DNA from: a bacterium | Lineage (GTDB): Bacteria; SAR324; NAC60-12 | Reading direction: 5' to 3' | DNA: 64,000 nucleotides | Assembly (NCBI GenBank): GCA_965205865.1 | Contig: CBDBHR010000026.1 | Span: 224,997 to 288,996 of the forward strand | In this document: piece after piece, positions 1 to 64,000 of the stretch | Layout of the letters: every line of letters begins with the position of its first letter | How positions within the stretch are numbered: position 1 is the first letter of the stretch | Notes under the pieces: model-generated | The model's database searches: none | The model's input: the letters and a program-made list of their open reading frames with translations, nothing else | What the model was told of the DNA's origin: nothing | Program-made: the position numbers and the translations under genes

Positions 1-88
1 CGTCAATGCCCGTGAACAGCCCAAGCCATCAGACCATGCGCCTGTTCTTGCTGAAATCCAATTCCCGGTCACTATGGTCTCGATCTGA
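1..88 (+). CDS. xth: Exodeoxyribonuclease III-like protein, 3' end only (runs off window start)
   Basis: Frame from base 2 reads VNAREQPKPSDHAPVLAEIQ...stop at 86-88; SDHAPV is the C-terminal catalytic motif of the ExoIII/APE family. Confidence 0.65.
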   Translation, partial: VNAREQPKPSDHAPVLAEIQFPVTMVSI

Positions 89-105
89 ACCCCGCCCCGT
101 CCTTT

Positions 106-468
106 TCAGCTAGGCTGGATCTGGCACAATGACATAAATTGTTCTTCGTCCAATTGAAAAACACCATCGCTCTCGGAGGAGATCTCCACGCGCACTTCTG
201 CATCAAAACCCAGGACAATGTAGCTGTCGTCGTAAATTTGCAAAAAATAGAAAATAGTCAGGTCTTCCTGCATGTCTTCATAGTAAAATCCTATCCTGAG
301 CAATCCCGAGTCAATCAGTTCTGTTAAGAAAGCCCGGTCATCTCCTTGATATCCAGGCAAATGTTCAAAAGCTTCTTTATAGGGAAAGGTATCAATGGCA
401 TATTCGAGAATCATTTCCTCTCCTTCACTTCCCAAGCACAATTCCACCCACTCACTTTGTACTTTCAT
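106..468 (-). CDS. Hypothetical protein, 120 aa
   Basis: Clean acidic ORF at the end of the nadD-glyA run; no recognised motif. Confidence 0.6.
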   Translation of the reverse strand: MKVQSEWVELCLGSEGEEMILEYAIDTFPYKEAFEHLPGYQGDDRAFLTELIDSGLLRIGFYYEDMQEDLTIFYFLQIYDDSYIVLGFDAEVRVEISSESDGVFQLDEEQFMSLCQIQPS

Positions 469-532
469 AGATCTCTCCGGAGGATTTAGATAATGGCATC
501 AAGATTTCAGTGTAAATTGAAGAAAAAAAATA

Positions 533-1231
533 TCAATATTTTTCGTCCATTTTCTTTTTCTTCTCCATTTCCTGGCGAAAGTTGGCATAAACGGAACGTG
601 CAGGTGACGGCAACCACTCGATTCCCGCATGACCGTCTCGAATTTCTGTGGAAGAAATACGCGGTATGTCAAATTCGAAGTAACGTACGAGTTCGCGCCC
701 TTCATAAAGAGCGGATTGTCGCTGCGGATCCCAATTAATCCCTTCAAACCATTGAGGAAGAGGTGCTTGGAGCATGGGCCCAGGCAGGCATGGTTCGTTT
801 GAAATTGAAGAACTCGGGCGTTTCACAACCCATAAAGAAGCAATAGATAGAATATCTCTGGCATTTTTCCACTGTGGAAATTCTTGAAAAGTATCCCAGC
901 CCAGCACAAGGTGCCATATCACTTCCGTATGCTGCTTTTGAAGGTATCTCAACGTATGATAAGTATATCGCGCCTGGCGACTTTTGATTTCAAAATCGCA
1001 AATCTTTACGCGCTCCCAATCCTGAAAGGTTTGTTGGATCATCTCCAAACGTAAGGCATTGGGCAGCAAAGGTTGTTGAAGTTTGAAAGGAGAACGACTG
1101 GTTGGCATGATCACAATTTTTTCCGCTTCCAGTTGTAACAATTGTTCAACCACGGCAACGTGCCCCTTATGAATGGGGTTGAAACTCCCTCCGAATATTG
1201 CATAATGCAGAGGCATCTTTAGTCTTGTCAA
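533..1231 (-). CDS. nadD: Nicotinate-nucleotide adenylyltransferase
   Basis: GGSFNPIHKGH (HIGH) motif, YTYHTL, LVLGWD, ISSTEIR. Confidence 0.92.
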   Translation of the reverse strand: MTRLKMPLHYAIFGGSFNPIHKGHVAVVEQLLQLEAEKIVIMPTSRSPFKLQQPLLPNALRLEMIQQTFQDWERVKICDFEIKSRQARYTYHTLRYLQKQHTEVIWHLVLGWDTFQEFPQWKNARDILSIASLWVVKRPSSSISNEPCLPGPMLQAPLPQWFEGINWDPQRQSALYEGRELVRYFEFDIPRISSTEIRDGHAGIEWLPSPARSVYANFRQEMEKKKKMDEKY

Positions 1232-1249
1232 GGCTGAGATTATTCAGGC

Positions 1250-2542
1250 TCAAGCATATTGCATTTCAGTGAATTGGCTACGAAATCCGCAAACAGCTTC
1301 TTGAACACGGCCGCCTTGCAAAGCTCCCGCAATTAATTCAGCGATCTCTCCCATTTCTGTTTCTTTCATTCCAAAGCGAGTCATCTCCTGTACCCCAATG
1401 CGGAGTCCGGAAGGATTACGGACATCCCGGTCTCCCGGAAGCATGTTGTGATTGAGAATGATGTTGTTGGCGGCCAACTGTTTTGCCAATTCGATGGCGG
1501 AGCCCCGGGCAGAGACATTGACAGCAATTTGATGGCTCTCGGTGAAGCCGAACTCTGGCGCTTCTACAGCTAATCCTTCGTCAAAAAGAGCTTGTCCCAA
1601 GGCTTTTGCGTTTTTCACTATTTGTCCGGCATAGGCTCTCCCGAACTGTTTCATTTCCCGGATTGTGGCAAGCAGACCGGGCAAGGTGTGCAGATGGTGG
1701 CTGCTTGAAGAACCTGGCAGGATTCCCCGGTCGATGCTGGTCCACCATTTCAGTTCTTCTTCTTTTTTCAGATTGCCCAAGACCATGCCACGCTGCGGCC
1801 CTGGAAAAGTCTTATGAGCACTCGCCGTGATAAGATGCGCCCCTTCCTGAAAAGGATTTTGAAATTGCTCTCCGAGGATCAATCCCAGCACGTGCGCAGC
1901 ATCGTATAAGACCGGGATGTTTTTCGCGCGGCAGATTTCCGCGATTGAGGAAACCGGCTCCGGAAATAAAAATAAACTTTTTCCCAAAATCACCAAGTTG
2001 GGAGAAGTTTGTTCGATCAAATCCAAGCTTTTAGCAACATCAATATGGTAGCGGTCTACGGTGGTCGGCCAAAAGTGCAAGGAAATGGAGTTTTTCCTGT
2101 TCATGGCCAAGACCTGTCCACGGACTTGGACCCGCCGGCCAAAGACGCCAGTGGGATTATGACTAATATGACCCCCGGCATCAATGGAATTGGCAATCAC
2201 GGTATCATTGCCACGCAGCAAGGAGAGGGCAACCGCAGTATTGGCAGCATTTCCGCTTATCGGACGAACATCGGCCTGCGCACAATGGGCCAGCGCTTTC
2301 AATTCCTCGGTAGCCATGGTTTCAATCTGATCTATGTAAGCGGTCCCTTCGTAGTATCGATTGATTGTCTCGGAAGTATTGGGATGTCCTTCGGCATAGC
2401 GACCCATGAAATCATTGCACTCCATGGCACGCACTGCAGGTGATTGGGCATTTTCACTGGCAATCAAATTGATCGTTTCCTGCCCCCGCCAGCGATTTTG
2501 ATTTTCAATAATTTTTACGATATCCGATATATCGACGGACAT
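1250..2542 (-). CDS. glyA: Serine hydroxymethyltransferase, archaeal-like subtype; likely start MSVDI at 2542
   Basis: NLIASEN, RYAEGHP..RYYEG, GGHISH, YDAAH, PLP-lysine motif HKTFPGPQRG, SGLRIG. Confidence 0.93.
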   Translation of the reverse strand: MSVDISDIVKIIENQNRWRGQETINLIASENAQSPAVRAMECNDFMGRYAEGHPNTSETINRYYEGTAYIDQIETMATEELKALAHCAQADVRPISGNAANTAVALSLLRGNDTVIANSIDAGGHISHNPTGVFGRRVQVRGQVLAMNRKNSISLHFWPTTVDRYHIDVAKSLDLIEQTSPNLVILGKSLFLFPEPVSSIAEICRAKNIPVLYDAAHVLGLILGEQFQNPFQEGAHLITASAHKTFPGPQRGMVLGNLKKEEELKWWTSIDRGILPGSSSSHHLHTLPGLLATIREMKQFGRAYAGQIVKNAKALGQALFDEGLAVEAPEFGFTESHQIAVNVSARGSAIELAKQLAANNIILNHNMLPGDRDVRNPSGLRIGVQEMTRFGMKETEMGEIAELIAGALQGGRVQEAVCGFRSQFTEMQYA

Positions 2543-2637
2543 AGTGATTCTCCAAAGATCGAGTTTCAGGTTTATCAAAAAGCAAAGAAGTTATTTCTTT
2601 GCCAAGATGCGTCCATTCATTTCATGGGGGGGGTGAT

Positions 2638-3627
2638 TTATTTCGATTCTAATTGTTGCAATAAATCTGCTTTGTTAAATGAAACGACGCCAACGTGCAT
2701 AATCGACATCCCGGCAGCAAGGTTCGCCCAGTGGGCTGCATGTTCTATTGGCGCTTTTCCTGCCATCAAAAACGCCATCACGCTGACTACCATATCTCCG
2801 GCTCCCACCACATCAAATACATCCTGGGCTTGGGAAGCAAAATGCGTATAATTCCCCGGACTTTGAAACAACAACAGCCCATCACGGTCCAAACTGATGG
2901 TGACATACTGAAAATTATAATCTCTTTGGATCTGTTCAGCAGCTTCAAGAGCTTGTTCCTTGCTTTGTAGTGGTCGCTGCAAGAGCGATTCAATTTCCTT
3001 GCGGTTGGGTTTGATCAGGGTAAGATCCCGATAAATCTGATAATCCGCCATTTGCCGCGGGTCGACAATTGTAGGAACCGCATGTTGTATTGTCTGTTCC
3101 CGGATCGTATCCAACACACGATCCGTTAACAATCCCTTTCCATAATCCGAAATGAGGACCAATTCCACCCGGGGAATGGATTCCCTCAAAAATTCAAGGA
3201 TAGCAGGCTCACAAGCAAGCTCCCATTCGGGAGGAGGATCATAGTCCATGCGAAGCAAATGATGATGCCCCGCAATCATTCGATGCTTGAGAATGGTCGT
3301 CAAATCCTCCTGTTGTCGTACACCGCGCGTTGCAATTTGGCTTGCGGCGAAAAGTTCTTGCATCACCTGAGCCTCCGTGTCTCGACCGACCACCCCGCAG
3401 GCTACCACTCGAGCCCCCAACGTCGCTAAATTGCGCATGGCATTGGCCGCGCCTCCCAGCCTGTTTTCTTCCAATTGGACTTGTAGAATGGGGATGGGAG
3501 CTTCCGGAGAAATTCGGCTGACGCTACCAAAGGTATGCCGGTCCAGCATCAAATCGCCTATCACTAATATTGCTGGGGACTGAACTTGCTCCAGGGAAAG
3601 TTGGAGTTCTTGCTTGTTGACCAACAT
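2638..3627 (-). CDS. rfaE1: D-glycero-D-manno-heptose-7-phosphate kinase (PfkB family, stand-alone HldE kinase domain)
   Basis: VIGDLMLD..GSVSRISPEAPIP, GGAANAMRN, ISDYGKG, KPNRKE, DVVGAGD. Confidence 0.9.
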   Translation of the reverse strand: MLVNKQELQLSLEQVQSPAILVIGDLMLDRHTFGSVSRISPEAPIPILQVQLEENRLGGAANAMRNLATLGARVVACGVVGRDTEAQVMQELFAASQIATRGVRQQEDLTTILKHRMIAGHHHLLRMDYDPPPEWELACEPAILEFLRESIPRVELVLISDYGKGLLTDRVLDTIREQTIQHAVPTIVDPRQMADYQIYRDLTLIKPNRKEIESLLQRPLQSKEQALEAAEQIQRDYNFQYVTISLDRDGLLLFQSPGNYTHFASQAQDVFDVVGAGDMVVSVMAFLMAGKAPIEHAAHWANLAAGMSIMHVGVVSFNKADLLQQLESK

Positions 3628-3639
3628 CGCTTTTGGGAT

Positions 3640-4692
3640 TTATGATTTTTTCTGCAAATATTTTTCGATGACTTTTTCGAATTGCTCCAGGGGCAATGAC
3701 CCGGAAAGGATTTCTCCCATGACTTGTTGGGCGTTGGCATCATAGGATCCGATGACAAACCCGGGTGTGCCACTGATGCCGATCGAAAACCCTTCTTCGA
3801 TATCATTTTGGACCAGTTCCCGGTATTTTTCCTCATCGACACATTGCTCAAACTTTTTTAAATCCCTGATATTGATCTGCTTGCCATATGCTTTCAGGTT
3901 CTCAGGGAATTGTTGACGTGGATGCGCAAAAAGAATCGCATGCATTTCTTCGAACTTTCCCTGTTCTCTGGCACATTCCGCGGCATTGGCGGCTTCATCG
4001 GCTTCTGTGTGAAACGATAAGGGAAAATGGCGGTAGGCAAAAGTGACTTTGCCCTCATATTTTTTGATCAATTGGCTGATGGTCGCTTGCGAACGGGCGC
4101 AAAAAGGGCATTGGTAGTCCGAATATTCCAACAACATTACAGACGCTTCCGGACTGCTGCGAATCATTGCGGATCCGACTGCTGCGGTCACCAAGAACTC
4201 TAAAGGAGGCTCTAAATAAGAGATGACCAAATCTTGTTTCAATGCACTGTTAAATTGCTGGAGTTTGTATTTGAATTCGATTTGCCGGGTGAGGAATTGC
4301 TTGATTTGCGGGGCAAACTGTTCCAGACTGCCACGCTTTTTGAGTTGATTCTGTTCATAAAAGCGCTGAATCTGATCATTGCTGATTTCGATTTGATAAT
4401 TTTCTCCAAATTCCGAATGCGTCTTTGCCAGCTTTTTCAGGATATAGCGCGGTAACTCGTCCTGAAGCGCTTCATGCAATTGCGTCAGCAAATCGTGAAT
4501 CGACTTGTTCGTGACATCCTGGAGGTGAATGGCTTCTCCTTCCAAAGTCGCAACAATGGGATTATTCGTATAAATCCGACTAGCAGAAATGGTGTTGTCA
4601 GCGGTTGGTGATCTCTCTCCTTCTTGAGCCCATGCAATCGAAATGAGGCACCCCACAGAACAACACACTATAAAAAATTTGAAGAACTTCAT
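3640..4692 (-). CDS. Exported DsbA-family thiol-disulfide oxidoreductase with N-terminal extension; start MKFFKFF at 4692
   Basis: Signal peptide, EYSDYQCPFC, YRHFPL, GISGTPGF; AAGGA RBS upstream. Confidence 0.85.
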   Translation of the reverse strand: MKFFKFFIVCCSVGCLISIAWAQEGERSPTADNTISASRIYTNNPIVATLEGEAIHLQDVTNKSIHDLLTQLHEALQDELPRYILKKLAKTHSEFGENYQIEISNDQIQRFYEQNQLKKRGSLEQFAPQIKQFLTRQIEFKYKLQQFNSALKQDLVISYLEPPLEFLVTAAVGSAMIRSSPEASVMLLEYSDYQCPFCARSQATISQLIKKYEGKVTFAYRHFPLSFHTEADEAANAAECAREQGKFEEMHAILFAHPRQQFPENLKAYGKQINIRDLKKFEQCVDEEKYRELVQNDIEEGFSIGISGTPGFVIGSYDANAQQVMGEILSGSLPLEQFEKVIEKYLQKKS

Positions 4693-5043
4693 ATTTTCCT
4701 TTTTTAATACAATCAAGACGTACAGCAGTGACGACGCATTGTTCTTTACCCAATCGACGCTTTTGGCAGCTGTAATCATACATGGGGATGCGTATCGAAT
4801 TGTCTGCCAGTCAATAATGGTCTGCCACGGAGCCGCACTACCTTCTAAACTCTTCGGACCTCTGAAAAATGTATGCTCATGATATTAAAATTCAAAAATT
4901 TCGCAAGACGGAAGTCACTCGTTAAACTCGGAATGATTCACTTGCAAAGTAAAGGATTTCTTCATATCTTCGACATATTCCAAGCCCTACATTTTTCTCC
5001 TTTCCGGACAAGCCTTTCTGATTAAACAAGACATTGATTCAGC

Positions 5044-6729
5044 ATGCCCAAACTCTCCCACAAAATTGCCTTTTGGTTGACCATCATTGGAGCAATGGCA
5101 ACCGGAGTCGCGATGGGATTGAGTTCCCGTACTACTTTTCTCGGATTGCTTTGGCTTATTGCCTTAGTTCCCCTGTTCATTGTCTTTGACCGGATTTGTC
5201 AAAACCCCGGTAATTCCTGGCGCAAAAAAGCAATTTTGACTTTGCTTGCTTGCTGGGTCGCGGGTTGCATTTCTGCTGCATTGGCAGCTTCATTCATGAC
5301 GCATTCGATCCATGTCTTTGGGCATCTCAACAAGACAGTCGCAGTACTGATAACCGTATTTGGTTACGGATTGGAATTGACCCTGGTGCTTTTCATAGTC
5401 TTTGCAGTCCCCATTCTATGGATCAGGCAATGGCAAGGTTGGGACATTGTGGTACGCCTCACTTTTTTTTTGATGGTGGAGCCGATTTATCCCAAGTTTT
5501 TTCCTTGGACAATTGGAAAAATCGCATTTCTCGAAGTGCCCTGGATTGCCCAAACTGCTGATTTGATGGGTTCTTGGGGACTGGGATACTATGCGGTGGG
5601 CTGCAATTTTTTACTTCTCTTTTTATGGCGTTTGTACCGCCAGCGTCTGCATGGTTCGCCTTCCTCGTTCAACAAAAGGCTGGCATCGCGTTTCGCTGGG
5701 ATTTACGTTGTGTTGCTGGTTTCAGGAATTGGATATGGAGGATGGAGGACTCATCAGCTTCGCCCTCTTTTTTCACAAGCCCCGGTGCTTTCCGTGGCGG
5801 CGATTCAACCCAATTTTTCCCTGCAAAGACTTGCTTCCAATCCGGACTTGGCATATTCAAAACGAAAAAATAATATCCACGCTCTGCTTATGGATTCTGC
5901 AAAAGCCTTGGCAGCATTCTCGGACTCGAGTTCCCAAACTGACTCTTCCATTCTCAAACTCGTGGTCTGGCCCGAATCAGTCTATCCTTTCGATGCCAAA
6001 AACGTGGAGGGACGGCATCTCGTTGAACAGTTTGCCAGATCTCAGCAAACGGCTGTTTTGTTAACCTCCGTCGATTGGGAATTCACGCCTGCGGGCGATC
6101 GGCAATGGTATGGCATTTCTCTTTTAATAGGAGCTGATGGTACACTAAAAGAACGTTACAACAAAATATACTTGATGCCTTTTGGCGAATTCATTCCGGG
6201 CGCTGAGCTTTTCCCCGCCTATCGGCGGTGGTTGAAAGAATTGGTGCCTAATATTTCCGAATTTGCGCCAGGAAAAGAATATACGGTGTTTCAGCTTTCC
6301 GATACCATTAGATTTTCAGGTGTCATTTGCTATGATGCCTTTTCTGTAGAAATCATACGCAACATGGTGCGTAATGGTGCAGAGTTGATCGTCAATTTGA
6401 GCAATCTTTCTTGGTTTGGCCGAACCAATGCCTCTCGGTTGATGGAGTTGATCCTCCGTTGGCATGCCATCGAAAATCGCGTGCCTTTCCTGCATATCTC
6501 CAACAATGGAGAAAGCGTGTTTCTCAATCCCCTGGGAGAACCGATGAGTGAGAGATTGGGACTTTTTGAACAAGGTAGCTTGTCCGAAACGATCCATTTG
6601 CAGCAGCATTATTCCATTTATCGAGAACATAGAGAATGGATTCATGGCGGAATCATAGCGCTTTTTCTCATCACCTTGCTTTTGGGACACAAGCGTGGAA
6701 AAATATTTACAAACAATTTCGATGCTTGA
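5044..6729 (+). CDS. lnt: Apolipoprotein N-acyltransferase
   Basis: Multiple TM helices, IQPN, VVWPES, YNKIYLMPFGEFIP, ICYD, AIENR nitrilase-fold motifs. Confidence 0.92.
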   Translation: MPKLSHKIAFWLTIIGAMATGVAMGLSSRTTFLGLLWLIALVPLFIVFDRICQNPGNSWRKKAILTLLACWVAGCISAALAASFMTHSIHVFGHLNKTVAVLITVFGYGLELTLVLFIVFAVPILWIRQWQGWDIVVRLTFFLMVEPIYPKFFPWTIGKIAFLEVPWIAQTADLMGSWGLGYYAVGCNFLLLFLWRLYRQRLHGSPSSFNKRLASRFAGIYVVLLVSGIGYGGWRTHQLRPLFSQAPVLSVAAIQPNFSLQRLASNPDLAYSKRKNNIHALLMDSAKALAAFSDSSSQTDSSILKLVVWPESVYPFDAKNVEGRHLVEQFARSQQTAVLLTSVDWEFTPAGDRQWYGISLLIGADGTLKERYNKIYLMPFGEFIPGAELFPAYRRWLKELVPNISEFAPGKEYTVFQLSDTIRFSGVICYDAFSVEIIRNMVRNGAELIVNLSNLSWFGRTNASRLMELILRWHAIENRVPFLHISNNGESVFLNPLGEPMSERLGLFEQGSLSETIHLQQHYSIYREHREWIHGGIIALFLITLLLGHKRGKIFTNNFDA

Positions 6730-6970
6730 ATCCCAAAGTCTTCATTGCCAGAATCAAGGCAATCTAACTCAGAGATGGGAGATCTGTTGAAAAAAAGAGT
6801 ATTGCGAATTACGACTTGGAGATCCATCCCAGACGCCAAGAGCTAAAGTTTCAGCATGTGACCGCACGGGCAGTTGATGTTTAGGTCGTTGGATTGCCAA
6901 AAAAATAGGGGACTGCTGGTCAAAACATTGAAACGGCACGGGGTATTGGTTATCGATTTAAAGAGCTTTT

Positions 6971-8398
6971 ATGCGTAGAAGAAGACTGCTTTGGCAGATT
7001 TATCCTTCTTACCTATTGATCACCATCATTTCGCTGTCGGCAGTCTTTTGGTACGCCTCGAATTCAATCAAGAAGTACATTTTTGAACAAACTGAAGAAG
7101 GCCTTCAGGGCAAAGCCAAGATGCTCGAAAGTCAATTCTCCAATCAACAGATTCTCTCTGACTCTGAAACTGTTGACGCGTTGTGCAAAAATTCAGGTAA
7201 AGCGGGCGGTATACGAGTGACCGTAATTCTTCCTTCCGGAAAAGTGATTGGCGATACAAATCAAAATCCTGCCGTCATGGAAAATCATGCTGGTCGACCG
7301 GAAATCGTGGAAGCGATTGGCGGAAAAGTGGGAACCTCAATTCGGGACAGCACGACGCTTCAAAAAAAAATGATGTATGTTGCCATTCCTTTGATGCGGA
7401 CCGGACGAATCGTCGGAGTGCTTAGAACATCTGTTCCCATCACCCTCATCGGACAATCTTTAAACAAAATCCGGATCCGGTTATTTCTTCAATGGGGAAT
7501 CATTGCCATTGTCGCAGCTGTTATTAGTTTGTTTATTGTTCGTCGTGTCATCCGTCCTTTGAATCAAATGAGAAAAGGGGCGGAACGATTTGCTCAGGGG
7601 GATTTAGCGCATCAGTTGTCGGTCCCGCATTCCGAAGAAATCGGAGGACTTGCTGAAACCTTGAATCAAATGGCATGCCAACTCAATGATCGCATTGAAA
7701 CAATTGTGAAGCTGGAAAACGTTCGCAGCGATTTTGTTGCCAATGTTTCCCATGAACTGAAAACACCGATTACTACCATCAAGGGGTCTGTAGAAACACT
7801 TCTGGATGAAGCTTTCCATCTATCAGACGATGCGAAACGCTTTTTGCGCATCATTGCCAGACATACCGACCGTCTCAGCGCCATCACTGATGACCTGCTC
7901 ACCCTGGCAAGAGTGGAAGAGGAAAATGAAAAGAGAAAGCTGCTTTTTAAAAAGAATCCGCTCAAAGAAATCCTGGATCTCGCCGTTGAAGATTGTGAAC
8001 AGCAAATTCTGGAAAAAAATATAAAAATCAGCCTCGACTGCCAGCAAGGTCTTCAGGCCAAAGCCAATGCCCCGCTCTTGCAACAAGCAATTGTCAATCT
8101 GATCAGCAATGCCATCAAATACAGCCCTGCTGATAGCCCCATTGCCATTGACGCTCAACAATTCGATTCAAATGTTCGCATTCAGGTCAAGGACCAGGGT
8201 TGCGGCATTGCAGCCAATCACCTTCCTCGTTTGTTTGAAAGGTTCTATCGCGTAGACCCCGCCAGAAGCAGAAAACTGGGTGGCACCGGGCTGGGCTTGG
8301 CCATTGTCAGACACATCATTCAAGCGCATGAAGGATGGATCGAGGTTGAAAGCAGACTGGAACAAGGCAGTACGTTTTCCATTTTCCTTCCAAAATAA
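6971..8398 (+). CDS. Membrane sensor histidine kinase, PhoR-like (HAMP-HisKA-HATPase)
   Basis: Two TM segments, HAMP, FVANVSHELKTPIT H-box, NLISNAIKYS, VKDQGCGI, RLFERFYRVD, GGTGLGLAIV. Confidence 0.88.
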   Translation: MRRRRLLWQIYPSYLLITIISLSAVFWYASNSIKKYIFEQTEEGLQGKAKMLESQFSNQQILSDSETVDALCKNSGKAGGIRVTVILPSGKVIGDTNQNPAVMENHAGRPEIVEAIGGKVGTSIRDSTTLQKKMMYVAIPLMRTGRIVGVLRTSVPITLIGQSLNKIRIRLFLQWGIIAIVAAVISLFIVRRVIRPLNQMRKGAERFAQGDLAHQLSVPHSEEIGGLAETLNQMACQLNDRIETIVKLENVRSDFVANVSHELKTPITTIKGSVETLLDEAFHLSDDAKRFLRIIARHTDRLSAITDDLLTLARVEEENEKRKLLFKKNPLKEILDLAVEDCEQQILEKNIKISLDCQQGLQAKANAPLLQQAIVNLISNAIKYSPADSPIAIDAQQFDSNVRIQVKDQGCGIAANHLPRLFERFYRVDPARSRKLGGTGLGLAIVRHIIQAHEGWIEVESRLEQGSTFSIFLPK

Positions 8399-8456
8399 GG
8401 TTGGGATATTTAGGCGCCGTCAGACGAAAGGAGCGGAAACCAATAAGCCGAACCTA

Positions 8457-8560
8457 ATGCGAATTGTTAATTTTTATTTCTTGAACAAAATATTAGAAAT
8501 AGATCCTCATCATCCCTCTCTGAGGCTGCATCAATTGAAAGGTAAATTAAAAAATTTACA
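8457..8560 (+). pseudogene. RelE/YafQ-like toxin fragment cut by IS1380
   Basis: DPHHPSLRLHQLKGKLKNLH then reads into the IS terminal repeat. Confidence 0.6.
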
Positions 8561-10256
8561 CCTAAATCCTGCAATTGAATATTTTGATTGAGTTTCCCCC
8601 CACTCTTTGAGAGGTTTTTTTAAAAAAAAGGATTTGAGAGTTGAATTTCCATCAGTCCTTGCTCATAAAGGTTTTTCCGCCCTCCATTAGATCGTCATAT
8701 TTTGTGATGATCTGATACCCGCTTTCGCGGGCACAAGATTCAAGACGTACTTCTCCCTGGATTTGGGAATCTACATCTCAGCAAAATGTATCCACTGGAG
8801 TGAAACAAAGGATCCAGGTCTCTCCAACAGCGACCCATGCATCCCATTGAGCATTGTAAAGTGTTCTTTCCGGAACTCTCAGTTTTTGTTGACGAGCGCC
8901 ACTCGTCCATTTTCCTGCCATTCGGACAAGATAGGTGCGCATGGTGGCCGGTTCCCAACGGCGCAGTATTGCGTTACCACTACAAAGGGCCATCCAGCGC
9001 AGCGTGTTGTAAGCGAGTATCGCGCATTGGAACAAGGCACTGTTGGCCCAAAAATCGTCGGTTTTAATCTGAGCCAGCGCAGTTTGATTTTTTGCTTCCT
9101 CAATCCATGTCTCAGCGACCGCCCTTTGGCCATACTCTTTGTGAGCCTGCCAGGGAGTGAGCGCGTCAGTGAGAACATAACAAAAATAATCGTACTCCTT
9201 CATCTCAAAGAGGGTGGCCATCCCTTTGAGTTCCTCCTCTTTCTCCCTGCGTACGGCCATGAATTTTCTTGACCTCCTCCAAGTTTCACATTGGTGGGAA
9301 AACTCACACCCTTCCCAAGCGGGCTGCCCCTTCACTTTTTGCCATTTTTGGGTTTCCAACAACGAGACAAGCCCCTTGAGTTTGACCTTGATCAGATAGC
9401 CATGGCCTCGTTCTTCGAGGAAATCCAGCAAATCCCCCACAAAAAAACCACTGTCTCCACGAAACAGAGTGCGAGTCCGATTTGGAAGGTGAGCGAGAAG
9501 TTGCCGCATGAATTCAACGACTCCATTGCTGGTATAGGCACTCCCATCACGAAGCCAACCCTGAAGAATCTCCTTTGTCTCTGCGCAAAATGCCAGCAGA
9601 GGATGATACGAAGCTGCACCGCGTTTGTGGGGATTATATCCGACAGACACTCCTTGCTGCTTGCCGTAGGCCGTTTTCACAGTGGAGTCCACGTCAATCA
9701 CAAGACAGTGTAACACCCCAACGATGCTTGTCCCACTTCGAAGCGCCTTACGCCAGATACCGGCTCGAATCCGATGGTTCAAGCTCTCCATCTCATTGAT
9801 GTTTTTCTGTGTGAAAGTACGCAGTATCCGGCCGAATGTGGTTTCATCCGGAATCCTCAGCCAACCGGCCACACGACTCAAAACACGGTCGTTCCAAACT
9901 GTCACAATCGAACGAATCGAACGGGCGCCACCAACAATGCCGACCACCGACAAAATGACCATGTCCACCGCGTCATAAAGACCCGTGGCGCCACGCCGAT
10001 GATCTACGGTCTGCTCTGTCTTTGAAACAATCCCTTCTTTGTGAAAAAATTTGACAACCGGAATCAAGCCTGCTTGCGCGGTCAGGTCTCTGCCTCCCTG
10101 GCTGATATGGATGTTTTTTGCTGTCGTTCTTGCCGATCTTGCGCTACCTTTGTTTTTCATGGTAATGGTGATCTCTTAAAATGTTGATTCTGGTGTTAAC
10201 TATTTGAGTATATTACCATTTCCATGTTTGATTGTCATCTAATTGCAGGATTTAGG
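8561..10256 (-). mobile_element. IS1380-family insertion sequence, 1696 bp, 16-bp perfect TIR CCTAAATCCTGCAATT
   Basis: TIRs at 8561-8576 and 10241-10256 enclose the transposase; no target duplication seen. Confidence 0.9.
8778..10160 (-). CDS. IS1380-family DDE transposase, apparently intact, 460 aa
   Basis: VIDVDST, GYNPHKRG, FRGDSGF, YGQRAVAETWIEEAK. Confidence 0.9.
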   Translation of the reverse strand: MKNKGSARSARTTAKNIHISQGGRDLTAQAGLIPVVKFFHKEGIVSKTEQTVDHRRGATGLYDAVDMVILSVVGIVGGARSIRSIVTVWNDRVLSRVAGWLRIPDETTFGRILRTFTQKNINEMESLNHRIRAGIWRKALRSGTSIVGVLHCLVIDVDSTVKTAYGKQQGVSVGYNPHKRGAASYHPLLAFCAETKEILQGWLRDGSAYTSNGVVEFMRQLLAHLPNRTRTLFRGDSGFFVGDLLDFLEERGHGYLIKVKLKGLVSLLETQKWQKVKGQPAWEGCEFSHQCETWRRSRKFMAVRREKEEELKGMATLFEMKEYDYFCYVLTDALTPWQAHKEYGQRAVAETWIEEAKNQTALAQIKTDDFWANSALFQCAILAYNTLRWMALCSGNAILRRWEPATMRTYLVRMAGKWTSGARQQKLRVPERTLYNAQWDAWVAVGETWILCFTPVDTFC

Positions 10257-10420
10257 GCATACTCTATTTGATATGTGATTGCTTCGCAGAGTTTGTTTAA
10301 TGCCTCTTCAAAAGTATTCCCGAATCCCATCAGATTCATGGATAATGCTTTTGCATTCCATTTCCCATCTTTTTTTATTCCCAAAATTTGTATTGTTACT
10401 TCAAGATCCGTAACCTTCAT
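10257..10420 (-). pseudogene. HicB-like antitoxin fragment truncated by IS1380
   Basis: GKWNAKALSMNLMGFGNTFEEALNKLCEAI resembles the HicB N-domain; ORF runs into the TIR. Confidence 0.5.
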
Positions 10421-10614
10421 TTCACCCCCCTGCAAGTTAAAATTCATATTATCATGGCAATGCAAAAATTAACGCAATTGTAAACTTTTTAATACTTTGA
10501 TTAAGCCGCGATAGGTAAATCCGGTCTCCATCCTTTCAAACCTCTATTTATACATAATTCATTTTTCTAAAAAAGAAAATATTTAGGATAATTCAATTAA
10601 AAACAAAGAAGGGC

Positions 10615-10688
10615 GTCCGGGTAGAGCCAGTGGTTACCCAGCCAGCCAGCCCCCCCCCCCGCAGATCCGTACGTGAACAATTCGCTCA
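10615..10688 (-). mobile_element. Group II intron 3'-end remnant (partial domain V plus domain VI)
   Basis: Minus strand TGAGCGAATTGTTCACGTACGGATCTGCGGGG...GGTAACCACTGGCTCTACCCGGAC. Confidence 0.8.
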
Positions 10689-10724
10689 AAGAGAAAAATC
10701 AAATCAATGAGCAGCGAAAACATG

Positions 10725-10832
10725 GTCGTAATCCCTTCTCAAATCAGGTCAATTCACTCTCTGATAATGGTTTTTATAAAGCACATCGGATTTATGTGTC
10801 GTAATCCCTTCTCAAATCAGGTCAATTCACTC
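10725..10832 (-). CRISPR. Orphan CRISPR remnant: two identical 35-bp repeats and one 38-bp spacer, with a possible second 36-bp spacer at 10689-10724
   Basis: GTCGTAATCCCTTCTCAAATCAGGTCAATTCACTC at 10725-10759 and 10798-10832; reverse complement ends GGGATTACGAC like CRISPR repeat 3' ends; no cas genes in window. Confidence 0.72.
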
Positions 10833-10858
10833 ACTCAAAGAATACAGACCAATATCTA

Positions 10859-12564
10859 CCTAAATTGAGCGATTCTAAAAAAGGATCAGATTTTCAAGAT
10901 GATTTTTTTGCCTGAGAAAGGCAATCATTCTGAAATCAGATTTTGATCATCAAATCCATGGATGTTTGAGTGAGAATGAGCATCAATATGCTGTTTTCAG
11001 ATGTGGAAAGTCTTCATTTCTCATGTTTTGGACGCACTCATCCCCTTAAACTTTAATGTTTTTGTTTTTTAATTGAAGCGAAACCCGTTGATCAGATTGG
11101 CGCCAATGCATGCTGGCAGGTGGCAAATAGTTGGTCCAATTGCAAGCGCTCAAAGGTCGTTTTGGGTATTTTCAAGATCAGTTTTCCGGCATGACGAAGC
11201 AGTTTGCCTGCCGTATCAAGAAACTGGCGCCGGAAGGTATCAGCATACATCGTTACCGCAATCACTGGCTTGCTGACATCTTCTTTGAAGGCTTCGAAGA
11301 GGTTATTGCCAAGCAGCATCAGATAGTACCATGCGGTATTGGGAATGAAGTTCTTGAAGGGTAGTTGTTGATGACCAAAGTTTTTCAGCGCCCGGTTGGC
11401 CAGTTCATCCTTTCCCCGTCCGTGGTACGAGCCAAGGATGCTATGAGCATCGATGCGCTTTTCTTCAGCGGCTTGGCTGAGTTGGCCATCAATGGCCTCT
11501 CCCATACCAAGGTTCGTAATGATCACGCCATCATGATCCAAACCCGGCAAAGAGAGTTGGCTATCGTGTTCAATCAAGCGGCTGTAGATCGTGCGACGAG
11601 CCTTCTTCCATGTCCCCTGCTGGCTCTTAAACTCGGTGTACTGCCAGCTCCTTCTTGCCCGATGAAGTGAAGGTCCGCCAGTCAGTGGCTTCTTCCGCAG
11701 CATTCCTCACATTGGCATAGGACTTTCCTCCGCTTCAGCTAACCGATGTTCAGTCGTTCACAGGTTTCAAAGATTTTTTCGTCAAAAAAAGCGGCGTCCA
11801 TGCGCAGCATGATTGGTACATCATCTCGGTATTCGCGGCGAATCTTTTTCACGATATGAACCAGCATCTCCTGAACAGTTTTCCCGTGATTCGAATGTTT
11901 GCTACCTCCGCGAAAAACGGCGTCAACCATATAACGACCCCAATTCATCTGCAGGGGATGAAATCCTTTGACCATCATCAAGTACCATCGAATCCAGACC
12001 CAACACAATCACCGTTGGACAAGTCTTCTTCAGTCTCCGGATAAACAGAATCTGCAGCAGATGACGAAACAGGTAGACTCGTACAAAAGAGAACTTTCCA
12101 AAAAATCTTTTCACGGCATGCGAGGAGGCAAGGTCTTGCTCACTGTATGACAGCAACACGGCATAACCCTCATCCCTTTTGAGGTGATCGAACCAACTGA
12201 GATGACGGCTGCTGCCGTCCATGAAAAAACAGAGTATCTGCGCAAAGAAATCAGAGACCGCAATACCTTTTTTATTTTTACGCATCGAACCAAACATCCT
12301 TTCGATGATCGGCATCAGCCGAATACTTTACAGATACTGGGCAAACAAGGCCAATCCGGCACGACTTGTCAAGTGTTCATCGGTTGGTTGAATGGCATCA
12401 ATTACCTGTTTCTTTTTATCCTGAACTGCTATATCTTTTTCCATAAAGCTCTCTACCTGTTGGGTTGTGTTAGATTTTGTGAATGTTTTTATTTTAACCA
12501 CTGAAATATAACACATTTTCCCCAAGGTTGGGAGCTTTTTTTATTACGAATCGCTCAACTTAGG
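10859..12564 (-). mobile_element. Second IS1380-family element, degenerate, 1706 bp
   Basis: 17-bp TIRs CCTAAATTGAGCGATTC / GAATCGCTCAACTTAGG (one mismatch) enclose transposase fragments. Confidence 0.85.
11092..12525 (-). pseudogene. IS1380 transposase broken into at least four frames
   Basis: Fragments with LTSRAGLALF, LGLDSMVLD, LRMDAAFF, YHGRGKDELANRALK. Confidence 0.85.
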
Positions 12565-12627
12565 GATTCGTATTGCCATGATCAAAGTTCTCTTAGCGAA
12601 ATATATTATTTAACAAAACAGGTTCTT

Positions 12628-13992
12628 ATGGAAGTTGAAATTATCATCTTTGTCTTTGTGGTATCCGCCGTCAGTGTAGTCGCTGCGTTTCTGTTCGCAT
12701 TTCGATCACGCAACGAGGTTAAGGGTCTCATCGCCGATAAAGCCAAACTCGGCACCGAACTTGGATCCGTGACCAAGCAACTCAAGGAGGCATCCGCCGA
12801 GGCTGAAACGGCACGACAGTTGGAGGTACGCAAAGCGTCGCTTGAACAAGAGATCAAGAATGTAAACAACCAATTAGACGGATTGAAGGCTGACAAGTAT
12901 TCATCCGATATAAAAGTCGACAAATTGCAGGCCGAGATCCGAAGTGTAGATGCTGAGAAGACCGGGTTGGAGCGCGATCTGAAGAACATCAAGGAGCAAC
13001 TCGGTCAACGCGACGATCTTCAAAACATATTCAAAGACCAGTTCCAGTCACTGTCATCCGAAACACTCAAGAACCAGCATGATCAATTTATCCAGACTGC
13101 AAAACTCACTCTCAAACCACTCGCTGAAAAAGTCGACAAGCTGGACACGGAGTGGACTAAGACGTCGGGGGCATTCAATCAGCAGATCACGATGCTGGCA
13201 TCCGAAACGAAGACATTGTCGTCCGCACTGTCAAAGCCTCATTCGCAGGGGAAGTGGGGTGAGATGCAAGTTGAACGCGCTCTTCAACTTTCCGGTTTGG
13301 AACCAAGAATTCACTATGACACCCAGGAATCCGACAATCAGGGTGGCAGAACGGACTTCATAGTCCACTTGGCGCACAATCGGGACATCATCCTCGACTC
13401 CAAAGTTTCTTTGGTCGCGATTCTGGGTGCTGAACAGGCGGAAACCGAAGAGGACCGTGAACAATATCTGAATCAGCATGCCAAAAATGTCCAGATCCAC
13501 ATCGATGGTTTGAGTAAGAAAGAGTATTGGAATAACTTACCCGATAGCGCCGACTTTGTCGCTATGGTCATGCCTGAATTCGCCCTACCGCCGGCAGTGA
13601 TTCGCATACCGAACCTGCTTGATCGTGCGTTACAGAACAATGTAGTGGTAGTTACATACTCGATGCTGGTCGCACTGTTAAAATGCGTCGCAATGGGATG
13701 GCAGGAACGCAAAGTCGCTGATGAAGCGCGCAACATCAGCGTTCTTGGCAAAAATCTTCATGACCGTTTAGCTACTTTCGCTGAACACGTTGACGATATG
13801 GGACATGCGCTAGGCAAGGCAGTGGATAGTTACAACGCAGGGATTCGCTCGATGGAAACCCGACTTCTTCCTCAAGCCCGGAGGTTTAAAGAGTTAGGAG
13901 TGCCAACTGCGAAGGAATTGCCCGAGTTAGAACCAATAGACAAAGTACCGCAGGCGCTGAACTTCATTTCGCAAAACGGAAAAGAGAACTAA
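12628..13992 (+). CDS. rmuC: DNA recombination protein RmuC
   Basis: N-terminal TM and coiled coil, QGKWGEMQV, IILDSKVSL, LSKKEYW, DFVAMVMP. Confidence 0.88.
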   Translation: MEVEIIIFVFVVSAVSVVAAFLFAFRSRNEVKGLIADKAKLGTELGSVTKQLKEASAEAETARQLEVRKASLEQEIKNVNNQLDGLKADKYSSDIKVDKLQAEIRSVDAEKTGLERDLKNIKEQLGQRDDLQNIFKDQFQSLSSETLKNQHDQFIQTAKLTLKPLAEKVDKLDTEWTKTSGAFNQQITMLASETKTLSSALSKPHSQGKWGEMQVERALQLSGLEPRIHYDTQESDNQGGRTDFIVHLAHNRDIILDSKVSLVAILGAEQAETEEDREQYLNQHAKNVQIHIDGLSKKEYWNNLPDSADFVAMVMPEFALPPAVIRIPNLLDRALQNNVVVVTYSMLVALLKCVAMGWQERKVADEARNISVLGKNLHDRLATFAEHVDDMGHALGKAVDSYNAGIRSMETRLLPQARRFKELGVPTAKELPELEPIDKVPQALNFISQNGKEN

Positions 13993-14012
13993 TCCTAAAA
14001 TGGGGTCAGGCT

Positions 14013-14715
14013 ATGCGCCAGGAAAGCTGGCAAGAAATAGAGAGTGAAAGTCTCTTACTCGGTAAGGCAGTAACGACCTGCCGAGTCCCCGAGTCATGAG
14101 TGGTTATTCGCAAGGATAGGCGCTAAGCGTTGACAGGGGAGAACATAGGCTCGGTATTGAACTCCGAAATCATAGTTTCAGGCGCTGACCTTGTAGTCTG
14201 GTGGGGAAGGCAATAACAACCGAAGGCGTTAGCGTGAGTCTCGGCTGAGCCTGGCGGAGTCAAAGACCCGGTGCATGTGTGGAAGTTTCTTGATCGGAAC
14301 CTGGGAGATCCTGAGGATGACTGTCAACATTCCATTGGTAGTCGGATCGGGAAAATTAATAAATAACCCCGATATCTACGTCTTCAGGAAGTCGGACAAG
14401 TTCGTAGTAGCGATGAAGCGGCGAACAATGAGATCATTTGTAGAGAGTAACAATGCAAAGGAAATCAACGGAGCCTGTGGAGCAAAGGGACTTGGCTGAG
14501 AGGAATTCTGCTTGCCCTCCTGTGTTCGGAACTCAGAGGCCGGTAAAATCAGAGAGCGGTTTAAGCAGGGTGCGCCAAACGGCGAATCCGAATCAACGTT
14601 TGAGCGTCTGACTCGAAGCAGGAGCCGGATGCGTTAGCAGCGCACGTCCGGATCTGTACCGGAGGAATGATGAAAGGTGACTGAAAGTCACTATAAATCA
14701 GTTCTTTACGGTGAC
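14013..14715 (+). mobile_element. ORF-less group II intron (703 nt), derivative of the 61299 intron
   Basis: Aligns to 61299-63255 except for deletion of 61873-63126; begins ATGCG instead of GTGCG; keeps domains V and VI and ends GGTGAC. Confidence 0.9.
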
Positions 14716-15182
14716 GTGCGCCAGGAAAGCTGGCAAGAAATAGAGAGTGAAAGTCTCTTACTCGGTAAGGCAGTAACGACCCGCCGAGTCCCCGAGTCAT
14801 GAGTGGTTATTCGCAAGGATAGGCATAAAGATTTAGATGATTTAGAAAATTTACCCTAAGCGTTGACAGGGGAGAACATAGGCTCGGTATTGAGCTCCGA
14901 AATCATAGTTTCAGGCGCTGACCTTGTAGTCTGGTGGGGAAGGCAATATCAACCGAAGGCGTTAGCGTGAGTCCCGGTCGAGCCTGGCGGAGTCAAAGAC
15001 CCAGCGCATGTGTGGAAGTTTCTTGATCGGAAACTGGGAGATCCTGAGGATGACTGTCAACATTCCATTGGTAGTCGGATCGGGAAAATTAATAAATAAC
15101 CCCGATATCTACGTCTTCAGGAAGTCGGACAAGTTTGTAGTAGCGATGAAGCGGCGAACAATGAGATCATTTGTAGAGAGTA
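14716..15182 (+). mobile_element. Second tandem copy of the same intron, 5' part only, with a 31-nt AT-rich insert at 14825-14855
   Basis: GTGCGCCAGG starts immediately after the 3' end of copy 1; truncated just before the RT start codon. Confidence 0.88.
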
Positions 15183-15575
15183 ATCGGGATAGGAAGGGGG
15201 TTTTCTCCCCTCCCTCCCACAGCACCACTCATACGGGTCCGTAAGTGGCGCCTCGCCTACTATCAGGTAGAGGTATCTAAACGATACCAAGTGTCTACCG
15301 CGCCTTGGCGGGGTAATGAATCTTAATCCATAGATCACGCAAAGAAACCATTCCCTGTTTAGCAAGAAAGTCATCTGATAAGCCCCAGTTGGTTGCTTGC
15401 GTCCGAGAGAGTCGCCAGTATCCTTTTCGGCTGAGGCCAATACTAATGGACAGCTTTACATGAACTCCCAGCTTGATCAACTCTCGAATTTTCGTACGAG
15501 GTTTCCTCCATTGTTTGATGTAGGCCATACGAACCCGTCTTCGAAGCCATCCTTCCATCTCCACGATAGAATCGG
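15183..15575 (-). mobile_element. 3' half of a different, class C-like group II intron: maturase C-terminus plus domains V and VI
   Basis: EGWLRRRVRMAYIKQWRKP...KGYWRLS...LRDLW maturase tail; minus-strand end ...CCTTCCTATCCCGAT. Confidence 0.85.
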
Positions 15576-15615
15576 GGTCAGGCCTGTGACTTTGGGAATT
15601 TAAGTTCATATTTCC

Positions 15616-15665
15616 GTCGGGTAGGTCGGGAGTCTTACGACTCCTTTCCCCCCTGAGAACGGCTC
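15616..15665 (-). mobile_element. Group II intron 3'-end remnant with collapsed domain V
   Basis: Minus strand GAGCCGTTCTCAGGGGGGAAAGGAGTCGTAAGACTCCCGACCTACCCGAC. Confidence 0.65.
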
Positions 15666-15815
15666 GTCGGACGGGGATGAAGGGATTGCCATCACCCTGG
15701 GTCAGCCCGAACTTTCAGCCTCATTCACAAGGAAAGGGGGAGAGATGAGATAAGGGAGTTAGAGTCGGGGAATGATTAATTATCCGCAGCGTGCGCTCAC
15801 GCTAACGCCAACACG

Positions 15816-16160
15816 TTGCTCGGCCTGATTATTGAGACTCCGGAGGCACTCGAGCACTTGGAGGAGATTCTCATCCCCGGGATAGACCTGGTCTGGGTAG
15901 GCCATACCGATCTCTCACACCTGCTGGGTATAGCCGGCCAGTTTGACCATCCCCAGATAACTGAAGCCAGAGACCACGTCCGTGCAATGTGCCAGAGGAA
16001 AGGTATAGCGTTCTGTCAGTGGGCTATACCGCCCACTGCAAGCCAGGTCAAATCATTGTTGGAGAGTGGCATTCGTTGGATAGGGTACGGAATGGATTTA
16101 TTGTTTCTGGAGCGTGAAGCGCGAAATGCGGTCGATGAGATCGCAGCTTGGCGCGGTTGA
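15816..16160 (+). pseudogene. HpcH/HpaI aldolase-family C-terminal fragment
   Basis: LIIETPEALEHLEEIL.PGID.VWVGHTDLS; N-terminus missing. Confidence 0.75.
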
Positions 16161-16168
16161 TGAGGTGA

Positions 16169-16462
16169 GTGAGGGGGGCAAGCAAAGGTGGAATTCTTTC
16201 GCTAACGAGGTCTATTGCCGTGTCTTATGCGGCACATAATATTCGTGCAAACACGATTTGCCCTGGAAGGATAGAAACCCCAATGACCGAGTGGATAAGA
16301 AGCGACCCGGAACGGAAAGAGGCTTATATGAAGAATGTTCCTTTATACAGAATAGCGCAACCGGTTGAGGTGGCTCGTCTAGCCTTATATCTGGCATCGG
16401 ATGAATCACCCCACGTAACCGGTACCATCATCCCCATCGATGGGGGATTGTCTGCAGTGTAG
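16169..16462 (+). pseudogene. Short-chain dehydrogenase C-terminal fragment
   Basis: GASKGG, IRANTICPG.IETPM, LASDES..VTG..IPIDGG; Rossmann N-terminus absent. Confidence 0.8.
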
Positions 16463-16519
16463 ATTAGGCTGGGACTGTTAGAGGTAAGAGCTGGAAAACC
16501 GCGGACTTAATAATTAGGT

Positions 16520-16663
16520 CGTTTATTTCTGGATTCACTCAAGGGCAGAGACTACCCGTTGGTCTCCGGAATCAACCTGCTCTTCGCCACTGCGGTGGTG
16601 GGGATCAATCTCATCATCGACCTGATTTATGCTTTCTTGGACCCCAGGGTTCGGTATAAATAG
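16520..16663 (+). pseudogene. ABC permease (DppB-type) C-terminal fragment
   Basis: RDYPLVSGINLLF...DLIYAFLDPRVRYK. Confidence 0.8.
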
Positions 16664-16766
16664 TCGCTGGCGCGACAAAGGTATTAGGTGTTAGGTTTCA
16701 GGTATTAGCGCAAAGCTGACACCGAATACCTTATACCTAAAAGCCTTCATCCTAAATACCTAAATT

Positions 16767-17736
16767 ATGAGCGACACCATAGAGACACTATCCCCCATCC
16801 GTGAGCTCAAGAGACGTAAAGGGCTGGCTGATTTCTTTATCAGGCTGTGGAAGGAGAAGCCTCTTGGTACTGCCTGCGGGATTATCATCTTGATCTTGAT
16901 TTTGGTGGCGATCTTTGCCGATGTGCTGGCGCCTTATCCCTATAAGGAAATGCACCTGATAGACAGGCTGCAGACCCCATCAGCCAAGTATCTGCTGGGG
17001 ACCGACCGGGGGGACGAGACTTACTCAGCCGCCTGATCTACGGGGCGCGTATCTCTGTACTTGTCGGCCTGGCCGCGACCACACTCAATTTGGTCATCGC
17101 TGTCCTCATCGGCGGCATTTCAGGATTCCTTGAGGGTAAAGTGGACCTGGCGGTCCAGCGCTTTGTCGATGCCTGGATCGCCTTTCCGGGACTGCTGTTG
17201 TTGTTGACCATCATGTCCGTCGTGGGACAGGGGTTGCTCCAGATCATCCTGGTGCTGGGGATCGCCGGTGGAGTCGAAGGCTCCCGCGTCGTGCGGGGTG
17301 CGGTGATCGCCATTAAAGAGAATGACTATTTTCTGGCAGCCCGGGCCGTGGGCACCTCGACAAGCCAAATCCTCAACCGTCATGTGCTGCCCAATATTAT
17401 GGCACCCGTCATCATTATCTTCTCCATTAACATCGGGGGGGGGTGATTATGACTTTGGCTTCTCTGGGCTTCCTCGGATACGGTCTGCCACCCAACATTC
17501 CTGACTGGGGCGGCATGCTCAGCCGGGAAGGGCGCCGGTACATGGAGATTGCCCCCTGGCTGGCGCTCTGGCCCGGTCTTTGCTTGACGATTGCCGTCTA
17601 CGCTCTCAACATGTTCGGCGACGCCATCAGAGACCTGCTCGATCCCCGGCTGCGGGGCGGACAAGGCAGTTACGGCACCACGGGGAAACGCAAACGCGGA
17701 TTCCTCGCCCGACTGATCAACCCTTTCAGATGGTAA
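16767..17736 (+). pseudogene. Peptide/nickel ABC permease (DppC-type), frameshifted near 17010 and 17440
   Basis: LLGTD..GRD motif and EAA-loop region split over three frames; indels lie in G runs. Confidence 0.85.
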
Positions 17737-17816
17737 GCGCACCAAAAATTGTAAAAATACTTGCTTAACTTTTTCCACAATGTTAAATCTTCATAGGTGT
17801 TCGGGATTTAAAAGGA

Positions 17817-18054
17817 TAAGTAAAGAATCCACCTTCTTAGAAGGTGATTTTGATGGGCCCCTGGAAGGGGCGGCTCGTGATCGTACTCGTGAGCCGTGCT
17901 CGTGAACGAAATGGCATCCCAGAGAATCCTGGATTCCCTGCCGTCTCTTCTATTCGGAATCTCCATCTCAAGGGAATCGGGAACGTTTCTATCGAGCACG
18001 TGCACGATTACGAACACGTGCACGTTTTTGGCAGAGCCGATTGTCTCTGACCAC
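17817..18054 (+). repeat. Dispersed element copy A carrying a small His-rich ORF (ATG 17853-18050)
   Basis: Same element at 20967-21210, 29756-29942 and 37439-37655; CTCGTG/CACGAG hexamer arms. Confidence 0.85.
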
Positions 18055-18110
18055 AACTAGGCGTCCCCGCCCAAAGGACGTGGTTTCATCAGATAAAATG
18101 AAAGGAAAAT

Positions 18111-18989
18111 ATGAAGTATTACAAACTCATTTCAGCAAATGGCAGCTCCGGATTTGCCGTGGAACAAGAGGAAGGCCTCCTCTCAGACCTGACTTCGGTG
18201 GATGAAAATCTGTCAGGCCTGGAAGTCATTGCTCGTGCCGCATCCCTCTCCGGAGTCAGCATAGACAAGATTGCAGAACGGATCATCGAGTCCGGCCAGC
18301 CCCAAATCCTGAAAATGGAGGAGGTCTTGGATGAAAAAAGCGATCTGCGACTGGCTCGTCCCTTCGACCCTCCGGAAGTGTGGGGTGCCGGCGCGACCTA
18401 TAACAAAGACCTGAGCAAGGCCTCAGAAAGTTACGTCAAGATCTATCAGGCAGAGCGCCCGATGCTTTTCTTCAAGGCAACGCCACAACGATGTGTCGGC
18501 CCCTTTGAGTCCGTTGGAATACGGGAGGACAGCGCGATCAACATCCCGGAGCCTGAGCTCGCCTTTGTGCTCTACCAGGGGGAGATCATTGGCTACACCA
18601 TCGCCAACGACATGAGCGCCGTGTCCCTCGAGGCAGAAAATACCTATTACCAGCCCCAGGCCAAAGTCTATAATCGTAGCTGCGCCATCGGGCCCTGCTT
18701 CGTGACTGCGGAATCGATCCAAACCCCTGAGGATCTGGATTTACGCTGCTCTACAAGACGTGACAACGAAGCAGTGTGGCACGGCGAGAGCTCCACTTCC
18801 CATTTGGCCCGCAGCTGCGCCCAACTGGCCGACTGGATCCAACGGCACAATTCCATGCCCGACTTGACGACGGTGCTCACCGGATGTGATTGTCACCCAC
18901 CGTCAGGATTCAGTCTTCAGGAAGGCGATGTGATCAGCATCACGATCGAGGGAATCGGGACGCTGGAAAACAACGTCATTGTCGTGTAG
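18111..18989 (+). CDS. Fumarylacetoacetate-hydrolase family protein (XylX/KdaD-like 2-keto-3-deoxy-pentonate dehydratase type), copy 1
   Basis: PEVWGAGATY, RPMLFFKA, PEPELA, GYTIANDMS, AKVYNRSCAIGP. Confidence 0.85.
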   Translation: MKYYKLISANGSSGFAVEQEEGLLSDLTSVDENLSGLEVIARAASLSGVSIDKIAERIIESGQPQILKMEEVLDEKSDLRLARPFDPPEVWGAGATYNKDLSKASESYVKIYQAERPMLFFKATPQRCVGPFESVGIREDSAINIPEPELAFVLYQGEIIGYTIANDMSAVSLEAENTYYQPQAKVYNRSCAIGPCFVTAESIQTPEDLDLRCSTRRDNEAVWHGESSTSHLARSCAQLADWIQRHNSMPDLTTVLTGCDCHPPSGFSLQEGDVISITIEGIGTLENNVIVV

Positions 18990-19015
18990 ATGGGGGTTGT
19001 TTGAACGGTTCACCT

Positions 19016-19272
19016 CTATTTTATCAGTTGATCGTATTCAGCATGCGTACCGATCCAAAACCAGATCAATCCTTCTTCCGTTTCCACTGCTACGGTTCGA
19101 TACTTTCTACCAACCCTGGCGGACCAATACCTTCCTACTTTTTTGAGATGTAATGAAGGATGATGAGGATCTGAATTGAGAATTTTAATTTTTTTTCGGC
19201 GAGTTTCCGGATGGATGAGTGAAGTTGATAATAACGATCCCAAAAAGAAGGATTTGCAAAGTGCTTTAGATC
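19016..19272 (-). pseudogene. RelE/ParE-like toxin, frameshifted in an A run
   Basis: KHFANPSFW...DPHHPSLHLKKVGRYWSARVG...WFWIGTHAEYD. Confidence 0.75.
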
Positions 19273-19466
19273 TCCTTGCATTTTCCCGCCTTAAAATCAG
19301 CAATAGCTTGATCAGCTAGTGAGTCCAGTTTTTCTGAGGCAACATCCTCTTCAAATTGTTGATCCCATACTTCTTGGTCGAATTTATCGAACCATTCTCT
19401 AAAATTTATTAAATCTGCTTTGGATAATTGTGAAACCGCTTTTTCAATTTCCTGAACGCTCTGCAT
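19266..19466 (-). CDS. Putative antitoxin, 66 aa
   Basis: Small acidic ORF (WDQQFEED...KLDSLADQA) overlapping the toxin start. Confidence 0.7.
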   Translation of the reverse strand: MQSVQEIEKAVSQLSKADLINFREWFDKFDQEVWDQQFEEDVASEKLDSLADQAIADFKAGKCKEI

Positions 19467-19587
19467 ATTGTTCCTTACATTTGTCGATGAAGCATTTTTT
19501 CCTCAAGTAGGGGAAATCATACCATGATCGCCTCAAAGATAAAACATGTCTATTAGTGAACGAACTTCCAAAATCATTGCCTGAAGG

Positions 19588-19790
19588 GCGTATTCCGCTC
19601 ACTTCGATCACTGATTCCGGCCACTTCGATCACCCCTTCGGAGCGAAGCGACGCTCTCTTTAAACAACTTTTAATTCATTGCATAGAATTGGTCAACTTG
19701 GATCTTTTTTTTCTGACCGACTCTCCTTTCAATTGAAGTTTATAGGCATTGCGCGCCACTCGGTCGAGGATGGCATCAGCCAGAGTGGGA
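19588..19790 (-). mobile_element. IS21-family right-end remnant with IstB C-terminus
   Basis: Reiterated GCGTATTCCG/TTCGATCAC terminal repeats; minus frame ADAILDRV...KKRSKLT. Confidence 0.7.
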
Positions 19791-20959
19791 TCTCCGATGA
19801 TCTGATGCCATTTTTCCACAGGAAGTCGAGCGGTAATAGATGATTTGGCTCATGAGTTTTTTTGCAGAGCCCATGTACTCCCGCAAGCGTAGCAGTTTCA
19901 AGGAGGAGCGCAGCCGTTTTTCCAAAAGTTCCAGGCTTGTCCGGACCCGCAGGTGATACCCCTTGGCTATGAGGACGTATTTGAGATATTCCTTGCGCCT
20001 CTTTTCTTCACGGGCACGCTTTATTTGCTCAACTTTCGAAGTGGAGGGCCTGAGCTTTTGGATGAGACGATACTGCTTTTTGAACTGCCTGAGGTTGAAC
20101 CGATATTGTCGCCAGCCCTCCAACTGGCAACTCCGTGAAAGCCGGGCGCATTCTTCAACCGTCTTGCGTACGGCGTCGAAGAGCAGGTTGACGTCGGTCG
20201 GATAATGCGCATTGGTTTCAACCACAAAGGAGTCGCAGCGTGCACGTAGCGCCTTGCTTGAATCATGAAGTTCAATCTTCTTCTCCGTGCGAATTCGGGT
20301 TGGCCCATCTTTTGGGGCGTTTTTTTTTACCAGCCCATGTCCGGCTTTGACAACCAACTGGTTGATCTCATCGAGAATCTCAGGTGTGAAAAGACGCAGG
20401 TTATCCTTGATCGTCTGCCGGTTGTACGTCATTTTGTCCTCCCACCCACCATGTCCGAGCATCTGCCGGATGGTGTCGTGATGGTTAGCCAACTCATGGA
20501 TGCGGTCGTAATCGCTGTTGAAACCCGGGCGCAGTACGCCAAGCACCAGAATCTTCCACTGCTCCATCCCGGGGACGCCCAAGACGGGGTCCGCTTTGCG
20601 ATGCCTGTCTTCGTTGCTCAGGCCCGGACCGCTTCGCGAGGGGATGACCCGTTCCGGAACCTTGAATACCGATGCGCGTAATGCTGGCGTGGCGTATATG
20701 TATTGCAAACCGCGAAGGATAGGGGGGATGTCATCACGGGATTTTAGATCCAACTCGATGGCGGCAACGTCGACTTCGCCGAACTTTATCTGGGGGTCAC
20801 GTATGGTGCGCATAAAATTTCAAATCTTGAAGATTTACGGAAAAACGAAAGAAACCAGTCCGAAGATACTGTAACTGCAACGATTGACCCTTCATGCGAG
20901 CTGGTACGCACTCGGGTTTTCTCAAATCTTCGCGTCACAAATATCAGTTTATCATCCTG
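19791..20959 (-). mobile_element. ISNCY/IS5-like element, 3'-truncated (transposase ORF 19776-20813)
   Basis: KSRDDIPPILRGLQYIY, RCDSFVVETNAHYPTD; second copy at 51151. Confidence 0.8.
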
Positions 20960-20966
20960 ATATAAT

Positions 20967-21210
20967 TAAGTAAAGAATCCACCTTCTTAGAAGGTGGTTT
21001 TGATGGGCCCCTGGAAGGGGCGACTCGTGATCGTACTCGTGAGCCGTGCTCGTGCTCATGAACGAAACGGCATCCCAGAGAATCCTGGATTCCCTGCCGT
21101 CTCTTCTATTCGGAATCCCCATCTCAAGGGAATCGGGAACGTTTCTATCGAGCACGTGTACGATTACGAACACGTGCACGTTTCTGGCAGAGCCGATTAT
21201 CTCTGACCAC
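20967..21210 (+). repeat. Dispersed His-rich-ORF element, solo copy B (ATG 21003-21206)
   Basis: Near-identical to 17817-18054 but with unrelated flanks. Confidence 0.85.
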
Positions 21211-21323
21211 GCCCACCTGGATTCTGTCAGTTCGATGGATGTGGTTGGAGCCCAATTAGCTATAATTGCAATAACGGAGCTGCACTCCAACGCATTTCCG
21301 ACAGAAACCTTGCGGTAGAAGCT

Positions 21324-22289
21324 ATGAAAACGTACATCATCCGGCGGGTCCTGCTGCTGATTCCGACCTTTTTTCTGGTCACCATTTTGGTGTTCCTCTC
21401 GGTGCGGTTCATACCCGGGGATGTCATAGACACGCTTTTGTACCGGATGGAGGATGGGGCAGGCGGCGGCGCCCACATCGACCGTGCGGGGCTCGAGCAG
21501 CGGCTGGGGCTGGACGTGCCGGTCCCCGTGCAGTATGGCCGCTGGATGGGCGGCATACTCCTGCGTGGCGACCTGGGCAAGCCTCTGTTGAAGGCGGAAC
21601 CGGTCGGTCAACTGATCGCCGGCCGGCTGCCGACCACCATCGAGCTGGGTCTGGTGTCGATCCTCATTGGTCTGCTGATCGGAGTGCCCATCGGGATTTA
21701 CTCTGCAATCAAGCAGAACATCCTGGGAGACTACGCCGCTCGCTCCTTCGCCATCTTCGGCCTGGCGACGCCCAACTTCTGGCTGGCCACCATCATCCTC
21801 ATCTTCCCGGCGATCTGGTGGGGATGGGCTCCCCCGCTGCGTCTGGTGCGCCTGAACGACGACTTCGTCGGCCACTTTGGCATCTTCATCGTGCCGGGTC
21901 TGATCCTCGGCACCTATCTGGCAGCGGGCACGATGCGGATGACCCGCACGATGATGCTGGAGGTGCTCCGGCAGGATTACATTCGCACAGCATGGGCCAA
22001 GGGCCTCAGAGAGCGCCTGGTCATCCTGCGGCACGCCATCAAGAACGCGCTGATCCCGGTGGTGACCTTGATTGGACTGCAGCTGCCCTTAGTGATCGGC
22101 GGTACGGTGATCATGGAGCAGATGTTCGCCATCCCGGGTCTGGGACGGCTGATGATCAATGCCTTCAATAATCGCGACTACCCGTTGATATAGGGGATCA
22201 ATCTCTTCTTTGCCTTCGCGGTCATGACGATTAATTTGTTCATCGACCTCCTCTACTCCTACCTGGATCCACGAATCCAATACAAGTAA
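21324..22289 (+). pseudogene. DppB-type permease with premature TAG at 22191
   Basis: Full permease sequence; reading continues in frame past the stop to DPRIQYK*. Confidence 0.85.
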
Positions 22290-22524
22290 GCGGACTCTCG
22301 ATGCGTGAAGTGACGCGACCCAAATCGAAACCGCATACCCTATAGCACTACACCTGGGGATAGCAGGAGGCATCGGTCGTTTGTTAAAGGGATCACTCAG
22401 TATGATGAAGAGAAGGAAGAATTTTTGAAAATTGAGAAGTTGCAACCAAGCAGTTAAAGGCGTAAGCTAAAATTAATCTGATGATGGAGGAATTCATAAC
22501 GCTCAAACACTGAAGAGACGATCC

Positions 22525-22800
22525 ATGACAACACTTTTACAACAGACCCTGGAGGAATTAGCTTCAACAGAAAAACAGCAAAAACGGTTGGTAGCTTATT
22601 TGAGAGAACACGAAGCAGAGATTTTAAATTACGTCAACAACGAGGTGGACACGCCTCCTCCTAAAACCCCCGATCCAAAAGAGACAGAAAATGACCCATG
22701 GGCAACCCTTGATATTGACAGTATCGCCGTTGAGACAGGGATTCCCGATCTTGCCAAAAATTATAAACATTATCTTTACGACCTTCCAAAACGCCCATGA
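22525..22800 (+). CDS. Putative antitoxin
   Basis: Small ORF with ATGA overlap to a PIN gene; ETGIPDLAKNYKHYLY. Confidence 0.7.
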   Translation: MTTLLQQTLEELASTEKQQKRLVAYLREHEAEILNYVNNEVDTPPPKTPDPKETENDPWATLDIDSIAVETGIPDLAKNYKHYLYDLPKRP

Positions 22801-23204
22801 GTCTTATCTTTGTTGACACTTCTGCACTTATTGCCCTGGGGAATAAACAGGATGACTTGCATGATAAAGCTAAAAACATCAGAAACGCCTTAATCCAAGC
22901 CCACCAGTCCTTTATTACAACAAACGCCATTTTACTCGAATTGTGCAATACGTTTAGTGCTCTGAATTTGAGAAATGGCGCCATCCAATTGGTGACGGCC
23001 ATCCGACAATCGCCGACCTGGTATTGTGTTGCGATTGATCCCCTGATGGACGCAGGGATTGAGTTATTCAAACAACGACTGGATAAAGAATGGAGTCTTG
23101 TAGATTGTCAGAGTATTTTAGTAGCTCAAACATATAAAATCACGGACATCTTCACCCATGACCACCATTTTGAGCAAGCCGGATTTAACATTCTGTTGAA
23201 ATAA
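22797..23204 (+). CDS. PIN-domain (VapC-like) toxin
   Basis: IFVDTSALIAL, TTNAILLE, WSLVDCQS, FTHDHHFEQAGF. Confidence 0.9.
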   Translation: MSLIFVDTSALIALGNKQDDLHDKAKNIRNALIQAHQSFITTNAILLELCNTFSALNLRNGAIQLVTAIRQSPTWYCVAIDPLMDAGIELFKQRLDKEWSLVDCQSILVAQTYKITDIFTHDHHFEQAGFNILLK

Positions 23205-23250
23205 TTATCGAGGCATGGAGAGGGAAAAGATCAAAGGAATGGCTAAAACC

Positions 23251-23325
23251 AGCGCGAGTTGGGCACGGCTGATCCATAAGATCTTCGAAGTGGATCCACT
23301 CTTATGTCCCAATTGTGGTAAAGAC
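23251..23325 (+). mobile_element. IS91-like transposase C-terminal remnant
   Basis: Reads SASWARLIHKIFEVDPLLCPNCG. Confidence 0.6.
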
Positions 23326-23523
23326 AGGTACTATCGTTTTGTGTAATTTTTGATTTTGCTATGTGGCAATTTCGATATACTTAGAGCCAGGGAGAAAACC
23401 TGCTCCGAAAAAACAGGTCAATCGTTTCAGCTTAAGGAATGTCTATGAGGATAAAGCCATGCGAATTCATGCTCCCAAAAAAAATGACCGCTTTGGACGA
23501 GGGGCTACTTTTGTCTGCATTCA

Positions 23524-23823
23524 TTGGAAGTTGAATTTATACCGAAATCAAAAACTCTCGCTCGTAGTCGCTGGTCCGAAAAGAGGCATTTGATAGAATT
23601 GTTAACCTATGCTATTGTAGAGAAGTTTTCTAAACTGACGAGAGAGGAGATAGAGAAGATGCTCAAACTGACCCCATTGGACGAAACCGTCGCCGGAAAA
23701 GAACTGATCCAAATCGGAAAATCTCAAGGTTTGCAAGAAGGTCAAGAAGAAGGGATACTGATCGGTCAAATCCACATGACTCAAAACCTTCTCAACAAGA
23801 GAGGACTCCTAAAGAAGAGTTGA
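23524..23823 (+). pseudogene. C-terminal fragment of an Rpn/DUF2887-like protein
   Basis: LTREEIEKML...GKSQGLQEGQEEG. Confidence 0.55.
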
Positions 23824-24007
23824 TTCGAAAAAGGAATGAAGAGTTACAAAGCCTGCTTCAACAGCTTCAATCTCAACTCAATCGCTCCTAAGCAAACTCA
23901 AGCAACTTTTTGCGAAAGCTGCTTATTTTGAGTGCGCATCACTCCTTGAAATGATGCGCTCTGCATCCCATGCTTTTCGTTCCGGGAAAGGCAGGATTGC
24001 ACAGTAT

Positions 24008-24292
24008 TTTCAAGGACTGACACAGAGAAGAGCGAGGATCAAGTCCAGGATGAGACAAGCACTCGCTACTGAGGAGTTAAGATGAGTAATAAAATCTTTT
24101 GACATCCTCTAAATTTTTTTATATTGTCCTGGAAGGATGCCTTTGCTATTTTTAAGGACTGACACAGATAGGAGCCAAGATCAAGTCCAGGATGAGACAA
24201 GCACTCGCCACTGAGGAGTTAAGATGAGCAAAAAAATCTATTGACATCCTCTAAATATTTTTATATTGTGCTGGAAGGATGCCTTTGCTATT
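24008..24292 (+). repeat. Tandem 142-bp duplication, each unit with a TTGACA-N17-TATTGT promoter-like site
   Basis: AAGGACTGACAC at 24012 and 24154; TTGACA at 24099 and 24241. Confidence 0.85.
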
Positions 24293-25287
24293 CTGGGAGC
24301 GAAAGTCATATTTTAGACACGTTTTGAAATATCGTCAGATGGATAGGATACTGAATGGGATAATGAAATCTACCAGGATTTTGCCATCATCGTTCTTTTG
24401 TGATAGTTTTCAAGAAATCGCCTTGGGCTGACGGTTTTTAAGAATTTCGGCTTGTTTTTCGTTTTCTCTTTTGATAGATTTCAAGAAAACGCCTTTGATT
24501 GAAGGGTTTATTTCAATTTTGCTAATATTTTAGCCGAAAGTCATGTAAAACATCATATCCTCACCAGAGGATTTTTAGAAACGGTCAACGGGGAATTGAA
24601 AAGTGCCCAAATTTTACTTTTATTTTAAATAAATCGGATATTGATTAAAAAAACATATTGACTTCCTGTTCTGGATATGAGAAAATTTGCCTTAAATTGT
24701 CGCTGTAGCGAAATAGCTTTTAGCCGTCTGCTGTCAGCTGTCAGTTTTTGAATCAAATTGATATACAGTTTTTTTGTAAGTGAAAACCGATAGCTGAGAA
24801 CAGATAGCCTTTAATGCTTGACAAACATTTGCAAGATTATACAGTATTTTATTCCAGGAACAGAAGAGCAATAATGAGATCCTTCGCTTTGCTCAGGATG
24901 ACATGAAAGGCTAATATTAACCCATTTCAAGTTTAAAAGCATCTTGACAATAAGGTGGATATGAGAGTAAACTCAAACACCCAGCTCCCAGCTCCCAGTA
25001 ATAAGTTCCAAGCAACAAGTCACAAGTCCCCAATCCCAAGTTCTACCCCCTTATATTATCTCGACCTCAGGGAGAGATCCATAAGATTCCTAGTTCCCAA
25101 TCCCAAGTTCCAAGAACAGAAGGGCAATCGGGAAAATCATGGGCGTCTGAGAACGTCCTTTATTCGTTCTTTTTTATAAGGAGAACACCATGCTGAAATC
25201 AGGAAAGCGGAATTGGTCCGCCAAACAAGGAAAGCTGGTCAAGCCTGCAGATAAACTTCACGTTAACAATCATATAAGGAGGTAGTT

Positions 25288-27315
25288 ATGAAACGAGCAT
25301 TATCTTTAGCAAGCGAGGTTCCTATGTATCTTAAGAAATTTCTGGCCCGCTTCGTTGGGCTGACCGTGGCAAACGTCGTGTCTGCTGCGAAAACCCGATT
25401 CGCCCCATGTCGGGTGAATCGTTCTCAAAACCCTCAATTTAAAGAGGTTCTTATGTATTGTATTTTAAAGAAACTTGTCGCCTCCATCGCGAGGCTGAAC
25501 CCGGTAGGCTCTTTGTCTGCTGTACAAAAGCTTGTCCTCGCAAAAGCGGGGATGCCACCCTTGTTGCTCACCTTCACCCTGATGGTGGCCGCCCTCTGGG
25601 TCAGTTCGGCCGTGGCGGCTGAGAAAGAGACGGTGTTCGACCCCGCCACCGGCCAGACGTGGACTGCGCATGAGTATGGCGGGACACTCACGTTTGGCAT
25701 GAAGCGCTATCCTAAGAGTGCTGACGTGTGGTACGCTGGTGGCTGGGCGCCTGTCCTCATCAGTGGTGTTAATGAGAAGCTAGCCTTCGCCGACTGGGGA
25801 CTATCCAGGGAAAAGACCGCTGACTTTTACCACTTTGTGACCCCAGCGATGACCACAGGGTGTCTGGCGGAAAGCTGGTCGCAGCCCGACCCCACAACGT
25901 TCATCTGGCACATCCGCCAGGGCGTTTTCTGGGACAATAAGGAGCCGGTGAACGGTCGTCAGTTCGATGCTTATGACGTCGAATGGAACTATCACCGCTA
26001 TTTGGGTCTGGGTGAATTCAGCGAACTCGGAATCAGCCCCGAAGTTGAGGATATAACGAATGGTCTCTCGTACGAATCGGTAACGGCCACCGATAAATGG
26101 ACGGTTGAGGTTAAGCTGGCGAAGCCTGACGCCGATGTGCTGGGGAAAATGCTACACACCTACCTTTTTGTGTACGCCCCCGAGGTAATCGAGAAATACG
26201 GCGACGCTCAGGATTGGAGGAACGCGGTCGGCACCGGGCCCTATCGACTGACTGAGTACGTCCAGGACAGCTCGGCAACCTGGGAGAAGAATCCTAACTA
26301 CTGGAAATACGACGAAAAATGGCCGGAGAACCGCCTGCCCTATACTGACAAGTTAGTGAGCCTGGCTATGCCAGAGTCAGCGACACGTATATCGGCAATG
26401 CGCACGGGTAAGATTGATATGCTGACTGAAGCCGGCGACGCTTATATACTGAGTCCCGACTATGTAGAGAGCCTCCAGAAGAGCAACCCTGAAATCGAGT
26501 TGTGGACCATTTATTCCATTGTCATTGACATTTTCGGTTTTAACCAGTCTTCGGAGCTCATGCAGGACGTCAATGTGCGCAAGGCACTGCAGATGGCAGT
26601 GGACAACGAGGCAATCAACAATTCCTTCTTTAAGGGTTTTGGAGATACAGCACTTTATGGGACAATAAATCAAGATTCTAAAGGGTGGAACTGGCCAGTT
26701 GAAGAATGGCCGGACGAGGTCAAGCAAGAATATACCTATAATCCGAAAAGGGCCGAGGAGATCCTTGATGCGGCTGGATATCCACGCCGCGCCGACGGCT
26801 ATAGATTCAAGGTCAAGCTAGGCAGTGCGGAAAAGTTTGAAACGACCTATGCAGAAATACTCGTGTCGTACTTCGATGCCATTGGCGTTGATAGCGAGAT
26901 TGAAGTGGTTACTGCGGCCGACAAGGGAGCTGCCCGAAGGGGGCCGACGATGAAGTGGGATTTACACAATTTTGGGTATTATAGCTGGTTCGCCCCCAAC
27001 AAGGATATATATTGTTTATCAAATTGCGCAGATGGTCATTGGCCCAAAACGAAGGACCAGCGAATGCACGACATAGTTGCCGCCATGAAAGTCGCTGCCA
27101 CCATGGAGGAGTCGATGAGCTTACATCGAGAGGCCGATGAGAAAACGGTAAGGGAGCACTATGCCATAATCAAACCCCAATCCCCTAAGTTTTACGTGAG
27201 CCAGCCGTGGGTCGAGGGTTATTTCGGTGAATCAGGTATGCAACGGGCCTCACGTAATACCTTCATGGCCCGCCTCTGGATTGATAGTGCGATGAAGAAA
27301 GAAATGGGGCATTAG
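25288..27315 (+). CDS. Family 5 extracellular solute-binding protein (DppA/OppA-like), copy 1; true start uncertain (25288, 25324, 25453 or 25552)
   Basis: Signal peptide ...AVA-AE, CLAESW, GTGPY, MRTGKID, NPKRAEEILDAAGY. Confidence 0.9.
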   Translation: MKRALSLASEVPMYLKKFLARFVGLTVANVVSAAKTRFAPCRVNRSQNPQFKEVLMYCILKKLVASIARLNPVGSLSAVQKLVLAKAGMPPLLLTFTLMVAALWVSSAVAAEKETVFDPATGQTWTAHEYGGTLTFGMKRYPKSADVWYAGGWAPVLISGVNEKLAFADWGLSREKTADFYHFVTPAMTTGCLAESWSQPDPTTFIWHIRQGVFWDNKEPVNGRQFDAYDVEWNYHRYLGLGEFSELGISPEVEDITNGLSYESVTATDKWTVEVKLAKPDADVLGKMLHTYLFVYAPEVIEKYGDAQDWRNAVGTGPYRLTEYVQDSSATWEKNPNYWKYDEKWPENRLPYTDKLVSLAMPESATRISAMRTGKIDMLTEAGDAYILSPDYVESLQKSNPEIELWTIYSIVIDIFGFNQSSELMQDVNVRKALQMAVDNEAINNSFFKGFGDTALYGTINQDSKGWNWPVEEWPDEVKQEYTYNPKRAEEILDAAGYPRRADGYRFKVKLGSAEKFETTYAEILVSYFDAIGVDSEIEVVTAADKGAARRGPTMKWDLHNFGYYSWFAPNKDIYCLSNCADGHWPKTKDQRMHDIVAAMKVAATMEESMSLHREADEKTVREHYAIIKPQSPKFYVSQPWVEGYFGESGMQRASRNTFMARLWIDSAMKKEMGH

Positions 27316-27376
27316 AAGCCATGTTAAAACCTTGTTTCCCCTCCCCTGGCGGGAGGGGTAGGGGAGGGGGTTTCCC

Positions 27377-28381
27377 ATGAGAACATATTTCATCAGGCGG
27401 TTATTGCTCATGATCCCGACCCTGTTTCTCCTGAGTATCCTGGTCTTTCTCTCGGTGCGCTTCATCCCCGGCGATGTCGTCGACATCATGGTAGCTAAGA
27501 TGCACGGATGGGGGGGTGGCTATACAAACCGTGAAGTTCTTGAGCGTGTGTTGGGATTAGACGTGCCTGTGCACGTACAGTACGGACGCTGGATAGGAGT
27601 GTTGCCGACCCCTGACTGGAAGACCGGTGAGTCTCAATTCAGCGGTATCCTCCAGGGCACCCTTGGCAAATCACTGTATGCCACCCATTTGTCGATAGAG
27701 GAACAGGTATTAGAGAGATTGCCAGTAACCCTTGAGCTGGGTCTCATGGCCATCGTGATCGGGTTGGTGATCGCGCTACCGGTGGGCATCTACTCGGCGA
27801 TTCGCCAGGATACTGCCACCGACTACCTGGGGCGCTCCATCGCCATCATCGGCCTGGCCACGCCTAACTTCTGGCTGGCAATTATGGTCATCCTCTACCC
27901 GGCAATCTGGTGGGGCTGGGCGCCATCGATAAGGTATATCCCTCTTGTCGAAAACCCGCTGGGGAATCTGGTGATGTTCCTCATTCCCAGCGTGATTCTG
28001 GGGACGGCCATGGCTGCCGAGACCATGCGGATGACACGCACCATGATGCTGGAGGTCTTAAGGCAGGACTACATCCGCACCGCCTGGTCCAAAGGGCTCA
28101 AGGAGCAGGTCGTGGTGATCCGGCACGCCATCAAGAATGCCCTCATCCCGATAGTTACCCTGATCGGCCTGCGCTTGCCCCTCCTGATCGGGGGCTCCGT
28201 TATCATGGAAGAAATATTTGTTCTGCCGGGGATCGGTCGTTTATACCTGGATGCAATCGAGAGCAGAGACTACCCGGCGGTCCAGGGAATCAACCTGTTT
28301 TTCGCCACCGGGGTAGTGGGGATCAATCTCTTCATCGACCTGATTTATGCTTTCTTGGACCCCAGGGTTCAGTATAAATAG
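27377..28381 (+). CDS. Peptide/nickel ABC permease, DppB-type
   Basis: LPVTLEL, MRMTRTMMLEVLRQDYIRTAWSKGL, HAIKNAL. Confidence 0.92.
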   Translation: MRTYFIRRLLLMIPTLFLLSILVFLSVRFIPGDVVDIMVAKMHGWGGGYTNREVLERVLGLDVPVHVQYGRWIGVLPTPDWKTGESQFSGILQGTLGKSLYATHLSIEEQVLERLPVTLELGLMAIVIGLVIALPVGIYSAIRQDTATDYLGRSIAIIGLATPNFWLAIMVILYPAIWWGWAPSIRYIPLVENPLGNLVMFLIPSVILGTAMAAETMRMTRTMMLEVLRQDYIRTAWSKGLKEQVVVIRHAIKNALIPIVTLIGLRLPLLIGGSVIMEEIFVLPGIGRLYLDAIESRDYPAVQGINLFFATGVVGINLFIDLIYAFLDPRVQYK

Positions 28382-28429
28382 TCGTTTTGCTACTGGTAAA
28401 TATGGGTTTGAGATTCGTATGTAGGAAGA

Positions 28430-28686
28430 AGTCCCTGAGGGACGAAAGAAAGTAGCCCAGCGATTTATCGCTGGGTACAAATGGCTCCTTCAAAGTCCCG
28501 GAGGGACGAAACAACAATGAGGTCTCATATCCCATGAAAACATAATCTTAAATATGATGAGTGTTATATTTTGCATTAATTCGCTCGACCGAAGAAGTGT
28601 CGTCTCTCTGGGACTAGCTGAGAGGAAGGGGGTTTCCTTACCCAGCAATGAATTGCTGGGCTATACCTTTTCGTCCCTCAGGGACT
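28430..28686. repeat. REP/MITE-like element with ~48-bp imperfect inverted arms; matching copy at 36113-36369
   Basis: AGTCCCTGAGGGACGAAA...CCCAGCGATTTATCGCTGGGTA with its inverted counterpart ending GTCCCTCAGGGACT. Confidence 0.8.
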
Positions 28687-28708
28687 GTATCATAGAAAAA
28701 TCGGGATC

Positions 28709-29675
28709 ATGAACAACACCCAAGAAACACCCCGCTATCCGTGAGCCCAAGCGACGAAGCCGGTTTGCGGCTTTCTTGATCAGGTTTCTCAAGGAGAAGC
28801 CACTCGGTACTGCCTGCGGGTTTATCATCTTGATCTTGATTTTAGTGGCAATCTTTGCCGATGCGCTGGCGCCTTATTCCCATAAGGAAGCACACCTGAT
28901 AGACAGGCTGCAGACCCCATCAGCCAAGTATCTGCTGGGTACCGACCACATAGGACGAGACTTACTCAGCCGCCTGATCTACGGGGCGCGTATCTCCGTA
29001 CTTGTCGGCCTGGCCGCGACCGCAATCAATGTGGTCTTCGCTGTCCTCATCGGCGGCATTTCAGGATTCCTCGAGGGTAAAGTGGATCTGGCGGTGCAGC
29101 GCTTTGTCGATGCCTGGATTGCCTTTCCGGGACTGCTGCTCTTGCTGACCCTCGTGTCCGTCGTGGGACAGGGGTTGCTCCAGATCATCCTGGTGCTGGG
29201 GATCGCCGGTGGAGTCGAAGGCTCCCGCGTCGTGCGGGGTGCGGTGATCGCCATTAAAGAGAATGACTATTTTCTGGCAGCCCAGGCCGTGGGCACCCCG
29301 ACCAGCCAAATCCTCAACCGTCATGTGCTGCCCAATATTATGGCACCCGTCATCATTATCTTCTCCATTAACATCGGGGGGGTGATTATGACTTTGGCTG
29401 CTCTGGGCTTCCTCGGATACGGTCTGCCACCCAACATTCCTGACTGGGGAGGGATGCTCAGCCGGGAAGGGCGCCGGTACATGGAGATGGCCCCCTGGCT
29501 GGCGCTCTGGCCCGGTCTTTGCTTGACGATTGCCGTCTACGCGCTCAACATGTTCGGCGACGCCATCAGAGACTTGCTCGATCCCCGGCTGCGGGGCGGA
29601 CAAGGCAGTTACGGCATCACGGGGAAACGCAAACGCGGATTCCTCACCCGACTGATCAACCCTTTCAGATGGTAA
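28709..29675 (+). CDS. DppC-type permease; +1 C near 28730 disrupts the start region (pseudogene or read error)
   Basis: Nearly identical to 36392-37357 apart from the C-run indel. Confidence 0.8.
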
Positions 29676-29755
29676 ACGCACCAAAAATTGTAAAAATACT
29701 TGTTTAACTTTTTCTACAATGTTAAATCTTCATAGGTGTTCGGGATTTAAAAAGA

Positions 29756-29942
29756 TAAGTAAAGAATCCACCTTCTTAGAAGGTGATTTTGATGGGCCCC
29801 TGGAAGGGGCGGCTCGTGAGCCGTGCTCGTGCTCGTGAACGAAATGGCATCCCAGAGAAACCTGGATTCCCTCTCAAGAGAATCGGGAACGTTTCTATCG
29901 AGCACGTGCACGATTTTGGCAGAGCCGATTGTCTCTGACCAC
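29756..29942 (+). repeat. Dispersed His-rich-ORF element copy C, the shortest (ATG 29792-29938)
   Basis: Lacks the 12-, 27- and 18-nt blocks; frame retained. Confidence 0.85.
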
Positions 29943-29998
29943 AACTAGGCGTCCCCGCCCAAAGGACGTTGTTTCATCAGATAAAATGAAAGGAAAAT

Positions 29999-30877
29999 AT
30001 GAAGTATTACAAAATCATTTCAGCAAATGGCAGCTCCCGATTTACCGTGGAACAAGAGGAAGGCCTCCTCGCAGACCTGACTTCGGTGGATGAAAATCTG
30101 TCAGACCTGGAAGTCATTGCTCGTGCCGCATCCCTCTCCGGAGTCAGCATAGACAAGATTGCAGAACGGATCATCGAGTCCGGCAAGCCCCCAATCCTGA
30201 AAATGGAGGAGGTCTTGGATGAAAAAAGCGATATGCGACTGGCTCGTCCCTTCGACCCTCCGGAAGTGTGGGGTGCCGGCGCGACCTATAACAAAGATCT
30301 GAGCAAGGCCTCGGAAAGTTACATCAAGATCTATCAGGCAGAGCGCCCGATGCTTTTCTTCAAGGCAACGCCACAACGATGTGTCGGCCCCTTTGTGTCC
30401 GTTGGAATCCGGGAGGACAGCGCGATCAACATCCCGGAGCCTGAGCTCGCCTTTGTACTCTACCAGGGGGAGATCATTGGCTACACTGTCGCCAACGACA
30501 TGAGCGCCGTGTCCCTTGAGGGAGAAAATACGTATTACCAGCCCCAGGCCAAAGTCTATAATCAGAGCTGCGCCATCGGGCCCTGCTTCGTGACTGCTGA
30601 ATCGATCAAAACCCCTGAGGACCTGGATTTACGCTGCTCTACAAGACGTGACAACGAAGTAGTGTGGTACGGCGAGAGCTCCACTTCCCATTTGGCCCGC
30701 AGTTGCGCCCAACTGGCCGACTGGATCCAACGGTCCAACTCCATGCCCGACTTGACGACGGTGCTCACCGGATGTGATTGTCATCCCCCGTCCGGATTCA
30801 CCCTTCAGCAAGGCGACGTGATCAGCATCACGATCGAGGGAATTGGGACGCTGGAAAACCCCGTCATTGTCGTGTAG
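29999..30877 (+). CDS. FAH-family protein, copy 2
   Basis: Highly similar to 18111-18989. Confidence 0.85.
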   Translation: MKYYKIISANGSSRFTVEQEEGLLADLTSVDENLSDLEVIARAASLSGVSIDKIAERIIESGKPPILKMEEVLDEKSDMRLARPFDPPEVWGAGATYNKDLSKASESYIKIYQAERPMLFFKATPQRCVGPFVSVGIREDSAINIPEPELAFVLYQGEIIGYTVANDMSAVSLEGENTYYQPQAKVYNQSCAIGPCFVTAESIKTPEDLDLRCSTRRDNEVVWYGESSTSHLARSCAQLADWIQRSNSMPDLTTVLTGCDCHPPSGFTLQQGDVISITIEGIGTLENPVIVV

Positions 30878-31041
30878 ATGGAGCTTGTTTGAGCGGTTCA
30901 CCGTTGACCGCTATTGCCTCATGAGGAACTCTACGCTAAGAACCTGTAATAGAGGCAGGATCCGATCATTTGGGGAGGATGATATTTTCAGCCTTCTTAA
31001 CCCACGCCATCAAATCGAAGGTGGAGAAGTATGAGGACATT

Positions 31042-31887
31042 ATGATACCTTCCTATGAAGCCATTATTGCCCCCCGGCACGTGACCGTTTCGGGGATATA
31101 CAATATGCGGGACCTCGGTGGTTTACGCCGGGCGAACGGCCAGCAGACAAAGCAGCATGTTGTGTATCGTGCCGATAACCTCGGTTGGCTCAACCCTGAA
31201 GGGGTGAGCGCGTTGGAGGATTTGGGGATCCGGACCGTCATCGATTTACGGTCCGACTCAGAGGTGACGAGTACACCCAACCCTTTTCGCTCTCACAGCA
31301 GCATCTGCTATCTCCATATTGACTTTCTCAGCACCCTGATTGACTTTCTCAGCACCCTGCGGAATGAACCGTCGTCGGGTGAAGGGGAGTGGTATCAGTC
31401 CAAAAGTCCGGACGGGTTACTGGAGTTGCCGGTCTATCTCAATGTGCGTAAATATTGGAAATGGCTCGTCGAGTGCCAAGTACAGCTCAGAGCAGTCATC
31501 GAGGCGCTCAGTGCCGTCAACGCAACCCCTGCTGTCTTTCACTGTCTCGCCGGCAAGGACAGAACCGGTGTGGTTGCCGCCCTGTTACAATCTCTGTCCG
31601 GCGTTGACGATGCCGTCATTGCGGCAGATTATACGCACACTGCGCGCAATAACACTGCTGGACTCTTGAGCGTACACGGTCCGGAAGGCCTCCAGGATCC
31701 AACGATCATTCAGTCCCCGATCAAAGACTACCTCGATTATCAACGGCAGTTCTGCCCGGCCGAGACGATGCTCCTGCTGCTCTTTATGATCCAAGTCCAC
31801 TACGGCACCACCGAGGCGTATCTGCGTCACATCGGCATCAACGCGGCGACAATGGACCGGCTGATGAAACTGCTGGTGGGATCATGA
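31042..31887 (+). CDS. Protein tyrosine/serine phosphatase-like protein (IphP/LipA type)
   Basis: NMRDLGG, VYRAD, TVIDLRS, FHCLAGKDRTG P-loop. Confidence 0.88.
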   Translation: MIPSYEAIIAPRHVTVSGIYNMRDLGGLRRANGQQTKQHVVYRADNLGWLNPEGVSALEDLGIRTVIDLRSDSEVTSTPNPFRSHSSICYLHIDFLSTLIDFLSTLRNEPSSGEGEWYQSKSPDGLLELPVYLNVRKYWKWLVECQVQLRAVIEALSAVNATPAVFHCLAGKDRTGVVAALLQSLSGVDDAVIAADYTHTARNNTAGLLSVHGPEGLQDPTIIQSPIKDYLDYQRQFCPAETMLLLLFMIQVHYGTTEAYLRHIGINAATMDRLMKLLVGS

Positions 31888-31938
31888 ATATTCTTGAGAA
31901 AGGTCCTAAAAAACATTTTTATAAGGAGACATCTATCA

Positions 31939-32227
31939 ATGACCATTATGTCGATCAGCCGGCTCATCTCCCAACGGGCAATAGAAGATCCCGACCGGCC
32001 TTGTATCACGCACGAAGGCAAAACGGTGACCCGTCAGGAGTTTGATCGCCACACCAATCGGCTGGCTCGTGCTTACCAACAAAAGGGAGTCCAGCACAAT
32101 GATTTTGTCACCGTGGCCTTGCCCAATTCGATTGAATTTTATCAAGCCTGTGTCGCCATTTGGAAGCTGGGCGCCACCCCTCAACCCGTTTCCGCAAAGT
32201 TACCCCAAAGGGAATTAGCAGCCATTA
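31939..32227 (+). pseudogene. Acyl-CoA ligase N-terminal fragment
   Basis: NRLARAY...VTVALPNSIEF...WKLGATPQPV, then abruptly truncated. Confidence 0.8.
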
Positions 32228-32326
32228 GGGGCGAGAGAAAAAGGACAGAAAATTTTCTTCCCCACTTTGTCTAGTTTTTTACAATAGGGTTGAGAAACCA
32301 TTTGATTTTCTAATGGAGAAAAAGGG

Positions 32327-32432
32327 GTGGAGTAGCAGACACGCATCGCCCCTTTAGACCCGGCATAACCGTTAGTTCGCCCTCTTCAAACTGTGCGTAC
32401 AGTTGACGGTTCGGCTCCCGACGTACACGGCT
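32327..32432 (-). mobile_element. Group II intron 3'-end remnant (domains V and VI)
   Basis: Minus strand AGCCGTGTACG...GTACGCACAGTTTGAAGAGGG...CTACTCCAC. Confidence 0.75.
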
Positions 32433-32438
32433 TTAATG

Positions 32439-32634
32439 ACTCGACTTTGAACATTTTATTCAACTTTTGGGTTTAATAAAATCAATGTCTTACGAATCTT
32501 TATTGGAATTAATACAGGTCGTATCATCAAAAATGGAAAACAGTAACCTGTATTAATTTTTTACAAATTTTCAACCAATTGATATTATTGAATAATGAAA
32601 ATTAAAAGAATAAATCGAATGTCCAAAGTCCAGT
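32439..32634. mobile_element. Putative MITE, 196 bp, with IS701-like TIRs
   Basis: ACTCGACTTTGAACATT / AATGTCCAAAGTCCAGT, flanked by AATG on both sides. Confidence 0.6.
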
Positions 32635-32660
32635 AATGAATGAGTCGCCCTATTTAAAAA

Positions 32661-32727
32661 AAGTTTGACAATCATTTGCAAAGCGAGTATAAAAAAGTTT
32701 GACAATCAATTGCAAGGCGAGTATACA
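32661..32727 (+). promoter_or_regulatory. Two tandem sigma70-type promoters (34-bp duplication)
   Basis: TTGACA(32665)-N17-TATAAA and TTGACA(32699)-N17-TATACA. Confidence 0.75.
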
Positions 32728-32951
32728 GTATTGTTCCAGGAACGGAAGGGCAATAATGAGACCCTTCGCATTGCCGCTTTCGGTACACCTGTTTGGGCAA
32801 ATCGTCAGGATGAAATGAAAGTCTGAAATTAACCCGTTTCGAGTATAAAAAATCTTGATAATGAGGTGGATATGAGAGTAAGCTTAAACTCTAAGTGTAC
32901 AGGTTCATTGGGTTCTACCCCCTTACGTCATCTCGACCTCAAGGAGTTATT

Positions 32952-34946
32952 ATGATAGCGAAGAATCTATTCGCCCCCTTTGTGGGCCTGACCGTGGCAA
33001 ACGTCGTGTCTGCTGCGAAAACCCGATTCGCCCCATGTCGGGTGAATCGTTCTCAAAACCCTCAATTTAGAGAGGTTCTTATGTATTGTATTATAAAGAA
33101 ATTTGTCGCCTCCATCGCGAGGCTGAACCCGGCAGGCTCTTTGTCTGCTGTACAAAAGCTTGTCCTCGCAAAAGCGGGGATGCAACCCTTGTTGCTCACC
33201 TTCACCCTGATGGTGGCCGCCCTCTGGGTCAGCCCGGCAGCCGTGGCGGCTGAGAAAGAGACGGTGTTCGACCCCGCCACCGGCCAGACGTGGACTGCCC
33301 ATGAGTATGGCGGGACACTCACCTTTGGCACGAAGCGCTATCCTAAGAGTGCTGACGTGTGGTACGCTGGGGGCTGGGCGCCTCACTTCATCAGTGGTGT
33401 TAATGAGAAGCTAGCCTTCGCCGACTGGGGACTATCCAGGGATAAGACCGCTGACTTTTACATCGTTGTGAGCCCAGAGATGACCACAGGGTGTCTGGCG
33501 GAAAGCTGGTCGCAGCCCGACCCCACAACCTTCATCTGGCACATCCGCCAGGGCGTTTTCTGGGACAATAAGGAGCCGGTGAACGGTCGTCAGTTCGATG
33601 CTTATGACGTCGAATGGAACTATCACCGCTATTTGGGTCTGGGTGATTTCAGCGAACTCGGAATCAGCCCCGAAGTTGAGGATATAACTAATGGTCTCTC
33701 GTACGAATCGGTAACGGCCACCGATAAATGGACGGTTGTGGTTAAGCTGGCGAGGCCTGACGCCGATGTGTTAGGGAAAATGCTCCACACCTACACTTTT
33801 ATGTACGCCCCCGAGGTAATCGAGAAATACGGCGATGCTCAGGATTGGAGGAACGCGGTCGGCACCGGGCCCTATCGACTGACTGATCACGTCCAGGACA
33901 GCTCGGCAACCTGGGAGAAGAATCCTGACTACTGGAAATACGACGAAAAATGGCCGGAGAACCGCCTGCCCTATATTGACAAGTTGGTGAGCCTGGCTAT
34001 GCCAGAGTCAGCGACACGTACATCGGCAATGCGCACGGGTAAGATTGATATGCTGACTGAAACCGGCGACGCTTATATATTGAATCCCGACTATATGGAT
34101 GCCCTCCAGCGCACCAACCCTGAAATCGATGTGTTTCCCATTTATGTCGGGGTCTCGGACATTTACGGTTTTAACCAGTCTTCGGAGCTCATGCAGGACG
34201 TCAATGTGCGCAAGGCACTGCAGATGTCAGTGGACATCGAGACCATTAACACTTCCTTCTATAAGGGTTATGGAGATACAGCACCTTATGGGTTAATAAG
34301 TCAAGCTTCAAAAGGGTGGAACTGGCCATATGAAGACTGGCCCGAAGAGGTCAAGCAAGAATATACCTATAATCCGGAAAGGGCCGAGGAACTCCTTGAT
34401 GCGGCTGGGTATCCACGCGGCGCCGATGGCTATAGATTCAAGGTCAAGCTAGCCAGTTCGGAAAGGGTTGAAACGACCTATGGAGAAATACTCATGTCGT
34501 ACTTCGATGCCATTGGCGTCGATAGCGAGATTGAAGTGGTTACTGAGGCCGAGGCGGGAGCTGCCGCAAGGGGGCCGACGATGAAGTGGGATATACACAA
34601 TTTGGTGGGGTATAGCATGTTCGCCCCCTCCAAGGATATATATTGTTTATCAAATTGCGCAGATGGTCATTGGCCCAAAACGCAGGACCAGCGAATGCAC
34701 GACATAGTTGCCGCCATGAAAGTCGCTGCCACCATGGAGGAGTGGATGAGCTTACATCGAGAGGCCGATGAGAAAACGGTAAGGGAGCACTACGCCATAA
34801 TCAAACCCAAATCCCCTAAGTTTTACGTGAGCCAGCCGTGGGTCGAGGGTTATTTCGGTGAATCAGGTATGCAACGGGCCTCACGTAATACCTTCATGGC
34901 CCGCCTCTGGATTGATAGTGCGCTGAAGAAAGAAATGGGGCATTAG
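32952..34946 (+). CDS. Family 5 solute-binding protein, copy 2 (start uncertain)
   Basis: Close paralogue of 25288-27315. Confidence 0.9.
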   Translation: MIAKNLFAPFVGLTVANVVSAAKTRFAPCRVNRSQNPQFREVLMYCIIKKFVASIARLNPAGSLSAVQKLVLAKAGMQPLLLTFTLMVAALWVSPAAVAAEKETVFDPATGQTWTAHEYGGTLTFGTKRYPKSADVWYAGGWAPHFISGVNEKLAFADWGLSRDKTADFYIVVSPEMTTGCLAESWSQPDPTTFIWHIRQGVFWDNKEPVNGRQFDAYDVEWNYHRYLGLGDFSELGISPEVEDITNGLSYESVTATDKWTVVVKLARPDADVLGKMLHTYTFMYAPEVIEKYGDAQDWRNAVGTGPYRLTDHVQDSSATWEKNPDYWKYDEKWPENRLPYIDKLVSLAMPESATRTSAMRTGKIDMLTETGDAYILNPDYMDALQRTNPEIDVFPIYVGVSDIYGFNQSSELMQDVNVRKALQMSVDIETINTSFYKGYGDTAPYGLISQASKGWNWPYEDWPEEVKQEYTYNPERAEELLDAAGYPRGADGYRFKVKLASSERVETTYGEILMSYFDAIGVDSEIEVVTEAEAGAAARGPTMKWDIHNLVGYSMFAPSKDIYCLSNCADGHWPKTQDQRMHDIVAAMKVAATMEEWMSLHREADEKTVREHYAIIKPKSPKFYVSQPWVEGYFGESGMQRASRNTFMARLWIDSALKKEMGH

Positions 34947-35058
34947 TACTTATAGGACAAGTCTCCATTTGAAAAAGGGGATTCAGGGGGATTTTAAAAG
35001 CTTTGCCAACGAAATCCCCCTGCCCCCCTTTTCTTAAGTGGGGAAGGAGAAGGATTCC

Positions 35059-36064
35059 ATGAGAACCTATTTCATCAGGCGGTTGTTGCTCATGATCCCG
35101 ACCCTGTTTCTCCTGAGTATCCTGGTCTTTCTCTCGGTGCGCTTCATCCCCGGCGATGTCGTCGACATCATGGTAGCTAAGATGCACGGATGGGGGGGGT
35201 GGCTATACAAACCGTGAAGCTCTTGAGCGTGTGCTGGGGTTAGACGTGCCTGTGCACGTACAGTACGGACGCTGGATAGGAGTGTTGCCGACCCCTGACT
35301 GGAAGACCGGTAAGTCTCAATTCAGCGGTATCCTCCAGGGCACCCTTGGCAAATCACTGTATGCCACCCATTTGTCGATAGAGGAACAGGTATTAGAGAG
35401 ATTGCCAGTAACCCTTGAGTTGGGTCTCATGGCCATCGTGATCGGGTTGGTGATCGCGCTACCGGTGGGCATCTACTCGGCGATTCGCCAGGATACTGCC
35501 ACCGACTACCTGGGGCGCTCCATCGCCATCATCGGCCTGGCCACGCCTAACTTCTGGCTGGCAATTATGGTCATCCTCTACCCGGCAATCTGGTGGGGCT
35601 GGGCGCCATCGATAAAGTATATCCCTCTTGTCGAAGACCCGCTGGGGAATCTGGTGATGTTCCTCATTCCCAGCGTAATTCTGGGGACGGCCATGGCTGC
35701 CGAGACCATGCGGATGACACGCACCATGATGCTGGAGGTCTTAAGGCAGGACTACATCCGCACCGCCTGGTCCAAAGGGCTCAAGGAGCAGGTCGTGGTG
35801 ATCCGGCACGCCATCAAGAATGCCCTCATCCCGATAGTTACCCTGATCGGCCTGCGCTTGCCCCTCCTGATCGGGGGCTCCGTTATCATGGAAGAAATAT
35901 TTGTTCTGCCGGGGATCGGTCGTTTATACCTGGATGCAATCGAGAGCAGAGACTACCCGGCGGTCCAGGGAATCAACCTGTTTTTCGCCACCGGGGTAGT
36001 GGGGATCAATCTCTTCATCGACCTGATTTATGCTTTCTTGGACCCCAGGGTTCAGTATAAATAG
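35059..36064 (+). CDS. DppB-type permease copy with +1 G in a G run near 35195 (pseudogene or read error)
   Basis: Almost identical to 27377-28381; ATG at 35059. Confidence 0.8.
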
Positions 36065-36391
36065 TCGTTTTGCTACTGGTAAATATGGGTTTGAGATTCG
36101 TATGTAGGAAGAAGTCCCTGAGGGACGAAAGAAAGTAGCCCAGCGATTTATCGCTGGGTACAAATGGCTCCTTCAAAGTCCCGGAGGGACGAAACAACAA
36201 TGAGGTCTCATATCCCATGAAAACATAATCTTAAATATGATGAGTGTTATATTTTGCATTAATTCGCTCGACCGAAGAAGTGTCGTCTCTCTGGGACTAG
36301 CTGAGAGGAAGGGGGTTTCCTTACCCAGCAATGAATTGCTGGGCTATACCTTTTCGTCCCTCAGGGACTGTATCATAGAAAAATCGGGATC

Positions 36392-37357
36392 ATGAACAAC
36401 ACCCAAGAAACACCCGCTATCCGTGAGCCCAAGCGACGAAGCCGGTTTGCGGCTTTCTTGATCAGGTTTCTCAAGGAGAAGCCACTCGGTACTGCCTGCG
36501 GGTTTATCATCTTGATCTTGATTTTAGTGGCAATCTTTGCCGATGCGCTGGCGCCTTATTCCCATAAGGAAGCACACCTGATAGACAGGCTGCAGACCCC
36601 ATCAGCCAAGTATCTGCTGGGTACCGACCACATAGGACGAGACTTACTCAGCCGCCTGATCTACGGGGCGCGTATCTCCGTACTTGTCGGCCTGGCCGCG
36701 ACCGCAATCAATGTGGTCTTCGCTGTCCTCATCGGCGGCATTTCAGGATTCCTCGAGGGTAAAGTGGACCTGGCGGTGCAGCGCTTTGTCGATGCCTGGA
36801 TCGCCTTTCCGGGACTGCTGTTGTTGTTGACCCTCGTGTCCGTCGTGGGACAGGGGTTGCTCCAGATCATCCTGGTGCTGGGGATCGCCGGTGGAGTCGA
36901 AGGCTCCCGCGTCGTGCGGGGTGCGGTGATCGCCATTAAAGAGAATGACTATTTTCTGGCAGCCCAGGCCGTGGGCACCCCGACCAGCCAAATCCTCAAC
37001 CGTCATGTGCTGCCCAATATTATGGCACCCGTCATCATTATCTTCTCCATTAACATCGGGGGGGTGATTATGACTTTGGCTGCTCTGGGCTTCCTCGGCT
37101 ACGGTCTGCCACCCAACATTCCTGACTGGGGAGGGATGCTCAGCCGGGAAGGGCGCCGGTACATGGAGATGGCCCCCTGGCTGGCGCTCTGGCCCGGTCT
37201 TTGCTTGACGATTGCCGTCTACGCGCTCAACATGTTCGGCGACGCCATCAGAGACCTGCTCGATCCCCGGCTGCGGGGCGGACAAGGCAGTTACGGCATC
37301 ACGGGGAAACGCAAACGCGGATTCCTCGCCCGACTGATCAACCCTTTCAGATGGTAA
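36392..37357 (+). CDS. DppC-type permease
   Basis: LLGTDHIGRD, FPGLLLLL, RHVLPN, NMFGDAIRDLLDP. Confidence 0.92.
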   Translation: MNNTQETPAIREPKRRSRFAAFLIRFLKEKPLGTACGFIILILILVAIFADALAPYSHKEAHLIDRLQTPSAKYLLGTDHIGRDLLSRLIYGARISVLVGLAATAINVVFAVLIGGISGFLEGKVDLAVQRFVDAWIAFPGLLLLLTLVSVVGQGLLQIILVLGIAGGVEGSRVVRGAVIAIKENDYFLAAQAVGTPTSQILNRHVLPNIMAPVIIIFSINIGGVIMTLAALGFLGYGLPPNIPDWGGMLSREGRRYMEMAPWLALWPGLCLTIAVYALNMFGDAIRDLLDPRLRGGQGSYGITGKRKRGFLARLINPFRW

Positions 37358-37438
37358 GCGCACTAAAAAATTGTAAAAACACTTGCTTAAATTTTTCCAC
37401 AATGCTAAATCTTCATAGGTGTTCGGGATTTAAAAAGA

Positions 37439-37655
37439 TAAGTAAAGAATCCACCTTCTTAGAAGGTGATTTTGATGGGCCCCTGGAAGGGGCGGCTCGT
37501 GATCGTACTCGTAAGCCGTGCTCGTGCTCGTGAACGAAATGGCATCCCAGAGAAACCTGGATTCCCTCTCAAGAGAATCGGGAACGTTTCTATCGAGCAC
37601 GTGCACGATTACGAACACGTGCACGTTTTTGGCAGAGCCGATTGTCTCTGACCAC
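37439..37655 (+). repeat. Dispersed His-rich-ORF element copy D (ATG 37475-37651)
   Basis: Lacks only the 27-nt block. Confidence 0.85.
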
Positions 37656-37711
37656 AACTAGGCGTCCCCGCCCAAAGGACGTTGTTTCATCAGATAAAAT
37701 GAAAGGAAAAT

Positions 37712-38591
37712 ATGAAGTATTACAAAATCATTTCAGCAAATGGCAGCTCCCGATTTACCGTGGAACAAGAGGAAGGCCTCCTCGCAGACCTGACTTCGGT
37801 GGATGAAAATCTGTCAGACCTGGAAGTCATTGCTCGTGCCGCATCCCTCTCCGGAGTCAGCATAGACCAGATTGCAGAACGGATCATCGAGTCCGGCCAG
37901 CCCCAAATCCTGAAAATGGAGGAGGTCTTGGATGAAAAAAGCGATATGCGACTGGCTCGTCCCTTCGACCCTCCGGAAGTGTGGGGTGCCGGCGCGACCT
38001 ATAACAAAGACCTGAGCAAGGCCTCGGAAAGTTACATCAAGATCTATCAGGCAGAGCGCCCGATGCTTTTCTTCAAGGCAACGCCACAACGATGTGTCGG
38101 CCCCTTTGTGTCCGTTGGAATCCGGGAGGACAGCGCGATCAACATCCCGGAGCCTGAGCTCGCCTTTGTGCTCTACCAGGGGGAGATCATTGGCTACACT
38201 GTCGCCAACGACATGAGCGCCGTGTCCCTTGAGGGAGAAAATACGTATTACCAGCCCCAGGCCAAAGTCTATAATCAGAGCTGCGCCATCGGGCCCTGCT
38301 TCGTGACTGCGGAATCGATCAAAACCCCTGAGGACCTGGATTTACGCTGCTCTACAAGACGTGACAACGAAGTAGTGTGGCACGGCGAGAGCTCCACTTC
38401 CCATTTGGCCCGCAGTTGCGCCCAACTGGCCGACTGGATCCAACGGTCCAACTCCATGCCCGACTTGACCGACGGTGCTCACCGGATGTGATTGTCATCC
38501 CCCGTCCGGATTCACCCTTCAGCAAGGCGATGTGATCAGCATCACGATCGAGGGAATCGGGACGCTGGAAAACACCGTCATTGTCGTGTAG
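37712..38591 (+). pseudogene. FAH-family protein copy 3, +1 frameshift near 38469
   Basis: Matches copy 2 and resumes in the shifted frame to VIVV*. Confidence 0.8.
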
Positions 38592-38617
38592 ATGGAGCTT
38601 GTTTTAACGGTTCACCT

Positions 38618-38872
38618 CTATTTTATCAGTTGATCGAATTCAGCATGCGTACCGATCCAAAACCAGATCAATCCTTCTTCCGTTTCCACTGCTACAGTTC
38701 GATACTTTCTACCAACCCTGGCGGACTAATAGCTTCCTACTTCTTTGAGATGTAATGAAGGATGAAGAGGATCTGATTTGAGAATTTTGAAATTTTTGTC
38801 GGCGAGTTTCTGGATGGATGAGTGAAGTTGATAATAACGATCCCAAAAAGAAGGATTTGTAAAGTGCTTTAG
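38618..38872 (-). pseudogene. Second copy of the RelE/ParE-like toxin, with internal TAG
   Basis: Paralogue of 19016-19272; the W codon of YWSA is TAG. Confidence 0.75.
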
Positions 38873-39170
38873 ATCTCCTTGCATTTTCCCCGCCTTAAAA
38901 TCAGCAATTGCTTGATCAGCTAGTGAGTCCAGTTTTTCTATTGAAGGCACAATTAAATGAGATGTCTCTTCAATGGGAACTGCAAAAAACTCAGCATTGA
39001 GCCCATCAGCGAAATATTCAAGCCATCCTGAAGAATCAACAACGTTCATAAGCGATCCTTCCTCACGCTCCACACGGGTATCTATCCCTCTGAGAAACCA
39101 GCGCATGGTCCTTAGGGGTTGTACAAGAATTAATTCAATTCGATTATTGTAGAGAATCGCCTGAATTTTT
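38870..39170 (-). pseudogene. AbrB-like antitoxin tail and VapC N-terminus fused by deletion to the tail of the 19266-type antitoxin
   Basis: NNRIELI...FLRGIDT; MNVVDSSGWLEYF (ATG 39049) joined to KLDSLADQAIADF. Confidence 0.65.
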
Positions 39171-39430
39171 TGACCGGGTTTGACGAGTACTACGAGAAGG
39201 CGCTGGCGGCTACCACGAGAGAGGAGCAGCAGGAGTGGGTGCGGAAGGCCGACCTGCGCGTCATCGAGCAGCTCTGGATGATCAGGGGGCCAGTAGCTCC
39301 GCTGATGGGTTTCACCCAGCCGTGGCTCAAGGGCTACAACGGGGAAGGCGATCTCGGCGCGATGCAACGTATCACTTTCTTGCAGTACCTGTGGGTGGAC
39401 CAGGACCTGAAACGGCAGATGGGCCACTGA
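39170..39430 (+). pseudogene. Solute-binding protein C-terminal fragment
   Basis: QPWLKGYNGE...LWVDQDLKRQMGH. Confidence 0.8.
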
Positions 39431-39543
39431 GATGAATCCTCCTGTGGGCTGCGCGACGCGGCCCACCGGACAGGCTACTATGACCTCCCGGTTCTCGCGC
39501 CTTCCGGCGCCGCGGGCCGGGAGGTTTCTCCGACGGAGATAAG

Positions 39544-39911
39544 ATGAGATCGTACGTCATCCGGAGGGTCCTGCTGCTGATCCCGACCTTTTTCCTGGTC
39601 ACCATCCTGGTGTTTCTCTAGGTGCGCTTCATACCGGGCGATGCCATCGACATCCTCCTGTTCAGAATGGTTGAATCGTCGGGTGGCGGCAGCGGCATCG
39701 ACCGCGCGGAGCTCGAGCGACGCTTGGCGCCGCGGCTGGCAATGTGGCCCGGGGTCTGCCTGACGGTGGTGGTTTTTTGTTTCAACATGTTCGGCGATGC
39801 CATGCGCGACCTGTTCGATCCCTGCCTGCGCGGTGGCCAGGGCAGTTACGGCACTGCGGTGGTGAAACGCAAACGCGGCTTCCTCTCCAGACTGCTCAAC
39901 CCCTTCTCTTA
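39544..39911 (+). pseudogene. DppB N-terminus fused to DppC C-terminus by internal deletion
   Basis: MRSYVIRRVLLL..(TAG)..DRAELERR joined to LAPRLAMWPG...NPFS. Confidence 0.75.
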
Positions 39912-39929
39912 GGAAGAAGTTCCCTCCCC

Positions 39930-40311
39930 AATCAAACCGCAAAACCCATCCAAGCACATGGTCTCGAGGCCAGCGGGCGGTGCCTTCATAACACCCGCCA
40001 TTTGATATTCATATGGTTTCCTTTTGAGATGGAGGGCTGCTTCGGTGGTCCTCCATCTTTTTCCTTGTCTTCCGGGTCAAAACCTGACGAACTTCCGCAT
40101 CTGGGGTTGAATCCGCTGTGTTCCCCCGGGTTGTCAAACCTGACGCTCCCCGCTTCCGGATCCGGCCTGCCCCTGAATCCCCACCCCTGCGGGGACGGGA
40201 AGTACCGTGTCCCTTGGCGGAACTGCGTCTCGCCACAGCGGTTTCGCTTGCCTGTTCACCATCGGTACGCCATTCTCCCACTTAGCGCCAACATGAAGGC
40301 AACGTCCGCAC
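39930..40311 (-). mobile_element. Group II intron 5' fragment, class C-like
   Basis: Minus strand starts GTGCGGACG directly after a CTGCTG-C-CAGCAG hairpin; no RT retained. Confidence 0.55.
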
Positions 40312-40383
40312 CTGCTGGCAGCAGGTGTTGCAATAGCTACTGGCTATCGGGTGATTAAATCAGCACCTATTAACGGTAATATC

Positions 40384-40698
40384 CTATTTAAAAACTTCTG
40401 TTAAAATGTGACTTTCAGCTTGGGTAATCAACTTTGCTTTTCTCTCATTCCAAGATAATGTCTGGATCAAGTTAGCAGCAACAACGGAGGGTTGATCAAG
40501 ATTGTTAACTGCTACTTCTGTTAAGACACCCCTGATACTCGTGCTAATAGGACAACAAATTAACAATCCTGATTTGTTATTATATTCTTTTGATGAAAGA
40601 ACCAGTGCTGGACGATATTTACCAATTTCTTTACCTCTTGTAGGTTCAAAATCTAACCAGATAATATGATTGCGTTCTGGAATGTATTGTTTAATCAC
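40384..40698 (-). CDS. mazF: MazF/PemK toxin; last codons probably frameshifted in a T run
   Basis: IWLDFEPTRGKEIGKYRPALVLS..YN...CCPIST. Confidence 0.88.
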   Translation of the reverse strand: MIKQYIPERNHIIWLDFEPTRGKEIGKYRPALVLSSKEYNNKSGLLICCPISTSIRGVLTEVAVNNLDQPSVVAANLIQTLSWNERKAKLITQAESHILTEVFK

Positions 40699-40955
40699 TT
40701 GTCAAACTCACTACTTAACGGTTTAGCAAGGATATCCGCATGGGCAGATTCAGGAGTCATATTACGCAGTAACTGTTGCTCACTAAACGGTAATTTTTGT
40801 TTAATATTCTGTGTTTTAGTAACACTGAGTCCCATCTCTGTCACTTCAACATCTACTTCCGTATCTTCTTGAAAGCTCGGAATTTCTCTCATGACACCCG
40901 AAATACGTAAGGCTAAACCGTTACCCCATTTTTGTATTTTTGCTTGTACTCGCAT
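40695..40955 (-). CDS. mazE: MazE/AbrB-type antitoxin
   Basis: KIQKWGNGLALRI; overlaps the mazF start. Confidence 0.88.
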   Translation of the reverse strand: MRVQAKIQKWGNGLALRISGVMREIPSFQEDTEVDVEVTEMGLSVTKTQNIKQKLPFSEQQLLRNMTPESAHADILAKPLSSEFDK

Positions 40956-41145
40956 GTTAATCCTTCATTAGAATTTACAAAGTATATACATAGTATCAAC
41001 ATACAGTAAATATATCAAGGAATTTATCAATCAAAATTCCTTCCAATTCATCAGATGTCTCTTTTCCTAAATCACAGCAGTTCTAATTAGGGTCTACTGA
41101 AAAATATCTTGCGTGCGCTGGCAAGCGAACCTGCGGTGACGAAAA

Positions 41146-41264
41146 GGGGTCAGGCCTTTGATTATTTCATTTGACGTTTCATTCTTCAAATAAACTATCC
41201 CGGAGCAAGCTCTCTCGTTGAGGCTCGATTTTCGCTTCGCTCGAGCGGAGAATTTTGTCGGATT
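41146..41264 (+). repeat. 119-bp repeat beginning GGGGTCAGGCCTTTGATTA (unoccupied intron target); copy at 59757-59875
   Basis: Direct comparison shows only a few substitutions. Confidence 0.85.
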
Positions 41265-41470
41265 ATCTTTTTTTCAACGCAGCAACGGTACGCCGAGCGG
41301 CTGCGGCGAGTCAGACCCGAAAGAGATTAATAGTTTTTCCTCACCGGATTCAGGTGAACATTGCGAATTAACTCTAATAAATACTGATCGGCATCCACTA
41401 AAATCGCTTTATAGCGCCCCTGAAACAAATGTCCCTTCCGTTTTTGTTTTTTGTTGATCCAGCGAGTATA

Positions 41471-43124
41471 CTGGACTTTAGACATATTTTGAGAATTATG
41501 CTGCTTCCAGTAGCTGATAAATCAAGCATTTTATGTCGTCTTGAGAAAATAACTTTTGTTCGGGTGATTTTTGCGAGTTGAAATATTTACAACCCCAGGT
41601 TTTTCGTCGTATAACAGCCATGAGGTCAGAAAAGGTAATTTCTGATTTTTTGTACCATGCACTGCTTTTTGGCATCAGTTCCCCGTCACGATAAAATTGA
41701 AGAGCGGCACAGCAAATCAGTGAAAATAAGCCAAACAAAAGCGGAGTGGTTCGAGCGATGGCCAAGTCAGACCACTGCCTTTGGGTTTCCACTCCTAAAT
41801 GGGCCCGTACCTCTTCGAAAGTGACCTCTACATTCCAGCGCAGCATGTATCGTTTGAGCAGATCAAGTGCGTCGATTTCAACATTGTTAGTAAAAAAAGC
41901 TTGAGGATTTTTCTTTCCCTCAATTCGAACAAGGACCCATTTCACGGCGATGGGCAACTGCTTGGTTTTGTACATCAAGGCCACCCCTGAAAGATAAGAT
42001 ATGGATTTTTCATCGTCCTGATACCAAGGGAGGAGCGCTGTTTGCCAAGCTTGGCATTCATCCTTGGCTAAAATTTTCAAAGCAGTCAGCAGGGCTCCCT
42101 TTTTTGGTTTGGGTCCTCTTTTGCCGGGAGTAGGCTCTGGAGGAAAGTCGTACAATCTGGCATCAATGCGCAAACGACAGATCATGGTAATATGGAGACG
42201 ACAACATTCTTTTAAGAGATCGAAACAGGCAAAACCACCATCGGCCAAGAAAATGAGACGACGAGTGGGTTGCCAGCGGCGGAGTTGCTTAAGCGCTTGA
42301 ATGCTCCAATCAATAGAAGTCTTATGTCTTTTGCCCCTATCCTCATTGGCTTTCTTTGAGGGTTGGAGAATCGTCCAGAATGGTAAGGCCCATTGACGGG
42401 AACTCCAGGGAACCGGAACAATCAACATCAAACAAAGCCATTCTAAACCCCAGACAGGTAACTACCTGTTTGCCTTTTGATCGAAGCGCGTCACGATACC
42501 AGCCCTTGGCTTTGATTTTTTTGCCTTGGCGACGTTCTAAGGTTTCGTCAGCACCAATCACAAGGGCGGCATTAGCTGGCACAAACAAAACAATGAGCAG
42601 TCCTAATAAAATTCTGGCGGCGGCTAATCCGGACCAACGAGCCCGACGAAGGACATTGTGATAATTACAAAAATCAGGGATATTTCCCAGACCAACGGCT
42701 CTCAAACAAGAAGCAACCGTGCGACGTCCCTGGCAAAGAATCGCTCCCGTGACCAGAGTTTGAGCCCATCCCCAAACCGATGGAGAAAAAAGCTGTCTAA
42801 ATGATTCTAAAAAGATTATAAATTCATTGGGAAGAGACAACATGGCAAACTCCTGTATGCATGGTTGTTTTGACCAACGGCTCTCAAACAAGAAGCAACC
42901 GTGCGACGTCCCTGGCAAAGAATCGCTCCCGTGACCAGAGTTTGAGCCCATCCCCCAAACCGATGGAGAAAAAAGCTGTCTAAATGATTCTAAAAAGATT
43001 ATAAATTCATTGGGAAGAGACAACATGGCAAACTCCTGTATGCATGGTTGTTTTGGAAACTCCACCATACAGAATGTTTGTCTGAATCTCTTCCTGAAAA
43101 TTTACTCAAATGTCCAAAGTCCAG
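41471..43124 (-). mobile_element. IS701-like element, transposase frameshifted near 42440, with a 182-bp tandem duplication of its 5' coding region
   Basis: TIRs CTGGACTTTAGACAT / ATGTCCAAAGTCCAG; GADETLERR.GKKI, FLADGGF, RWNVEVTFEE. Confidence 0.82.
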
Positions 43125-43185
43125 AGAAATAGGTAAATTAAAATTTTTTTATAGCTTCAAAATTTCTTCAAGAGGAGACCGAAAA

Positions 43186-43425
43186 ATGCTTCACAACTAT
43201 ACGGCTCACTATGTAAAGATCAATTCAGGTTATATGGGGCAATTGCTTGAATGGCCTGAAGTGGTTACAGAAGGCGAGGATATCGAGAATTGCCGATTGA
43301 TGCTAAGAGACGCATTGCATGAAATGGTTCTGGCTTACCAACGACAAGGAAACGAAATCCCTCTGGGTAATAGTCTGATTGAACAGGTTCCTATCGAGAT
43401 AGCAGATGTCGGTCAAACGACGTGA
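43186..43425 (+). CDS. hicB: HicB-family antitoxin, followed by a short HicA-like stub
   Basis: YMGQLLEWPEVVTEGEDIENCRLMLRDAL; AGGAG RBS. Confidence 0.8.
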   Translation: MLHNYTAHYVKINSGYMGQLLEWPEVVTEGEDIENCRLMLRDALHEMVLAYQRQGNEIPLGNSLIEQVPIEIADVGQTT

Positions 43426-43620
43426 TTTAGAACTTATCCTTAAATAACATTAACTTTCCTGTAAGTTATGATAGCTGCAGCCAATTGAAGCAGTGCGAGA
43501 TAAGTTTGATAATATTTTTCGAATCGGGACCATTATCTTGCGAAACCTGTTGAACCATGAATGACTCACTTCGACGACCCATCTTCCGGGTCTGTATTGG
43601 GGATTTGCTTTTTTTTCTTG

Positions 43621-43941
43621 AATCCCTTTATTCTGTCTCTGAAAGCGGTCGGATTTTGTTACATTTGAGCAAGATTTTCACTGCATTTCGTTAAAATTTC
43701 GTTAGAGATTGGCAAGAAATTTACTAACTTTATGTCCTGAGATTAGGACGGGTTGTTCAATAATATTTTATTCTTTCTTCTTTTTAGAGAAATGCTTGGA
43801 CTTACCATTTTAATCCCTTTATTCTATCTCCGAAAGCGGTCAGATTTTGTTACATTTGAGCAAGATTTTTACTGCATTTCGTTAAAATACCGTTAGAGAT
43901 TGGCAAGAAATTTATTAACTTTATGCCCTGAGATAGGACGG
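43621..43941 (+). repeat. ~131-bp direct repeat with 191-bp period upstream of the SBP gene
   Basis: AATCCCTTTATTC...GATTGGCAAGAAATTTA...AGGACGG at 43621 and 43812. Confidence 0.85.
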
Positions 43942-44059
43942 AAGAGCAATGGAGAATTTGGAAAATCATCGGCTCCTGAGTGCGTCGGTTTATGGTTCAT
44001 TGCCCAATCCTGGAGGCAATGAATCGGTTTTTTGATCACTTGAAAATGAAGGAGATCCA

Positions 44060-46060
44060 ATGTGTAGAGCAATCGTCGAGAACCTGCTTTCGGGAACGAA
44101 AGCAGGTTTTAAAACCACCCGAAATCTTGTTTTTAATCAAAAATCAGAAAGGAGCATGATGAACCGTCATAAAAGTAGAGAAATCGTCGACAACGTGCCT
44201 TCGGGAACGAAAGCATGTTTCAAATCAATCCTTAATATTTTTAAACATTCAAACGGAGAATCTCGTATGTTTAATCAAAGAAGCAGTTCAAAATTGAGCG
44301 CAACCCTGTTGGCTCTTATCCTGGGAGCAAGCGTCCTTTGGGTTAGTCCGGCTGTGGCTGCCGAGAAAAAGATGGTCAAAGATCCGACCACTGGTAAAAT
44401 GGTGACTGTACCTGAGTACGGCGGCACCCTCACTATCCCGGGCAAGAACGAGCTGTTGGACCAGGATCCGTCGATCGGCGGACACTGGGCCGCCTTTCAG
44501 ATCTCAGGGGTCCAAGAAAAGCTGGCGATCCTCGACTGGGCCACGCCACGAGACGTGTTTGCGATGAATATTTATTACCAACCGCCCGAGCTCTTGACCG
44601 GTTGGCTGGCAGAGAGTTGGTCGAATCCCGACCCCAAGACGTTCATCGTCAAGATCAAGCAGGGGGTCAAATGGCACAACAAGGCGCCAGTCGACGGCCG
44701 CGAGCTGACCGCTGAAGACGTCGCCTGGACCTACCGCCGCATCGGTGGCCTGCTCGACTGGAAGCCGGAGTACACCTACGTGTTGCGCAATTTTCCGTGG
44801 CAGTCCATCGAGGCCACCGACCGGTACACGGTCGTGTTCAAGTTAACCGAGCCGCGCATGGACCTGGCAGACTCGGTGCTCGGAGAGGTCGGCACCTGGA
44901 TCCTGCCGCCGGAGGTCATTGAACAGCACGGCAACTACTCCGACTGGCGTAACGTGGTCGGCACCGGAGCTTACCAGCTGGATGACTTCCAACCGGGTGT
45001 GCGAAAGCGGTGGGTGCGTAATCCCAACTACCATGGCTTCGACGAGAAGTACCCGGACAACAAGCTGCCCTACATCGATGAGATCATCTCTCTCCACATG
45101 GAAGAAGAGGCGACCGCCACGGCCGCGCTGCGCACCGGTCAGTTAGACATGCTCAATATCGGCGGTGGCATCACGCTGACCACCTTCGAAGCGGTGAATG
45201 CCGTCCAGAAGACCAACCCCGACATGCAGGTATTCCCGTACTACATTCGGGCGCTGCAGGTGTCCGGTATGAATATCCGCAGACCGCCCTTCGACGATAT
45301 CCGCGTGCGCAAGGCCATGAACATGGCCATCGACCGCGCCGCGATAAACGAGAGCTACTACGGAGGCTACGCCTACCCGACCGTGCAGGGCTTCGTCGGC
45401 GCCGGGCTGGGACCCCTCCACACACCGTTCGAGGAGTGGCCCGCGGATCTGCAGGCCGAGTACTCTTACAATCCGGAGAAGGCAGAGCAATTGCTTGACG
45501 AGGCCGGGCTTCCGCGTGGTTCCGACGGCGTGCGACTGCGGGTCACCTACGACCACCGCGATGTCATCGACCTCGGTTGGCTCGAGATCGTGGCCAGCTA
45601 CTGGAAGGAGATCGGCGTGGAGGTGGAGATCAACGTGATGGACACCGGCGCCTGGGTCGATCGCCGTGCCCGCGGGGTCTACGAGATGGCGACCGGCGAC
45701 TCGGGTTGGGATTTGAATCCCACGCACATCATGAGCTTCTACGGCCACGCGCTGAACAACTCTTCGGACCAGTCGCGTGAATATGCCGGCGGGGTCGAGG
45801 ACGCGACCATGAGTCGGCTCTACGAGGCGTTCAACGCAGCGACCAGCAAGGAAGCGTGGATCCCGATCATGAAAGAGTTCAACGAGTACATCATGCGGCA
45901 GCACTTCCAGGTCTATGGCCACAAGGCGCCGCTGTTCCAACTGGCCCATCCCTGGGTCAAGGGGTTCAACGGCGAGACGCAACTGCATGGCGCGGAGGAG
46001 CACCTGGTACTCTCGCGGATCTGGCTCGACCAGGACCTGAAGCGGGAAATGGGGTACTAA
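44060..46060 (+). CDS. Family 5 solute-binding protein; likely start 44267, with in-frame upstream ATGs at 44060 and 44156
   Basis: Signal peptide ...AVA-AE, WLAESW, VGTGAY, LRTGQLD, NPEKAEQLLDEAG. Confidence 0.92.
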   Translation: MCRAIVENLLSGTKAGFKTTRNLVFNQKSERSMMNRHKSREIVDNVPSGTKACFKSILNIFKHSNGESRMFNQRSSSKLSATLLALILGASVLWVSPAVAAEKKMVKDPTTGKMVTVPEYGGTLTIPGKNELLDQDPSIGGHWAAFQISGVQEKLAILDWATPRDVFAMNIYYQPPELLTGWLAESWSNPDPKTFIVKIKQGVKWHNKAPVDGRELTAEDVAWTYRRIGGLLDWKPEYTYVLRNFPWQSIEATDRYTVVFKLTEPRMDLADSVLGEVGTWILPPEVIEQHGNYSDWRNVVGTGAYQLDDFQPGVRKRWVRNPNYHGFDEKYPDNKLPYIDEIISLHMEEEATATAALRTGQLDMLNIGGGITLTTFEAVNAVQKTNPDMQVFPYYIRALQVSGMNIRRPPFDDIRVRKAMNMAIDRAAINESYYGGYAYPTVQGFVGAGLGPLHTPFEEWPADLQAEYSYNPEKAEQLLDEAGLPRGSDGVRLRVTYDHRDVIDLGWLEIVASYWKEIGVEVEINVMDTGAWVDRRARGVYEMATGDSGWDLNPTHIMSFYGHALNNSSDQSREYAGGVEDATMSRLYEAFNAATSKEAWIPIMKEFNEYIMRQHFQVYGHKAPLFQLAHPWVKGFNGETQLHGAEEHLVLSRIWLDQDLKREMGY

Positions 46061-46090
46061 CCCCGGCCGGTAACACGGTCGAACGGACGT

Positions 46091-46124
46091 GGGGTGGCGG
46101 GAACGACCTGCCACCCCTTTTCTT
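46091..46124 (+). terminator. GC-rich hairpin plus T tract between the SBP and permease genes
   Basis: GGGGTGGCGG...CTGCCACCCC-TTTTCTT. Confidence 0.65.
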
Positions 46125-46151
46125 GCGTTACTAGTGTGGAGGTAAACCGAC

Positions 46152-47120
46152 GTGCGTGCGTATCTGATCAGGCGGGTGCTGCTGGTCATCCCGACCCTCT
46201 TCATCGTCACCATCCTCGTGTTTCTCTCGGTGCGCTTCATTCCCGGCAACATCATCGAGGTGATGGTCGCTCGGATGGGCTACGAAGGCGGCGGCACGAT
46301 CGACATTGCTGCCGCAAAGAAGCGGCTCGGGCTCGACGTCCCCTTTTACGTGCAGTACTCTCGGTGGATCGGAGGCATCGTCGTGCGTGGCACTCTCGGC
46401 AGATCGCTGTATGGCGGCTCGAGCGGCGACACGGTGGAGGCGATGATGGCCACCAGGATAGGCGTGACTCTCGAGCTCGGGCTGTTGGCAATCCTGACCG
46501 GTCTGATCATCGCGGTGCCGGTCGGTATCTATTCGGCGATTCGGCAGTACACGGTGGCTGACTACCTGGGTCGCTCAGTGGCGATCATCGGTCTGGCGAC
46601 TCCGAACTTCTGGCTTGCGCTGCTTGTCATCATCTACCCGGCTATCTGGTGGGGTTGGACGCCCCAAATCGTGTACGTCCCCTTCGGCGTCGATCCACTG
46701 GCCAACCTCTCCATATTCATCTTTCCCGCCCTGATCCTGGGAACCTACCTGGCGGCCAGCACCATGCGCATGACCCGCACGATGATGCTGGAAGTCCTGC
46801 GTCAGGATTACGTGAGGACGGCCTGGGCCAAGGGCCTCAAGGAGCGCAAAGTGGTGCTGCGCCACGCGGTCAAGAACGCCCTCATCCCGGTCGTCACGTT
46901 GATCGGCCTGCAGATCCCCATCATCGCCGGTGGCTCGGTCATCATGGAGAACATCTTCAATTTGCCCGGGCTCGGGCGCTTGATGCTGGACGCGCTCAAC
47001 AACCGCGACTACCCGGTGGTGTCCGGCGCGAACCTGTTCTTCGCCTTGGTCGTGGTAATGATCAACCTGATCACCGACCTGACGTACGCCTTCCTGGATC
47101 CGAGGATTCGCTATGAGTGA
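46152..47120 (+). CDS. DppB-type permease
   Basis: EAA-loop LEVLRQDYVRTAWAKGL. Confidence 0.92.
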   Translation: MRAYLIRRVLLVIPTLFIVTILVFLSVRFIPGNIIEVMVARMGYEGGGTIDIAAAKKRLGLDVPFYVQYSRWIGGIVVRGTLGRSLYGGSSGDTVEAMMATRIGVTLELGLLAILTGLIIAVPVGIYSAIRQYTVADYLGRSVAIIGLATPNFWLALLVIIYPAIWWGWTPQIVYVPFGVDPLANLSIFIFPALILGTYLAASTMRMTRTMMLEVLRQDYVRTAWAKGLKERKVVLRHAVKNALIPVVTLIGLQIPIIAGGSVIMENIFNLPGLGRLMLDALNNRDYPVVSGANLFFALVVVMINLITDLTYAFLDPRIRYE

Positions 47121-48099
47121 GCCACTCCCAGTCGATCATGAAGAGAGCACATCGGACGCTCCCGCAGCCGAACGTCGTCGACCCGTTGCGAGCTTTTTCC
47201 ACCGGCTCCTGAAGGAGCAACCGCTGGGAGCGGCTGCCGGCATCGTCGTCCTGGCGCTGGTCTTCGTCGCCATCTTTGCGGAGCAGCTGACGCCCTACGA
47301 GTACGACATCGGCCGCATACGAGAGCGGATGAAGGGGCCGTCGCTCGAGCACCCGCTCGGCACCGACCATGCCGGCCGCGACGTTCTGGCTCGAATCTTG
47401 AAGGGCGCTCAAGTATCGCTGCTAGTGGGACTGACGGCGACCGTGCTGAACACGATGGTCGCGCTGCTGGTTGGCGGCACCACGGGATTCATCGGTGGCC
47501 GGATCGACGTCTACACCCAGCGCTTCGTCGATGCGTGGATGTCGTTCCCGGGATTGCTGTTGCTGCTCACCATCATGTCGTTAGTAGATCGAAGCATCGT
47601 CACGGTCATCGTGGTGCTTGGCGTGACCGGTGGCATCCCCGCCTCGCGGGTGGTACGCGGCGCGGTGATCGGCATCAAGGAGAACGACTACTTTCTGGCA
47701 GCGAAGGCCGTGGGTACTCCATCGACCCGGATCCTGTTAAGGCATGTGTTGCCCAACATCGCCGCACCGCTCATTGTCATCTTCAGCATCAACGTCGGCG
47801 CCGTCATCATTGCCGAGGCCTCGCTGAGTTTCCTGGGATTCGGCTTGCCGGTGAACGTTCCCAGCTGGGGCGGTATGCTGAGCCGAGAGGGTCGCAGGTA
47901 CATGGAACTGGCGCCCCGGTTGGCGCTCTGGCCCGGGCTTTGCCTGACCATGACCGTCTACTGTCTCAACATGTTCGGCGACGCCATGCGGGACCTGCTC
48001 GATCCCCGGCTACGGGGCGGTCAGGGCAGTTACGGCACCGCGAGAATGAAACGCAAACGAGGTTTCCTGGCCAGGCTGATCAACCCTTTCAACTGGTAA
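47113..48099 (+). CDS. DppC-type permease
   Basis: HPLGTDHAGRD, RHVLPN, EASLSFLGFG. Confidence 0.92.
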   Translation: MSEPLPVDHEESTSDAPAAERRRPVASFFHRLLKEQPLGAAAGIVVLALVFVAIFAEQLTPYEYDIGRIRERMKGPSLEHPLGTDHAGRDVLARILKGAQVSLLVGLTATVLNTMVALLVGGTTGFIGGRIDVYTQRFVDAWMSFPGLLLLLTIMSLVDRSIVTVIVVLGVTGGIPASRVVRGAVIGIKENDYFLAAKAVGTPSTRILLRHVLPNIAAPLIVIFSINVGAVIIAEASLSFLGFGLPVNVPSWGGMLSREGRRYMELAPRLALWPGLCLTMTVYCLNMFGDAMRDLLDPRLRGGQGSYGTARMKRKRGFLARLINPFNW

Positions 48100-48147
48100 G
48101 CGCACAAAAGGAAACCTTAGAAAAAAAGCACTGAATCATCCACTTTT

Positions 48148-48240
48148 GAGGTATTTAAAAAGAAGACACAAGCGACCCCTAAATCTGTGATTTCAGTCTG
48201 CCAAGAGCGATTGAAACGTTTTCAAAGAGACTCCCGGTGA
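48148..48240 (+). pseudogene. RelE/Gp49-type toxin C-terminal fragment
   Basis: EVFKKKTQATPKSVISVCQERL. Confidence 0.65.
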
Positions 48241-48253
48241 TTTAAGGCAAAAT

Positions 48254-48589
48254 ATGGATGAGAAAAAGAAGAAGCGGTTGGAAGAGAAGGGTTGGAGAAT
48301 TGGCTCAATCGAAAACTTTTTGGAACTTTCTACAGAAGAGTCAGCCTATATAGAACTTAAAATGGCTCTCAGTGAAAATTTAAAAAGCATAAGAAGACGG
48401 AAACGAATGACGCAAGCTCAATTGGCGAAAGTTTTAAATTCCAGTCAATCTCGCATTGCTAAAATGGAATCGGGAGATCCGAGTGTTTCTCTTGATCTTT
48501 TATTTCGTTCTCTTTTCACTTTGGGACAATCCGTCTCAGACCTGGCAAAAGTTTTTGAACACCCGAAATTAGAAATTCGCAAATCCTAA
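48254..48589 (+). CDS. XRE-family HTH antitoxin
   Basis: MTQAQLAKVLNSSQSRIAKMESGD. Confidence 0.85.
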   Translation: MDEKKKKRLEEKGWRIGSIENFLELSTEESAYIELKMALSENLKSIRRRKRMTQAQLAKVLNSSQSRIAKMESGDPSVSLDLLFRSLFTLGQSVSDLAKVFEHPKLEIRKS

Positions 48590-48829
48590 ATTGGTTCGAT
48601 TTTTACACCGATCAGACAAAAGTCATTTTGGAAAACTATTCAAAGGAGTCCATCGGTGATTTAGGAATGAAATTTAAATAAGTTAGAAGTATGGATACGC
48701 AAAATTAAGGGACAACTAACAGCAGGCATAAAACAGTAGAGTTGGGATGCGCAGCGGTATACATGTCCCCAATTTTGCTCACACCATTGGAAGAATTACA
48801 GGTTATTTAAGGTTTGTTCCTTAGTAGAC

Positions 48830-49372
48830 ATCCTGCATGCCCCCTCAGCCCGGTATCTCCTGGGGACCGACCAGATAGGGCGAGACTTCTTGAGCCGCCT
48901 GATCTACGGGGCTCGTCTTTCCTTAATTGTCGGTCTGTCCGCGACCACGCTCAATGTTCTCGTCGCTGTCCTGATCGGCGGCATTTCCGGATTCCTTGGG
49001 GGGAAAGTGGACTTGGTGGTGCAGCGCTTTGTCGATGCCTGGATGGCTATCCCGGGACTGCTCCTCTTGTTAACCATCATGTCCATTGTGGGAAAGGGTT
49101 TGCCACAGCTTATTGTGGTCCTGGGGATATCAGGAGGCATCGGCGGCTCCCGAGTCGTCCGAGGCGCCGTGATCGGCATCAAAGAGAATGATTACTTTCT
49201 GGCAGCCCAGGCCGTGGGCACCCCTACGCGCCAAATCCTGATCCGCCATGTGCTGCCCAATATTATGGCGCCGATCATCATCATCTTCAGCATCAACATC
49301 GGCGGGGTGATTATCAGTGAGGCGTCGCTGAGCTTCCTCGGATTCGGTCTGCCTCCTGATGTTCCTAGCTGA
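48830..49372 (+). pseudogene. DppC-type permease internal fragment
   Basis: LLGTDQIGRD to EASLSFLGFG; both ends missing. Confidence 0.85.
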
Positions 49373-49399
49373 CGAGGCCTACACTCTTGGTCCATCCGG

Positions 49400-49690
49400 C
49401 TTTATACCCCACATTTCTGAGAGGCGCGGGGACGTCTGGTTGCGGACTTCTCTACTGTGAAAGCCAAACTGCTAAGTCGCCCGCATGACCGGCGAGGTGT
49501 TGGCAAAGGGTCCATGCATCACCTGGCGGTTCATGATCACCACATCGCCCGGTTGACACAGCATCGGGACGGCCCCCGGGAGACTATCCAACCCCATTGG
49601 CCTGGATCCGTGCGACGATTTCGAGCTCGTCCTGCTGGTGGGTCCCGGGAACCACCCACAGCGCATTCACCGGATTGGTGGGGTAAAGCT
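49400..49690 (-). pseudogene. Phytanoyl-CoA dioxygenase-like fragment
   Basis: PGAVPMLCQPGDVVIMNRQVMHGPFANTS. Confidence 0.6.
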
Positions 49691-49726
49691 GATGGTTAGC
49701 TCGTTTTGGAAAGAAGTAAGAGGATC

Positions 49727-50629
49727 TTATAATTTTTCAATCTCCTCCGGAGACAATCCGGAAATTTCACTGATCATTTTTAGATCAATCCCTTTTTGTT
49801 TCATTTCTCTTGCCATGTCAGCGATTCCTTTTTCGATTCCTTTTTCGATTCCTTTTTCGATTCCTTTTTCGATTCCTTCTTCTCTCCCCTCTGCTTTTGC
49901 TGTCTCGATAATTCCTCGTTCCGAAACCAAATGCATAAGATACCTTTTATAACGTTTGCGTTCTTCAGAACCCATTTTCAAAAGGTCTAATTTTTTCCCG
50001 GCTTCACGAATGTGCTTCGATTTAAATTCCGACTTGATGGATTCGTGTTTTAACATATAGATCCATTCATCTAAGTCCGCTTCGATCATATCCTGGAAGC
50101 TCTCCACACGGATCAAGTAGTATTCAGGAAAAAGGTTCTTTTTTGCTTGAAGATGAGTGAGATGATCAGGGCCTTTGACTTTCTCACGGATTGTTAAGAG
50201 ATCATTGCTATGGATGCCACGAAATTCCGTCTTTCCATAATAAACATAATCCTTTCCCAAACCCAGGTTGAAGTAAAGAATACTGATGGAAATGACTTTT
50301 TTGATCTGATCGTAGGTCTCTCCGAGTGGCAGGTTTTCGACAATCACCTTCGAGGTTCCGAAGAGCAGTCTTTCCAAATAATCCGCTTCCTGCTGATTTT
50401 GAATTTCAATAATTAAATGACGGTCTTGAGAATCCTTCACCAGTAGGTCCACCCGATTGAACTTTTGTTGTTCCTCCGCGCTATTGCTCTCACTCTCTAA
50501 AAGGGAAACCACGCGGATCTCTTCCTGGAGGAGAGCCGTCAGAAACCCTTCCAAAATATCAAAATTGGCTTTATCGCGTAGGACCGTTTTGATAGCCCAG
50601 TCAAAACGGATGATTCGTTTCTCTGTCAT
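49727..50629 (-). CDS. Rpn-family PD-(D/E)XK nuclease with C-terminal GIEK repeats
   Basis: RFDWAIK, NRVDLLV...IIEIQ, EWIYMLK, EG-(IEKG)4, SGLSPEEI. Confidence 0.88.
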   Translation of the reverse strand: MTEKRIIRFDWAIKTVLRDKANFDILEGFLTALLQEEIRVVSLLESESNSAEEQQKFNRVDLLVKDSQDRHLIIEIQNQQEADYLERLLFGTSKVIVENLPLGETYDQIKKVISISILYFNLGLGKDYVYYGKTEFRGIHSNDLLTIREKVKGPDHLTHLQAKKNLFPEYYLIRVESFQDMIEADLDEWIYMLKHESIKSEFKSKHIREAGKKLDLLKMGSEERKRYKRYLMHLVSERGIIETAKAEGREEGIEKGIEKGIEKGIEKGIADMAREMKQKGIDLKMISEISGLSPEEIEKL

Positions 50630-51150
50630 GGTTTTCGCTCCGATTGGTTGGACGTTGACATTTGAGTATAATCACCTCCTCTCGTTTTTACCAGTTCTTC
50701 ATGTGATTTCTCATTTTTTGAAAGGAAACCAATGAGGAAGCTGACCTCATTTTCTTCAGAAGAGGATAAAAAGAGAACCCTCTTTCATGAAGGGGACAGA
50801 AAAGAGGAAGAAAGGAAAGATTGGTCAGCCAAATTCAAATGGAACAAGACTTGCTGAAGCAGCCTGTTAGCCCTTTAGAAGAACTAAACCAGAAAGACGG
50901 TGGTGAATTGCAAAATTTTCTCACTGAATTGAAATCTCAGTTAAATAACTAGTGCTTGACCGAAAAATACTCAAATTACTGATATTAAATGACAATTCTT
51001 CAATTTCACAGGATGAAGATTGGTTTGATGCAGTGTTCAGATGGCCAAAATCAGCAAAAAATGGGATTTTTATGAGTTTTTCCAAAATCTTCGTTTCTAA
51101 AAATAGGTGAATACCATTAAATATCATGTAAAGTCTTTCATTAATTATAT

Positions 51151-51900
51151 CAAGATGATAAACTGATATTTGTGACGCGGATTTGAAAAAACCCGAGTGC
51201 GCGCCACCTCGCATGAAGGGTCAATCGTTGCAGTTACAGTATCTTCGGACTGTTTTCTTTCGTTTTTCCGTAAATCTTCAAGATTTGAAATTTTACGCGC
51301 ACCATACGTGATCCCCGGATGAAGTTCGGCGAAGTCGACATTGCCGCCATTGAGTTGGATCTCAAATCTCGTGATGACATCCCCCCTATCCTTCGCGGTT
51401 TGCAATACATATACGCCACGCCAGCATTACGCGCATCGGTATTCAAGGTTCCGGAACGGGTCATCCCCTCGCGAAGCGGTCCGGGCCTGAGCAACGAAGA
51501 CAGGCATCGCAAAGCGGACCCTCGTCTTGGTCATCCCGGGATGGAGCAGTGGAAGATTCTGGCGCTTGGCGTGCTGCGCCTGGGTCTCAACAGCGATTAC
51601 GACCGCATCCATGAGTTGGCTAACCATCACGACAGCATCCGGCAGATGCTCGGGCATGGAGGTCGGGAGGTTCTTTGCCGGGGAGGACAAAACGACGTAC
51701 AACCGGCAGACGATCAAGGATAACCTGCGTCTTTTCACAGCTGAGATTCTCGATGAGATCAATCAGTTGGTTGTCAAGGCCGGACATGGGTTGGTAAAAA
51801 AAACGCCCCAAATGATTGGCCAACCCGAGTTCGGAGGGAGAAGAAGATTGAACTTCATGATTAAACCAGGGCGCTACGTGCTCGCTGCGACTTCTTTGTG
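51151..51900 (+). mobile_element. Second ISNCY/IS5-like copy, start codon ACG, frameshifted and truncated
   Basis: Closely matches the reverse complement of 20250-20959. Confidence 0.8.
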
Positions 51901-52153
51901 ATGGAAGGACAATGGCGAATTTGGAAGTTCCGCCTGATCCACGGGGCTCTCGGCAGCCGACTGGCGCAAAATTTACCCTGATGTATAAGCCCGTCTTGGT
52001 GAAATAAAGGCACACACCCTGATGATCATTGCTGGCAGGCAAATCCCCGGAGCAAAAGCAGTTTTTTTTGAGGACGAGGGGCATCTCATCATTCCGGAGA
52101 ACATCCCGAAGGTGGCCCGTGAGATGATCGGGTTTATTGACCAGATTCCCTGA
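51900..52153 (+). pseudogene. Decayed alpha/beta-hydrolase-like C-terminus
   Basis: IKAHTLMII...IPGAKAVFFEDEGH; internal stops. Confidence 0.45.
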
Positions 52154-52349
52154 GATTCAACTGCAAATAAAGGAGATTGAATAAAACCATTGACAACGGG
52201 GAAAGCCCTTCGGACAGAGAATATCGACCTGGCACAAAAAGGAGGAGTTGGAAATACGATTTGCCTCTGCTATGAATACTGACAGAGAGATTATGAAAAA
52301 AAGGGGAAAAGAGGTTTCCGTTACAAACACTACTGAGGAGTCGGGGTTT

Positions 52350-54689
52350 ATGAATTCAGCAGCCAAACAATTTTCCGCTCTTAGCGGAATTAACGTGGTT
52401 GAGGTTGCGGGGGGTGACGCGGGAGCGTACTGCGCGAAGCTCTTTGCCGACATGGGAGCTACGCTTTTGCGCATCGTCCCGGCAGAGGGCGATCCCATGG
52501 AAAGCGAACTGATTCACCCAGATGAGAGATCGACGCGCGGACTGTACGCTGCTTATCTCAACGCAGGAAAGCAGGTGGTTCCTCCGAACGCGGTGGATCA
52601 AGTCGATGTCCTGATCTATGGGGAGGCCGCGGATCGGAATGTTCAGATAAAGCCCCCGCGCTTCGCGACCCTGGATGTCAGTTGGTTTGGGGCGGACGGT
52701 CCGTATGCCGACTGGTCCGGCTCCGATTTGATCATTCAAGCGTTGGCAGGCCTCATTCATCCGCTTGGGCCTGTCGATGGTCCACCTGTGTTCATGGGCG
52801 ATCATCAATCCGCCTTGGTGGGCGGTGTTGCGGCGTATTGTGCGGGGTTGGCGGCGCTGGTTGGTGGCGGCGCCCATCAGCGGTACGAAATAAGCACTCT
52901 CGAAGCCGTCATAATTGTCGCCGAGATGCAAATGTGTCAATCTCAGTCGCGCGGCGAATCGCTACCCCGGGTGGGTGTTAATCGATTCGTGCCGACCTGT
53001 CCTCTGGGCATTCACCGATGCAAAGAGGGATGGATTGGCATAACACTGATAACGCCCGTGCAATGGCAGAACTTCTGCGCAATCTTGGACCTGCCTGACT
53101 TGGCCGCTGAACCGGAACTTAAGTACCCCCAGGGCCGGGTACTCGCCGTCGAACGCTTAGAGGCAGCGTTTGATAGCAGGTTTCCCCTTCGCACAGCGGA
53201 TGAATGGGCAGCGCTTGGGCGGCGCGACAAAGTGCCAATGGTGGTTGTGCCAAACGCGCAAGGTATTTTGAAGCATCCGATTTTCAACCATCGCGTGTCA
53301 CTGGCGGAATTTTCAGGGGACGCTGTCACTTACCGAGTGCCTAGAACGCCGTTTCGTTTAGTGGATACGCCGCCGCGCCTGGACCTTAATGGCGATACCG
53401 AGGAGCCGGCTGTCAACTCAAAAACGAAACTTGCCGAAGACAGCATGAGCCCATTGGCCGACGTTTGCGTCATCGATTTTTCCATGGGATGGGCAGGCCC
53501 GTTGGCGAGCAGAATGTTGGCTGACTTTGGCGCCGAAGTTATCAAGATCGAGGCGGGCAGATATCCGGACTGGTGGCGATTGGTTGACTGGTCGCCTGAG
53601 GCCATCGAACGGGGTCAATACGAAGAAAGCCTGCAATTTAGCGCACTCAATCGCGCCAAGAAGAGCGTCAGCCTGGACCTCACCACCGAGGAGGGCCAGC
53701 GGCTTGCAAAATCACTTGTCGCTCATGCCGACGTCGTTGTAGAGAACCACGCGGCAGGCGTGATGGACCGGCTTGGCTTGGGCTACGATGTGTTGAGCAC
53801 TGGCCATAGCGAGTTGGTGATGTTGTCTATGTCCGCATTTGGTGCGGGGAATGCCTGGTCCGATACCCGCGCTTACGGCTCGGTTTTGGACCAGGGTTCC
53901 GGCTTACCGAGCTTCGTCGGCGAGGAAAATTGGCCGCCGACGATGGCGCACCTGGCATATGGCAATCCGATTGGCGGCATCTACGGCGCTGCGTCGTTAC
54001 TCACTGCGATTTTTCACCAGCGCCGTTCGGGTAAAGGCCAGTGGATCAATAACTCTCCGATCGAGGCGATGTTGCCCTTTACAACGCCTGCACTGCTGAC
54101 CAGGCAGGCGACTGGGCGCGAGCCGGTACGCTCAGGCAACCGGCATCCGGTGCTGGTCCCACACGGATGCTTTCAGTGCCGTGGGGAGAATCGATGGATT
54201 GCAGTCGCGGTGGCTGACGGGCAAAGCTGGAAGGCACTTGCCGATATTATCGAGCGTCAAGATTTGTGCGACGATGCCACGCTACTTGAGAGTCCGGCCC
54301 GCCATGCGCGGCAGGCCGAGTTGGAGAGCGCCATTGCGAATTGGACACGGGGAAAGGAGGCGCGCGAGGCCGCGTCCACCTTACAGGCCGCCGGCATCTT
54401 AGCCGCTCCGATTCACCATCTCGACGAAGTGGAAGCGGATCAGCACCTGCTTGCCAGGCGATTCTTCTATACCATTGAACGCCCGCACATAGGCCGGCAG
54501 ATCCAAGGCGGATTGCCATTGACGGTCAACGGTGAACGATATCCGATGCGCGGACTGGCACCCTTGTTAGGCGGCAATTCCGCGGAAGTGCTGAAACGGC
54601 TCGCGGATGTAGATGCGCAAGGCTTCGAATCGTTACTCAACCGGGGGATTGTGAGCCTGAAGCCGACCGAACTTCGAAAAGCTCGTTAG
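52350..54689 (+). CDS. Class III CoA-transferase (CaiB/BaiF), two-domain fusion; start MNSAA at 52350
   Basis: YCAKLFADMGA and WAGPLASRMLADFGAEVIKIE, LNRAKKSV.LDL, DVVVEN; GAGGAG RBS. Confidence 0.9.
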   Translation: MNSAAKQFSALSGINVVEVAGGDAGAYCAKLFADMGATLLRIVPAEGDPMESELIHPDERSTRGLYAAYLNAGKQVVPPNAVDQVDVLIYGEAADRNVQIKPPRFATLDVSWFGADGPYADWSGSDLIIQALAGLIHPLGPVDGPPVFMGDHQSALVGGVAAYCAGLAALVGGGAHQRYEISTLEAVIIVAEMQMCQSQSRGESLPRVGVNRFVPTCPLGIHRCKEGWIGITLITPVQWQNFCAILDLPDLAAEPELKYPQGRVLAVERLEAAFDSRFPLRTADEWAALGRRDKVPMVVVPNAQGILKHPIFNHRVSLAEFSGDAVTYRVPRTPFRLVDTPPRLDLNGDTEEPAVNSKTKLAEDSMSPLADVCVIDFSMGWAGPLASRMLADFGAEVIKIEAGRYPDWWRLVDWSPEAIERGQYEESLQFSALNRAKKSVSLDLTTEEGQRLAKSLVAHADVVVENHAAGVMDRLGLGYDVLSTGHSELVMLSMSAFGAGNAWSDTRAYGSVLDQGSGLPSFVGEENWPPTMAHLAYGNPIGGIYGAASLLTAIFHQRRSGKGQWINNSPIEAMLPFTTPALLTRQATGREPVRSGNRHPVLVPHGCFQCRGENRWIAVAVADGQSWKALADIIERQDLCDDATLLESPARHARQAELESAIANWTRGKEAREAASTLQAAGILAAPIHHLDEVEADQHLLARRFFYTIERPHIGRQIQGGLPLTVNGERYPMRGLAPLLGGNSAEVLKRLADVDAQGFESLLNRGIVSLKPTELRKAR

Positions 54690-54818
54690 GCAGGGTGTCG
54701 TAAAATGGGGGAAATTCAACCTCTAAGAAATAGATCAAGGAATTTATAAATCACAATTCCCTCCAATTCACGACTGGTTAGTCTGCAGAATCTCTCATCA
54801 AATGTATGGGTGTCACAT

Positions 54819-55079
54819 CTAATTTATCTTTTTTTGTTCTACCTGCCATAAATCATAAGCGACCTGATGTCCCATCCAGGATTCAGGACTGCTACCAAAA
54901 GCAAGGGAGAGTCGAAGGGCCATTTCAGGCATAATGCTTCCTTTTTTGTTAATAATTTTTGATAGAGTTTTGCGGCTCACTCCGATAGCCTTTGCTGCAT
55001 GGGTGATACTAATTCCCATGGGATCAAGCCATAGACCTTTAATGATTTCTCCTGGATGAGGGGGGTTATGCATTTTCAT
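54819..55079 (-). CDS. higA: HigA antitoxin
   Basis: [28 protein letters not shown]. Confidence 0.9.
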
Positions 55080-55089
55080 TTTACTCTCC

Positions 55090-55265
55090 TCAATGATAAT
55101 CTTCGTAATTCACAATCTCTGTATCTTCTTCTACAATACGAAACGTAATACGCCAATTTGCTTGAACTGTTACAGCCCAAATTCCTTTCCTATCTCCTTT
55201 TAATTGATGTAATCTTAGGGTAGGGATTTCCATGTCATGAATAGATCGCGCCCAGTTGAACAGAT
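55090..55265 (-). pseudogene. higB: HigB toxin lacking its N-terminus
   Basis: RLHQLKGDRKGIWAVTVQANWRITF...VNYEDYH. Confidence 0.8.
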
Positions 55266-55351
55266 GACCGCAGAGGGGCATTCCGGTTGACCCCTTTATT
55301 ATGCATGCGTTTTAGGCGTTCCGCCATGACCTGATGAGCTTTCTCCGCATG

Positions 55352-55500
55352 TCATCTCCATCAATCGGCGGCATTTCCGGATTCTTTGGCGGCAAACCGG
55401 ACCTGGCTGCGCAACGTTTTGTCGATGCCTGGATGGCTTTCCCGGGACTGCTCGTGTTGCCAACCATCATGTCCATCGTAGGGAAGGGTTTGCAACAGAT
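55352..55500 (+). pseudogene. DppC-type internal fragment
   Basis: IGGISGFFGGKPDLAAQRFVDAWMAFPG. Confidence 0.75.
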
Positions 55501-55562
55501 TTAGCTGGGATCGGAATCTTTATCCTGGAGGAGAACACGTAGCCGTTCGACTTCCGCAAGAG

Positions 55563-55680
55563 CTTTTTTTTCTCTTTGCAAGGCGATTTCTTTTTCTTGT
55601 CTCTCTTTTTCTTCTCTTTGCAAGGCGATTTCTTTTTCTTGTTGCTCTTTTTCTTCTCTTTGCAAGGCTTTTTTCTTTTT
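55563..55680 (-). repeat. About three copies of a ~42-nt purine-rich coding repeat
   Basis: GCCTTGCAAAGAGAA three times on the minus strand. Confidence 0.75.
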
Positions 55681-55991
55681 CTTGTCGCTCTAGTTGGAAG
55701 CTTTTCAGGAGGAACGGTTGGTAGAGGGGATCCTCTTTTCTAGAGAATAACACATTGGGAGGAGGACAGCAATTTCCATTTTGGAATTCAGCATTGATCT
55801 GTCGTTTCAACATGACTTTCTCCCCAAAAGGAAAGGGCTCCTGCGGAAGGTCCTTATTTATACCAAAGTTTCTCCTATTAGACTTCCTCAAGTCTATCAA
55901 ATATTTCATTGAGCAAACCCGATCTTACCTCTTGACAAACTTTTCTCTTTCACATTATAAAACCATTCACTGTTTTTCAAACAGATAAGGA

Positions 55992-56410
55992 GTGTCATGG
56001 CCAAATCGGAAAAACCTGCAAACCCTAAAACGAAAAGGGACGCCTCATAATGATTTTTTTATTCAGCAGTGGAGTGATTTAAAAGTCGCTCAGGCTTTTT
56101 TTAAAGAGTATTTGCCCGCTTCCATTCAAGTAATCATGGACTGGTCTCAATTACGTCTGGCACCAGGCGATTTTGTGCAAAAAGCGTTGAAGAATCGTAA
56201 AAGTGACCTACTTTATGAAACTCGTTTTGAAGGAAGCGAGGGCCAGGAAATCAAGGGATTCTTCTTGATTCATTTCGAGCATCAAAAGGACCGGATGCCA
56301 ACATGTGCTATCGGTATTTTAGTTATTTAGTGGGGATTTATGAGCAATACTTGAAGCAATTTCCTAAAGAAGGACTCCCGATTGTTTTTCCGATAACACT
56401 TTTTCGGTAC
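55992..56410 (+). pseudogene. YhgA/Rpn-family N-terminal fragment, frameshifted
   Basis: PHNDFF, YLP, SDLLY, FEHQ, then ...YRYFSY...PIVFP in another frame. Confidence 0.8.
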
Positions 56411-56672
56411 TGTGCGACAAAGTTATGGAAATTGACTCTATTGTAAGGTATTACTTCTTCTTTCCGATATGAGGCAGTCCCCCTGTTGAGTGTTGTTGCG
56501 GTTTTGGTTATTCTTGAGGGTTGTGTTCACCCTATTTCTGAGAGTATCCAATGCGAAGACTGGCCCAAGTGGGAGACTTTTGTCCCAACTCATCTTGCTC
56601 CAACCACAATCAATGCGCAGAGAAAGGTTGCCCTGGCATAATCATCAAGCACGGCAAGACCTGATCGGCTCG

Positions 56673-57905
56673 TCAATGGTTCCGCTGCAGGGTCTGCGGC
56701 TCAAGCTTCATGGATTCATCGACCTGATTCGACAGAGTGACATTCCTTTGAGGAGCATGACGCCGGATGATTACCTTAAAACAAACGCCTTCTCGATCAT
56801 CAATGAATTCAATGTCAGGCCAATCCGTTAACGCCCGTTTGATCCCGGTCCCTAAACCTCGATAGGGAAGGAGATTCTTGGCAATAAAAGAAGCCAGAAT
56901 CGGATTACGGATATTGGAATTGCCTGCGAGAATTTGAGGCACGGTTAAATGATTGGGAAGATGCCCTGGGCTGATAATTTCGATACGGTTGCGCAAAATA
57001 AAGAGACGAACGGGAGCATTGATAAAGTAATCCCGGTGAATCAATGCATTGACCAGTATTTCTTCAAAGACCTCCCTTGGAATTTCAGGAGTGCCCCTCG
57101 TATTGATCCCTTGATTGCTTTGGATTTTGTGTAAATTTCTTAAAACGAATCCCATCGCTCCTTCAAATTGTTTCGGCAACGGGCCTTCAAAATCCTCACT
57201 ATCCAGATAATCCTTTTGCGAGATAGCGATTCCTGGGTAACAAACCGCCTTGATAGAAAAAGTGGGTTTGAATATTTGAGGTTTTTCTGCAAAGAGCAAC
57301 AAACCTGCTAAATTGAACAATCCCTTTTGAGCAAGATTCATATTGGACAACATTTGTTCTAATTCAAAAGTATTGTCGGGAAATTCCAGGTCATAATAGG
57401 CTTTTATAAAATCTCTGAAACGCAACCGATCAATATGAGTAACGTCCACCCGGGTCGGGACTTCATCGGCATAGATCGCATCAACCGTCTGAAATAACCT
57501 GCGCAGTTCTTCTTTGGAATTAACCCGTCGCTTATCAGATCCGGTTTTCAGCCAAATGATGCCATTTTTATCAAAGTAAGGTTTATCAATGCCCTTTGCA
57601 ATTTTTAAAACAATGACGATTCGTCCCTCTGGGAGAGCAACGTTCTCGGTCATCACGGCAATGGGGCTTCTTACATGTTGACTGGCCGTATTACTGATTA
57701 ATTGATTGATTTTTCCTAACGCTTCCCTCGCCACTCCAACTAAGAAATGATCATCAGCAATCCCAATCAAAATGGTTCCTCCCTCACTATTGGAAAAAGC
57801 TACCATTTCTGCAGCCAGGGCATCCGGATTGTGGATGGTTTCTTTAAATTGATGTTGACTGTCCTCACCACGATGGACAAGGGTTTTTAGTCCGTTTAGG
57901 TCCAT
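56673..57905 (-). CDS. Schlafen/AlbA_2-domain protein with HATPase_c_4-type C-terminus
   Basis: GEDSQHQFKE, VAFSNSEGGTILIGI, EEILVNALIHRDY, IEIISPG, RGLGTGI. Confidence 0.88.
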   Translation of the reverse strand: MDLNGLKTLVHRGEDSQHQFKETIHNPDALAAEMVAFSNSEGGTILIGIADDHFLVGVAREALGKINQLISNTASQHVRSPIAVMTENVALPEGRIVIVLKIAKGIDKPYFDKNGIIWLKTGSDKRRVNSKEELRRLFQTVDAIYADEVPTRVDVTHIDRLRFRDFIKAYYDLEFPDNTFELEQMLSNMNLAQKGLFNLAGLLLFAEKPQIFKPTFSIKAVCYPGIAISQKDYLDSEDFEGPLPKQFEGAMGFVLRNLHKIQSNQGINTRGTPEIPREVFEEILVNALIHRDYFINAPVRLFILRNRIEIISPGHLPNHLTVPQILAGNSNIRNPILASFIAKNLLPYRGLGTGIKRALTDWPDIEFIDDREGVCFKVIIRRHAPQRNVTLSNQVDESMKLEPQTLQRNH

Positions 57906-58099
57906 TTTCCGTCGTTTAAAGAAGCATTAAATGCATCTTTATAGCACAAATGCCGCTAGAAATACAGTTTTAAATGCATTTATTGCATCTTTATAATTAG
58001 GGAACCATCGTCGAGCAGCTGCAGTTCTCTCGCTTTCGTCATCTTGGCGTATGAGCGACAAGAGAAAGTCGCACCGCCATTTCAGGCATCACACTGCCA

Positions 58100-58915
58100 A
58101 TTATCATCGGCCAGGGTAACCTCAATGTCGGCAATTCGCAACCGATAGCTTACCTGAGAGGTCATCCGGTAAGCCGGTGACGTTAAGGATTGGCGAAAGG
58201 CCATGTTCATGGCACTGGACCTCGAAACCATTAACAATACCTACTACAAGGGTTGTGGAGATACAACGCCCAGGGGACAATCGGGGAAGGCCGGTTCCTA
58301 CATCCCGCTTAGCGAGTGGCCTCAGGAGGTTAAGGATACCTATAGCTATAACCCTGAGGGGGGCCGAGAAGCTGCTTGATGAAGCTGGCTATCCTCGTGG
58401 GGCGGGACCTCCTGAGCCGCCGATCTATGGGGCTCGAATTTAAATAATTGTCGGTCTGGCAACGACGACCATCAATGTGGTGATCGCTGTCTTCATCGGC
58501 GGCATTTCCGGATTTATGGGTGGAAAATTAGACCTGGCGGCGCAACGCTTTGTCGATGCCTGGATGGCGTTCCCGGGACTGCTGCTCTTGTTAACCATCA
58601 TGTCCCTCGTGGGCCAGGGGCTCCTCCAGATCATCGTGGTCCTGGGGATGTCCGGCGGCAATGTCGGTTCCAGAGTCGTCCGAGGCGCCGTGGTGGGCAT
58701 TAAAGAGAATGACTATTTTCTGGCCGCCAGGGCTGTGGGCACCCCCACCAGCCTAATCCTGATCCGCTATGTCCTGCCCAATATCATGGCGCCGCTCATC
58801 ATCGTCTTCTCCATCAACATCGGCGGGGTCATCATTGCCGAGGCATCGTTGAGTTTTCTCGGATTCGGACTGCCCCCCGAGATTCCCAGCTGGGGCAGCA
58901 TGCTCAGCGGAGAAG
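58100..58915 (+). pseudogene. Decayed SBP pieces followed by a DppC-type fragment
   Basis: AEKLLDEAGYPRG; dppC region from IYGAR to WGSMLSGEG. Confidence 0.75.
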
Positions 58916-59175
58916 GGCACAGCGAGAAACTCGCTCACCCCTTCTCCATTCTCTATTGCGCTGAAACTCACCCCGTCTATGCCGGGAGAGCCTTGATTGG
59001 CAAAGCTCTCCCGGTGAATTCCGTTGTCTGCTCGGGAGATAGCAGCTTTCCCCCTTCTGACCACAGGGTCGGCGCTTTCGGCTTGAGTTTCGAGGCTACC
59101 TCCAGGTTCATTTTCGTTACGGCCCGTTGTTTTGCCTGAAGGAACTCACAACCCGGAATTACTCCCACCTTGCTG
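58916..59175 (-). mobile_element. Group II intron scrap: domain I-like RNA joined to an RT N-terminal fragment
   Basis: Minus frame ANQGSPGIDGVSFSAIE (RT0 motif). Confidence 0.6.
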
Positions 59176-59358
59176 ATAGGTTATTGGTTGCTCTTTATTT
59201 ATCAGCAAAAAGTGATGGCCTTGGCAATTCAATTATTCAACTCCTGATTCACATATTATTGTCTGCAACTCAAGGGTTGCTTGATCGAATCATGCAAAAA
59301 AACATTTAGGAAGTCTGGCCTGAAATTAAAAAGAATGATATACATTACCCTATGTTTA

Positions 59359-59390
59359 TGACTATAGTAATTAAAATTCCACTATAGTCA
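59359..59390. promoter_or_regulatory. Palindromic operator upstream of the antitoxin
   Basis: TGACTATAGT-N12-ACTATAGTCA. Confidence 0.65.
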
Positions 59391-59421
59391 AAAATTCATA
59401 GTCAATTTGAAAGGAAAAGAA

Positions 59422-59646
59422 ATGAAAACGATTCCTGCAGGCCAATTCAAGACCCATTGTTTGTCTTTGCTCGATCAAGTGGCCATCACACGGGAACCGC
59501 TCATCGTGACAAAACGGGGAAAACCAGTAGCCCAGTTACTTCCTGTCTCACAGGAAGCCTCCGAATCTCACAATCCGTTAAAAAACAGTATCGTCTTTGA
59601 AAAGGACCTTCTCTCTCCCATTGAAGTCCAATGGGAGAATGAATGA
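59422..59646 (+). CDS. Phd/YefM-family antitoxin
   Basis: MKTIPAGQFKTHCLSLLDQV...IVTKRGKPVA. Confidence 0.88.
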   Translation: MKTIPAGQFKTHCLSLLDQVAITREPLIVTKRGKPVAQLLPVSQEASESHNPLKNSIVFEKDLLSPIEVQWENE

Positions 59647-59756
59647 TAGTGATCTTGGATACCCATACTTGGATTTGGTGGGTCAACGAATCCAATTCCT
59701 TATCAAAAAAAGCACAAAAGCATATTGACGTGGCGGAACTCCTGGGAGTGAGAAAT
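59643..59756 (+). pseudogene. PIN toxin N-terminus truncated by a MITE
   Basis: MIVILDTHTWIWW, interrupted at the GGGGTCAGGCC repeat. Confidence 0.8.
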
Positions 59757-60296
59757 GGGGTCAGGCCTTTGATTATTTCATTTGACGTTTCATTCTTCAA
59801 ATAAACTATCCCGGAGCAAGCTCTCTCGTTGAGGCTCGACTTTCGCTTCGCTCAAGCGGAGTATTTTGTCGGATTTTCTGATTCTCGCACTATCCAGGCA
59901 ATAACCGACCTTGCTTCAGAGGGTTCCCTCTATTTCCCCTTGGCAATTCTCCAAAATAAAATCAATATATTTTTGAACTTTCGAGAGCATAAAATCCTTT
60001 CTGTATTTTATGCAACGCAAAATCCGTGCTTAAATCGAAGGGCTCTCTGAAGAGACCTGAATAGTTACTGACAAGGTTATGATAGAGCGATCCGTTTTCT
60101 CAATTGGGGGTTATTTCCCTCTTCAATGAAGCCACCTTCGGGCAACCACCAGGGTGCCCCTACTCATGATGAATAAAATGGTAGGGATGCCCCTTGTGGG
60201 TACCCGAAAAACGATACTGACATCTATCATAACTTCGTCATACCGTACCGTCTTTTTAGAAGTGCCCAGATAAACCAATAGTAAAGGCCTGACCCC
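59757..60296. mobile_element. 540-bp non-coding element bounded by 14-bp perfect TIRs GGGGTCAGGCCTTT
   Basis: Inverted copy AAAGGCCTGACCCC at 60283-60296; internal GTAG-type REP hairpin near 60130-60205. Confidence 0.7.
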
Positions 60297-60397
60297 GTTA
60301 CTTTCAGAGAGAACTACTGAAGCCAGAGATCTTGCCCAGCCCTCAAGAAGCAGTTTGGAAGAGAAACCGTGAAAGGCGCGGAAGGGTGCAAAAAATT

Positions 60398-60823
60398 TTA
60401 CTCTTTTAGCATGTACTCCTCTTCAAAAACTTCAGTTCCAGATAATTCTTCAATTTGAGGAAGAACCCCTGTTTCTTGATGAGCCAATCTTTTTGCGGTT
60501 TGGAAACATTTGTTCCACAGTTCTGAAATATTTTGTTTCTGACTCGTTTCTTCCTCTAAGATTTCCTCGATTTCGACTCTGGTATTTTCGATGGTGACTG
60601 ACCAACTTCTAGAACGTTGGTTGGGTTGAATCTTCCACTTGATAATATGCATCATTAAACGGGTGAGTTGACTTCTTAAAGCTCGTCTTTCCGATCGTCC
60701 CAATGCTTCTATTAACTCCTCTATTCCCGTGGTTGCCTCATCCACATGTCCTGCCATCAGTTCCCTTTTGATTGCCTCTGCCGTCTGAAAGTGAGAGGTT
60801 GATGCTAATTCTTGCCATTTCAT
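60398..60823 (-). CDS. DUF29-family protein
   Basis: EELIEALGRSERRALRSQL..LMMHIIKW...RSRSWSVTI. Confidence 0.8.
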   Translation of the reverse strand: MKWQELASTSHFQTAEAIKRELMAGHVDEATTGIEELIEALGRSERRALRSQLTRLMMHIIKWKIQPNQRSRSWSVTIENTRVEIEEILEEETSQKQNISELWNKCFQTAKRLAHQETGVLPQIEELSGTEVFEEEYMLKE

Positions 60824-61298
60824 GTTTCCTCGAATCATCGTCAAACAATTTCGTCAATTTCTTTTTTGTTTCCATGCTTTTGTGACTTCAGATAATAAGT
60901 ACCTGAGCATAAGTTTTTACCCATTCCAACCCCACCGGAACGCCGGCCTCCTACCTCCCCTTGAATGCAAGCCCAGTTGAAAAAAGGGGAGGGACACGCT
61001 CCCCTCCTTGTTTAAGGAAGGGTTGGGGTGGTCCGGCATTCTGGAGGTCAGAAAGTAGCATCTAAAATGTTAAAAAACTTTTGGCCTAGTACTTAGGTAC
61101 TCTTTCCATAAAGTGACTCAATTTATCAGAAGTCCATTCGGGAATCAAATTTAATCTTATGATCCACGAAGGGCACGAAGGAAAGTATTATAGGTGCGCA
61201 CCCTAATTTACCGCGACTGGTCCATCCCCATTCCCTCATCAAATGATCGATTTTTCTGGGCTCCAAACTTTGGGAGGGGGTCAGGAGGGGGTCAGGCC

Positions 61299-63255
61299 GT
61301 GCGCCAGGAAAGCTGGCAAGAAATAGAGAGTGAAAGTCTCTTACTCGGTAAGGCAGTAACGACCCGCCGAGTCCCCGAGTCATGAGTGGTTATTCGCAAG
61401 GATAGGCGCTAAGCGTTGACAAGGGAGAACATAGGCTCGGTATCGAGCTCCGAAATCATAGTTTCAGGCGCTGACCTTGTGGTCTGGTGGGGAAGGCAAT
61501 ATCAACCGAAGGCGTTAGCGTGAGTCTCGGCTGAGCCTGGCGGAGTCAAAGACCCGGTGCATGTGTGGAAGTTTCTTGATCGGAACCTGGGAGATCCTAA
61601 AGACGACTGTCAACATTCCATTGGTAGTCGGATCGGGAAAATTTATAAATAACCCCGATATCTACGTCTTCAGGAAGTCGGACAAGTTCGTAGTAGCGAT
61701 GAAGCGGCGAACAATGAGATCATTTGTTGAGAGTAACAATGCAAAGGAAATCAACGGAGCCTGTGGAGCAAAGGGACTTGGCTGAGAGGAATTCTGCTTG
61801 CCCTCCTGTGTTCGGAACTCGGAGGCCGGTAAAATCAGAGAGCGGTTTAAGCAGGGTGCGCCAAAGGGCGAAGAGGACTCCCCATCTTCAATTCAACAAT
61901 CTCTTTCATCACATCAACCCTGACTTACTGCGGAGAGCTTACTTTGATCTCAATCGCAACTCAGCGGCGGGAGTGGACGAGGAGACCTGGAATGAGTATG
62001 GCATAAATCTCCTGGAGCGGATTAACGATCTGCACGGGAGGATCCACCAAGAACGTTATCGTCCTCAGCCTTCTCTGCGAGTGTGGGTTCCTAAACCGGA
62101 TGGCCGTCAAAGGCCAATCGGAATAGCCGCACTTGAAGACAAGATCGTACAACAAGCCCTCGTTTGGACGTTGGAATCGATCTATGAGGAGGATTTCCTT
62201 GGGTTTAGTTACGGGTTCCGACCCGGACGAAGCCAACATCAAGCCTTAGACGCTTTGTATGTGGCCATTACCCAACGGAAAGTGAGCTACATCTTAGATG
62301 CGGATATTCAAGGATTTTTCGACACAATTCAGCATGATTGGATGCTGAAATTTATCAAGCATCGAATCTCCGACAAAAGGATTCTGCGTTTAGTAGAGAA
62401 AACGTTGCGCGCCGGAGTCATCGAAGATGGGAAGTGGTCTGAAACGGTGGTCGGAACACCACAAGGTTCGGTAGTTTCTCCAATCTATTCAAATATCTAC
62501 CTGCACTATGTTTTAGATCTATGGGTCAATCAATGGAGAAGGCGGGAAGCTCGGGGGGAAGTTTACATCATTCGCTATGCGGATGATTTCGTCGTGGGTT
62601 TTCAATATTCTGAAGATGGCCAGAAATTTAATCGCCAACTAAGAGAACGCCTCTCTCAATTTGGACTGACTTTACATGAAGAGAAAACACGCCTCATCGA
62701 GTTCGGGCGATTTGCCGCCGATAACCGGGAAAAACAAGGTCTGGGAAAACCGGAAAGTTTCGACTTTTCAGGATTCACTCATGTCTGTGACACTCGGATA
62801 AAGGATGGAAAATTCAAGCTCACCCGTCTCACCATTTCCAAAAGGTTGCGAAAGAAGCTCAAAGAGATCAAACTTGAAGCGAAACGCAAACGTCATGAAA
62901 ATGCGCATGAACAAGGAAAATGGCTCAGGTCTGTTTTAAACGGTCTGTACAACTACTATGGAGTCCCCGGCAACCGGAGTTCCTTGAATGCTTTTCGCAC
63001 GGAAATCCATCGGACGTGGTTCAAATCACTAAGACGGAGGAGTCACAAAGCAAAGAGGATGAACTGGGAACGCTTCAAAGTACTGGTCAAACTACACATT
63101 CCTTCTGTAAGGACAACCCACCCGTATCCGAATCAACGTTTGAGCGTCTGACTCGAAGCAGGAGCCGGATGCGTTAGCAGCGCACGTCCGGATTTGTACC
63201 GGAGGAATGACGAAAGGTGGCTGGAAACCTCTATAAGTCAGTTCTTTACGGTGAC
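61299..63255 (+). mobile_element. Complete group II intron (IIB-like, no endonuclease domain), 1957 nt
   Basis: 5' GTGCG, domain V GAGCCGGATGCG...CGCACGTCCGG, 3' GGTGAC; removing it restores GGGGTCAGGCC|TTTGATTA. Confidence 0.93.
61739..63151 (+). CDS. ltrA: Group II intron reverse transcriptase/maturase
   Basis: SAAGVD, PKPDGRQRPIGI, SYGFRPGRS, DADIQGFFD, GTPQG, RYADD, maturase X domain. Confidence 0.95.
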   Translation: MQRKSTEPVEQRDLAERNSACPPVFGTRRPVKSESGLSRVRQRAKRTPHLQFNNLFHHINPDLLRRAYFDLNRNSAAGVDEETWNEYGINLLERINDLHGRIHQERYRPQPSLRVWVPKPDGRQRPIGIAALEDKIVQQALVWTLESIYEEDFLGFSYGFRPGRSQHQALDALYVAITQRKVSYILDADIQGFFDTIQHDWMLKFIKHRISDKRILRLVEKTLRAGVIEDGKWSETVVGTPQGSVVSPIYSNIYLHYVLDLWVNQWRRREARGEVYIIRYADDFVVGFQYSEDGQKFNRQLRERLSQFGLTLHEEKTRLIEFGRFAADNREKQGLGKPESFDFSGFTHVCDTRIKDGKFKLTRLTISKRLRKKLKEIKLEAKRKRHENAHEQGKWLRSVLNGLYNYYGVPGNRSSLNAFRTEIHRTWFKSLRRRSHKAKRMNWERFKVLVKLHIPSVRTTHPYPNQRLSV

Positions 63256-63307
63256 TTTGATTATTTGATTAGGAATGAGTCCAGTTTTTTTGCCCCCATT
63301 TCATTTA

Positions 63308-63493
<186 letters not shown>

Positions 63494-63530
63494 CTAGACT
63501 GTTGGATTTGATTAGTCTTCACTATTTTTC

Positions 63531-63575
63531 GTTATTGTGAGAAACTGTCATTTTAAGACAGTTTCTCACAATAAC
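63531..63575. promoter_or_regulatory. Perfect 19-bp inverted repeat with 7-bp spacer upstream of an AbiEi-like gene
   Basis: GTTATTGTGAGAAACTGTC-ATTTTAA-GACAGTTTCTCACAATAAC. Confidence 0.75.
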
Positions 63576-63586
63576 GTATAGTCACA

Positions 63587-64000
63587 ATGTTTCCTTTGAT
63601 TGAAACCATCTACCGGACCCTTCCCTACGATTTTTTCACTGGTACGGAACTCACACGGCTGATTCCTGGGTCCGACGCCGCACGACAGGGTATCCTGAAA
63701 CGGGCGATGGCGAAGGGGGAATTGATTCGAATTCGTCGCGGAGTCTATTGTTTGGGAAACGCGTGGCAGCGAACCTCGCTCAACCTCTTTGCCTTGGCCC
63801 ACCGATGTTACAGTCCTTCTTATATCAGCCTGGAATCAGCACTCTCCTTCCACCACCTCATTCCTGAAGCGGTTTATGTCACTAGCAGTCTTTGTTTGAA
63901 AAGGAGTATGGATTTTCATAGCCCTGTAGGAGTATTTTCGTATACCCGTCACTCACGCTTTACCATGAAGGGGGTGGAACGTGTGATGATGGGGAATCTG
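63587..64000 (+). CDS. AbiEi-like type IV antitoxin, partial (runs off window end)
   Basis: MFPLIE...KGELIRIRRGVY...PSYISLESALSFHHLIPEAVY; read manually, not in the ORF track. Confidence 0.75.
   Translation, partial: MFPLIETIYRTLPYDFFTGTELTRLIPGSDAARQGILKRAMAKGELIRIRRGVYCLGNAWQRTSLNLFALAHRCYSPSYISLESALSFHHLIPEAVYVTSSLCLKRSMDFHSPVGVFSYTRHSRFTMKGVERVMMGNL

Follow-up and report, generated by a model that had tools for sequence, protein, structure and literature searches.

Small CRISPR arrays that stand apart from cas genes are a well-known kind of object. Virus- and plasmid-borne mini-arrays and solitary repeat units carry one or two spacers and no cas genes, and their repeat matches that of a host system; they are found on mobile genomes and act by targeting rivals or by dampening host immunity. 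Another described case is the isolated CRISPR3 array of Pseudomonas aeruginosa ATCC 10145, which is active with a distant cas locus as well as adaptive, and whose leader is near-identical to that of the cas-adjacent array (PMC13142298). Its repeats match those of the cas-adjacent array of the same genome, it has no local cas genes, and it is associated with mobile elements, which probably moved or split the array. As for the repeats themselves, a type III family processed by Cas6 and ending in GGGATTACGAC occurs in genome bins of Thermodesulfobacteriota and Desulfovibrionaceae. Group II introns are also relevant here, since 5'-truncated copies whose junctions were sealed at microhomologies have been documented (PMC3280974).

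The locus considered here lies in a stretch of 64,000 nt (the window; contig C26:224997-288996; C24 and C27 to C30 are further contigs of the same assembly) from a bacterium of the SAR324 lineage NAC60-12. Read along the minus strand, it comprises a decayed insertion sequence (IS-B), a 26-nt presumed partial spacer (S0'), a repeat (R1), a 38-nt spacer (S1), a second repeat (R2), a 37-nt spacer (S2), a 10-nt joint, and the tail of a group II intron. It shares with the virus- and plasmid-borne mini-arrays the small number of spacers, the missing cas genes and the match to a host system, but it is chromosomal, lies between IS copies, and has no phage or plasmid genes on its island. With the P. 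aeruginosa array it has in common the repeats of a cas-adjacent array elsewhere in the genome, the lack of local cas genes, and the company of mobile elements; unlike that array, it is devoid of a leader, retains only two whole repeats, is broken at both ends, and is known here from sequence alone. In our assessment, the mini-array is probably a piece of the genome's type III-B CRISPR array, taken from its interior or trailer side and lacking a leader, that IS-mediated rearrangement left stranded on a 602-bp island. Such a finding holds nothing unexpected to a CRISPR specialist; the microhomology joint between repeat and intron is the one detail of some note.

A repeat search of the window returned a 38-nt match at 10725-10762 and 10798-10835, in which 35 nt form the true unit and the excess is a chance run into the spacers. 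R1 (10798-10832, minus strand) and R2 (10725-10759, minus strand) are mutually identical and spaced 73 nt apart, so that the two identical 35-bp repeats, the 73-bp period and the 38-bp spacer of the sequence-only reading all hold. S1 (10760-10797, minus strand) is the sole spacer with whole repeats on both sides. S2 (10688-10724, minus strand) is T-rich and 37 nt long, or 36 nt with the ambiguous T at 10688 counted as intron; the stretch had been placed at 10689-10724 with 36 bp, of which the spacer-like size stands and the boundary has shifted. The complement of S2 reads like a ribosome-binding site followed by ATG. S0' (10833-10858, minus strand) lies directly 5' of the whole R1 and is cut by the end of IS-B. 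What had been called a one-spacer remnant actually contains two whole spacers and part of a third. The locus has the makings of a CRISPR array, namely at least two direct repeats within the range of 23-50 nt and unique spacers of similar length, with S2 and S0' in register. The fold of the mini-array transcript was no better than that of shuffled sequences (z = -0.92). No cas genes were found adjoining the mini-array, its neighbours being IS transposases, a HicB-like fragment and an RmuC gene; nor do cas1, cas6 or cas10 occur on the window's contig, in agreement with the earlier statement that no cas genes are present.

A pattern search of the whole assembly found 36 exact copies of the 35-mer in a regular array on another contig (C27:225229-227837), and 10 further copies where the contig ends in an inverted duplicate. 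R1 is identical to all 36 repeats, and so perfect and regular a recurrence excludes a chance origin. The C27 array lies directly downstream of an uninterrupted operon of cas6, cmr1, cas10/cmr2, cmr3, cmr4, cmr5 and cmr6, followed by a CARF-adenosine deaminase fusion, a CARF-HEPN protein, cas1 and two cas2 genes, and its first repeat begins 238 nt after the second cas2. As cas6 and cmr1-6 are all present as uninterrupted ORFs, the effector module is complete and accompanied by Cas6. The Cas10 carries a GGDD motif. Cas6 and Cmr3 score under the NCBIfam curated cut-offs; on Pfam PF10040, with its cut-off of 25 bits, Cas6 reaches 65.4. Across the whole assembly, family searches for cas1, cas6 and cas10 gave hits on C27 only, making this the sole cas locus found. 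The same repeat does, then, lie beside a cas operon in the genome, as the sequence-only reading had envisaged; the contrary outcome that it had named, a genome with no related repeat or cas locus, did not materialize, given the 36 identical repeats and the intact type III-B locus. Two features of the operon are of separate interest. Its segment C27:219736-223237 encodes two effectors of the cyclic-oligoadenylate type, one of 720 aa with a CARF-like N-terminus fused to the adenosine deaminase domain (Cad1-like) and one of 471 aa, the CARF-HEPN protein (TIGR02710); and the two cas2 genes are in tandem, each encoding 94 aa.

The main array has 35 assembled spacers of 35-41 nt, and S0', S1 and S2 are not among them. 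Within the array C27 turns back on itself, C27:227871-234922 repeating 218911-225961 as its reverse complement (99.97% identity). The junction of these final ~7 kb (227838-234922) with the rest of the contig falls inside repeats, repeat 36 passing into a partial reversed repeat and then into the complement of spacer 10; either the assembler folded the contig back or the array underwent a genuine inversion. With C27 folding back before the distal end of the array, we infer the tie between the mini-array and the C27 array from repeat identity alone. A crude array finder revealed no other CRISPR arrays in the assembly, and its two best candidates were plain tandem repeats of 60 and 63 nt. Both are long and perfect: C24:88275-89519 consists of 60-nt units, and C30:1064504-1065194 of ~11 copies of a 63-nt unit containing a CCCCCTCGAGGGGGG palindrome; neither is CRISPR.

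The crRNA sense, as judged from array context and composition, is the minus strand of the window, on which the repeat begins GAGTGAATTG and ends GGGATTACGAC. Three observations bear on the orientation. The cas operon and the leader on C27 lie upstream of the array in this sense. Across five other genomes or contigs, some of whose arrays adjoin csm genes, conservation covers the 3' 22-27 nt of the repeat and variation its 5' 8-10 nt. The main-array spacers are 61% pyrimidine in the crRNA sense (T 38.5% vs A 20.8%), with pyrimidines exceeding half in 29 of 35, and a CAT plus Shine-Dalgarno complement pattern is seen in 9 of the 35 spacers in this sense versus 2 in the other; both the pyrimidine bias and the antisense start-site pattern are expected if guides must pair with mRNAs. 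Apart from the matter of strand, the bias of the main-array spacers suggests that guides are skewed to the 5' ends of transcripts, even though the Cas1 of this system is without a reverse-transcriptase domain.

Beyond this genome, the 3'-terminal 22 nt of the repeat are found in the arrays of three genome bins (Thermodesulfobacteriota, Desulfovibrionaceae) and on three metagenome contigs, and two of these related arrays adjoin csm genes. The earlier view that the repeat resembles type III/I repeats can be made more specific: the shared 3' end, together with the III-B and csm neighbours, assigns it to a type III-associated family. Members of the GGGATTACGAC-ended family are like the present case in the identity of their 3' 22-27 nt, in the 35-nt repeat, in spacers of 35-41 nt, and in lying beside type III effector genes; they differ in having csm (III-A) genes where this genome has cmr (III-B) genes, and in the 5' 8-10 nt of the repeat. 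In Cas6-dependent type III systems, Cas6 cuts 8 nt before the 3' end of the repeat. The last 8 nt of R1 on the minus strand, ATTACGAC, belong to the part conserved in type III-linked arrays and are the predicted 5' handle of the crRNA, the Cas6 site being likewise a prediction. The exact repeat was found in none of the other genomes searched, and is absent from 40 relatives, of which all but one are also devoid of the cas locus.

The 26 nt between R1 and IS-B (10833-10858) had been presumed to be what remained of a leader side cut by IS1380. The distance and the IS family are borne out; the leader identity is not. These nucleotides show no likeness to the C27 leader, and are without the G/C-rich end (GCCGC-like; AGCGGC in C27) seen before the first repeats in arrays of this repeat family, on which grounds the leader assignment was rejected. 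They are T-rich, as main-array spacers are in the crRNA sense, and are best read as what is left, on the 3' side, of a spacer disrupted by insertion of IS-B. If the 26 nt are a truncated spacer and not a leader, the fragment comes from the interior or the trailer end of an array and is leaderless. In place of a leader with a promoter, then, the mini-array has 26 non-leader nucleotides followed by the IS-B cut, and a scan confined to sigma-70-like promoters detected none on the minus strand at 10836-11300. As a separate observation, leaders in arrays of the repeat family from different genomes end in a similar G/C motif (AGCCGC, GGCCGC, GACCGC; AGCGGC at C27:225210-225228), and this short motif before the first repeat may be an integration signal.

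On the other side of the array, the sequence-only reading had recognized a group II intron domain V/VI remnant at the position of the next repeat, which is confirmed by homology within the genome. The remnant (10615-10687, minus strand, in the same sense as the crRNA) is truncated at its 5' side and holds the apical part and 3' strand of domain V together with domain VI. It amounts to only the last ~73 nt, with neither the ribozyme core (domains I-IV) nor a reverse-transcriptase gene, and is a relic rather than an intron. Its score against Rfam RF00029 is 13.7 bits, below the gathering score of 40, the 5' strand of domain V being missing. At 10606-10688 the sequence matches, with 87% identity, the final 75 nt of the full-length intron C30:877960-880041; that copy itself passes RF00029 (41 bits) and RF02005 (105.8 bits). 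The intron family is represented in the genome by one full copy, one internally deleted copy and one fragment, plus the tail in the window.

The joint between array and intron (10678-10687, minus strand) is the 10-mer GAGCGAATTG, which corresponds to repeat positions 1-10 with one mismatch and at the same time forms part of domain V. Homology to the C30 intron begins at the 10-mer TGAGCGAATTG, one base off repeat positions 1-10, and the joint falls exactly where a third repeat is due after the 37-nt spacer. The microhomology is thus 10 nt with 9 of 10 bases shared, and since such a match has a probability of only ~3 in 100,000 at a random joint (our own calculation, equal base frequencies), the joint was formed at microhomology. 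The possibility that a partial third repeat extends beyond the 10 nt was rejected, as all sequence past them is accounted for by the intron copy. A deletion between direct microhomologies, a 5'-truncated intron insertion with its cDNA end annealing upstream, and a template switch to pre-crRNA by the intron's reverse transcriptase would each fit this joint, and the sequence fits them alike; all three models need the intron and crRNA senses to coincide, and they do coincide. Copies made by retrohoming of linear introns resemble the present one in that the 3' end of the intron is intact, the 5' part is gone, and the upstream joint lies at a short match (PMC3280974). Those junctions, however, were made experimentally in Drosophila embryos, whereas the present joint has a CRISPR repeat as partner and is accounted for just as well by a later deletion. 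Separately, the flanks that follow the intron 3' ends are similar at window 10606-10614, C30:880042-880050 and C30:43049-43057 (GCCCTTCTT, CCCTTTCTT and CCCTTCTC, respectively). This likeness may point to a favoured target site, or to an intron that extends a few nucleotides further; CCCTTCTC is found on the antisense strand of the CRISPR repeat as well.

The element beyond R1, IS-B (10859-12564, minus strand), is a decayed member of the IS1380 family of 1706 bp, ~95% identical to 1752-bp copies elsewhere. Breaks in the transposase frame leave three ORFs (11092-11703, 11739-12008 and 11923-12315), which run in the direction of the crRNA sense. The fragments match Pfam PF13701 and NCBIfam NF033539, with 102.5 bits on the latter, a score under the cut-off owing to truncation. 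The IS1380 element proposed beyond the repeat is upheld by this NF033539 match and by an IS end at 10859, 26 nt from the repeat. More than 20 copies of IS-B are present in the genome; the one in the window belongs to an older subfamily with CCT instead of CCC at the end, whose relics are 97-98% alike. On the far side of the intron tail, IS-A (8560-10256, minus strand) is an intact IS1380-family element of 1697 bp that scores 304.6 bits on NF033539, and its copies in the genome number more than 30, mostly 98-100% identical. The family assignment is further consistent with the DDE transposase, inverted ends beginning CC, and target duplications of 4-5 bp in other copies. Intact IS-B copies have duplications of 5 bp and other IS-A copies of 4 bp, and both window copies have none, the flanks being ATCTA and GATTC for IS-B and TTAC and GCAT for IS-A.

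Since neither flanking IS has a target-site duplication, the 602-bp island between them (10257-10858) is a product of rearrangement, and thus appears to be what remains after several IS-mediated events. The flank beside the intron tail (10235-10614, minus strand) has no other copy in the genome, and consists of intron 3'-exon-like sequence, an upstream region, and a small HicB-like ORF that starts with ATG at 10420, runs into the end of IS-A at 10256 and is truncated there, its Pfam match being faint; the missing half of this gene was not found. Gene order shared with a complete genome of the same genus stops at the end of a histidine kinase gene (window 8398), before IS-A. That genome gave no cas10 match and no copy of the repeat, nor was the ancestral arrangement found in it, and the CRISPR-Cas system looks like a lineage-specific acquisition. 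A reciprocal IS-B partner carrying the rest of the spacer or complementary flanks was sought among 33 left and 43 right ends of the element, and none was seen.

For a stranded fragment of the III-B array, a plausible sequence of events can be proposed. The array would once have ended upstream of an intron copy in the same orientation. The third repeat may then have become fused to domain V, either through a deletion mediated by microhomology or through insertion of a 5'-truncated intron whose end annealed there. Afterwards, a copy of IS-B could have landed in a spacer, and recombination between IS copies would have removed the rest of the array. The lack of a called promoter, of a spacer target and of a reciprocal IS-B partner was counted against this explanation, as were two perfect repeats beside a decayed IS, which could hint at selection or gene conversion. 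An argument for selection on the repeats from the decay of the IS was considered and rejected, because IS-B relics are 97-98% alike and zero changes in 70 nt are not significant. Having no leader, the mini-array would take up no spacers, and probably has no current role under selection.

The sequence-only reading had offered array debris or a solitary guide used in trans. Debris is the better fit; use in trans is conceivable and has gained an identified partner, for the intact III-B locus with identical repeats on another contig makes it physically feasible. The stronger form of this idea, a maintained solitary guide whose crRNAs, made in trans by Cas6 and Cmr, silence a transcript of the host or of a mobile element, or serve as a decoy, is in our estimation unlikely. 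Both repeats are perfect and the same as those of the active-looking C27 array, and an intact type III-B system is at hand. IS1380-family elements such as ISEcp1 are known to drive neighbouring genes, and the transposase frame of IS-B points into the array; the only plausible source of a transcript is, we infer, read-through from IS-B in that direction. Isolated arrays can also be active, as in P. aeruginosa (PMC13142298). The regulatory or decoy role suggested earlier nevertheless finds little to build on, as the locus has neither a self-target nor a recognizable promoter (none was called in the sigma-70-like scan), and no conservation in the 40 relatives, which lack the repeat and, with one exception, the cas locus. 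By blastn-short, in which the 35 main-array spacers were run as well, S0', S1 and S2 match the genome over 13-18 nt only, which is the chance level. In addition, the piece is bounded by three different breakpoints, as wreckage would show.

Viral targets were likewise not found when both spacers were compared with viral collections as the sequence-only reading had proposed. The whole mini-array had no match among 50,697 phage records, four 24-mers covering S1 and S2 had none in IMG/VR, and an S1 24-mer had none in JGI metagenomes. These negatives carry little weight, since the controls, three leader-proximal spacers of the main array and the whole main array, were without viral match too; viruses of this organism are absent from the collections. 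If read-through from IS-B does occur, the lone Cas6, a product of C27, is expected to cleave R1 and R2 8 nt short of their 3' ends, and the predicted products would be one standard S1 crRNA and one S2 crRNA whose 3' end is set by host trimming of the intron tail. Both could load into Cmr, in which case the stranded fragment would be a leftover supply of two old guides rather than a dedicated one. Were it still transcribed, it would show that the wreckage of an array, even without a leader, can keep supplying guides to a type III complex, and such a supply, if real, bears on how long immune memory outlives the integrity of an array.

A more doubtful proposal concerns the origin of the joint, namely that the reverse transcriptase of the intron switched from domain V to an unprocessed pre-crRNA and that the chimeric cDNA was fixed at an intron target site. 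The joint does lie at a 10-nt match, and the intron and crRNA senses agree as this requires, but a plain deletion between direct microhomologies predicts the same orientation and the same joint equally. The 3' flank of the intron tail resembles the 3' exons of other copies (CCCTTCT-like); S0', S1 and S2, however, are absent from the assembled part of the main array, from which such a copy would derive. Group II intron reverse transcriptases readily switch templates in vitro (10.1101/792986). Switching of this kind, as published, is mainly end-to-end, not internal. The other odd intron copy, at C30:42648-43049, had been a candidate for general retro-copying of cellular RNAs by the intron, and was rejected as an internally deleted intron with no fusion to cellular RNA. 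We therefore hold such a retro-copy to be quite improbable; if true, it would be a natural route for retroelements to disperse CRISPR memory. A chimeric join in assembly, across multi-copy IS elements or CRISPR repeats, is more improbable still. In its favour, the assembly has 30 contigs and is 92% complete, a 7-kb inverted duplicate with its junction inside repeats closes the other CRISPR contig, and many other copies match IS-A at 99.9-100% identity. Against it, the IS-B copy, a 95% variant, is distinctive enough for reads across it to be unambiguous, the island lies mid-way in a 307-kb contig, the IS ends are exact at their terminal repeats, the array/intron joint is biological in signature (microhomology and correct repeat register), and a wrong join across IS-A would alter the neighbours rather than the island.

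For annotation, the lone repeats of the window are explained, tied to a specific III-B locus and assigned a strand. The stranded fragment also provides a natural example of insertion sequences and intron relics shredding a CRISPR array in the IS-rich genome of a symbiont, one breakpoint of which can be placed on 10 nt of microhomology shared by a CRISPR repeat and intron domain V. Two minor observations concern the outer side of IS-B. Just past its end lies a ~62-nt repeat (window 12565-12628) that recurs with 79-87% identity at no fewer than 10 other sites on C24, C28, C29 and C30, and looks like a small dispersed intergenic element. The RmuC-family gene beside IS-B (window 12628-13992) has a counterpart of 28% identity at an unrelated place in the complete genome of the same genus, and may belong to a variable or mobile region.

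Follow-up and report, generated by a model that had tools for sequence, protein, structure and literature searches.

The window, by which we mean the whole 64-kb stretch of DNA that was analyzed, contains three copies of one group II intron, each detected by RF02005 with 139-159 bits (gathering score 49). The gene rmuC lies upstream of the first copy. GlyA found its best matches among named sequences in SAR324-cluster MAGs (76-77% identity). The anatomy of the copies, as observed directly, is as follows:

14013..14715, forward strand: copy 1, 703 nt without an ORF, in which intron nt 1-574 are fused to nt 1825-1957 (BLAST comparison with copy 3); RF02005 score 159 bits
14716..15183, forward strand: copy 2, a 5' fragment consisting of nt 1-438 plus a 30-nt insert at about 14826-14857; about 90% identity to copy 3
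61299..63255, forward strand: copy 3, full length, 1957 nt, GUGCG...AC
61739..63151, forward strand: RT/maturase encoded by copy 3, 470 amino acids; TIGR04416 score 344 bits against a cut-off of 300; identical to P0001
about 63162-63194, forward strand: domain V of copy 3, with an AGC triad
about 63198-63252, forward strand: domain VI of copy 3, with a putative branch A at 63248

Copy 3 carries one private change and an intact intron-encoded protein (IEP). Its termini (GUGCG...GAC) recurred in at least 30 related copies, and AUGCG was seen in copy 1 alone, which starts with ATGCG instead of GTGCG (G1 to A). The private changes of copy 1 are G1A, C67T, G149A and T204A, one of which lies in a domain I stem. 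Domains V and VI were retained in this copy (model R2, 135 bits at 14600-14715). RF00029 scored these domains with 28.5 bits, below its gathering score of 40; model R2 found them in 71 relatives. Copy 1 is probably decaying and inactive, as suggested by its deletion and its altered first base. The ribozyme of the intron family is IIB-like. In the IEP no endonuclease domain was detected, Pfam giving RVT_1 only, and the nearest PDB entries were group II RTs. The class D motif LX3AX3PXLF[V/A]HW was not evident in this protein, which ends ...HPYPNQRLCV.

In the interval from 15183, where copy 2 is truncated, to a repeat site at 15574 that is described below lies a 104-aa ORF (15295-15609, reverse strand), which matched the C-terminal 85 residues of the GsI-IIC RT (E = 3.7e-12) and, judged by this match, is what is left of another group II intron, one that lay on the opposite strand. 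Its assignment as an IS630-type gene was dropped, as the ORF had no Pfam or NCBIfam match and matched the GsI-IIC RT C-terminus instead. An IS1380-family transposase gene was found at 8778-10160 (reverse strand; 305 bits, cut-off 180), and a near-perfect hairpin of 47 nt (63530-63576, 89% self-complementary) lies about 275 nt downstream of copy 3. Peptide/oligopeptide ABC transporter genes (BPD_transp, SBP_bac_5) are present in many copies, some diverged and others nearly identical, at 16.8-18.3, 27.4-30.2, 35.1-37.9, 46.2-49.3 and 58.3-58.8 kb, and the intron copies of related loci often adjoin genes of this kind. Four matches to the Acido-Lenti-1 RNA (46-50 bits, above the gathering score) at 28430-28475 (reverse), 28641-28686 (forward), 36113-36158 (reverse) and 36324-36369 (forward) form convergent pairs in a segmental duplication of 7.68 kb carrying opp-like ABC transporter genes.

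The target repeat and its empty sites

The introns are inserted into a dispersed repeat, GGGGTCAGGCY/T (the slash marks the insertion point), of which empty copies were observed directly in the window. The occupied and empty sites are listed here; related loci are denoted by L and a number:

14002..14012, forward strand: 5' exon of the array of copies 1 and 2, with the repeat core GGGGTCAGGCT; IBS1 TCAGGCT (14006-14012), T at -1
61287..61298, forward strand: 5' exon of copy 3, GGGGGTCAGGCC; IBS1 TCAGGCC (61292-61298), C at -1
15574..15585, forward strand: empty site, GGGGTCAGGCC/T(GTGAC...), filled by a two-unit tandem of the intron in the related locus L016
41146..41157, forward strand: empty site, GGGGTCAGGCC/T(TTGATTATTT)
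59757..59768, forward strand: empty site, GGGGTCAGGCC/T(TTGATTATTT)
63306-63325: right arm of the palindromic element at copy 3, TAATCAAAGGCCTGACCCCC

The motif GGGGTCAGGC occurs eight times in the window against 0.25 expected occurrences; seven of these motifs end in C and the only one ending in T precedes copy 1. At 41146, 59757 and 63322 (reverse strand) the two halves of the empty sequence GGGGTCAGGCC/TTTGATTATTT match both flanks of copy 3, and hence both ends of the intron are fixed. Insertion was precise, as seen at 15574-15585, which is empty in the window and occupied in L016. When the intron is removed in silico, a palindromic element of about 82 bp appears, whose inverted ends match perfectly over 20 nt (GGGGGTCAGGCCTTTGATTA and TAATCAAAGGCCTGACCCCC). 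Copy 3 is inserted 12 nt into its left arm, and the 5' exon of this copy is the outer half of that arm. A second set of sites has this core but continues with TG.A.TTTG... or TGCATATTTG...; such sites usually end in T, are arranged in inverted pairs with a spacing of about 240 nt, and in L003 and L014 adjoin the Y1 transposase genes described below. A GGG(G)TCAG-like sequence also precedes the introns of the closest relatives from other bacteria (L021-L024, L083/84).

Genes for IS200-like Y1 transposases, some with a DnaA C-terminal-like domain, adjoin occupied sites in L003 (4084-4776), L014 (3929-4413) and L102 (3036-3347); in view of these neighbors, the GGGGTCAGGCY repeats may be REP/RAYT-type or IS-end sequences. 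The occupied site of L002 (2050-2060) reads GGCC/tgcatatttg, whereas the empty copies of the same subfamily at 4247 (reverse), 5771 (forward) and 6010 (reverse) read GGCT/tgcatatttg; this could reflect preference for a rare C variant or an alteration of the exon base on insertion.

Pairing of the intron with its exons

The elements of the intron that bear on exon recognition are:

14195..14201, forward strand: EBS1 of copy 1, AGUCUGG, intron nt 183-189; A183 pairs with the exon T at -1 (structure and covariation)
14928-14934, forward strand: EBS1 of copy 2, AGUCUGG
61481..61487, forward strand: EBS1 of copy 3, GGUCUGG; G183 pairs with the exon C at -1
14262, forward strand: EBS3 of copy 1, A, intron nt 250
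61548, forward strand: EBS3 of copy 3, A, paired with T63256, the first 3'-exon base
14087..14090, forward strand: CCCC of a GTCCCC segment, forming the 5' side of a structural helix with GGGG at 14136-14139
14167..14177, forward strand: bulge AAAUCAUAGUU (intron nt 155-165) at the place where relatives have EBS2

An earlier, sequence-only reading of the window had proposed that a domain I loop is EBS1 and that in each copy it pairs fully with the copy's own exon, with one G-U pair. The sequences it relied on are all present, namely the exons CAGGCT (14007-14012) and CAGGCC (61293-61298) and the loops AGTCTG (14195-14200 and 14928-14933) and GGTCTG (61481-61486). Pairing is indeed complete (6/6, with one G.U at exon -3) where an exon exists, but copy 2 has no exon of its own. 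A seventh EBS1 pair, G.U with the T at -7, is possible. The match of loop and exon in copy 1, although present, says little about present activity, the copy being degenerate, ORF-less and altered at G1.

The fold of domain I was examined with a covariance model of intron nt 1-262 built on the Rfam structure and an alignment of 103 matches, including 79 introns of other phyla with IEPs 50-63% identical. In this domain I model 91.8% of the cells were paired as compared to 70.9% in shuffles, and both sides changed in 50 of the 62 pairs; in the stem below the EBS1 loop all four pairs showed compensatory changes. The proposed loop forms the tip of a hairpin in the RF02005 match, sits on this covarying stem and pairs with the exon, which bears out its identification in the comparative structure. 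At least 5 nt of the loop columns paired with the intron's own exon positions -6 to -1 in 64-71 of 87 distinct intron/exon pairs, whereas about 11 did so with exons shuffled, and allowing small boundary offsets the pairing with the own 5' exon was 6/6 in 65 of 89 distinct relatives. For every exon position from -1 to -6 the highest mutual information was found with the expected loop column (1.26-1.57 bits), the value for exon -1 and column 374, which is A or G in the window copies, being 1.57 bits. Judged by this pairing and covariation, which were observed directly in the alignment, the RGUCUGG loop is EBS1.

Minimum free energy folding of domain I was uninformative (z about -1.3 to -1.8) and did not recover the comparative structure, and covariance models were used instead. 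An exact-pattern scan for the EBS1 hairpin gave no match in the genome contigs, and its sole match in the metagenome contigs (L001) lies inside a phage-like coding region and was set aside as chance. The domain I model also scored 23.8 bits at 59000-59091 (reverse strand), covering the EBS1 hairpin region only; this match falls within an ABC permease ORF and is probably due to chance.

EBS3 was likewise assigned from covariation. Column 492 (nt 250) formed a Watson-Crick pair with the first 3'-exon base in 60 of 62 distinct relatives (mutual information 1.30 bits). Within the close family nt 250 is A or G and the +1 base is T, except for L110/111, where G faces C. The GA/GAA internal loop under the EBS1 stem was ruled out as EBS3, since it is invariant while the first 3'-exon base varies among relatives (C in 43, A in 12, T in 11 and G in 2).

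The GTCCCC segment, which had been suggested as EBS2 pairing with the G run of the exon, had to be discarded in this role. Its CCCC belongs to a conserved helix with GGGG that is 99% paired over 82 distinct sequences, with compensatory CG-to-UA changes in 20-22 sequences, and it stays constant in relatives with unrelated exons. In relatives, EBS2 was recognized by eye in a bulge after GAAA (GCCGA:TCGGC, GCCCG:CGGGC and ACCU(C):GGG(G)U, bulge and exon, respectively). The corresponding bulge of the window intron's family, AAAUCAUAGUU, had no complement in any of about 20 exons of this family and is two bases (CC) shorter than in L021-L024. A column-wise search of the alignment for EBS2 covariation found none because the length of the bulge varies. 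From the bulge and the exons, EBS2 seems to have been lost in the intron family, even though GGG was present at -8 to -11 in four of five non-repeat sites.

EBS1 and exon variants among close relatives

Thirty-one further loci from five metagenome assemblies were reached via IEP clusters, and 22 distinct insertion sites (outer junctions) of the close family were tabulated. A-type loops (A as first EBS1 base) were found at 10 T sites and at no C site, and G-type loops at 10 C sites and 2 T sites (G.U pair), with Fisher p = 1.0e-4, a value that refers to insertions which are not fully independent because they involve few near-identical master copies, related strains and five assemblies. The state of the loop thus tracks the exon base at -1, extending to other copies the covariation that had been noticed within the window. 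When the inner units of tandems were added with the exon of their array, the counts became 11 for G-type at C, 5 for G-type at T, 11 for A-type at T and 1 for A-type at C (p = 0.002), the one exception being the inner unit of L016, which is A-type at a C site.

Further matched changes of EBS1 and exon were found within the family, altogether at -1, -3, -5 and -6, on different versions of a single short repeat. The exon TCTGGCT of L107-L109 faces the EBS1 AGCUAGG, with A-U replaced by U-A at -5; in L110/111 GGGGCT faces AGUCUC, with C-G replaced by G-C at -6; and the loop AGCCUG of L003 is a perfect complement to CAGGCT. At the ectopic sites of L009 (TCGGACC) and L013 (TCAGATC) seven pairs are still possible. 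The two G-type copies at T(-1) are those of L010 and L014. The sequence-only reading had held that the family retargets variants of one repeat family by single-base EBS changes. EBS1 bases do change together with the 5' exon on repeat variants, but "retargeting" overstates the A/G difference in view of these two copies: G pairs with both C and U, and the change from A to G therefore widens the target range and is not a plain swap.

A neighbor-joining tree of the 5' 560 nt with EBS1 masked had low resolution at 1-2% divergence. Its basal lineages were all A-type at T sites, copy 2 being the most basal unit, and G-type copies appeared in three places inside the crown group. A is therefore probably the older state of the first EBS1 base, with a change in the direction from A to G. 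The A and G types do not form clean clades, and either recurrent change or recombination must be assumed.

Taken as a whole, these observations are best explained by a proliferating mobile intron family whose choice among variants of the GGGGTCAGGCY/T repeat is driven by EBS1, an explanation that we regard as quite probable. The family would insert by reverse splicing into this repeat, the terminal sequence of small palindromic or inverted-repeat elements. The choice of site would depend mainly on 6-7 bp between EBS1 and IBS1 (nt 183-189 with exon -1 to -7) and on one EBS3-IBS3 pair (nt 250 with +1), with a canonical EBS2 bulge that no longer matches the exon. The first EBS1 base is polymorphic, A, probably the older state, occurring only beside T-ending repeat variants, and copies carrying G, which can pair with C or U, would have spread into the abundant ...GGCC/TTTGATTA variants, copy 3 being an example; other lineages show matched EBS1/exon changes of their own. 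Whereas the association of loop state and exon variant was observed directly, we infer that it reflects target selection during mobility, and three other accounts of it were weighed.

It is unlikely that the A/G difference is neutral, the site being chosen by the other six EBS1 pairs, EBS3 and the protein, and the association arising from whichever master copy was active in a given strain with a given repeat variant. Such a history would fit the G-type copies, which are largely one burst of identical copies (P0122 type), and the samples, which differ in the repeat subfamilies they hold, given that G tolerates both C and T. However, within one group of identical IEPs (P0123 type) from the same sample, a G-type unit occupies a C site (L016) and A-type units occupy T sites (L015, L019), and in distant relatives exon -1 pairs with its column as strictly as do the other five positions.

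Co-conversion, in which the exon base would be copied from the donor site at insertion and follow the intron, making the match a by-product of mobility and not of selection, appears more improbable still. The C of the occupied L002 site among three T-ending empty copies of its subfamily is what this process would produce, yet the G-type copies of L010 and L014 keep T at -1, the empty orthologue of the L016 site (15574-15585 in the window) already ends in C, and co-conversion would not account for EBS1 and exon having also changed together at -5 and -6, where the flanks have otherwise diverged. Bacterial retrohoming via full reverse splicing, moreover, is not known to rewrite the 5' exon.

Least probable of all is coincidence through drift, according to which copy 1 is dead and its exon T(-1) and intron A(+1) stem from a CpG-to-TpA double transition after insertion, with the loop A unrelated to the exon: the T beside the private G1-to-A change could be a later C-to-T mutation, three of the four private changes of copy 1 are G:C-to-A:T transitions and the other seven GGGGTCAGGC motifs of the window are C-ending, but nine other distinct T sites carry A-type introns with a normal G1, no outer junction combines an A-type loop with C, the older copy 2 behind the same exon is A-type as well, and T-ending empty sites exist elsewhere.

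It has been documented before that introns diverge in target specificity by changing their EBS sequences, and the family, in which EBS1 is likely to drive site choice, is a clean further example of a known mechanism. In very close copies and on one repeat core it provides a well-resolved natural series in which single-base changes of EBS1, and one of EBS3, each have a matching target. The series illustrates how small a change opens a new pool of sites, as A to G would turn a T-only into a C-or-T specificity that reaches the abundant repeat variant, and it offers natural donor/target pairs for working out the targeting rules of an intron that apparently lacks EBS2 and whose IEP has no endonuclease domain. 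Retargeting by EBS changes is also established in engineered targetrons, and the value of the present family lies in illustration of a principle known from them, from Thermosynechococcus elongatus and from RmInt1 relatives.

Tandem arrays, known introns and ORF-less forms

The first base of copy 2 follows the last base of copy 1 without a gap (...GGTGAC/GTGCGCC), and the two form a head-to-tail tandem behind one 5' exon. The copy at 14716 had been counted as a further case of loop and exon agreement; as an inner unit lacking its own exon it does not qualify as an independent one. Exact head-to-tail junctions recurred in L007, L008, L015, L016 and L019 (three units) in addition to the window (14013-15183), and the arrays mix full-length with ORF-less copies and A-type with G-type EBS1. 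In tandems the G1 of the resident copy faces an EBS3 of A or G, which is a mismatch. The most likely origin of the window tandem is reverse splicing of copy 1, at one T-ending site, into the boundary that the exon shared with the older copy 2; later decay of copy 1 would have deleted the ORF and changed G1 to A. The 5' unit of the tandem is the younger one, as the junction-insertion model predicts, and the order of insertions given here is the most likely one.

Group IIC introns have a CGC triad and a reduced domain I and insert after a terminator or attC hairpin. The window intron resembles them in having no usable EBS2, a short EBS1 plus EBS3 and an association with palindromic DNA. It differs in its AGC triad, its full-sized IIB-like domain I, the working EBS2 bulge of its relatives and its insertion 12 nt inside a palindrome arm and not after a hairpin, and its assignment to group IIC was rejected on the triad, domain I and the position of insertion.

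In the TeI3/TeI4 families F1-F6 of T. elongatus, EBS divergence opens new sites, ORF-less derivatives occur and repeats are targeted (Mohr, Ghanem and Lambowitz 2010, PMC2882425). Shared features are the tens of copies of one intron, the ORF-less deletion derivatives mobilized in trans and the insertion into mobile or repeated DNA (PMC2882425). In contrast, the T. elongatus introns are of the CL/IIB1 type, encode IEPs with an endonuclease domain and form nested twintrons, whereas the window intron has an IEP without this domain and forms head-to-tail arrays. Several EBS positions distinguish the T. elongatus families, which are clean clades; the window family shows single-base differences on one repeat core, with A and G types that are not clean clades, and has seemingly lost EBS2, unlike the T. 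elongatus introns.

RmInt1, RmInt2 and Sr.md.I1 of Sinorhizobium (class D, IIB3) also encode an RT/maturase without an endonuclease domain, and close relatives among them have shifted targets (PMC4615759). RmInt2 targets insertion-sequence inverted repeats, tolerates weak EBS2 pairing and makes head-to-tail double insertions (PMC4615759). These tandems are explained by an EBS3 U pairing with G1, while EBS3 of the window family is A or G. The C-terminal motif of class D, to which the RmInt1 group belongs, was not evident in the window IEP. Tandem insertion at the exon-intron junction was shown by experiment for RmInt2 (PMC4615759) and for the EcKTE56.groEL intron (IIB1; PMC12584367), in which tandems form by a second reverse splicing at this junction and do so more often for the ORF-less form (PMC12584367). 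The latter intron differs from the present one in its single essential-gene target (the groEL stop codon), its endonuclease-domain IEP, the EBS3 U.G wobble with G1 and its canonical EBS2 and EBS2a (PMC12584367).

Only two aspects of the window family go beyond this picture: EBS2 has apparently been lost, and tandems are frequent although EBS3 would mismatch G1. It is conceivable, if rather doubtful, that a IIB-type lineage lost EBS2 by the 2-nt deletion in the bulge, that a 7-bp EBS1 and one EBS3 pair would then suffice to select palindromic-repeat arms, a IIC-like strategy of independent origin, and that natural arrays of up to three units would form despite the mismatch of EBS3 and G1. If this were true, the arrays would imply relaxed checking of the 3' exon, or else a pathway different from the published U.G one.

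A second ORF-less form of 692 nt (nt 1-571 joined to nt 1836-1957), with a deletion unlike that of copy 1, was found in L014 (3222-3913), L016 (3018-3709) and L019 (1967-2658). No ligated-exon joint was found in contigs of two metatranscriptomes that carry intron RNA, contigs being of a kind that does not show absence. These contigs also contained the 692-nt form, seen as the joint 61868>63134. In run X1 the coverage of the unique flanks was exceeded at least 30-fold by the 5' part of the intron and about 9-fold by the ORF, and one run with the sequence is labeled as a sponge metagenome.

Follow-up and report, generated by a model that had tools for sequence, protein, structure and literature searches.

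An ORF-less group II intron copy downstream of rmuC belongs to a family of deletion derivatives that was probably mobilised in trans

The window, that is, the whole stretch of 64,000 nucleotides analysed here, carries downstream of the rmuC gene a copy of a group II intron that has lost its reverse transcriptase (RT) gene. This 703-nt copy, here referred to as mini-1, belongs to an endonuclease-less family of bacterial group II introns, and a full-length, RT-encoding member of the family is found in the same window. The features are as follows, with the strand in brackets:

12628-13992 (+): rmuC, encoding a DNA recombination protein (Pfam RmuC, E = 1.2e-68)
14002-14012 (+): 5′ exon homing motif GGGGTCAGGCT, found by motif scan, with TCAGGCT as IBS1
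14013-14715 (+): mini-1, the ORF-less intron copy with deletion junction type A
14047-14269 (+): core of domain 1 (D1) of mini-1 (Rfam RF02005, 159.3 bits, E = 6e-46; gathering score, 49)
14195-14201 (+): candidate EBS1, AGUCUGG, in a D1 hairpin loop according to the Rfam structure line, pairing with exon positions -7 to -1
14586/14587 (+): junction A, reading GGCGAA/TCCGAATC, within the hairpin at 14576-14602
14622-14655 (+): domain 5 (D5), identical to that of the full-length copy except for C/T at 14654
14660-14715 (+): domain 6 (D6), predicted fold with a bulged branch A at 14708 and the 3′ end GAC
14716-15183 (+): second intron copy, mini-2 (RF02005, 139 bits), truncated at intron position 438
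14825-14855 (+): 31-nt patch in D1 of mini-2, seen as an alignment gap; the identical string occurs at 1810-1843 of locus L019
15184-15573 (-): 5′-truncated 3′ part of an unrelated group II intron (maturase C terminus plus D5-D6), abutting the break in mini-2
15574-15600 (+): unoccupied homing site GGGGTCAGGCC/TGTGACTTTGGG, found by motif scan
61299-63255 (+): full-length copy of 1957 nt with the ends GTGCG and GGTGAC and an intact 470-amino-acid RT ORF at 61739-63151

The rmuC gene is not interrupted, and mini-1 sits in its 3′ flank. In agreement with the preliminary description, the 5′ exon motif GGGGTCAGGC was found at 14002-14011, 10 nt past the rmuC stop codon. The closest rmuC outside the source organism shares merely 53-55% identity with this gene, and a sparse RNA contig covers 13582-13759 within it. 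Just upstream of rmuC, the region at 8400-12600 holds two high-copy insertion sequences, whose Logan depth was approximately 165-360 in run X1 and up to approximately 2000 in X10, compared with 5-10 for sequence present once; the DDE transposase ORFs, at 11092-12315, are no longer intact.

Comparison with the full-length copy bore out the earlier proposal that mini-1 equals the intron starting at 61299 minus 1254 nt. The missing block corresponds to 61873-63126, or 418 codons of the RT ORF, and 703 plus 1254 nt gives the 1957 nt of the full intron. Positions 14014-14586 matched intron positions 2-574 with 97.7% identity, and positions 14583-14715 matched positions 1825-1957 with 93% identity (BLASTN and MAFFT). 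The other RNA segments, namely D1-D3, the start of D4, D5, and D6, are all retained, as had been stated. The D1 fold is present, the RF02005 score of mini-1 being close to that of the full copy (158.5 bits). D5 scored 31.6 bits against RF00029, which is under the gathering score of 40; the 36-nt D5 core is conserved exactly in unrelated bacteria, and a search with the D5 pattern matched only unrelated bacteria. The distal hairpin of D6 carries a five-base variant that, in our variant table, is common only to mini-1 and to mini-2 of another assembly (L016), which marks mini-1 as a mosaic.

The ORF was deleted from D4, and its terminal remnants were kept together with the 5′ part of D4, a feature also known from the TeI3 introns considered below. 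The remnants form the 52-amino-acid fused ORF at 14453-14611 (+) that had been noted, which joins the first 44 codons of the RT gene to the last 8 and coincides with the retained 5′ part of D4. This part of D4 is usually bound by the RT of a group II intron. The earlier emphasis on a precise in-frame deletion turned out not to be meaningful: of the two other deletion junctions found in this family, B leaves an out-of-frame ORF of 57 amino acids (P0269) and C gives an unrelated ORF of 79 amino acids (P0270). The reading frame is irrelevant, and the in-frame 52-amino-acid ORF is accidental, not being conserved in copies with junction B or C. Exact look-ups of this ORF, of a 74-amino-acid ORF, and of the rmuC translation of the window found no record.

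The first base of mini-1 is indeed A rather than G, and the intron starts with AUGCG at the place of the group II consensus GUGYG, while all other sampled copies start with GUGCG. The exon/intron junction reads GGCT/ATGCG at mini-1 versus GGCC/GTGCG at the full copy, exon position -1 being T and not C.

Downstream, mini-2 begins on the base directly after the last C of mini-1. The two are copies of the same intron arranged head to tail, and they lie end to end and are not nested as in a twintron. The preliminary description had given mini-1 its own site right after rmuC; the position after rmuC stands, but the site is shared with mini-2, whose presence at 14716 leaves mini-1 without a normal 3′ exon. 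Mini-2 breaks off just short of the ORF start. The 31-nt patch in its D1 equals the 3′ terminus of a small gene (encoding a product with the C terminus HKDLDDLENLP) that adjoins another ORF-less copy in L019, and its appearance suggests either a templated insertion flanked by microhomology or a double deletion. The break in mini-2 abuts the fragment of the unrelated intron, whose D5-D6 was recognized by RF00029 (38.7 bits, E = 1e-5, 15253-15183, minus strand) and whose maturase remnant showed 52-58% identity to annotated group II RT/maturases in a tblastn search; a Pfam search of the remnant gave no match. The Logan depth of this fragment was approximately 31 versus approximately 5, which suggests that it is multi-copy too. 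The homing site at 15574, empty in the window, holds a family intron in other strains, since a loose end in run X6 reads GTCAGTTCTTTACGGTGA before 15584, and this presence/absence polymorphism indicates recent mobility. The TGTGAC at 15585 was also considered as a solo remnant of an excised intron and rejected, as the X6 contigs show it to be the 3′ exon of the occupied site.

The 5′ exons of 17 copies were compared to define the target. All of them carry TCAG at positions -7 to -4 (TCGG in one), and the variation is found at -5 (A/G), -3 (mostly G/A), -2 (C/U), and -1 (C/T). The candidate EBS1 of mini-1, assigned from its place in the D1 hairpin loop, is complementary to UCAGGCU at 14006-14012, with A14195 predicted to pair with exon T14012, and the exon variants at -5, -3, and -2 all fit pairing or wobble with it. 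The putative EBS1 of the family would accordingly be (A/G)GUCUGG, reading the motif GGGGTCAGGC(C/T). At intron position 183, mini-1 and the ORF-less copy of L031, both at GGCT sites, have A, and most copies at GGCC sites have G; the exception, a copy in L027 with 183A at a GGCC site, makes the covariation of EBS1 with exon position -1 imperfect. An alternative EBS1, GCCUGG at 14250, was rejected, as the Rfam structure line places this segment in a helix. The T at exon position -1 is a natural target variant and not a mutation, and GGCT sites carry other copies with a normal G1 (the full copy of L015 and the ORF-less copy of L031). The 38-mer GGGTCAGGCT/GTGCGCC had a high depth in X10. Since recognition is confined to bases of the 5′ exon, a site can still be targeted after an intron has filled it. 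In line with this, two full-length copies stand in exact tandem in L024 (9561-11517 and 11518-13476). The usual 3′ exon base of the family is T, and the base that follows the 3′ splice site of mini-1 is G. Unoccupied GGGGTCAGGCC motifs elsewhere in the window were seen at 41146, 59757, 60287 (-), 63315 (-), and 63332 (-), those at 41146 and 59757 lying at the beginning of a repeat that the two places share over at least 120 nt.

Three deletion junctions were distinguished in the family. The endpoints of junction A share only an imperfect 4-nt homology (CGAA versus CGTA). In the P0002 subfamily, AATCCGAATC was considered as a direct repeat bordering the deletion on either side and was rejected, as the full-length sequences there read GAGGAACCCCAATCTT. 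In the predicted folds, junction A lies in the 15-nt loop of a CAAACG/CGUUUG stem, while the loop at junction B is GCAA. Junction B, GCCAAACGG/CAACGTTTGAGCG, is junction A minus 11 nt, and its D4 is closed by the GCAA-capped hairpin. Junction A keeps 4 nt of the left parental sequence and 7 nt of the right one that are missing from B, and A therefore cannot derive from B. Both have the nearby C568 variant in common, and their breakpoints are 4 nt (left) and 7 nt (right) apart, which fits a single ancestral deletion. In the most parsimonious history, a single deletion at the foot of the helix produced A, and an 11-nt trim then turned it into B, the form that spread. Junction C (GGTTTAA/AAGGACAACCC) is independent and was found at a canonical site with perfect GTGCG and GAC ends in L020/L021.

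Junction B occurs at at least five distinct sites with different flanks, namely in mini-1 and mini-2 of L016, in two copies of L019, in L027 (minus strand), and in L031, and a breakpoint shared among several sites is therefore clear for this form. For junction A, the genome-wide count of identical junctions that the preliminary description had suggested gave a mixed answer: in assemblies it is found only at rmuC (the window and L015), but read depth points to about two copies in a related strain. No contig spanning junction A was found in runs X1, X2, X4, and X6. A-specific contigs were present in X10 (depth, 14), X18 (depth, 23.8), and X29, all of which lack this rmuC; with single-copy depths of approximately 6-10 in X10 and 10-12 in X18, the A contigs have about twice the single-copy depth, which places junction A at other loci in a related strain. 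The junction patterns were absent from the genome-contig and metagenome-contig collections searched, among which the source organism is not included.

To estimate the size of the family, junction-specific k-mer depths were referred to a single-copy depth of approximately 4.5-8; all copy numbers are thus k-mer depths from metagenomes that hold more than one strain. The intron had a depth of approximately 160 in X1 against a single-copy depth of 4.5-7, or about 30 family copies per genome. Logan contigs of 52-59 nt specific for junction B reached depths of 103.6 (X1), 151.4 (X4), and 171.6 (X6), and the right junction of the full-length form reached 69.5, 66.6, and 104.2, respectively. Relative to the single-copy depth of X1, copies with junction B (approximately 15-23 per genome) outnumber RT-encoding ones (approximately 10-15). 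The runs in which this region was found are sponge associated.

Intact RT genes related to the ORF-less copies are not scarce. The gene at 61739-63151 lies in the same genome, its intact 470-amino-acid RT is found on ENA contig ERZ25069059:contig_141, and intact, identical RT genes were found at at least eight sites. The RT falls into two clusters at 90% identity, P0001 (40 distinct members) and P0002 (41 distinct members), many of them truncated. Among PDB entries, it scored 143-157 bits against IIC-type RTs and 131-134 bits against TeI4h/LtrA, scores that are indecisive as to class. The full-length copies that encode RT P0122 have identical ribozyme parts at at least eight sites (among L022-L031), which points to a very recent burst. 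Copies with junction B differ mutually by 1.3-5%, as opposed to the full-length subfamily that is identical at many sites, and the ORF-less expansion thus looks older than the latest autonomous burst. Judged from this divergence, the ORF-less wave may be old and no longer active. The full-length intron of the window is inserted in the left arm of a palindromic element of about 85 nt (61287-61298 and 63256-63345) with perfect 20-nt inverted ends, GGGGGTCAGGCCTTTGATTA and TAATCAAAGGCCTGACCCCC, which resembles a MITE or REP-like repeat and likewise flanks copies in L015, L020, and L023.

Orthologous loci were reached via the rmuC protein P0149, listed at 100% identity in L015, L016, L017, and L019, several of the loci being on contigs of low coverage (2x-7x). 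In all four, GGGGTCAGGCT/ATGCGCC lies directly 3′ of rmuC, and the same arrangement of rmuC and an intron with A1 was seen in Logan contigs of four runs; given its presence in four of four independent assemblies, the change from G1 to A is fixed at the rmuC locus. The copies differ in other respects. L015 has junction A like the window, with a 3′ flank that differs from that of the window and is canonical. In L016 and L017, a complete ORF-less mini-2 adjoins mini-1 exactly and has a normal 3′ exon behind it, both copies having junction B; the two partners in L016 differ at 25 of 691 positions (3.6%), which argues for two separate insertions and against a local duplication. In L019, mini-1 has junction B, and a second copy with junction B lies at its own site 870 nt downstream. 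None of the strains compared had a full-length copy behind rmuC. Depending on the strain, the orthologous copy at this site thus carries A or B as its junction, with only two other differences, a switch that needs gene conversion or recurrent loss of the 11 nt and that is best explained by gene conversion from the numerous B copies. Recombination between intron copies has clearly rearranged the rmuC locus. Within mini-2 of L016 (10477-11387), and also in L017, we noted a nested insertion of approximately 911 nt that starts with GTGAGC and has a weak match to group II D1 (RF02003, E = 3e-5) and no D5 match; it may represent an ORF-less intron from a different family.

The anatomy of the copies, their distribution over many sites and in many copies, the tandem junction, and the intact helper RTs are direct observations. 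The account that we favor, at a probability of about 0.7 for all its parts together, is that mini-1 comes from an ORF-less deletion derivative, that this derivative spread with RT supplied in trans, and that the tandem arose by re-homing into an occupied site. The 1254-nt deletion would have removed the D4b loop between the short complementary segments CAAACG and CGUUUG and would have spared, besides the ribozyme domains, the 5′ segment of D4, which holds the ribosome-binding site and start codon as well as the first 44 codons of the ORF. The resulting lineage, unable to make RT, would then have multiplied chiefly as junction B, 11 nt shorter and capped by a GCAA tetraloop, with splicing and retrohoming performed in trans by RT from full-length copies, for which the copy at 61299-63255 is a candidate helper. 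As the lineage has no RT of its own and yet multiplied, the RT was probably supplied in trans, and by analogy to Thermosynechococcus elongatus, trans mobilization is the best explanation for its spread. At a site already filled, the incoming copy would insert between the exon and the resident intron and produce a head-to-tail pair, and mini-2 would accordingly be the earlier and mini-1 the later arrival at 14716 and 14013, respectively.

A competing account is in-situ decay, in which a full-length intron homed after rmuC and lost its ORF locally to give junction A, the same copy was changed to junction B in other strains by gene conversion from B copies, and the copy was never mobile as an ORF-less intron. 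The restriction of junction A to the rmuC locus in assemblies and its absence from the contigs of X1, X2, X4, and X6 would be expected in this case, as would the fixed change from G1 to A and the near identity of the orthologous copies that carry A or B. Nevertheless, we consider this account unlikely. A-specific contigs occur at about twice the single-copy depth in runs without this rmuC allele, the C568 variant and the neighboring breakpoints of A and B fit one ancestral deletion, and none of the strains compared has a full-length copy at the rmuC site. The tandem itself might alternatively stem from local duplication or from unequal recombination between dispersed copies instead of a second retrohoming. 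The locus is recombinogenic: the 3′ flanks of mini-1 differ among L015, L016, L019, and the window, mini-1 of the window bears the D6 variant of mini-2 of L016, and a patch of a neighboring gene lies within mini-2. Against this stand the base-exact tandem junction (GGTGAC/GTGCGCC), the lack of a flanking repeat that could drive a duplication, the 3.6% divergence of the partners, the same exact junction between the two full-length copies of L024, and the experimental demonstration of tandem re-homing (PMC12584367), and this origin appears less probable still than in-situ decay. Finally, a highly repeated family, several loci of which come from 2x-7x contigs, invites collapsed or chimeric repeats in metagenome assemblies. 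Yet two assemblies made independently contain junction A, several contain junction B, which short-read Logan contigs from many runs show as well, and the junction of rmuC with A1 is present in four runs, which makes an assembly artefact very improbable.

Under the favored account of an ORF-less derivative mobilized in trans, the lineage and the individual copy have to be kept apart. The idea of a non-autonomous, ORF-less mini-intron mobilized in trans, put forward in the preliminary description, holds for the lineage, which has junction B at at least five sites and intact RTs in the same genome, but it probably does not hold for mini-1 as it now stands. Indeed, mini-1 comes close to being the lone carrier of its junction and unable to splice: in assemblies, A is found only at rmuC and A1 throughout, but about two A copies are present in a related strain. 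As judged from its sequence, mini-1 is most likely an inactive relic now. It is probably dead in view of the A1 at its 5′ splice site, the G in place of the usual T after its 3′ splice site, the truncation of its partner mini-2 against an unrelated intron fragment, and the recombinant mosaic at its 3′ end. Mutants of G1 reportedly splice slowly, with the second step impaired (Peebles 1993; Chanfreau and Jacquier 1993). Moreover, mini-1 interrupts no gene, and its splicing is therefore under no selection. The RNA runs gave sparse contigs and no ligated-exon reads and were too sparse to inform on splicing. Two contigs at loose ends in X1, at window position 14717, read GGGGTCAGGCC, then A, and then TGCGCC, so that A1 is present at one or more further loci; as the exon/intron junction is a CpG, a recurrent change of G to A is possible.

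The closest known parallel is provided by the ORF-less TeI3 introns of T. elongatus, which are mobilized by RTs of related introns (Mohr et al. 2010, PMC2882425). In both systems, the ORF was lost from D4b apart from remnants of its N- and C-terminal ends, the successful form has a second small deletion, many copies with identical breakpoints occupy different, mostly intergenic sites, ORF-less copies outnumber RT-encoding ones, and related intact RTs are encoded in the same genome (PMC2882425). The present family differs in its RT/ribozyme lineage and in its host, an uncultured sponge-associated bacterium, and it has three junction types (A, B, and C) instead of one and head-to-tail tandems instead of twintrons. 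Its target is a short repeated motif, located in part within a palindromic repeat element. Furthermore, mobilization in trans was shown for TeI3 and is proposed here from sequence comparison.

The tandem arrangement has a counterpart in a delta-ORF intron that integrates in tandem upstream of a resident copy, as delta-ORF forms do more often than full-length ones (PMC12584367). As in our arrays, the second copy is inserted behind the 5′ exon and directly ahead of the resident's first G, giving an exact junction of the 3′ end with GTGCG. That study used an engineered Escherichia coli assay with a IIB1 intron, in which a U at EBS3 pairs with the G of the resident; in contrast, the arrays found here are natural, and the usual 3′ exon base is T. 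Other ORF-less bacterial and archaeal group II introns (Simon et al. 2008, RNA 14:1704, as cited in PMC12584367), the dnaN introns of Trichodesmium, and the nested arrays of Methanosarcina (both as cited in PMC2882425) are similarly non-autonomous, dependent on the RT of a relative, and clustered or nested with related introns. Unlike mini-1, which interrupts nothing, the Trichodesmium introns lie within an essential gene and have to be spliced.

All the elements seen here are therefore precedented, namely RT-dependent ORF-less derivatives, trimming of D4, tandem re-homing, and clustering with other introns, and the locus reveals no new mechanism. What is new is the host and the intron lineage, and the set of deletion variants is well resolved. 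ORF-less introns that use the RT of a relative are a favored model for the path from self-sufficient to spliceosomal-type introns, and they also model the transition from autonomous to non-autonomous retroelements. To this, the locus adds a natural example from a sponge symbiont with several deletion variants and a likely two-step path, together with exact tandem arrays and presence/absence polymorphism between strains. Tentatively, and with somewhat less than even odds, the copy with junction A may represent a preserved transitional stage in the origin of a family of non-autonomous retroelements: loss of the D4b loop at the base of a short helix would have come first and the 11-nt trim to a GNRA-capped D4 second, B would have outgrown its autonomous parents by about 1.5-2 to 1 and spread via the repeated motif, and re-homing would have built the tandem arrays. 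If this were true, the family would be the second natural system after T. elongatus for the coevolution of ORF-less introns with a "driver" RT.

Two further observations concern the rest of the window. Many paralogous clusters of a peptide-type ABC transporter are present, one downstream of the introns at 15800-17800 and repeats at about 29000, 36700, 47500, 49000, and 58500; the copy next to the intron nest consists of partial ORFs with aldolase and SDR fragments and a frameshifted permease. In addition, four matches to the Acido-Lenti-1 RNA (46-50 bits) were found at 28430-28475, 28641-28686, 36113-36158, and 36324-36369, in the two copies of a duplicated segment.

Follow-up and report, generated by a model that had tools for sequence, protein, structure and literature searches.

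The 64,000-nt stretch of DNA analysed here (the window) contains four copies of a short sequence with a strong hairpin and a histidine-rich open reading frame. The question raised by this locus is whether the sequence encodes a peptide, acts as a regulatory leader, or is a mobile repeat in which the frame has no meaning. On the evidence below, the four copies probably represent a lineage-specific family of non-coding, modular and hairpin-rich intergenic repeats, approximately 230–365 bp in full length depending on the copy, which is present in uncultured marine sponge-associated bacteria and has no gene of its own.

Copies of the Element in the Window

A search of the window confirmed the four repeat copies proposed by the first-pass annotation, beginning at positions 17817, 20967, 29756 and 37439. 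The 17-mer GGGCCCCTGGAAGGGGC was found four times where 0.14 occurrences were expected, the nhmmer E-values ranged from 1e-76 to 1e-106, and the hairpin CACCTTC-TTA-GAAGGTG was present in every copy. The element had been thought to end at the stop of the reading frame; it continues for approximately 45 nt past this stop (GACCAC), up to ...CGCCCAAAGGACGTGGTTTCATCAGATAAAAT.

All four copies are on the plus strand. Copy 1 (17817..18099, 283 nt) has a fragmented OppC-like permease gene on one side and an FAH gene, starting with the ATG at position 18111, on the other. Copy 2 (20967..21248, the 3′ end being approximate), the solo copy, has a degenerate 3′ tail and is located 75–115 nt upstream of an OppB-like permease gene (21324-22193). 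Its flanks had been described as unrelated, but its 5′ end adjoins the end of a truncated ISNCY insertion sequence, the upstream flank being the truncated transposase gene. Copy 3 (29756..29987, 232 nt) is the shortest in the window; in the long hairpin described below, its left arm is shorter by 12 nt and its right arm by 18 nt, and the 27-nt apical block is missing. Copy 4 (37439..37700) measures 262 nt. The three copies preceding an FAH gene are paralogues within segmental duplications of ABC-transporter/FAH cassettes, so the window has two independent sites and not four.

Modules, Fold and Length Variation

The modules are arranged in the order AT-rich end, hairpin 1, GC-rich hairpin 2, long hairpin, further hairpins and second variable-repeat site. 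Hairpin 1 (CCACCTTC-TTA-GAAGGTGG; 17830-17846 in copy 1 and 20979..20997 in copy 2, with no strand assigned) is preceded by an A-tract and followed by a T-tract, and scored as terminator-like on either strand. The loop of this hairpin contains zero to four tandem units of the 14-nt sequence GACTAGCCGTCCGC in relatives. Hairpin 2 (GCCCC-TGGAA-GGGGC; plus strand, 17857-17871 in copy 1 and 21007..21021 in copy 2) overlaps the claimed start codon, and a hypervariable dinucleotide comes next. The long imperfect hairpin (21024..21184, plus strand) is the source of the "His-rich" codons; CTCGTG hexamers and a 13-mer build up its left arm, CACGAG/CACGTG hexamers its right arm, and its apical sub-hairpins include the 27-nt block. 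The 3′ modules of copy 1 (18030..18099, plus strand) are a hairpin GGCAGAG..CTCTGaCC, the second variable-repeat site in its short form (ACTAGGCGTCCCC), a hairpin GGCGTCC..GGACGTG and the conserved 3′ end, TTTCATCAGATAAAAT.

The predicted MFE of the element was −95.7 kcal/mol, with z = −5.5 on the plus strand and z = −4.2 on the minus strand. The deletions of 12 and 18 nt in copy 3 take out both strands of one stem. A compensatory change from C-G to T-A was observed in hairpin 1 at two loci (L003/L006), and a pair change from G-C to T-A in hairpin 2 of a contig variant (TCCCC..GGGGA). In the long hairpin, single changes mostly break pairs, and the sequences, being 85–99% alike, are too close for a real covariation test. 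Scans of Rfam 15 with gathering and E-value thresholds returned no described RNA family at E < 0.3.

In the repeat-built parts of the element, length changes outpace point substitutions. Copies 3 and 4, the flanks of which are 98.5% identical, differ by two indels and no substitution, against 15 substitutions in the 1 kb upstream flank. The variable parts are the 14-nt unit (0–4 copies), a 15-nt unit (0–2 copies) and the hexamer/13-mer arms. Alleles L010-L016, otherwise identical, differ in how many 14-nt units they have.

Genomic Contexts and Mobility

The element is multi-copy and was observed in many unrelated intergenic sites, in both orientations: at least 12 intergenic contexts with different flanks were identified, and the unitig depth within the element reached approximately 10 times that of the flank. 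The positions are not homologous: some copies follow OppB or OppC, others precede OppB or members of two different SBP families, and others lie between epimerases or beside DUF4258. In L017-L022 it lies between the OppB and OppC genes, both still intact, and in L038 after the last gene, as a scrambled and decayed copy. At L010-16 and L031 it is upstream of activator-binding palindromes, and at L034/35 it directly precedes the SBP start codon. In L002 and the L007/L009/L026-30 group, it is antisense to the genes on both sides. The FAH site exists in both a filled and an empty state. Public sponge-metagenome contigs join positions 37439|37697 (X1) and 37439|TAAA|37701 (X5), and these junctions correspond to the FAH locus without the element, i.e., to empty-site alleles.

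The first suggestion of a mobile, MITE-like sequence was thus borne out as regards copy number, the diversity of unrelated intergenic contexts and the filled and empty FAH alleles. The element is small (230–365 nt), dispersed over these 12 or more contexts and transposase-free, having no functional ORF. No clear terminal inverted repeats were found at its ends, only a subterminal match of 9 out of 12 positions between GAATCCACCTTC and the reverse complement of GGACGTGGTTTC, which are halves of two similar hairpins. No target-site duplication was common to all sites. AGATAA is present at both junctions of the FAH site, and the 5′ TAAAG is echoed by nAAAg/t past the 3′ end at most sites, the left copy being invariant. 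No parent transposase or IS with matching ends was found in the loci covered; the adjacent ISNCY end has only TAAGTAAAGA in common with the element, with an alignment score within the range of shuffled sequences. No Y1_Tnp (RAYT) gene was found among the called genes of 38 loci, covering approximately 6 kb per locus.

It seems unlikely that the element is not mobile at all, i.e., that it is an old terminator-containing spacer, grown by slippage and spread by segmental duplication or gene conversion among cassettes, the "empty" alleles being deletions. Cassette paralogy, which applies to three of the four window copies and to L007, L009 and L029, would fit such a history, as would the hairpin1′-hairpin2 module that stands alone as a gene terminator in L003/L006 and the fact that no inverted repeats, target-site duplication or transposase were found. 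The AGATAA direct repeats flanking the FAH copy could also mediate a deletion, but the empty alleles (AAAT, TAAA) differ from the product expected of recombination between flanking repeats. The non-homologous positions in the OppB, OppC, SBP, epimerase and DUF4258 contexts argue against it too, and the sharp ends (TAAAG... / ...GATAAAAT) are retained even beside GC-rich flanks (L038, L037). We propose instead that the element would have spread as a non-autonomous mobile element, by means of an enzyme or of recombination at its AT-rich ends (TAAAG... / ...CAGATAAAAT nAAAg). Many copies may also have been carried along passively as transporter cassettes were duplicated.

Association with ABC-Transporter Operons and Possible Roles

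ABC-transporter genes adjoin the element in most contexts. Approximately 11 of 13 contexts adjoin ABC-transporter genes, and four follow sigma54 enhancer-binding activators, in a sample where most of the loci L010-L038 were found via called ORFs and which is therefore biased to in-frame copies and maybe in context too. So strong an association with ABC-transporter operons and sigma54 activators might reflect a dedicated function and not selfish spread.

In L003/L006, the hairpin1′-hairpin2 module, followed by TTTT, ends sigma54-activator genes, and similar tandem terminators are found after genes in gamma-proteobacterial plasmids. Hairpin 1 is no efficient terminator in L017-L022, because the OppB and OppC genes around the element remain intact. 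Judging from its sequence, the element may terminate transcription or stabilise the mRNA.

A dedicated cis-regulatory RNA or DNA module, an attenuator or insulator of sigma54-controlled ABC-transporter operons in which the tandem repeats tune expression, would account for these neighbours, for the strong hairpins with the terminator-like hairpin 1, and for the repeat number differing between otherwise identical alleles. We consider it quite unlikely. The placement relative to promoters is inconsistent, being upstream of the palindromes at some loci and before the SBP start at others, and other copies separate permease cistrons or epimerase genes or follow the last gene, with both orientations represented. 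An FAH locus without the element occurs, no Rfam family matches, and duplicated transporter cassettes are abundant in these genomes, which inflates the association. The sigma54 consensus has a GC in its −12 element; the sole sigma54-like stretch (TGGCAGAGCCGATTGTC) is misspaced and without this GC, the expected position varying by copy (TTAT or TTGT). A cis-regulatory leader RNA (riboswitch or attenuator) would have a fixed orientation and position upstream of the regulated gene, which is not what was seen: the element is antisense to both neighbours in L002 and L007/L009/L026-30, follows the last gene in L038, and in L010-16 precedes the promoter region.

One sponge metatranscriptome contig, of low depth and unstranded, with possible DNA carry-over, passes through a copy into other flanking sequence. 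This RNA-derived contig, together with the fold being stable on both strands and hairpin 1 with its T-run being terminator-like on both, could point to a multi-copy gene for a small RNA, encoded on one or the other strand and terminated by hairpin 1. This is very unlikely, as no conserved promoter-like site was seen in the element or next to it, the plus strand has its terminator-like hairpin at the 5′ and not the 3′ end, single substitutions mostly break the predicted pairs, and copies decay, scramble and lose large internal parts. The contig itself runs into the flank, as expected of mRNA read-through.

The Histidine-Rich Reading Frame

The claimed frames begin at ATGGGCCCC on the plus strand and span 65, 67, 48 and 58 aa in copies 1 to 4 (17853-18050, 21003..21206, 29792-29938 and 37475-37651, respectively). 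These lengths, and the indels of 6, 12, 18 and 27 nt separating the window copies, are as first described. We judged that none of the four is a gene.

The first-pass annotation took the indels as preserving the frame, and proposed that random frameshifts or stops in further copies, with no translation signal, would refute its reading. Such copies were found, and the coding reading fails by this criterion. In the related closed MAG chromosome OZ242383.1, sampling by a DNA 20-mer, i.e., blind to the ORF, yielded four copies; the frame is broken in three of them, by deletions of 32 nt and 1 nt and by an insertion of 13 nt that brings in a stop at codon 24. In public sponge-metagenome DNA contigs, indel lengths of 7, 1, 2, 2, 1, 85, 92 and 58/59 nt were seen in addition to 6-nt slippage events.

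There is no purifying selection on the frame, and substitutions are at the neutral level. Among 22 unique copies, codon positions 1, 2 and 3 carry 11, 22 and 21 variants, respectively, position 2 being as variable as position 3, and V/E/G swaps occur within the "His motif". The changes comprise 17 synonymous and 37 non-synonymous ones (31% synonymous, for a neutral expectation of 25–32%). The start ATG is replaced by ATT in subfamily L017-22 and by TTT in one contig variant, some copies have lost their start codon or have it at another position, and the SD-like GAAGGTG is buried as one arm of hairpin 1 (−9 to −12 kcal/mol).

Chance alone accounts for the length of the open frame: 403 of 2000 shuffles of the 204-nt stretch (20%) had an open stretch as long. 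Stops are scarce in all six frames of the region (0–3 per frame), and none of the four window copies has a stop in the −1 frame on the opposite strand. No Pfam family was recorded for any of 25 protein clusters. The codons are His-rich because the (CACGAG/CACGTG)n hexamers are read as codons, and the frame stays open in the window only because hexamer slippage changes the length by multiples of six. The early caveat that hexamer-repeat arms keep frame unaided was correct, and is the whole explanation.

A real small His-rich protein or translated uORF, whether a peptide precursor or a metal- or histidine-sensing leader peptide regulating the downstream transporter or FAH genes, is highly improbable and already largely refuted: the in-frame state of all four window copies, the full frame kept in 18 of the 25 protein clusters from gene finders, the SD-like GAAGGTG 6–7 nt upstream of the ATG and the neighbouring peptide/nickel-type ABC transporter genes are outweighed by the frameshifts and stops in ORF-blind copies, the non-3n indels common in contigs, the neutral substitutions, the unconserved start codon, the buried SD-like sequence, the chance length without Pfam support, the antisense placement at several sites and the absence of the element from some FAH loci.

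Comparison with Known Repeat Families

MITEs such as ERIC/IRU, Correia (NEMIS), RUP and Nezha have long RNA-level stem-loops and chance ORFs (Delihas 2007, PMC2759123), and MITEs have filled and empty sites (PMC3184786). The present element resembles them in being small, multi-copy, intergenic in either orientation and transposase-free, with long stem-loops, chance ORFs and filled and empty sites, but the inverted repeats and target-site duplications that define MITEs could not be clearly recognised, and a parent IS with matching ends was not found.

REP/BIME/REPIN sequences are GC-rich palindromic units in mosaic extragenic elements, often located between ABC-transporter cistrons, where they alter mRNA stability (PMC3184786). 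GC-rich palindromic units here also form mosaic extragenic elements, often between ABC-transporter cistrons; however, they are longer and heterogeneous, and no RAYT (Y1 transposase) gene was seen in the fetched loci. The malE-malF and hisJ-hisQ intervals are examples of REP/BIME between such cistrons.

In Streptococcus pneumoniae, BOX elements (boxA-boxB(n)-boxC) are intergenic and modular repeats in which internal tandem units vary in number; they lack a transposase, have stable predicted RNA folds, are transcribed along with their neighbours and carry ORFs in some copies, and SPRITE is a dispersed repeat resembling an intrinsic terminator (PMC3184786; PMC10969869). The 14-nt and 15-nt units and the hexamer/13-mer arms recall the former, and hairpin 1 with its A- and T-tracts, terminator-like on both strands, the latter. 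The variable unit number and the hairpin with a T-run are a functional resemblance only, and the host is an uncultured lineage unrelated to that of BOX. The boxB unit is 45 nt long; the variable units here are much shorter and are located inside a hairpin loop and in arms. Unlike in SPRITE, the terminator-like hairpin represents only the first 40 nt or so of 230–365 nt, and the element also separates cistrons in intact operons, a position in which complete termination would be harmful.

Rickettsia palindromic elements are palindromic repeats readable as peptide (PMC10969869) and offer a precedent for the idea of a coding MITE, but they sit in frame inside protein genes and are translated with them, whereas the copies here are all intergenic and their frame is not maintained.

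The family is new but of a known kind (MITE/BIME/BOX/SPRITE-like). Between co-directional genes, the element would be transcribed along with them, and any effect would be exerted at the RNA or transcription level. In this model, hairpin 1 may act in either orientation as a leaky intrinsic terminator or as a structure protecting 3′ ends, while the long hairpin would serve as a structured spacer; their combined effect could be to shift the relative expression of the flanking cistrons, mostly ABC-transporter genes. The finding is a fairly ordinary one, the His-rich frame being a by-product of six-base repeats.

The Repeat in the Window

As proposed in the first-pass annotation, the element was present in four copies (17817–18099, 20967–~21248, 29756–29987 and 37439–37700; copies 1 to 4). 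Alignment of the segments 17780–18080, 20930–21240, 29719–29970 and 37402–37700 gave a common block beginning with TAAGTAAAGAATCC, inside which the hairpin CACCTTC-TTA-GAAGGTG (hairpin 1) was found in each copy, followed by GATGGGCCCCTGGAAGGGGC. The 17-mer of hairpin 2 occurred four times in the window, compared with 0.14 expected. The length-difference blocks of 6, 12, 18 and 27 nt were recovered in the same alignment, and translation starting at ATGGGCCCC gave the described frame (the His-rich MGPWKGRLV...) at lengths of 65, 67, 48 and 58 aa. The stop codon of this frame had been taken as the edge of the element, which in fact runs approximately 45 nt further, to ...CGCCCAAAGGACGTGGTTTCATCAGATAAAAT. 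The ends are TAAAGAATCCACC... (5′) and ...CAGATAAAAT (3′). An nhmmer profile detected no further copy in the window.

Three copies are linked to FAH as claimed, but they lie within segmental duplications of ABC-transporter/FAH cassettes and are not independent sites; the flanks of copies 3 and 4, spaced by 7,682 bp, are 98.5% identical. The window therefore contains two independent sites. The flanks of the solo copy at 20967 had been called unrelated, and the upstream one proved to be a truncated ISNCY transposase gene. Overall, the initial observation was largely right.

The SBP_bac_5/OppB/OppC/FAH cassettes are duplicated at 16500–19200, 25200–31000 and 32900–38800 (also 44000–49400 and 58400–59100), two of them 7,682 bp apart. 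In the first cassette, OppC is broken up into three ORFs (16767–17736) and is probably a pseudogene. Matches to the Rfam family Acido-Lenti-1 (RF01687) formed inverted pairs approximately 165 nt apart in the OppB–OppC spacer of two paralogous cassettes, 28430–28475(−) with 28641–28686(+) and 36113–36158(−) with 36324–36369(+). This arrangement resembles a MITE-like insertion, some 260 nt long and bounded by inverted ends, more than it does free-standing sRNA genes. Group II intron domain 1–4 matches (RF02005, 139–159 bits) were located at 14047–14269, 14750–15002 and 61333–61555, two of the three being separated by 700 nt. At 22525–23204, a PIN-domain gene (22797–23204) overlaps the end of a 91-aa ORF (22525–22800), a layout suggestive of a VapBC-type toxin–antitoxin pair.

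Copies in Other Genomes

One genome per species was scanned with the 20-mer GATGGGCCCCTGGAAGGGGC, and six matches were obtained on the 4.26-Mb chromosome OZ242383.1, which is kin to the source of the window yet a different chromosome. Four of the six (L001, L002, L007 and L009) were full elements, and the remaining loci, L003 and L006, have only a 26-nt module in common with it. A protein search with the 67-aa frame returned 25 clusters, all from ENA/NCBI marine assemblies, and their contigs provided the loci L010–L038. Copies were identified with an nhmmer profile in place of a covariance model: 31 full copies, 22 of them unique, in the window and the loci fetched before L034–L038, and five additional ones, one truncated, in L034–L038. 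RNA runs containing the locus bear the label sponge metagenome, and one locus originated from a Tara sample. Scans of JGI metagenome contigs with TCTCAAGRGAATCGGGAACGNTTC and TTGATGGGCCCCTGGAAGGGGC, a scan of viral contigs and a BLAST search of phage records gave no match, and no Rfam family matched at the gathering and E-value thresholds.

Anatomy and Length Variation

The 5′ terminus is AT-rich (TAAnTAAAG). It is followed by hairpin 1 (CCACCTTC/GAAGGTGG), which is preceded by an A-tract and followed by a T-tract, was called terminator-like on both strands, and has as its loop either TTA or two to four tandem copies of the 14-nt unit GACTAGCCGTCCGC. The linker GTTTTGAT leads to hairpin 2 (GCCCC-TGGAA-GGGGC) and to a dinucleotide, GG, GT, GA, CT or TC, at which the element varies most. 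Next comes a long imperfect hairpin with (CTCGTG)n and a 13-mer as its left arm and (CACGAG/CACGTG)n as its right arm; the 27-nt block lies at its apex, together with nested small hairpins. The 3′ part consists of the hairpin GGCAGAG..CTCTGaCC, another variable site, which contains either zero to two copies of ACTAGGCTGGGCCGC or a short form, ACTAGGCGTCCCC, and the hairpin CCACG..CGTGG followed by TTTcATCAGATAAAAT. The fold of the whole element had a z-score of −5.5 on the plus strand and −4.2 on the minus strand.

The 12-nt and 18-nt deletions seen in copy 3 took out both strands of one stem section, all paired bases of the left deleted segment pairing within the right one. Hairpin 1 showed a compensatory change from C-G to T-A in L003/L006, and hairpin 2 a change from G-C to T-A in one contig variant. 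No double compensatory change was seen in the long hairpin (RNAalifold on the 22 unique copies, the sequences being too similar), and most single changes there disrupt pairs, as expected of young, decaying copies. The element evolves faster in length than in sequence. Two indels but not a single substitution separate copy 3 from copy 4, compared with 15 substitutions in the upstream kilobase, and the L010–L016 alleles are distinguished solely by how many 14-nt units they contain.

The Open Frame Is Not a Gene

The reading of the frame as a coding sequence or uORF is refuted: the frameshifts and stops in further copies that the first-pass annotation had named as decisive against it were found. 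The 20-mer matches on OZ242383.1 are the only sample taken irrespective of the ORF, and among their full elements only L009 is in frame; L001 has a 32-nt deletion, L002 a 1-nt deletion, and L007 a 13-nt insertion which terminates the frame at codon 24. When contigs from public DNA runs were compared with the element, 6-nt slippage events were seen, together with small indels (7, 1, 2, 2 and 1 nt) and larger internal losses (85, 92, 93 and 58/59 nt). Hexamer slippage excluded, the events in multiples of three were 27, 93 and one of 21 nt, and the others 1, 1, 1, 2, 2, 7, 13, 32, 58/59, 85 and 92 nt; there was no bias towards multiples of three.

Substitutions gave the same answer in the 22 unique copies, a sample that favours the coding hypothesis because it was mostly ascertained through called ORFs. 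Variable alleles fell on codon positions 1, 2 and 3 in the proportion 11/22/21, and 17 were synonymous and 37 non-synonymous (31% synonymous, for 25–32% expected without selection). In the apparent His motif, V, E and G replace one another through changes at the middle codon base (CACGTG/CACGAG/CACGGG). One subfamily has ATT in place of the start codon, with an alternative ATG 3 nt upstream, and one contig variant has TTT; the SD-like GAAGGTG forms one side of a hairpin with a folding energy of −9 to −12 kcal/mol. No Pfam family is assigned to any of the 25 clusters. Statistically the open frame is ordinary: each frame of the stretch contains 0–3 stops, one frame on the opposite strand is free of them, and 403 of 2000 shuffles had an equally long open stretch. 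The "hypothetical protein" calls in at least 25 public sponge-metagenome clusters are almost certainly spurious.

Filled and Empty Sites

The proposal of a mobile element was supported by presence/absence alleles and by the multiple copies. Sponge-metagenome DNA contigs placed on 37150–37950 contained two joints which omit the element exactly. The joint 37439/37697 skips 257 nt (depth 12, compared with approximately 42) and corresponds to the empty allele ...TTTAAAAAGAT-AAAT-GAAAGGAAAATATG; the joint 37439/TAAA/37701 skips 261 nt, and the second empty allele reads ...GAT-TAAA-GAAAGG.... At the filled site, ...AAAAAGAT is followed by the element (AAGTAAAG...CATCAGATA) and by AAATGAAAGG, with AGATAA at each junction. 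The 5′ end was TAAAG at every site, including those with GC-rich flanks (L038 and L037), and the 3′ end was GATAAAAT followed by nAAA(g/t). Neither a consistent TSD nor convincing TIRs could be derived across sites, and an exact-protein look-up of the flanking permease and FAH protein returned no empty site. The unitig depth of the element interior, up to about ten times that of the flank, suggests by rough estimate tens of copies per genome equivalent.

The truncated ISNCY transposase gene is on the minus strand at 19776–20813 (NF033593, E = 1.6e-61), and the outer end of the ISNCY region (19776–20976) adjoins the solo element on its 5′ side. In sponge metagenomes, the final 300 nt or so of this region (20650–20976) reached 8–35 times the single-copy depth, and beyond position 20976 other copies of the ISNCY end continue into a different sequence. 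This ISNCY was considered as the parent IS and rejected, its ends having no significant similarity to those of the element. An integron attC site was also discarded, as by eye no R′/R″ core sites and no integrase were seen.

Genomic Contexts

The element is co-oriented with both neighbours between OppC and FAH (three window copies and L001). The same orientation was found between a sigma54 enhancer-binding activator gene and SBP_bac_5, upstream of probable palindromic activator sites (L010–16, and L031–32 with a hairpin 1 variant), between an activator gene, after approximately 470 nt, and the start of SBP_bac_1 (L034–35), and between OppB and OppC (L017–22). In L017–22 the OppB stop codon lies inside the TAAAG end of the element, and a paralogue in the window likewise ends with ...QYK*. 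The element is antisense to both neighbours amid two epimerase genes (L002) and between a sugar-type ABC permease gene and a 103-aa ABM-like gene (L007/28/30, L009/26/27 and L029). Mixed contexts comprised an ISNCY end and an OppB-like gene (solo copy and L023–25), a DUF4258 gene and a 262-aa gene (L036), a minus-strand SBP_bac_1 gene and an ISL3 transposase gene (L037), and the end of an OpuAC-type ABC operon followed by a scrambled copy opposite a convergent gene (L038). Since orientation and position vary between sites, the regulatory leader initially put forward, or a riboswitch, is excluded. The neighbours are mostly ABC-transporter genes, a striking association which is confounded by cassette duplication and locus ascertainment.

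Further sequence features were observed 3′ of the element. In L034 and L035 (2734–2840 in both), its 3′ end is followed directly by approximately 2.7 copies of the 33-nt tandem unit TAAAAATTATGAGGTTGAAATGGTTAAATTAAT, which includes the SBP RBS and start, and these precede the real start of the gene. A short way 3′ of the element, the interval between the sigma54-activator gene and SBP_bac_5 contains perfect palindromes, TGAGACATATGTCTCA and, twice, GGGGCATATCTGCCCC, in L010–L016 (~3275–3320) and L031/L032 (~3232–3280); these are likely activator binding sites.

A Terminator-Like Module and a Possible Mode of Action

The module of L003 (5937–5990) and L006 (53–110) consists of a hairpin 1 variant, the linker and hairpin 2, then TTTT(C), at the end of two paralogous sigma54-activator genes; the remainder of the element is absent. 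In L031, a module of this variant type is followed by the element body. The L003/L006 module is either a solo module or a terminator ancestral to the 5′ end of the element. A BLAST search of plasmids with the element gave borderline matches to its first ~54 nt only (AAAGAATCCACC...GGTGG, then the GC hairpin), all tandem hairpins just past gene ends in E. coli, Photobacterium and Pseudoalteromonas. Two of these, in the E. coli plasmid CP057501.1 (L039, 2500–2553) and in Photobacterium pDA100 (L040, 2500–2560), had 82–84% identity with borderline E-values. The plasmid matches likely arose by convergence on an intrinsic-terminator shape, without homology, and one end of the element consists of a terminator-like module. 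A sigma54 promoter within the element was rejected, as the spacing is wrong and the expected −12 GC position is variable.

The results show a modular repeat that does not code, occurs in multiple copies, varies in its presence at a site and has hypermutable parts built of repeats. We propose that it is a non-autonomous mobile element which, between co-directional genes, would be co-transcribed with them; one metatranscriptome contig, unstranded and of low depth, extends across a copy into another flank. Its hairpins may act as a leaky terminator or 3′-end barrier and as a structured spacer, actions described for REP/BIME, ERIC, BOX and SPRITE elements (PMC3184786, PMC10969869). An efficient terminator is excluded because intact OppB and OppC flank the element in six assemblies. 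In a far more speculative scenario, to which we give little credence, it would be a novel kind of non-autonomous mobile unit, devoid of TIRs and of a regular TSD, homing to AT-rich stop-codon/RBS junctions (TAAAG-like) in ABC-transporter operons of sponge symbionts, where the variable repeats and the slippery hexamer stem would heritably tune an intercistronic terminator or RNA barrier. If true, this would place the nutrient-uptake operons of an uncultured, host-associated lineage under contingency-type control.

Placement among Known Repeats

The nearest repeats in organisation are the pneumococcal BOX, through its variable internal units, and SPRITE, through its terminator-like structure. 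In behaviour the nearest are MITEs, with filled and empty sites, no transposase and chance ORFs (Delihas 2007, PMC2759123), but the structural marks of MITEs, TIRs and TSD, are not evident in the element. It fits no named family and is a new one among small structured intergenic repeats.

The main value of the finding is in annotation clean-up, with spurious "hypothetical protein" calls flagged, and in showing that hairpins built of repeats are able to mimic conserved, indel-tolerant ORFs. With its filled and empty sites and strain-variable repeat numbers, the element is a useful indicator of how plastic the genome is in this uncultured, sponge-associated lineage, and its location suggests that it could alter the expression ratio of ABC-transporter cistrons.

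Follow-up and report, generated by a model that had tools for sequence, protein, structure and literature searches.

Known related systems

Several bacterial importers are known in which more than one solute-binding protein (SBP) shares one translocator: HisJ and LAO with HisQMP, OppA and MppA with OppBCDF, and the OppA paralogues of Borrelia. Concerted evolution of bacterial paralogues by gene conversion is known from the tuf genes and the rRNA operons. The locus described here resembles the shared-translocator systems in that each intact permease pair is accompanied by two or three diverged SBP genes, the sharing being read from gene content. It differs in that the extra SBP stems from copying of a whole cassette, and in that the surplus permeases are in mid-decay and are at times repaired or overwritten by gene conversion. 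As with tuf and rRNA genes, paralogues of one genome resemble each other more than orthologues of different genomes do and the tract boundaries are sharp, but conversion here halts at both edges of a segment that appears to be under divergent selection. The result is a mosaic: the leader is homogenised, as are the permeases and hydrolase, and the SBP core between them is diverged.

The proteins belong with the Dpp/Opp/Nik importers (e.g. E. coli DppABCDF; cluster C, family-5 SBPs). The SBP fold is the same, and there are likewise two six-helix permeases with OppC_N and BPD_transp_1_N extensions. Permease B has an IPGD motif and, at the site of the DppB scoop motif (PMC12136057), a loop close to TM1. 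Unlike DppABCDF, the cassette is without ATPase genes, and a fumarylacetoacetate-hydrolase (FAH)-family gene travels with it. The SBP is ~60 residues longer, and R355 and D408 of DppA, which bind the dipeptide termini (PMC12136057), are both Ser here. None of the cassette proteins matches an NCBIfam equivalog at cut-off.

In the Pasteurellaceae, GbpA, DppA and HbpA2 are paralogous family-5 SBPs in which a few pocket mutations switched ligand preference (PMC3295651). The present pair is similar in that the fold is kept and replacements are concentrated, here by alignment, at positions of ligand contact that lie mainly in the C-lobe. The pair here is young (dS ~0.07), with a selection signal still readable in the DNA, whereas the paralogues of the Pasteurellaceae are old and have known ligands.

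The explanation that we consider probable is that a cassette was duplicated, its SBPs diverged adaptively, its permeases are being converted or are decaying, and one translocator is shared. The system is of an ordinary kind, here well documented; the locus would be a clear example of a known route by which bacteria widen their nutrient range.

The duplicated cassette

The window (the whole 64-kb stretch of DNA analysed) was assembled from a metagenome. Its host bacterium is associated with sponges, and the closest named relatives belong to the SAR324 cluster. Blastn and MAFFT alignments display two direct repeats, copy A (25345-30902) and copy B (32973-38616), with an offset of 7.63-7.71 kb, in agreement with the modules of ~5.6 kb offset by ~7.7 kb in the preliminary description. 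Each copy has genes for a family-5 SBP, two Dpp/Opp-type permeases (B and C) and an FAH-family protein. The SBP part of the repeat shows 93.7% identity (117 mismatches in 1976 nt) and the remainder 98.0% over 3561 nt. A profile search found neither DppD nor DppF in either module, the fourth gene being of the FAA_hydrolase family, and ATPase genes are absent from the cassette and from the entire 64-kb window. The main features are as follows.

24818..25551, plus strand: upstream leader of copy A, with two sigma-70-like sites (24818-24845, 24944-24973); the repeat begins within it (25345-25551)
25552..27315, plus strand: SBP_A, A-type family-5 (cluster C) SBP with signal peptide (PF00496, E=2e-61)
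27377..28381, plus strand: permease B of copy A, DppB/OppB-like, intact (PF00528, PF19300)
28709..29675, plus strand: permease C of copy A, DppC/OppC-like, frameshifted at codon 8-11 (C4 run at 28730-28733, C3 elsewhere)
29999..30877, plus strand: FAH-family hydrolase of copy A, intact, 292 aa (PF01557, E=1e-20)
30903..32972, plus strand: single-copy DNA between the repeats (Y_phosphatase3 gene, acyl-CoA synthetase N-terminus fragment and copy B leader)
30970-31887, plus strand: Y_phosphatase3 gene, between the repeats
31894-32274, plus strand: acyl-CoA synthetase N-terminus fragment, between the repeats
33180..34946, plus strand: SBP_B, B-type SBP, 88% aa identity to SBP_A
35059..36064, plus strand: permease B of copy B, frameshifted by a G8 run (35192-35199)
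36392..37357, plus strand: permease C of copy B, intact, 321 aa (PF00528, PF12911)
37712..38591, plus strand: FAH-family hydrolase of copy B, frameshifted at codon 253 (extra C at 38469/38470)

The single-copy region between the repeats has a word depth of ~20-26 in runs X1 and X3. The copy A hydrolase gives only sub-threshold NCBIfam matches, of the HpaG type and to didehydro-deoxy-rhamnonate hydrolase.

The SBP open reading frames as listed (675 and 683 aa) extend ~88 codons too far upstream. Translation probably begins at ATG 25552 and ATG 33180, and in both proteins a signal peptide follows that ends AVAA/EKE; mature SBP_A begins at 25618 (AEKETVF). The AF2 model of SBP_A has a pLDDT of 91.5, and its best Foldseek matches are DppA, GbpA, AppA and AccA (prob 1.0, TM 0.65-0.73). 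An orthologue of SBP_A, P0001, displays 96% identity, and the DNA stretch that encodes P0002 in three other assemblies (L001, L002 and L003) is 99.5% identical to copy B of the window. Sponge metatranscriptome contigs, which can contain DNA, include type-specific SBP stretches from each of the two copies.

Divergence of the solute-binding proteins

SBP_A and SBP_B differ at 69 of 565 mature residues. All five patches quoted in the preliminary description are present in the sequences, and the differences are locally dense, as it had claimed, and not evenly spread (permutation p<=0.002). One stretch of 15 residues holds nine of them, 25 pairs are near-adjacent and the bin variance is high; 9, 6 and 1 of 5000 permutations, respectively, reached such values. 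Residues 271-470 (the C-lobe) hold 47 of the 69 (68%).

Anchor residues were mapped by an alignment at ~20% identity (DppA R355/GbpA A380, D408/GbpA D432, and GbpA S430). DppA R355 aligns with S403, which has differences on both sides (402, 404, 406 and 407), and D408 with S456, which has them at 452, 453, 454 and 457. The equivalents of GbpA A380, S430 and D432 lie within or beside the A/B patches 402-404 and 454-456. The earlier term "cleft-lining" may apply, by alignment, to two patches beside the R355 and D408 homologues, in keeping with the concentration in the C-lobe. The A/B replacements may alter the ligand pocket, and if so the two SBPs would bind different solutes.

Between the A and B SBPs, dS is 0.068 and dN 0.068, an overall dN/dS of ~1.0. 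In the C-lobe dN/dS is 1.5-1.9, an excess over 1 that is not significant when taken alone (Fisher p=0.18); across strains inside each type it is 0.1-0.38 (0.28-0.38 for type A, ~0.2 for type B). The case for selection rests on the McDonald-Kreitman contrast. There are 79 nonsynonymous and 14 synonymous fixed changes, against 32 and 31 polymorphic ones (p=5e-6), with the polymorphisms drawn from few assemblies, two of them of another lineage; with one species only, the counts are 86/17 fixed and 11/12 polymorphic (p=7e-4). Of 113 sites with fixed A/B differences, 105 are in the SBP. Codons 291-330 alone contain 23 nonsynonymous and 3 synonymous changes. When polarised with a further SBP type, C, nonsynonymous and synonymous changes number 45 and 6 on the A lineage and 21 and 13 on the B lineage, although dS joins A with B and dN joins B with C, and C is thus perhaps not a true outgroup. 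The wider family favours the B state at 44 of the 69 differing positions.

The diversifying selection proposed earlier is supported by the McDonald-Kreitman result and by the C-lobe dN/dS as against that within types. SBP divergence by adaptive amino-acid change appears to have occurred while the rest of the cassette stayed alike. After the duplication, replacements far outpaced silent changes, chiefly in the C-terminal lobe and on the A lineage; since then purifying selection has held each type across strains and in a second, more distant lineage.

A dN/dS near 1 could also signify loss of function, with type A merely drifting under relaxed constraint. The overall ratio agrees with this, other genes of the cassette are decaying, and residues near-invariant in the family are replaced in type A (H46V, G391R, L382I, R406K). 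It is nevertheless unlikely: the A type is intact in five genomes of two lineages with the low within-type ratios given above, fixed replacements are in excess over polymorphic ones, and the replacements are clustered rather than even. In two genomes, L004 and L005, the A-type SBP has been retained despite loss of its own permeases.

Origin of the SBP patches

The preliminary description had offered patchwise recombination as another source of the patches, that is, pasting of segments from more distant paralogues to give mosaic genes rather than selected point substitutions. Donors could be found among the many paralogous cassettes and fragments in the window and in relatives, gene conversion is demonstrably active at the locus, and the differences are clustered. 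Silent divergence, however, is even along the SBP (0.06-0.10) and does not rise in the patches: dS in the patch-rich residues 271-470 is 0.075-0.098, equal to that of the N-lobe (0.06-0.10), whereas import from paralogues of <=60% identity would saturate it. The patches thus do not appear to be imported. The changes within them are almost all nonsynonymous, as in codons 291-330, and beyond types A, B and C the next relatives reach only 62% identity, with the A motifs in none. We consider this origin quite unlikely and selected point substitution the better reading.

Gene conversion between the copies

Outside the SBP the copies are nearly identical in protein sequence: 4 of 289 comparable residues differ in permease B and 2 of 299 in permease C, close to the "about 3" and "about 1" first reported. 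Permease dN is 0.002-0.010 and dN/dS 0.1-0.25, and the permease and hydrolase genes have remained under purifying selection. In addition, one long tract of copy B has A-type sequence.

35537..38560, plus strand: A-to-B conversion tract, copy B with A-type sequence (site tracks, pattern 0000111, dS)

The tract extends from the 3′ part of permease B through the spacer and permease C to the following spacer and most of the hydrolase; its left boundary is between 35221 and 35857. Copy B of the window groups with all A copies at 85 sites (pattern 0000111) and agrees with the A consensus at almost every informative site from ~27854-28174 to 30735 (copy A coordinates). Non-coding sequence between permease C and the hydrolase contributes 63 sites with the A state. 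Positions 27994-28730 form a run of 735 nt without any A/B difference, a length reached in 0 of 5000 permutations. For the hydrolase, dS is 0.018 between the two window copies, compared with 0.074 and 0.081 between each copy and its own orthologue. The two window copies are thus more alike than either is to its orthologue in another genome.

The least converted strain is L002, where A-B dS is 0.073 in the SBP, 0.056 in permease B, 0.049 in permease C and 0.068 in the hydrolase. As these values are about equal in the four genes, the cassette was copied once, as a whole unit. The two window copies have 12 common states that are absent from the L001-L003 copies, eight of which are also absent from the third copy (Z); the two L001 copies have 19 pair-shared sites of the same kind. 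The same spacer element is in both window copies, and in only one copy in L002. The copy A leader at 25371-25604 is B-type relative to the A copies of other strains, and is therefore taken as a second, B-to-A tract.

On these sequence comparisons, the near-identity of the window permeases is partly due to strain-specific gene conversion. Conversion overwrites parts of the cassette in individual genomes; in the window, the A-to-B tract of ~3 kb and the B-to-A leader tract of ~0.3 kb bracket the diverged SBP core, which may have been spared through selection or through its lower identity. Of the "homogenised permease chassis" in the preliminary description, conversion is real in this genome, but the chassis is mostly just purifying selection, as the permease dS in L002 (0.049-0.056) is near that of the SBP (0.073). 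Consensus errors, in an assembly made from long reads at low coverage over a 98% repeat, might in principle exaggerate the conversion signal.

The permeases might instead be alike through slow evolution after a recent duplication, with no conversion. Their very low dN everywhere and low dN/dS are in keeping with this, as is the greater conservation of the wider permease B family (~75%) than of the SBPs (~55-60%). It is very improbable, given that silent divergence between the window copies (0.018-0.026) is two to four times below that in L002 (0.049-0.068) and also below that between orthologues (0.04-0.08), and given the 63 A-state sites in the spacer and the 735-nt run.

The tandem duplication in other assemblies

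The tandem duplication is genuine and older than the strains. The same A and B tandem is present in three other independent metagenome assemblies from different samples (L001, L002 and L003), and the duplication is thus not an assembly artefact, a point on which the preliminary description had asked for caution. A false duplication, or alleles of two strains set in tandem, is nearly refuted: the metagenomic origin of the window, the 94-100% identity of the repeats and two frameshifts confined to this window would suit it, but the tandem order, the single-copy phosphatase spacer and the A- and B-type SBPs all recur in the three assemblies, the two types are found in separate contexts in L004 and L005, and 105 A/B differences are fixed across genomes.

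Decay of permease genes

The G7 run at 27510-27516 in permease B of copy A encodes a GWGGG loop and is G7 in every A copy. In copy B the corresponding run is G8 in 4 of 4 copies (window, L001, L002 and L003); 47 N-terminal codons are followed by a stop, and the open reading frame left is 35231-36064. The run sits in the TM1-to-alpha3 "scoop" region known from DppB (PMC12136057). The preliminary description did not mention the frameshifts. In permease C of copy A, the open reading frame left is 28776-29675. The extra C is found in this window only, so this may be a homopolymer error or a strain-specific lesion. The extra C of the copy B hydrolase is absent from all other copies and from the contigs of four runs aligned there. 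The window-only frameshifts, which are of homopolymer type, may be long-read consensus errors.

Two wrecks of related cassettes lie near the repeats.

16514..18989, plus strand: wreck of a third close copy (permease B tail, permease C, hydrolase)
39209..39906, plus strand: wreck of another paralogous cassette (last 73 SBP codons; permease B/C fusion)

In the third copy, permease C (16767-17733, 95% nt identity) has two frameshifts and the hydrolase (18111-18989, 95%) is intact. The fusion in 39209..39906 joins the first 59 codons of permease B to the last 62 codons of permease C. L004 and L005 have an intact A-type SBP with a permease B-C deletion after it and a complete C-type cassette adjoining.

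One permease copy is broken in every strain, and the chassis is thus read as shared and decaying, not duplicated and maintained. The duplicated permeases are redundant and decay: the permease B frameshift of copy B is common to all four strains, and in the related lineage deletion has removed the permeases of the A-type SBP. From gene content, it is most likely that the two SBPs feed one translocator. This would be formed by the intact permease copies, in the window permease B of copy A and permease C of copy B, and would be powered by ATPases encoded elsewhere.

Spacers and RNA elements

28382..28708, unstranded: permease B-permease C spacer of copy A, long hairpin with an inverted pair of Acido-Lenti-1 motifs
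29769..29785 (copy A) and 37452-37468 (copy B), unstranded: terminator-like two-way hairpin between permease C and hydrolase
34947..35058, unstranded: SBP-permease B spacer of copy B, with a 51-nt insertion and 25 substitutions found in this window's B copy only

The permease B-permease C spacer had been described as a REP identical in both copies. The identity is confirmed (28382-28710 and 36065-36393, 100%), but an enterobacterial REP is rejected, as the matches are to Rfam RF01687 (Acido-Lenti-1), at 28430-28475 (minus strand, 50.5 bits) and 28641-28686 (plus strand, 45.8 bits). The hairpin has an MFE of -140 kcal/mol (z=-9.8). Three length forms of this spacer are present across strains: 329, about 500 and about 104 nt. 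For the SBP-permease B spacer of copy B, an exact 120-nt contig over 34967-35086 is present in the sponge metatranscriptome run X13.

Layout and reality of the tandem repeat

A segmental duplication had been noticed in the preliminary description and the observation stands: two direct repeats are present, with an offset of 7628–7714 nt.

Tandem repeats and the genes in each
25345–30902, copy A
32973–38616, copy B
gene 1, family-5 solute-binding protein (SBP), PF00496
gene 2, permease B, DppB/OppB-like, Pfam domains PF00528 and PF19300
gene 3, permease C, DppC/OppC-like, Pfam domains PF00528 and PF12911
gene 4, fumarylacetoacetate-hydrolase (FAH)-family protein

The fourth gene is of the FAH family and is not DppD; a two-way hairpin precedes it. 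The SBP open reading frames as listed are about 88 codons too long at the 5′ side; the likely starts, 25552 and 33180, both precede a signal peptide. A Y_phosphatase3 gene and an acyl-CoA synthetase stub lie between the repeats. Copies A and B display 93.7% identity in the SBP segment and 98.0% in everything downstream of it. Positions 27994–28730 include 735 nt without any A/B difference, a length reached in 0 of 5000 permutations.

The nearest public protein to the SBP of copy A (SBP_A) is P0001, an A-type sequence (96%). That of SBP_B is P0002, a B-type sequence whose DNA is 99.5% identical to copy B. P0002 is found on three contigs from three different samples (assemblies L001–L003), each with the tandem in the order A, phosphatase, B, which answers the earlier concern over an assembly artefact. 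Features specific to the window could conceivably stem from misassembly or mis-polishing. The SBP-to-permease B spacer of copy B (34947–35058) differs from that of every other A/B copy by a 51-nt insertion and 25 substitutions, but this variant exists in nature, since a sponge metatranscriptome contig (run X13) has an exact 120-nt match to it. A megablast search of the PLSDB plasmids with the module as query gave no match, and a look-up of permease B of copy A found no exact-sequence record.

Divergence of the SBP genes

Over 588 aligned codons, signal peptide included, the A–B comparison gives dS 0.068 and dN 0.068; over the 565 codons of the mature protein the values are 0.065 and 0.069. There are 113 sites that separate all A from all B copies, and 105 of these are in the SBP. 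The five amino acid patches first pointed out by eye are all found (5/5). The 69 amino acid differences are clustered (permutation p ≤ 0.002), with 47 at residues 271–470, 18 at 1–270 and 4 at 471–565.

The McDonald–Kreitman test on the SBP, which draws on few genomes per SBP type, counts 79 nonsynonymous and 14 synonymous fixed differences, and 32 and 31 polymorphic sites of the two kinds (p = 5e-6); restricted to one species (three or four genomes), it gives 86/17 against 11/12 (p = 7e-4). Residues 271–470, in the C-lobe, have a dN/dS of 1.5–1.9, compared with 0.1–0.38 within an SBP type across genomes. The proposal of SBP diversification by selection is supported by these results.

Patchwise recombination had been offered as another source of the patches. 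However, dS is flat along the SBP gene (0.06–0.10) and drops only in the last 95 codons, and this evenness shows that the patches did not come in from distant paralogues. In a diversity-generating retroelement target, variable-region differences are limited to template adenines, and a template repeat and a matching reverse transcriptase are close by. Such a target is ruled out because substitutions at adenine are not in excess (A>G 13, A>C 12, T>G 11, G>T 11, G>C 10, etc.) and the sole reverse transcriptase in the window (61724–63151) lies after a group II intron RNA match (RF02005, 61333–61555) and belongs to that intron.

When selective divergence of the SBP is polarised with type C, a third SBP type found in relatives, the A lineage displays 45 nonsynonymous and 6 synonymous changes and the B lineage 21 and 13. 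The A lineage carries most of the change. The wider family sides with the B state at 44 of the 69 differing positions, and type A has substituted several residues that hardly vary across the family (H46V, L382I, G391R, R406K).

Fold and ligand pocket

SBP_A matches the SBP_bac_5 profile PF00496 with 208.3 bits (cut-off 32.4), and all relatives carry a precomputed PF00496 match. The SBP scores below the DppA equivalog NF043070 (76.4 bits vs a cut-off of 1005). The SBPs and permeases are of family 5 and of Dpp/Opp type, and they fall in no named equivalog. The AF2 model of the SBP (pLDDT 91.5, pTM 0.88) displays the two-lobe, three-domain DppA/OppA fold, with Foldseek matches to 6ofq, 5f1q, 1dpp, 3m8u and 1xoc (E = 1e-33 to 1e-39). 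An export signal, MPPLLLTFTLMVAALWVSSAVAA|EKE, is recognised by eye: its hydrophobic core leads into an AxA site.

The SBP differences were placed on DppA and GbpA by profile alignment, not on coordinates. In E. coli DppA, Arg355 binds the carboxyl terminus of the dipeptide and Asp408 the amino terminus (PMC12136057); these are R383 and D436 of the precursor. R355 aligns with S403 and D408 with S456 in both SBP_A and SBP_B. Unlike DppA, the two SBPs therefore have Ser at both peptide-end sites, and the lack of the Arg/Asp pair would speak against a classical peptide ligand. S403 and S456 are within divergent patches (402/404/406/407 and 452/453/454/457/461). The contact residues of GbpA include A380, S430 and D432, and its C-lobe supplies 13 of the 18 ligand contacts (PMC3295651); the three residues map at or beside SBP positions 402–404, 454 and 456. 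The C-lobe has 68% of the A/B differences. The evidence supports, short of proof, a location of the A/B differences in the pocket. Pocket-driven ligand switches between family-5 paralogues are on record (PMC3295651).

Gene conversion in the permease and hydrolase genes

In L002, A–B dS is 0.073, 0.056, 0.049 and 0.068 for the SBP, permease B, permease C and hydrolase genes. As the values are about equal in all four genes, the whole unit was duplicated once. The window values are 0.019 for permease B, 0.026 for permease C and 0.018 for the hydrolase, and each window copy is nearer to its paralogue than to its orthologue (hydrolase dS 0.018 vs 0.074 and 0.081). Site tracks show that copy B of the window turns from B-type to A-type between 27538 and 27854–28174 (A coordinates) and stays A-type until about 30735; 63 of its A-state sites are in the non-coding spacer 5′ of the hydrolase gene. 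Copy A of the window is B-type at 25371–25604, i.e. the leader and signal-peptide region. L001 has a smaller conversion tract of its own around the spacer.

The closer paralogues, the site tracks and the pattern of the spacer element (described below) indicate that gene conversion is active. In this genome conversion has homogenised both flanks and spared the SBP core. The suggestion of a homogenised permease chassis holds for the window in this form, but in L002 the likeness of the permeases is simply due to purifying selection, which is strong (permease dN/dS 0.1–0.16). A third close copy, the wreck at 16514–18989, was considered as donor of the states common to both window copies and was rejected.

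The permease B–C spacer

The spacer between the permease genes had been described as a seemingly identical intergenic REP. An element is indeed present in both window copies; it consists of an inverted pair of Rfam Acido-Lenti-1 (RF01687) hairpin motifs of 46 nt each. REP and BIME elements are short imperfect palindromes of about 35–40 nt with very many intergenic copies per genome.

RF01687 motifs in a MITE-like hairpin (about 257 nt)
28430–28475 and 28641–28686, copy A
36113–36158 and 36324–36369, copy B
5636–5892 of L002

The spacer folds as one long hairpin (−140 kcal/mol, z = −9.8). Within 188 kb of sequence examined, the motif is found solely in this spacer, in both window copies and in only one copy (A) of L002. 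At the same position L001 has a different sequence of about 500 nt, and copy B of L002 and of L003 has about 104 nt. This site is a hot spot for small insertions.

Frameshifts and the G-run of permease B

In copy B, permease B contains G8 at 35192–35199 where copy A has G7, and the frame is lost after codon 47. This lesion is real and old, since G8 is present in all four known B copies (4/4) and in no A copy. Two other frameshifts are found in the window only: C4 at 28730–28733 in permease C of copy A, where every other copy has C3, and an extra C at 38469/70 in the hydrolase gene of copy B, which is missing from contigs of four sequencing runs. Both may be strain-specific mutations or residual homopolymer errors. 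As the sequence stands, the window pair has just one intact gene for each permease: B in copy A and C in copy B.

The G-run corresponds to codons 44–48 (GWGGG) of permease B, directly after TM1 and the IPGD motif. The equivalent position in DppB is occupied by the scoop loop, which enters the SBP cleft and touches DppA R383 and D436 (PMC12136057). This location is suggestive. In a speculative reading that we consider rather unlikely, the G-run would be a mutational switch by which single translocator copies go on and off. In phase-variable genes a coding homopolymer tract changes length within a population and thereby shifts the frame. Across four assemblies the tract length is constant for each copy (G7 or G8), and no length variation within a population was seen, at very low power: Logan contigs break at the tract and only one spans it (run X5, G7). 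Only 17 Hi-C raw reads match the stretch, and the bins that surround the G-tract (35127–35309) have a depth of zero.

ATPases and the proposed sharing of a translocator

Importer operons of the Dpp/Opp type have a BPD_transp_1 permease pair with family-specific N-terminal domains, as do the cassettes here; they also have one or two ATPase genes (DppD/DppF), which the cassettes lack. ABC_tran is absent from 30 window open reading frames submitted to Pfam, which cover most of the 64 kb (28 of the 48 of at least 150 aa, plus those of 126 aa at 31894 and 104 aa at 40384); most of the remaining ones lie over identified genes in a different frame or on the other strand. The flanks of L001–L004 likewise contain no gene called as an ABC ATPase. 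In the window and the flanks of L001–L005, no ABC ATPase gene adjoins any cassette, intact or broken. The cassette family appears to rely on ATPases encoded elsewhere.

Assemblies L004 and L005 (the latter a complete MAG chromosome, OZ242383.1) are of a related lineage and have a type C SBP in a complete cassette. An intact A-type SBP adjoins this cassette and its own permeases are deleted. We propose that two SBPs with different pockets, in other combinations in relatives, would feed one translocator, because every strain has a broken permease B in copy B, because the A-type SBP of L004 and L005 has no permeases of its own, and because the window pair retains a single intact gene for each permease, B in copy A and C in copy B. 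Several SBPs per translocator and the concerted evolution of paralogues are both textbook phenomena.

Other cassettes and the host

Besides the pair, the window contains fragments and pseudogenes of at least six more family-5 cassettes. These wrecks are found at 16514–18989, 21324–22286, 39209–39906, 48809–49405, 55394–55501 and 58194–58983. A deletion that joins the start of permease B to the last part of permease C occurs in two independent cases (window 39544–39906; L004 11884–12522), which suggests recombination between these two homologous genes.

Intact distant cassette
44060–48099 (44306–48096), SBP 38% and permeases 62% identical to copy A

The G+C content of this cassette is 58%–62%, compared with about 48% for the window and 42%–45% for intergenic DNA.

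The family is very large: over 1981 SBPs match at E ≤ 1e-30, and over 7900 permease B proteins, of about 75% identity, at E ≤ 1e-60. In sponge runs, positions 35122–35153 (end of TM1, IPGD) and 35266–35290 (QYGRW) of permease B, and likewise those of copy A, have a word depth of 10,000–21,000, compared with 20–26 for single-copy sequence. Hundreds of short unitigs carry these 30–40-nt stretches, so their nucleotide sequence is conserved throughout a very large paralogue family of the holobiont. About 100 near-identical copies, as a 100-fold excess depth over permease B might imply, are rejected, the excess being 40–60-nt unitigs over these two ultra-conserved motifs; it is uninformative on duplication because the motifs are common to the family of more than 7900 permeases.

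Runs containing the region are sponge-associated and include sponge metatranscriptomes, in which stretches specific to each of the two SBP types are found. Among named relatives, those closest to the window serine hydroxymethyltransferase (SHMT, 1250–2578) are SAR324-cluster MAGs (76%–77%). The SHMT of OZ242383.1 has 85% protein identity to that of the window and its A-type SBP gene 98.6% DNA identity (dS 0.028), in a different genomic context. This suggests that the cassette is much younger than the carrier genomes and that it has undergone lateral exchange between symbiont lineages.

Significance of the SBP pair

This one locus shows three processes: the SBP has diverged adaptively, its partner genes have evolved in concert, and redundant partners have been lost. 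The comparison strains allow these to be separated. What is new is the instance, a young pair in which all three are still legible; it is neither a new principle nor a new kind of system, since SBP sharing, concerted evolution and pocket-driven switches are already known. The pair, or the trio A, B and C, with about 70 differing positions, is material from which sponge symbiont uptake can be learned, and a route to the specificity-setting residues in an uncharacterised branch of family 5. A literature search on SBP expansion in sponge symbionts found nothing specific.

A broader scheme is speculative and we consider it rather unlikely. The pair would be one step of a larger process in which sponge symbionts have very large family-5 repertoires without ATPases: a cassette is copied, the SBP pocket is rapidly remodelled, surplus permeases are stripped so that many SBPs are served by few shared translocators and ATPases, and cassettes cross symbiont lineages.

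Mobile DNA and other sequences in the window

Matches to the group II intron D1–D4 model (RF02005, 139–159 bits)
14047–14269, + strand
14750–15002, + strand
61333–61555, + strand, followed by a 475-aa reverse-transcriptase open reading frame

The first two are probably decayed introns, as 14.0–16.5 kb has no long open reading frame and is directly 5′ of a cassette wreck.

Mobile and addiction genes are found amid the cassettes (8778–10160, 11092–11703, 19776–20813, 41496–43068, 49727–50629 and 40384–40698). They include a DDE_Tnp_1_4 transposase and a fragment, an ISNCY transposase, a split DDE_5 transposase, a PD-(D/E)XK transposase-family gene and a PemK/MazF toxin gene; toxin–antitoxin genes are present in the window. 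Intergenic two-copy tandem repeats are at 24005–24288, 42770–43055 and 43618–43934, with units of 142, 183 and 191 nt that are 92%–100% identical.

An open reading frame of 813 aa (52248–54689) matches CoA-transferase family III in three stretches (E = 1e-141) and is apparently two such domains fused in tandem.
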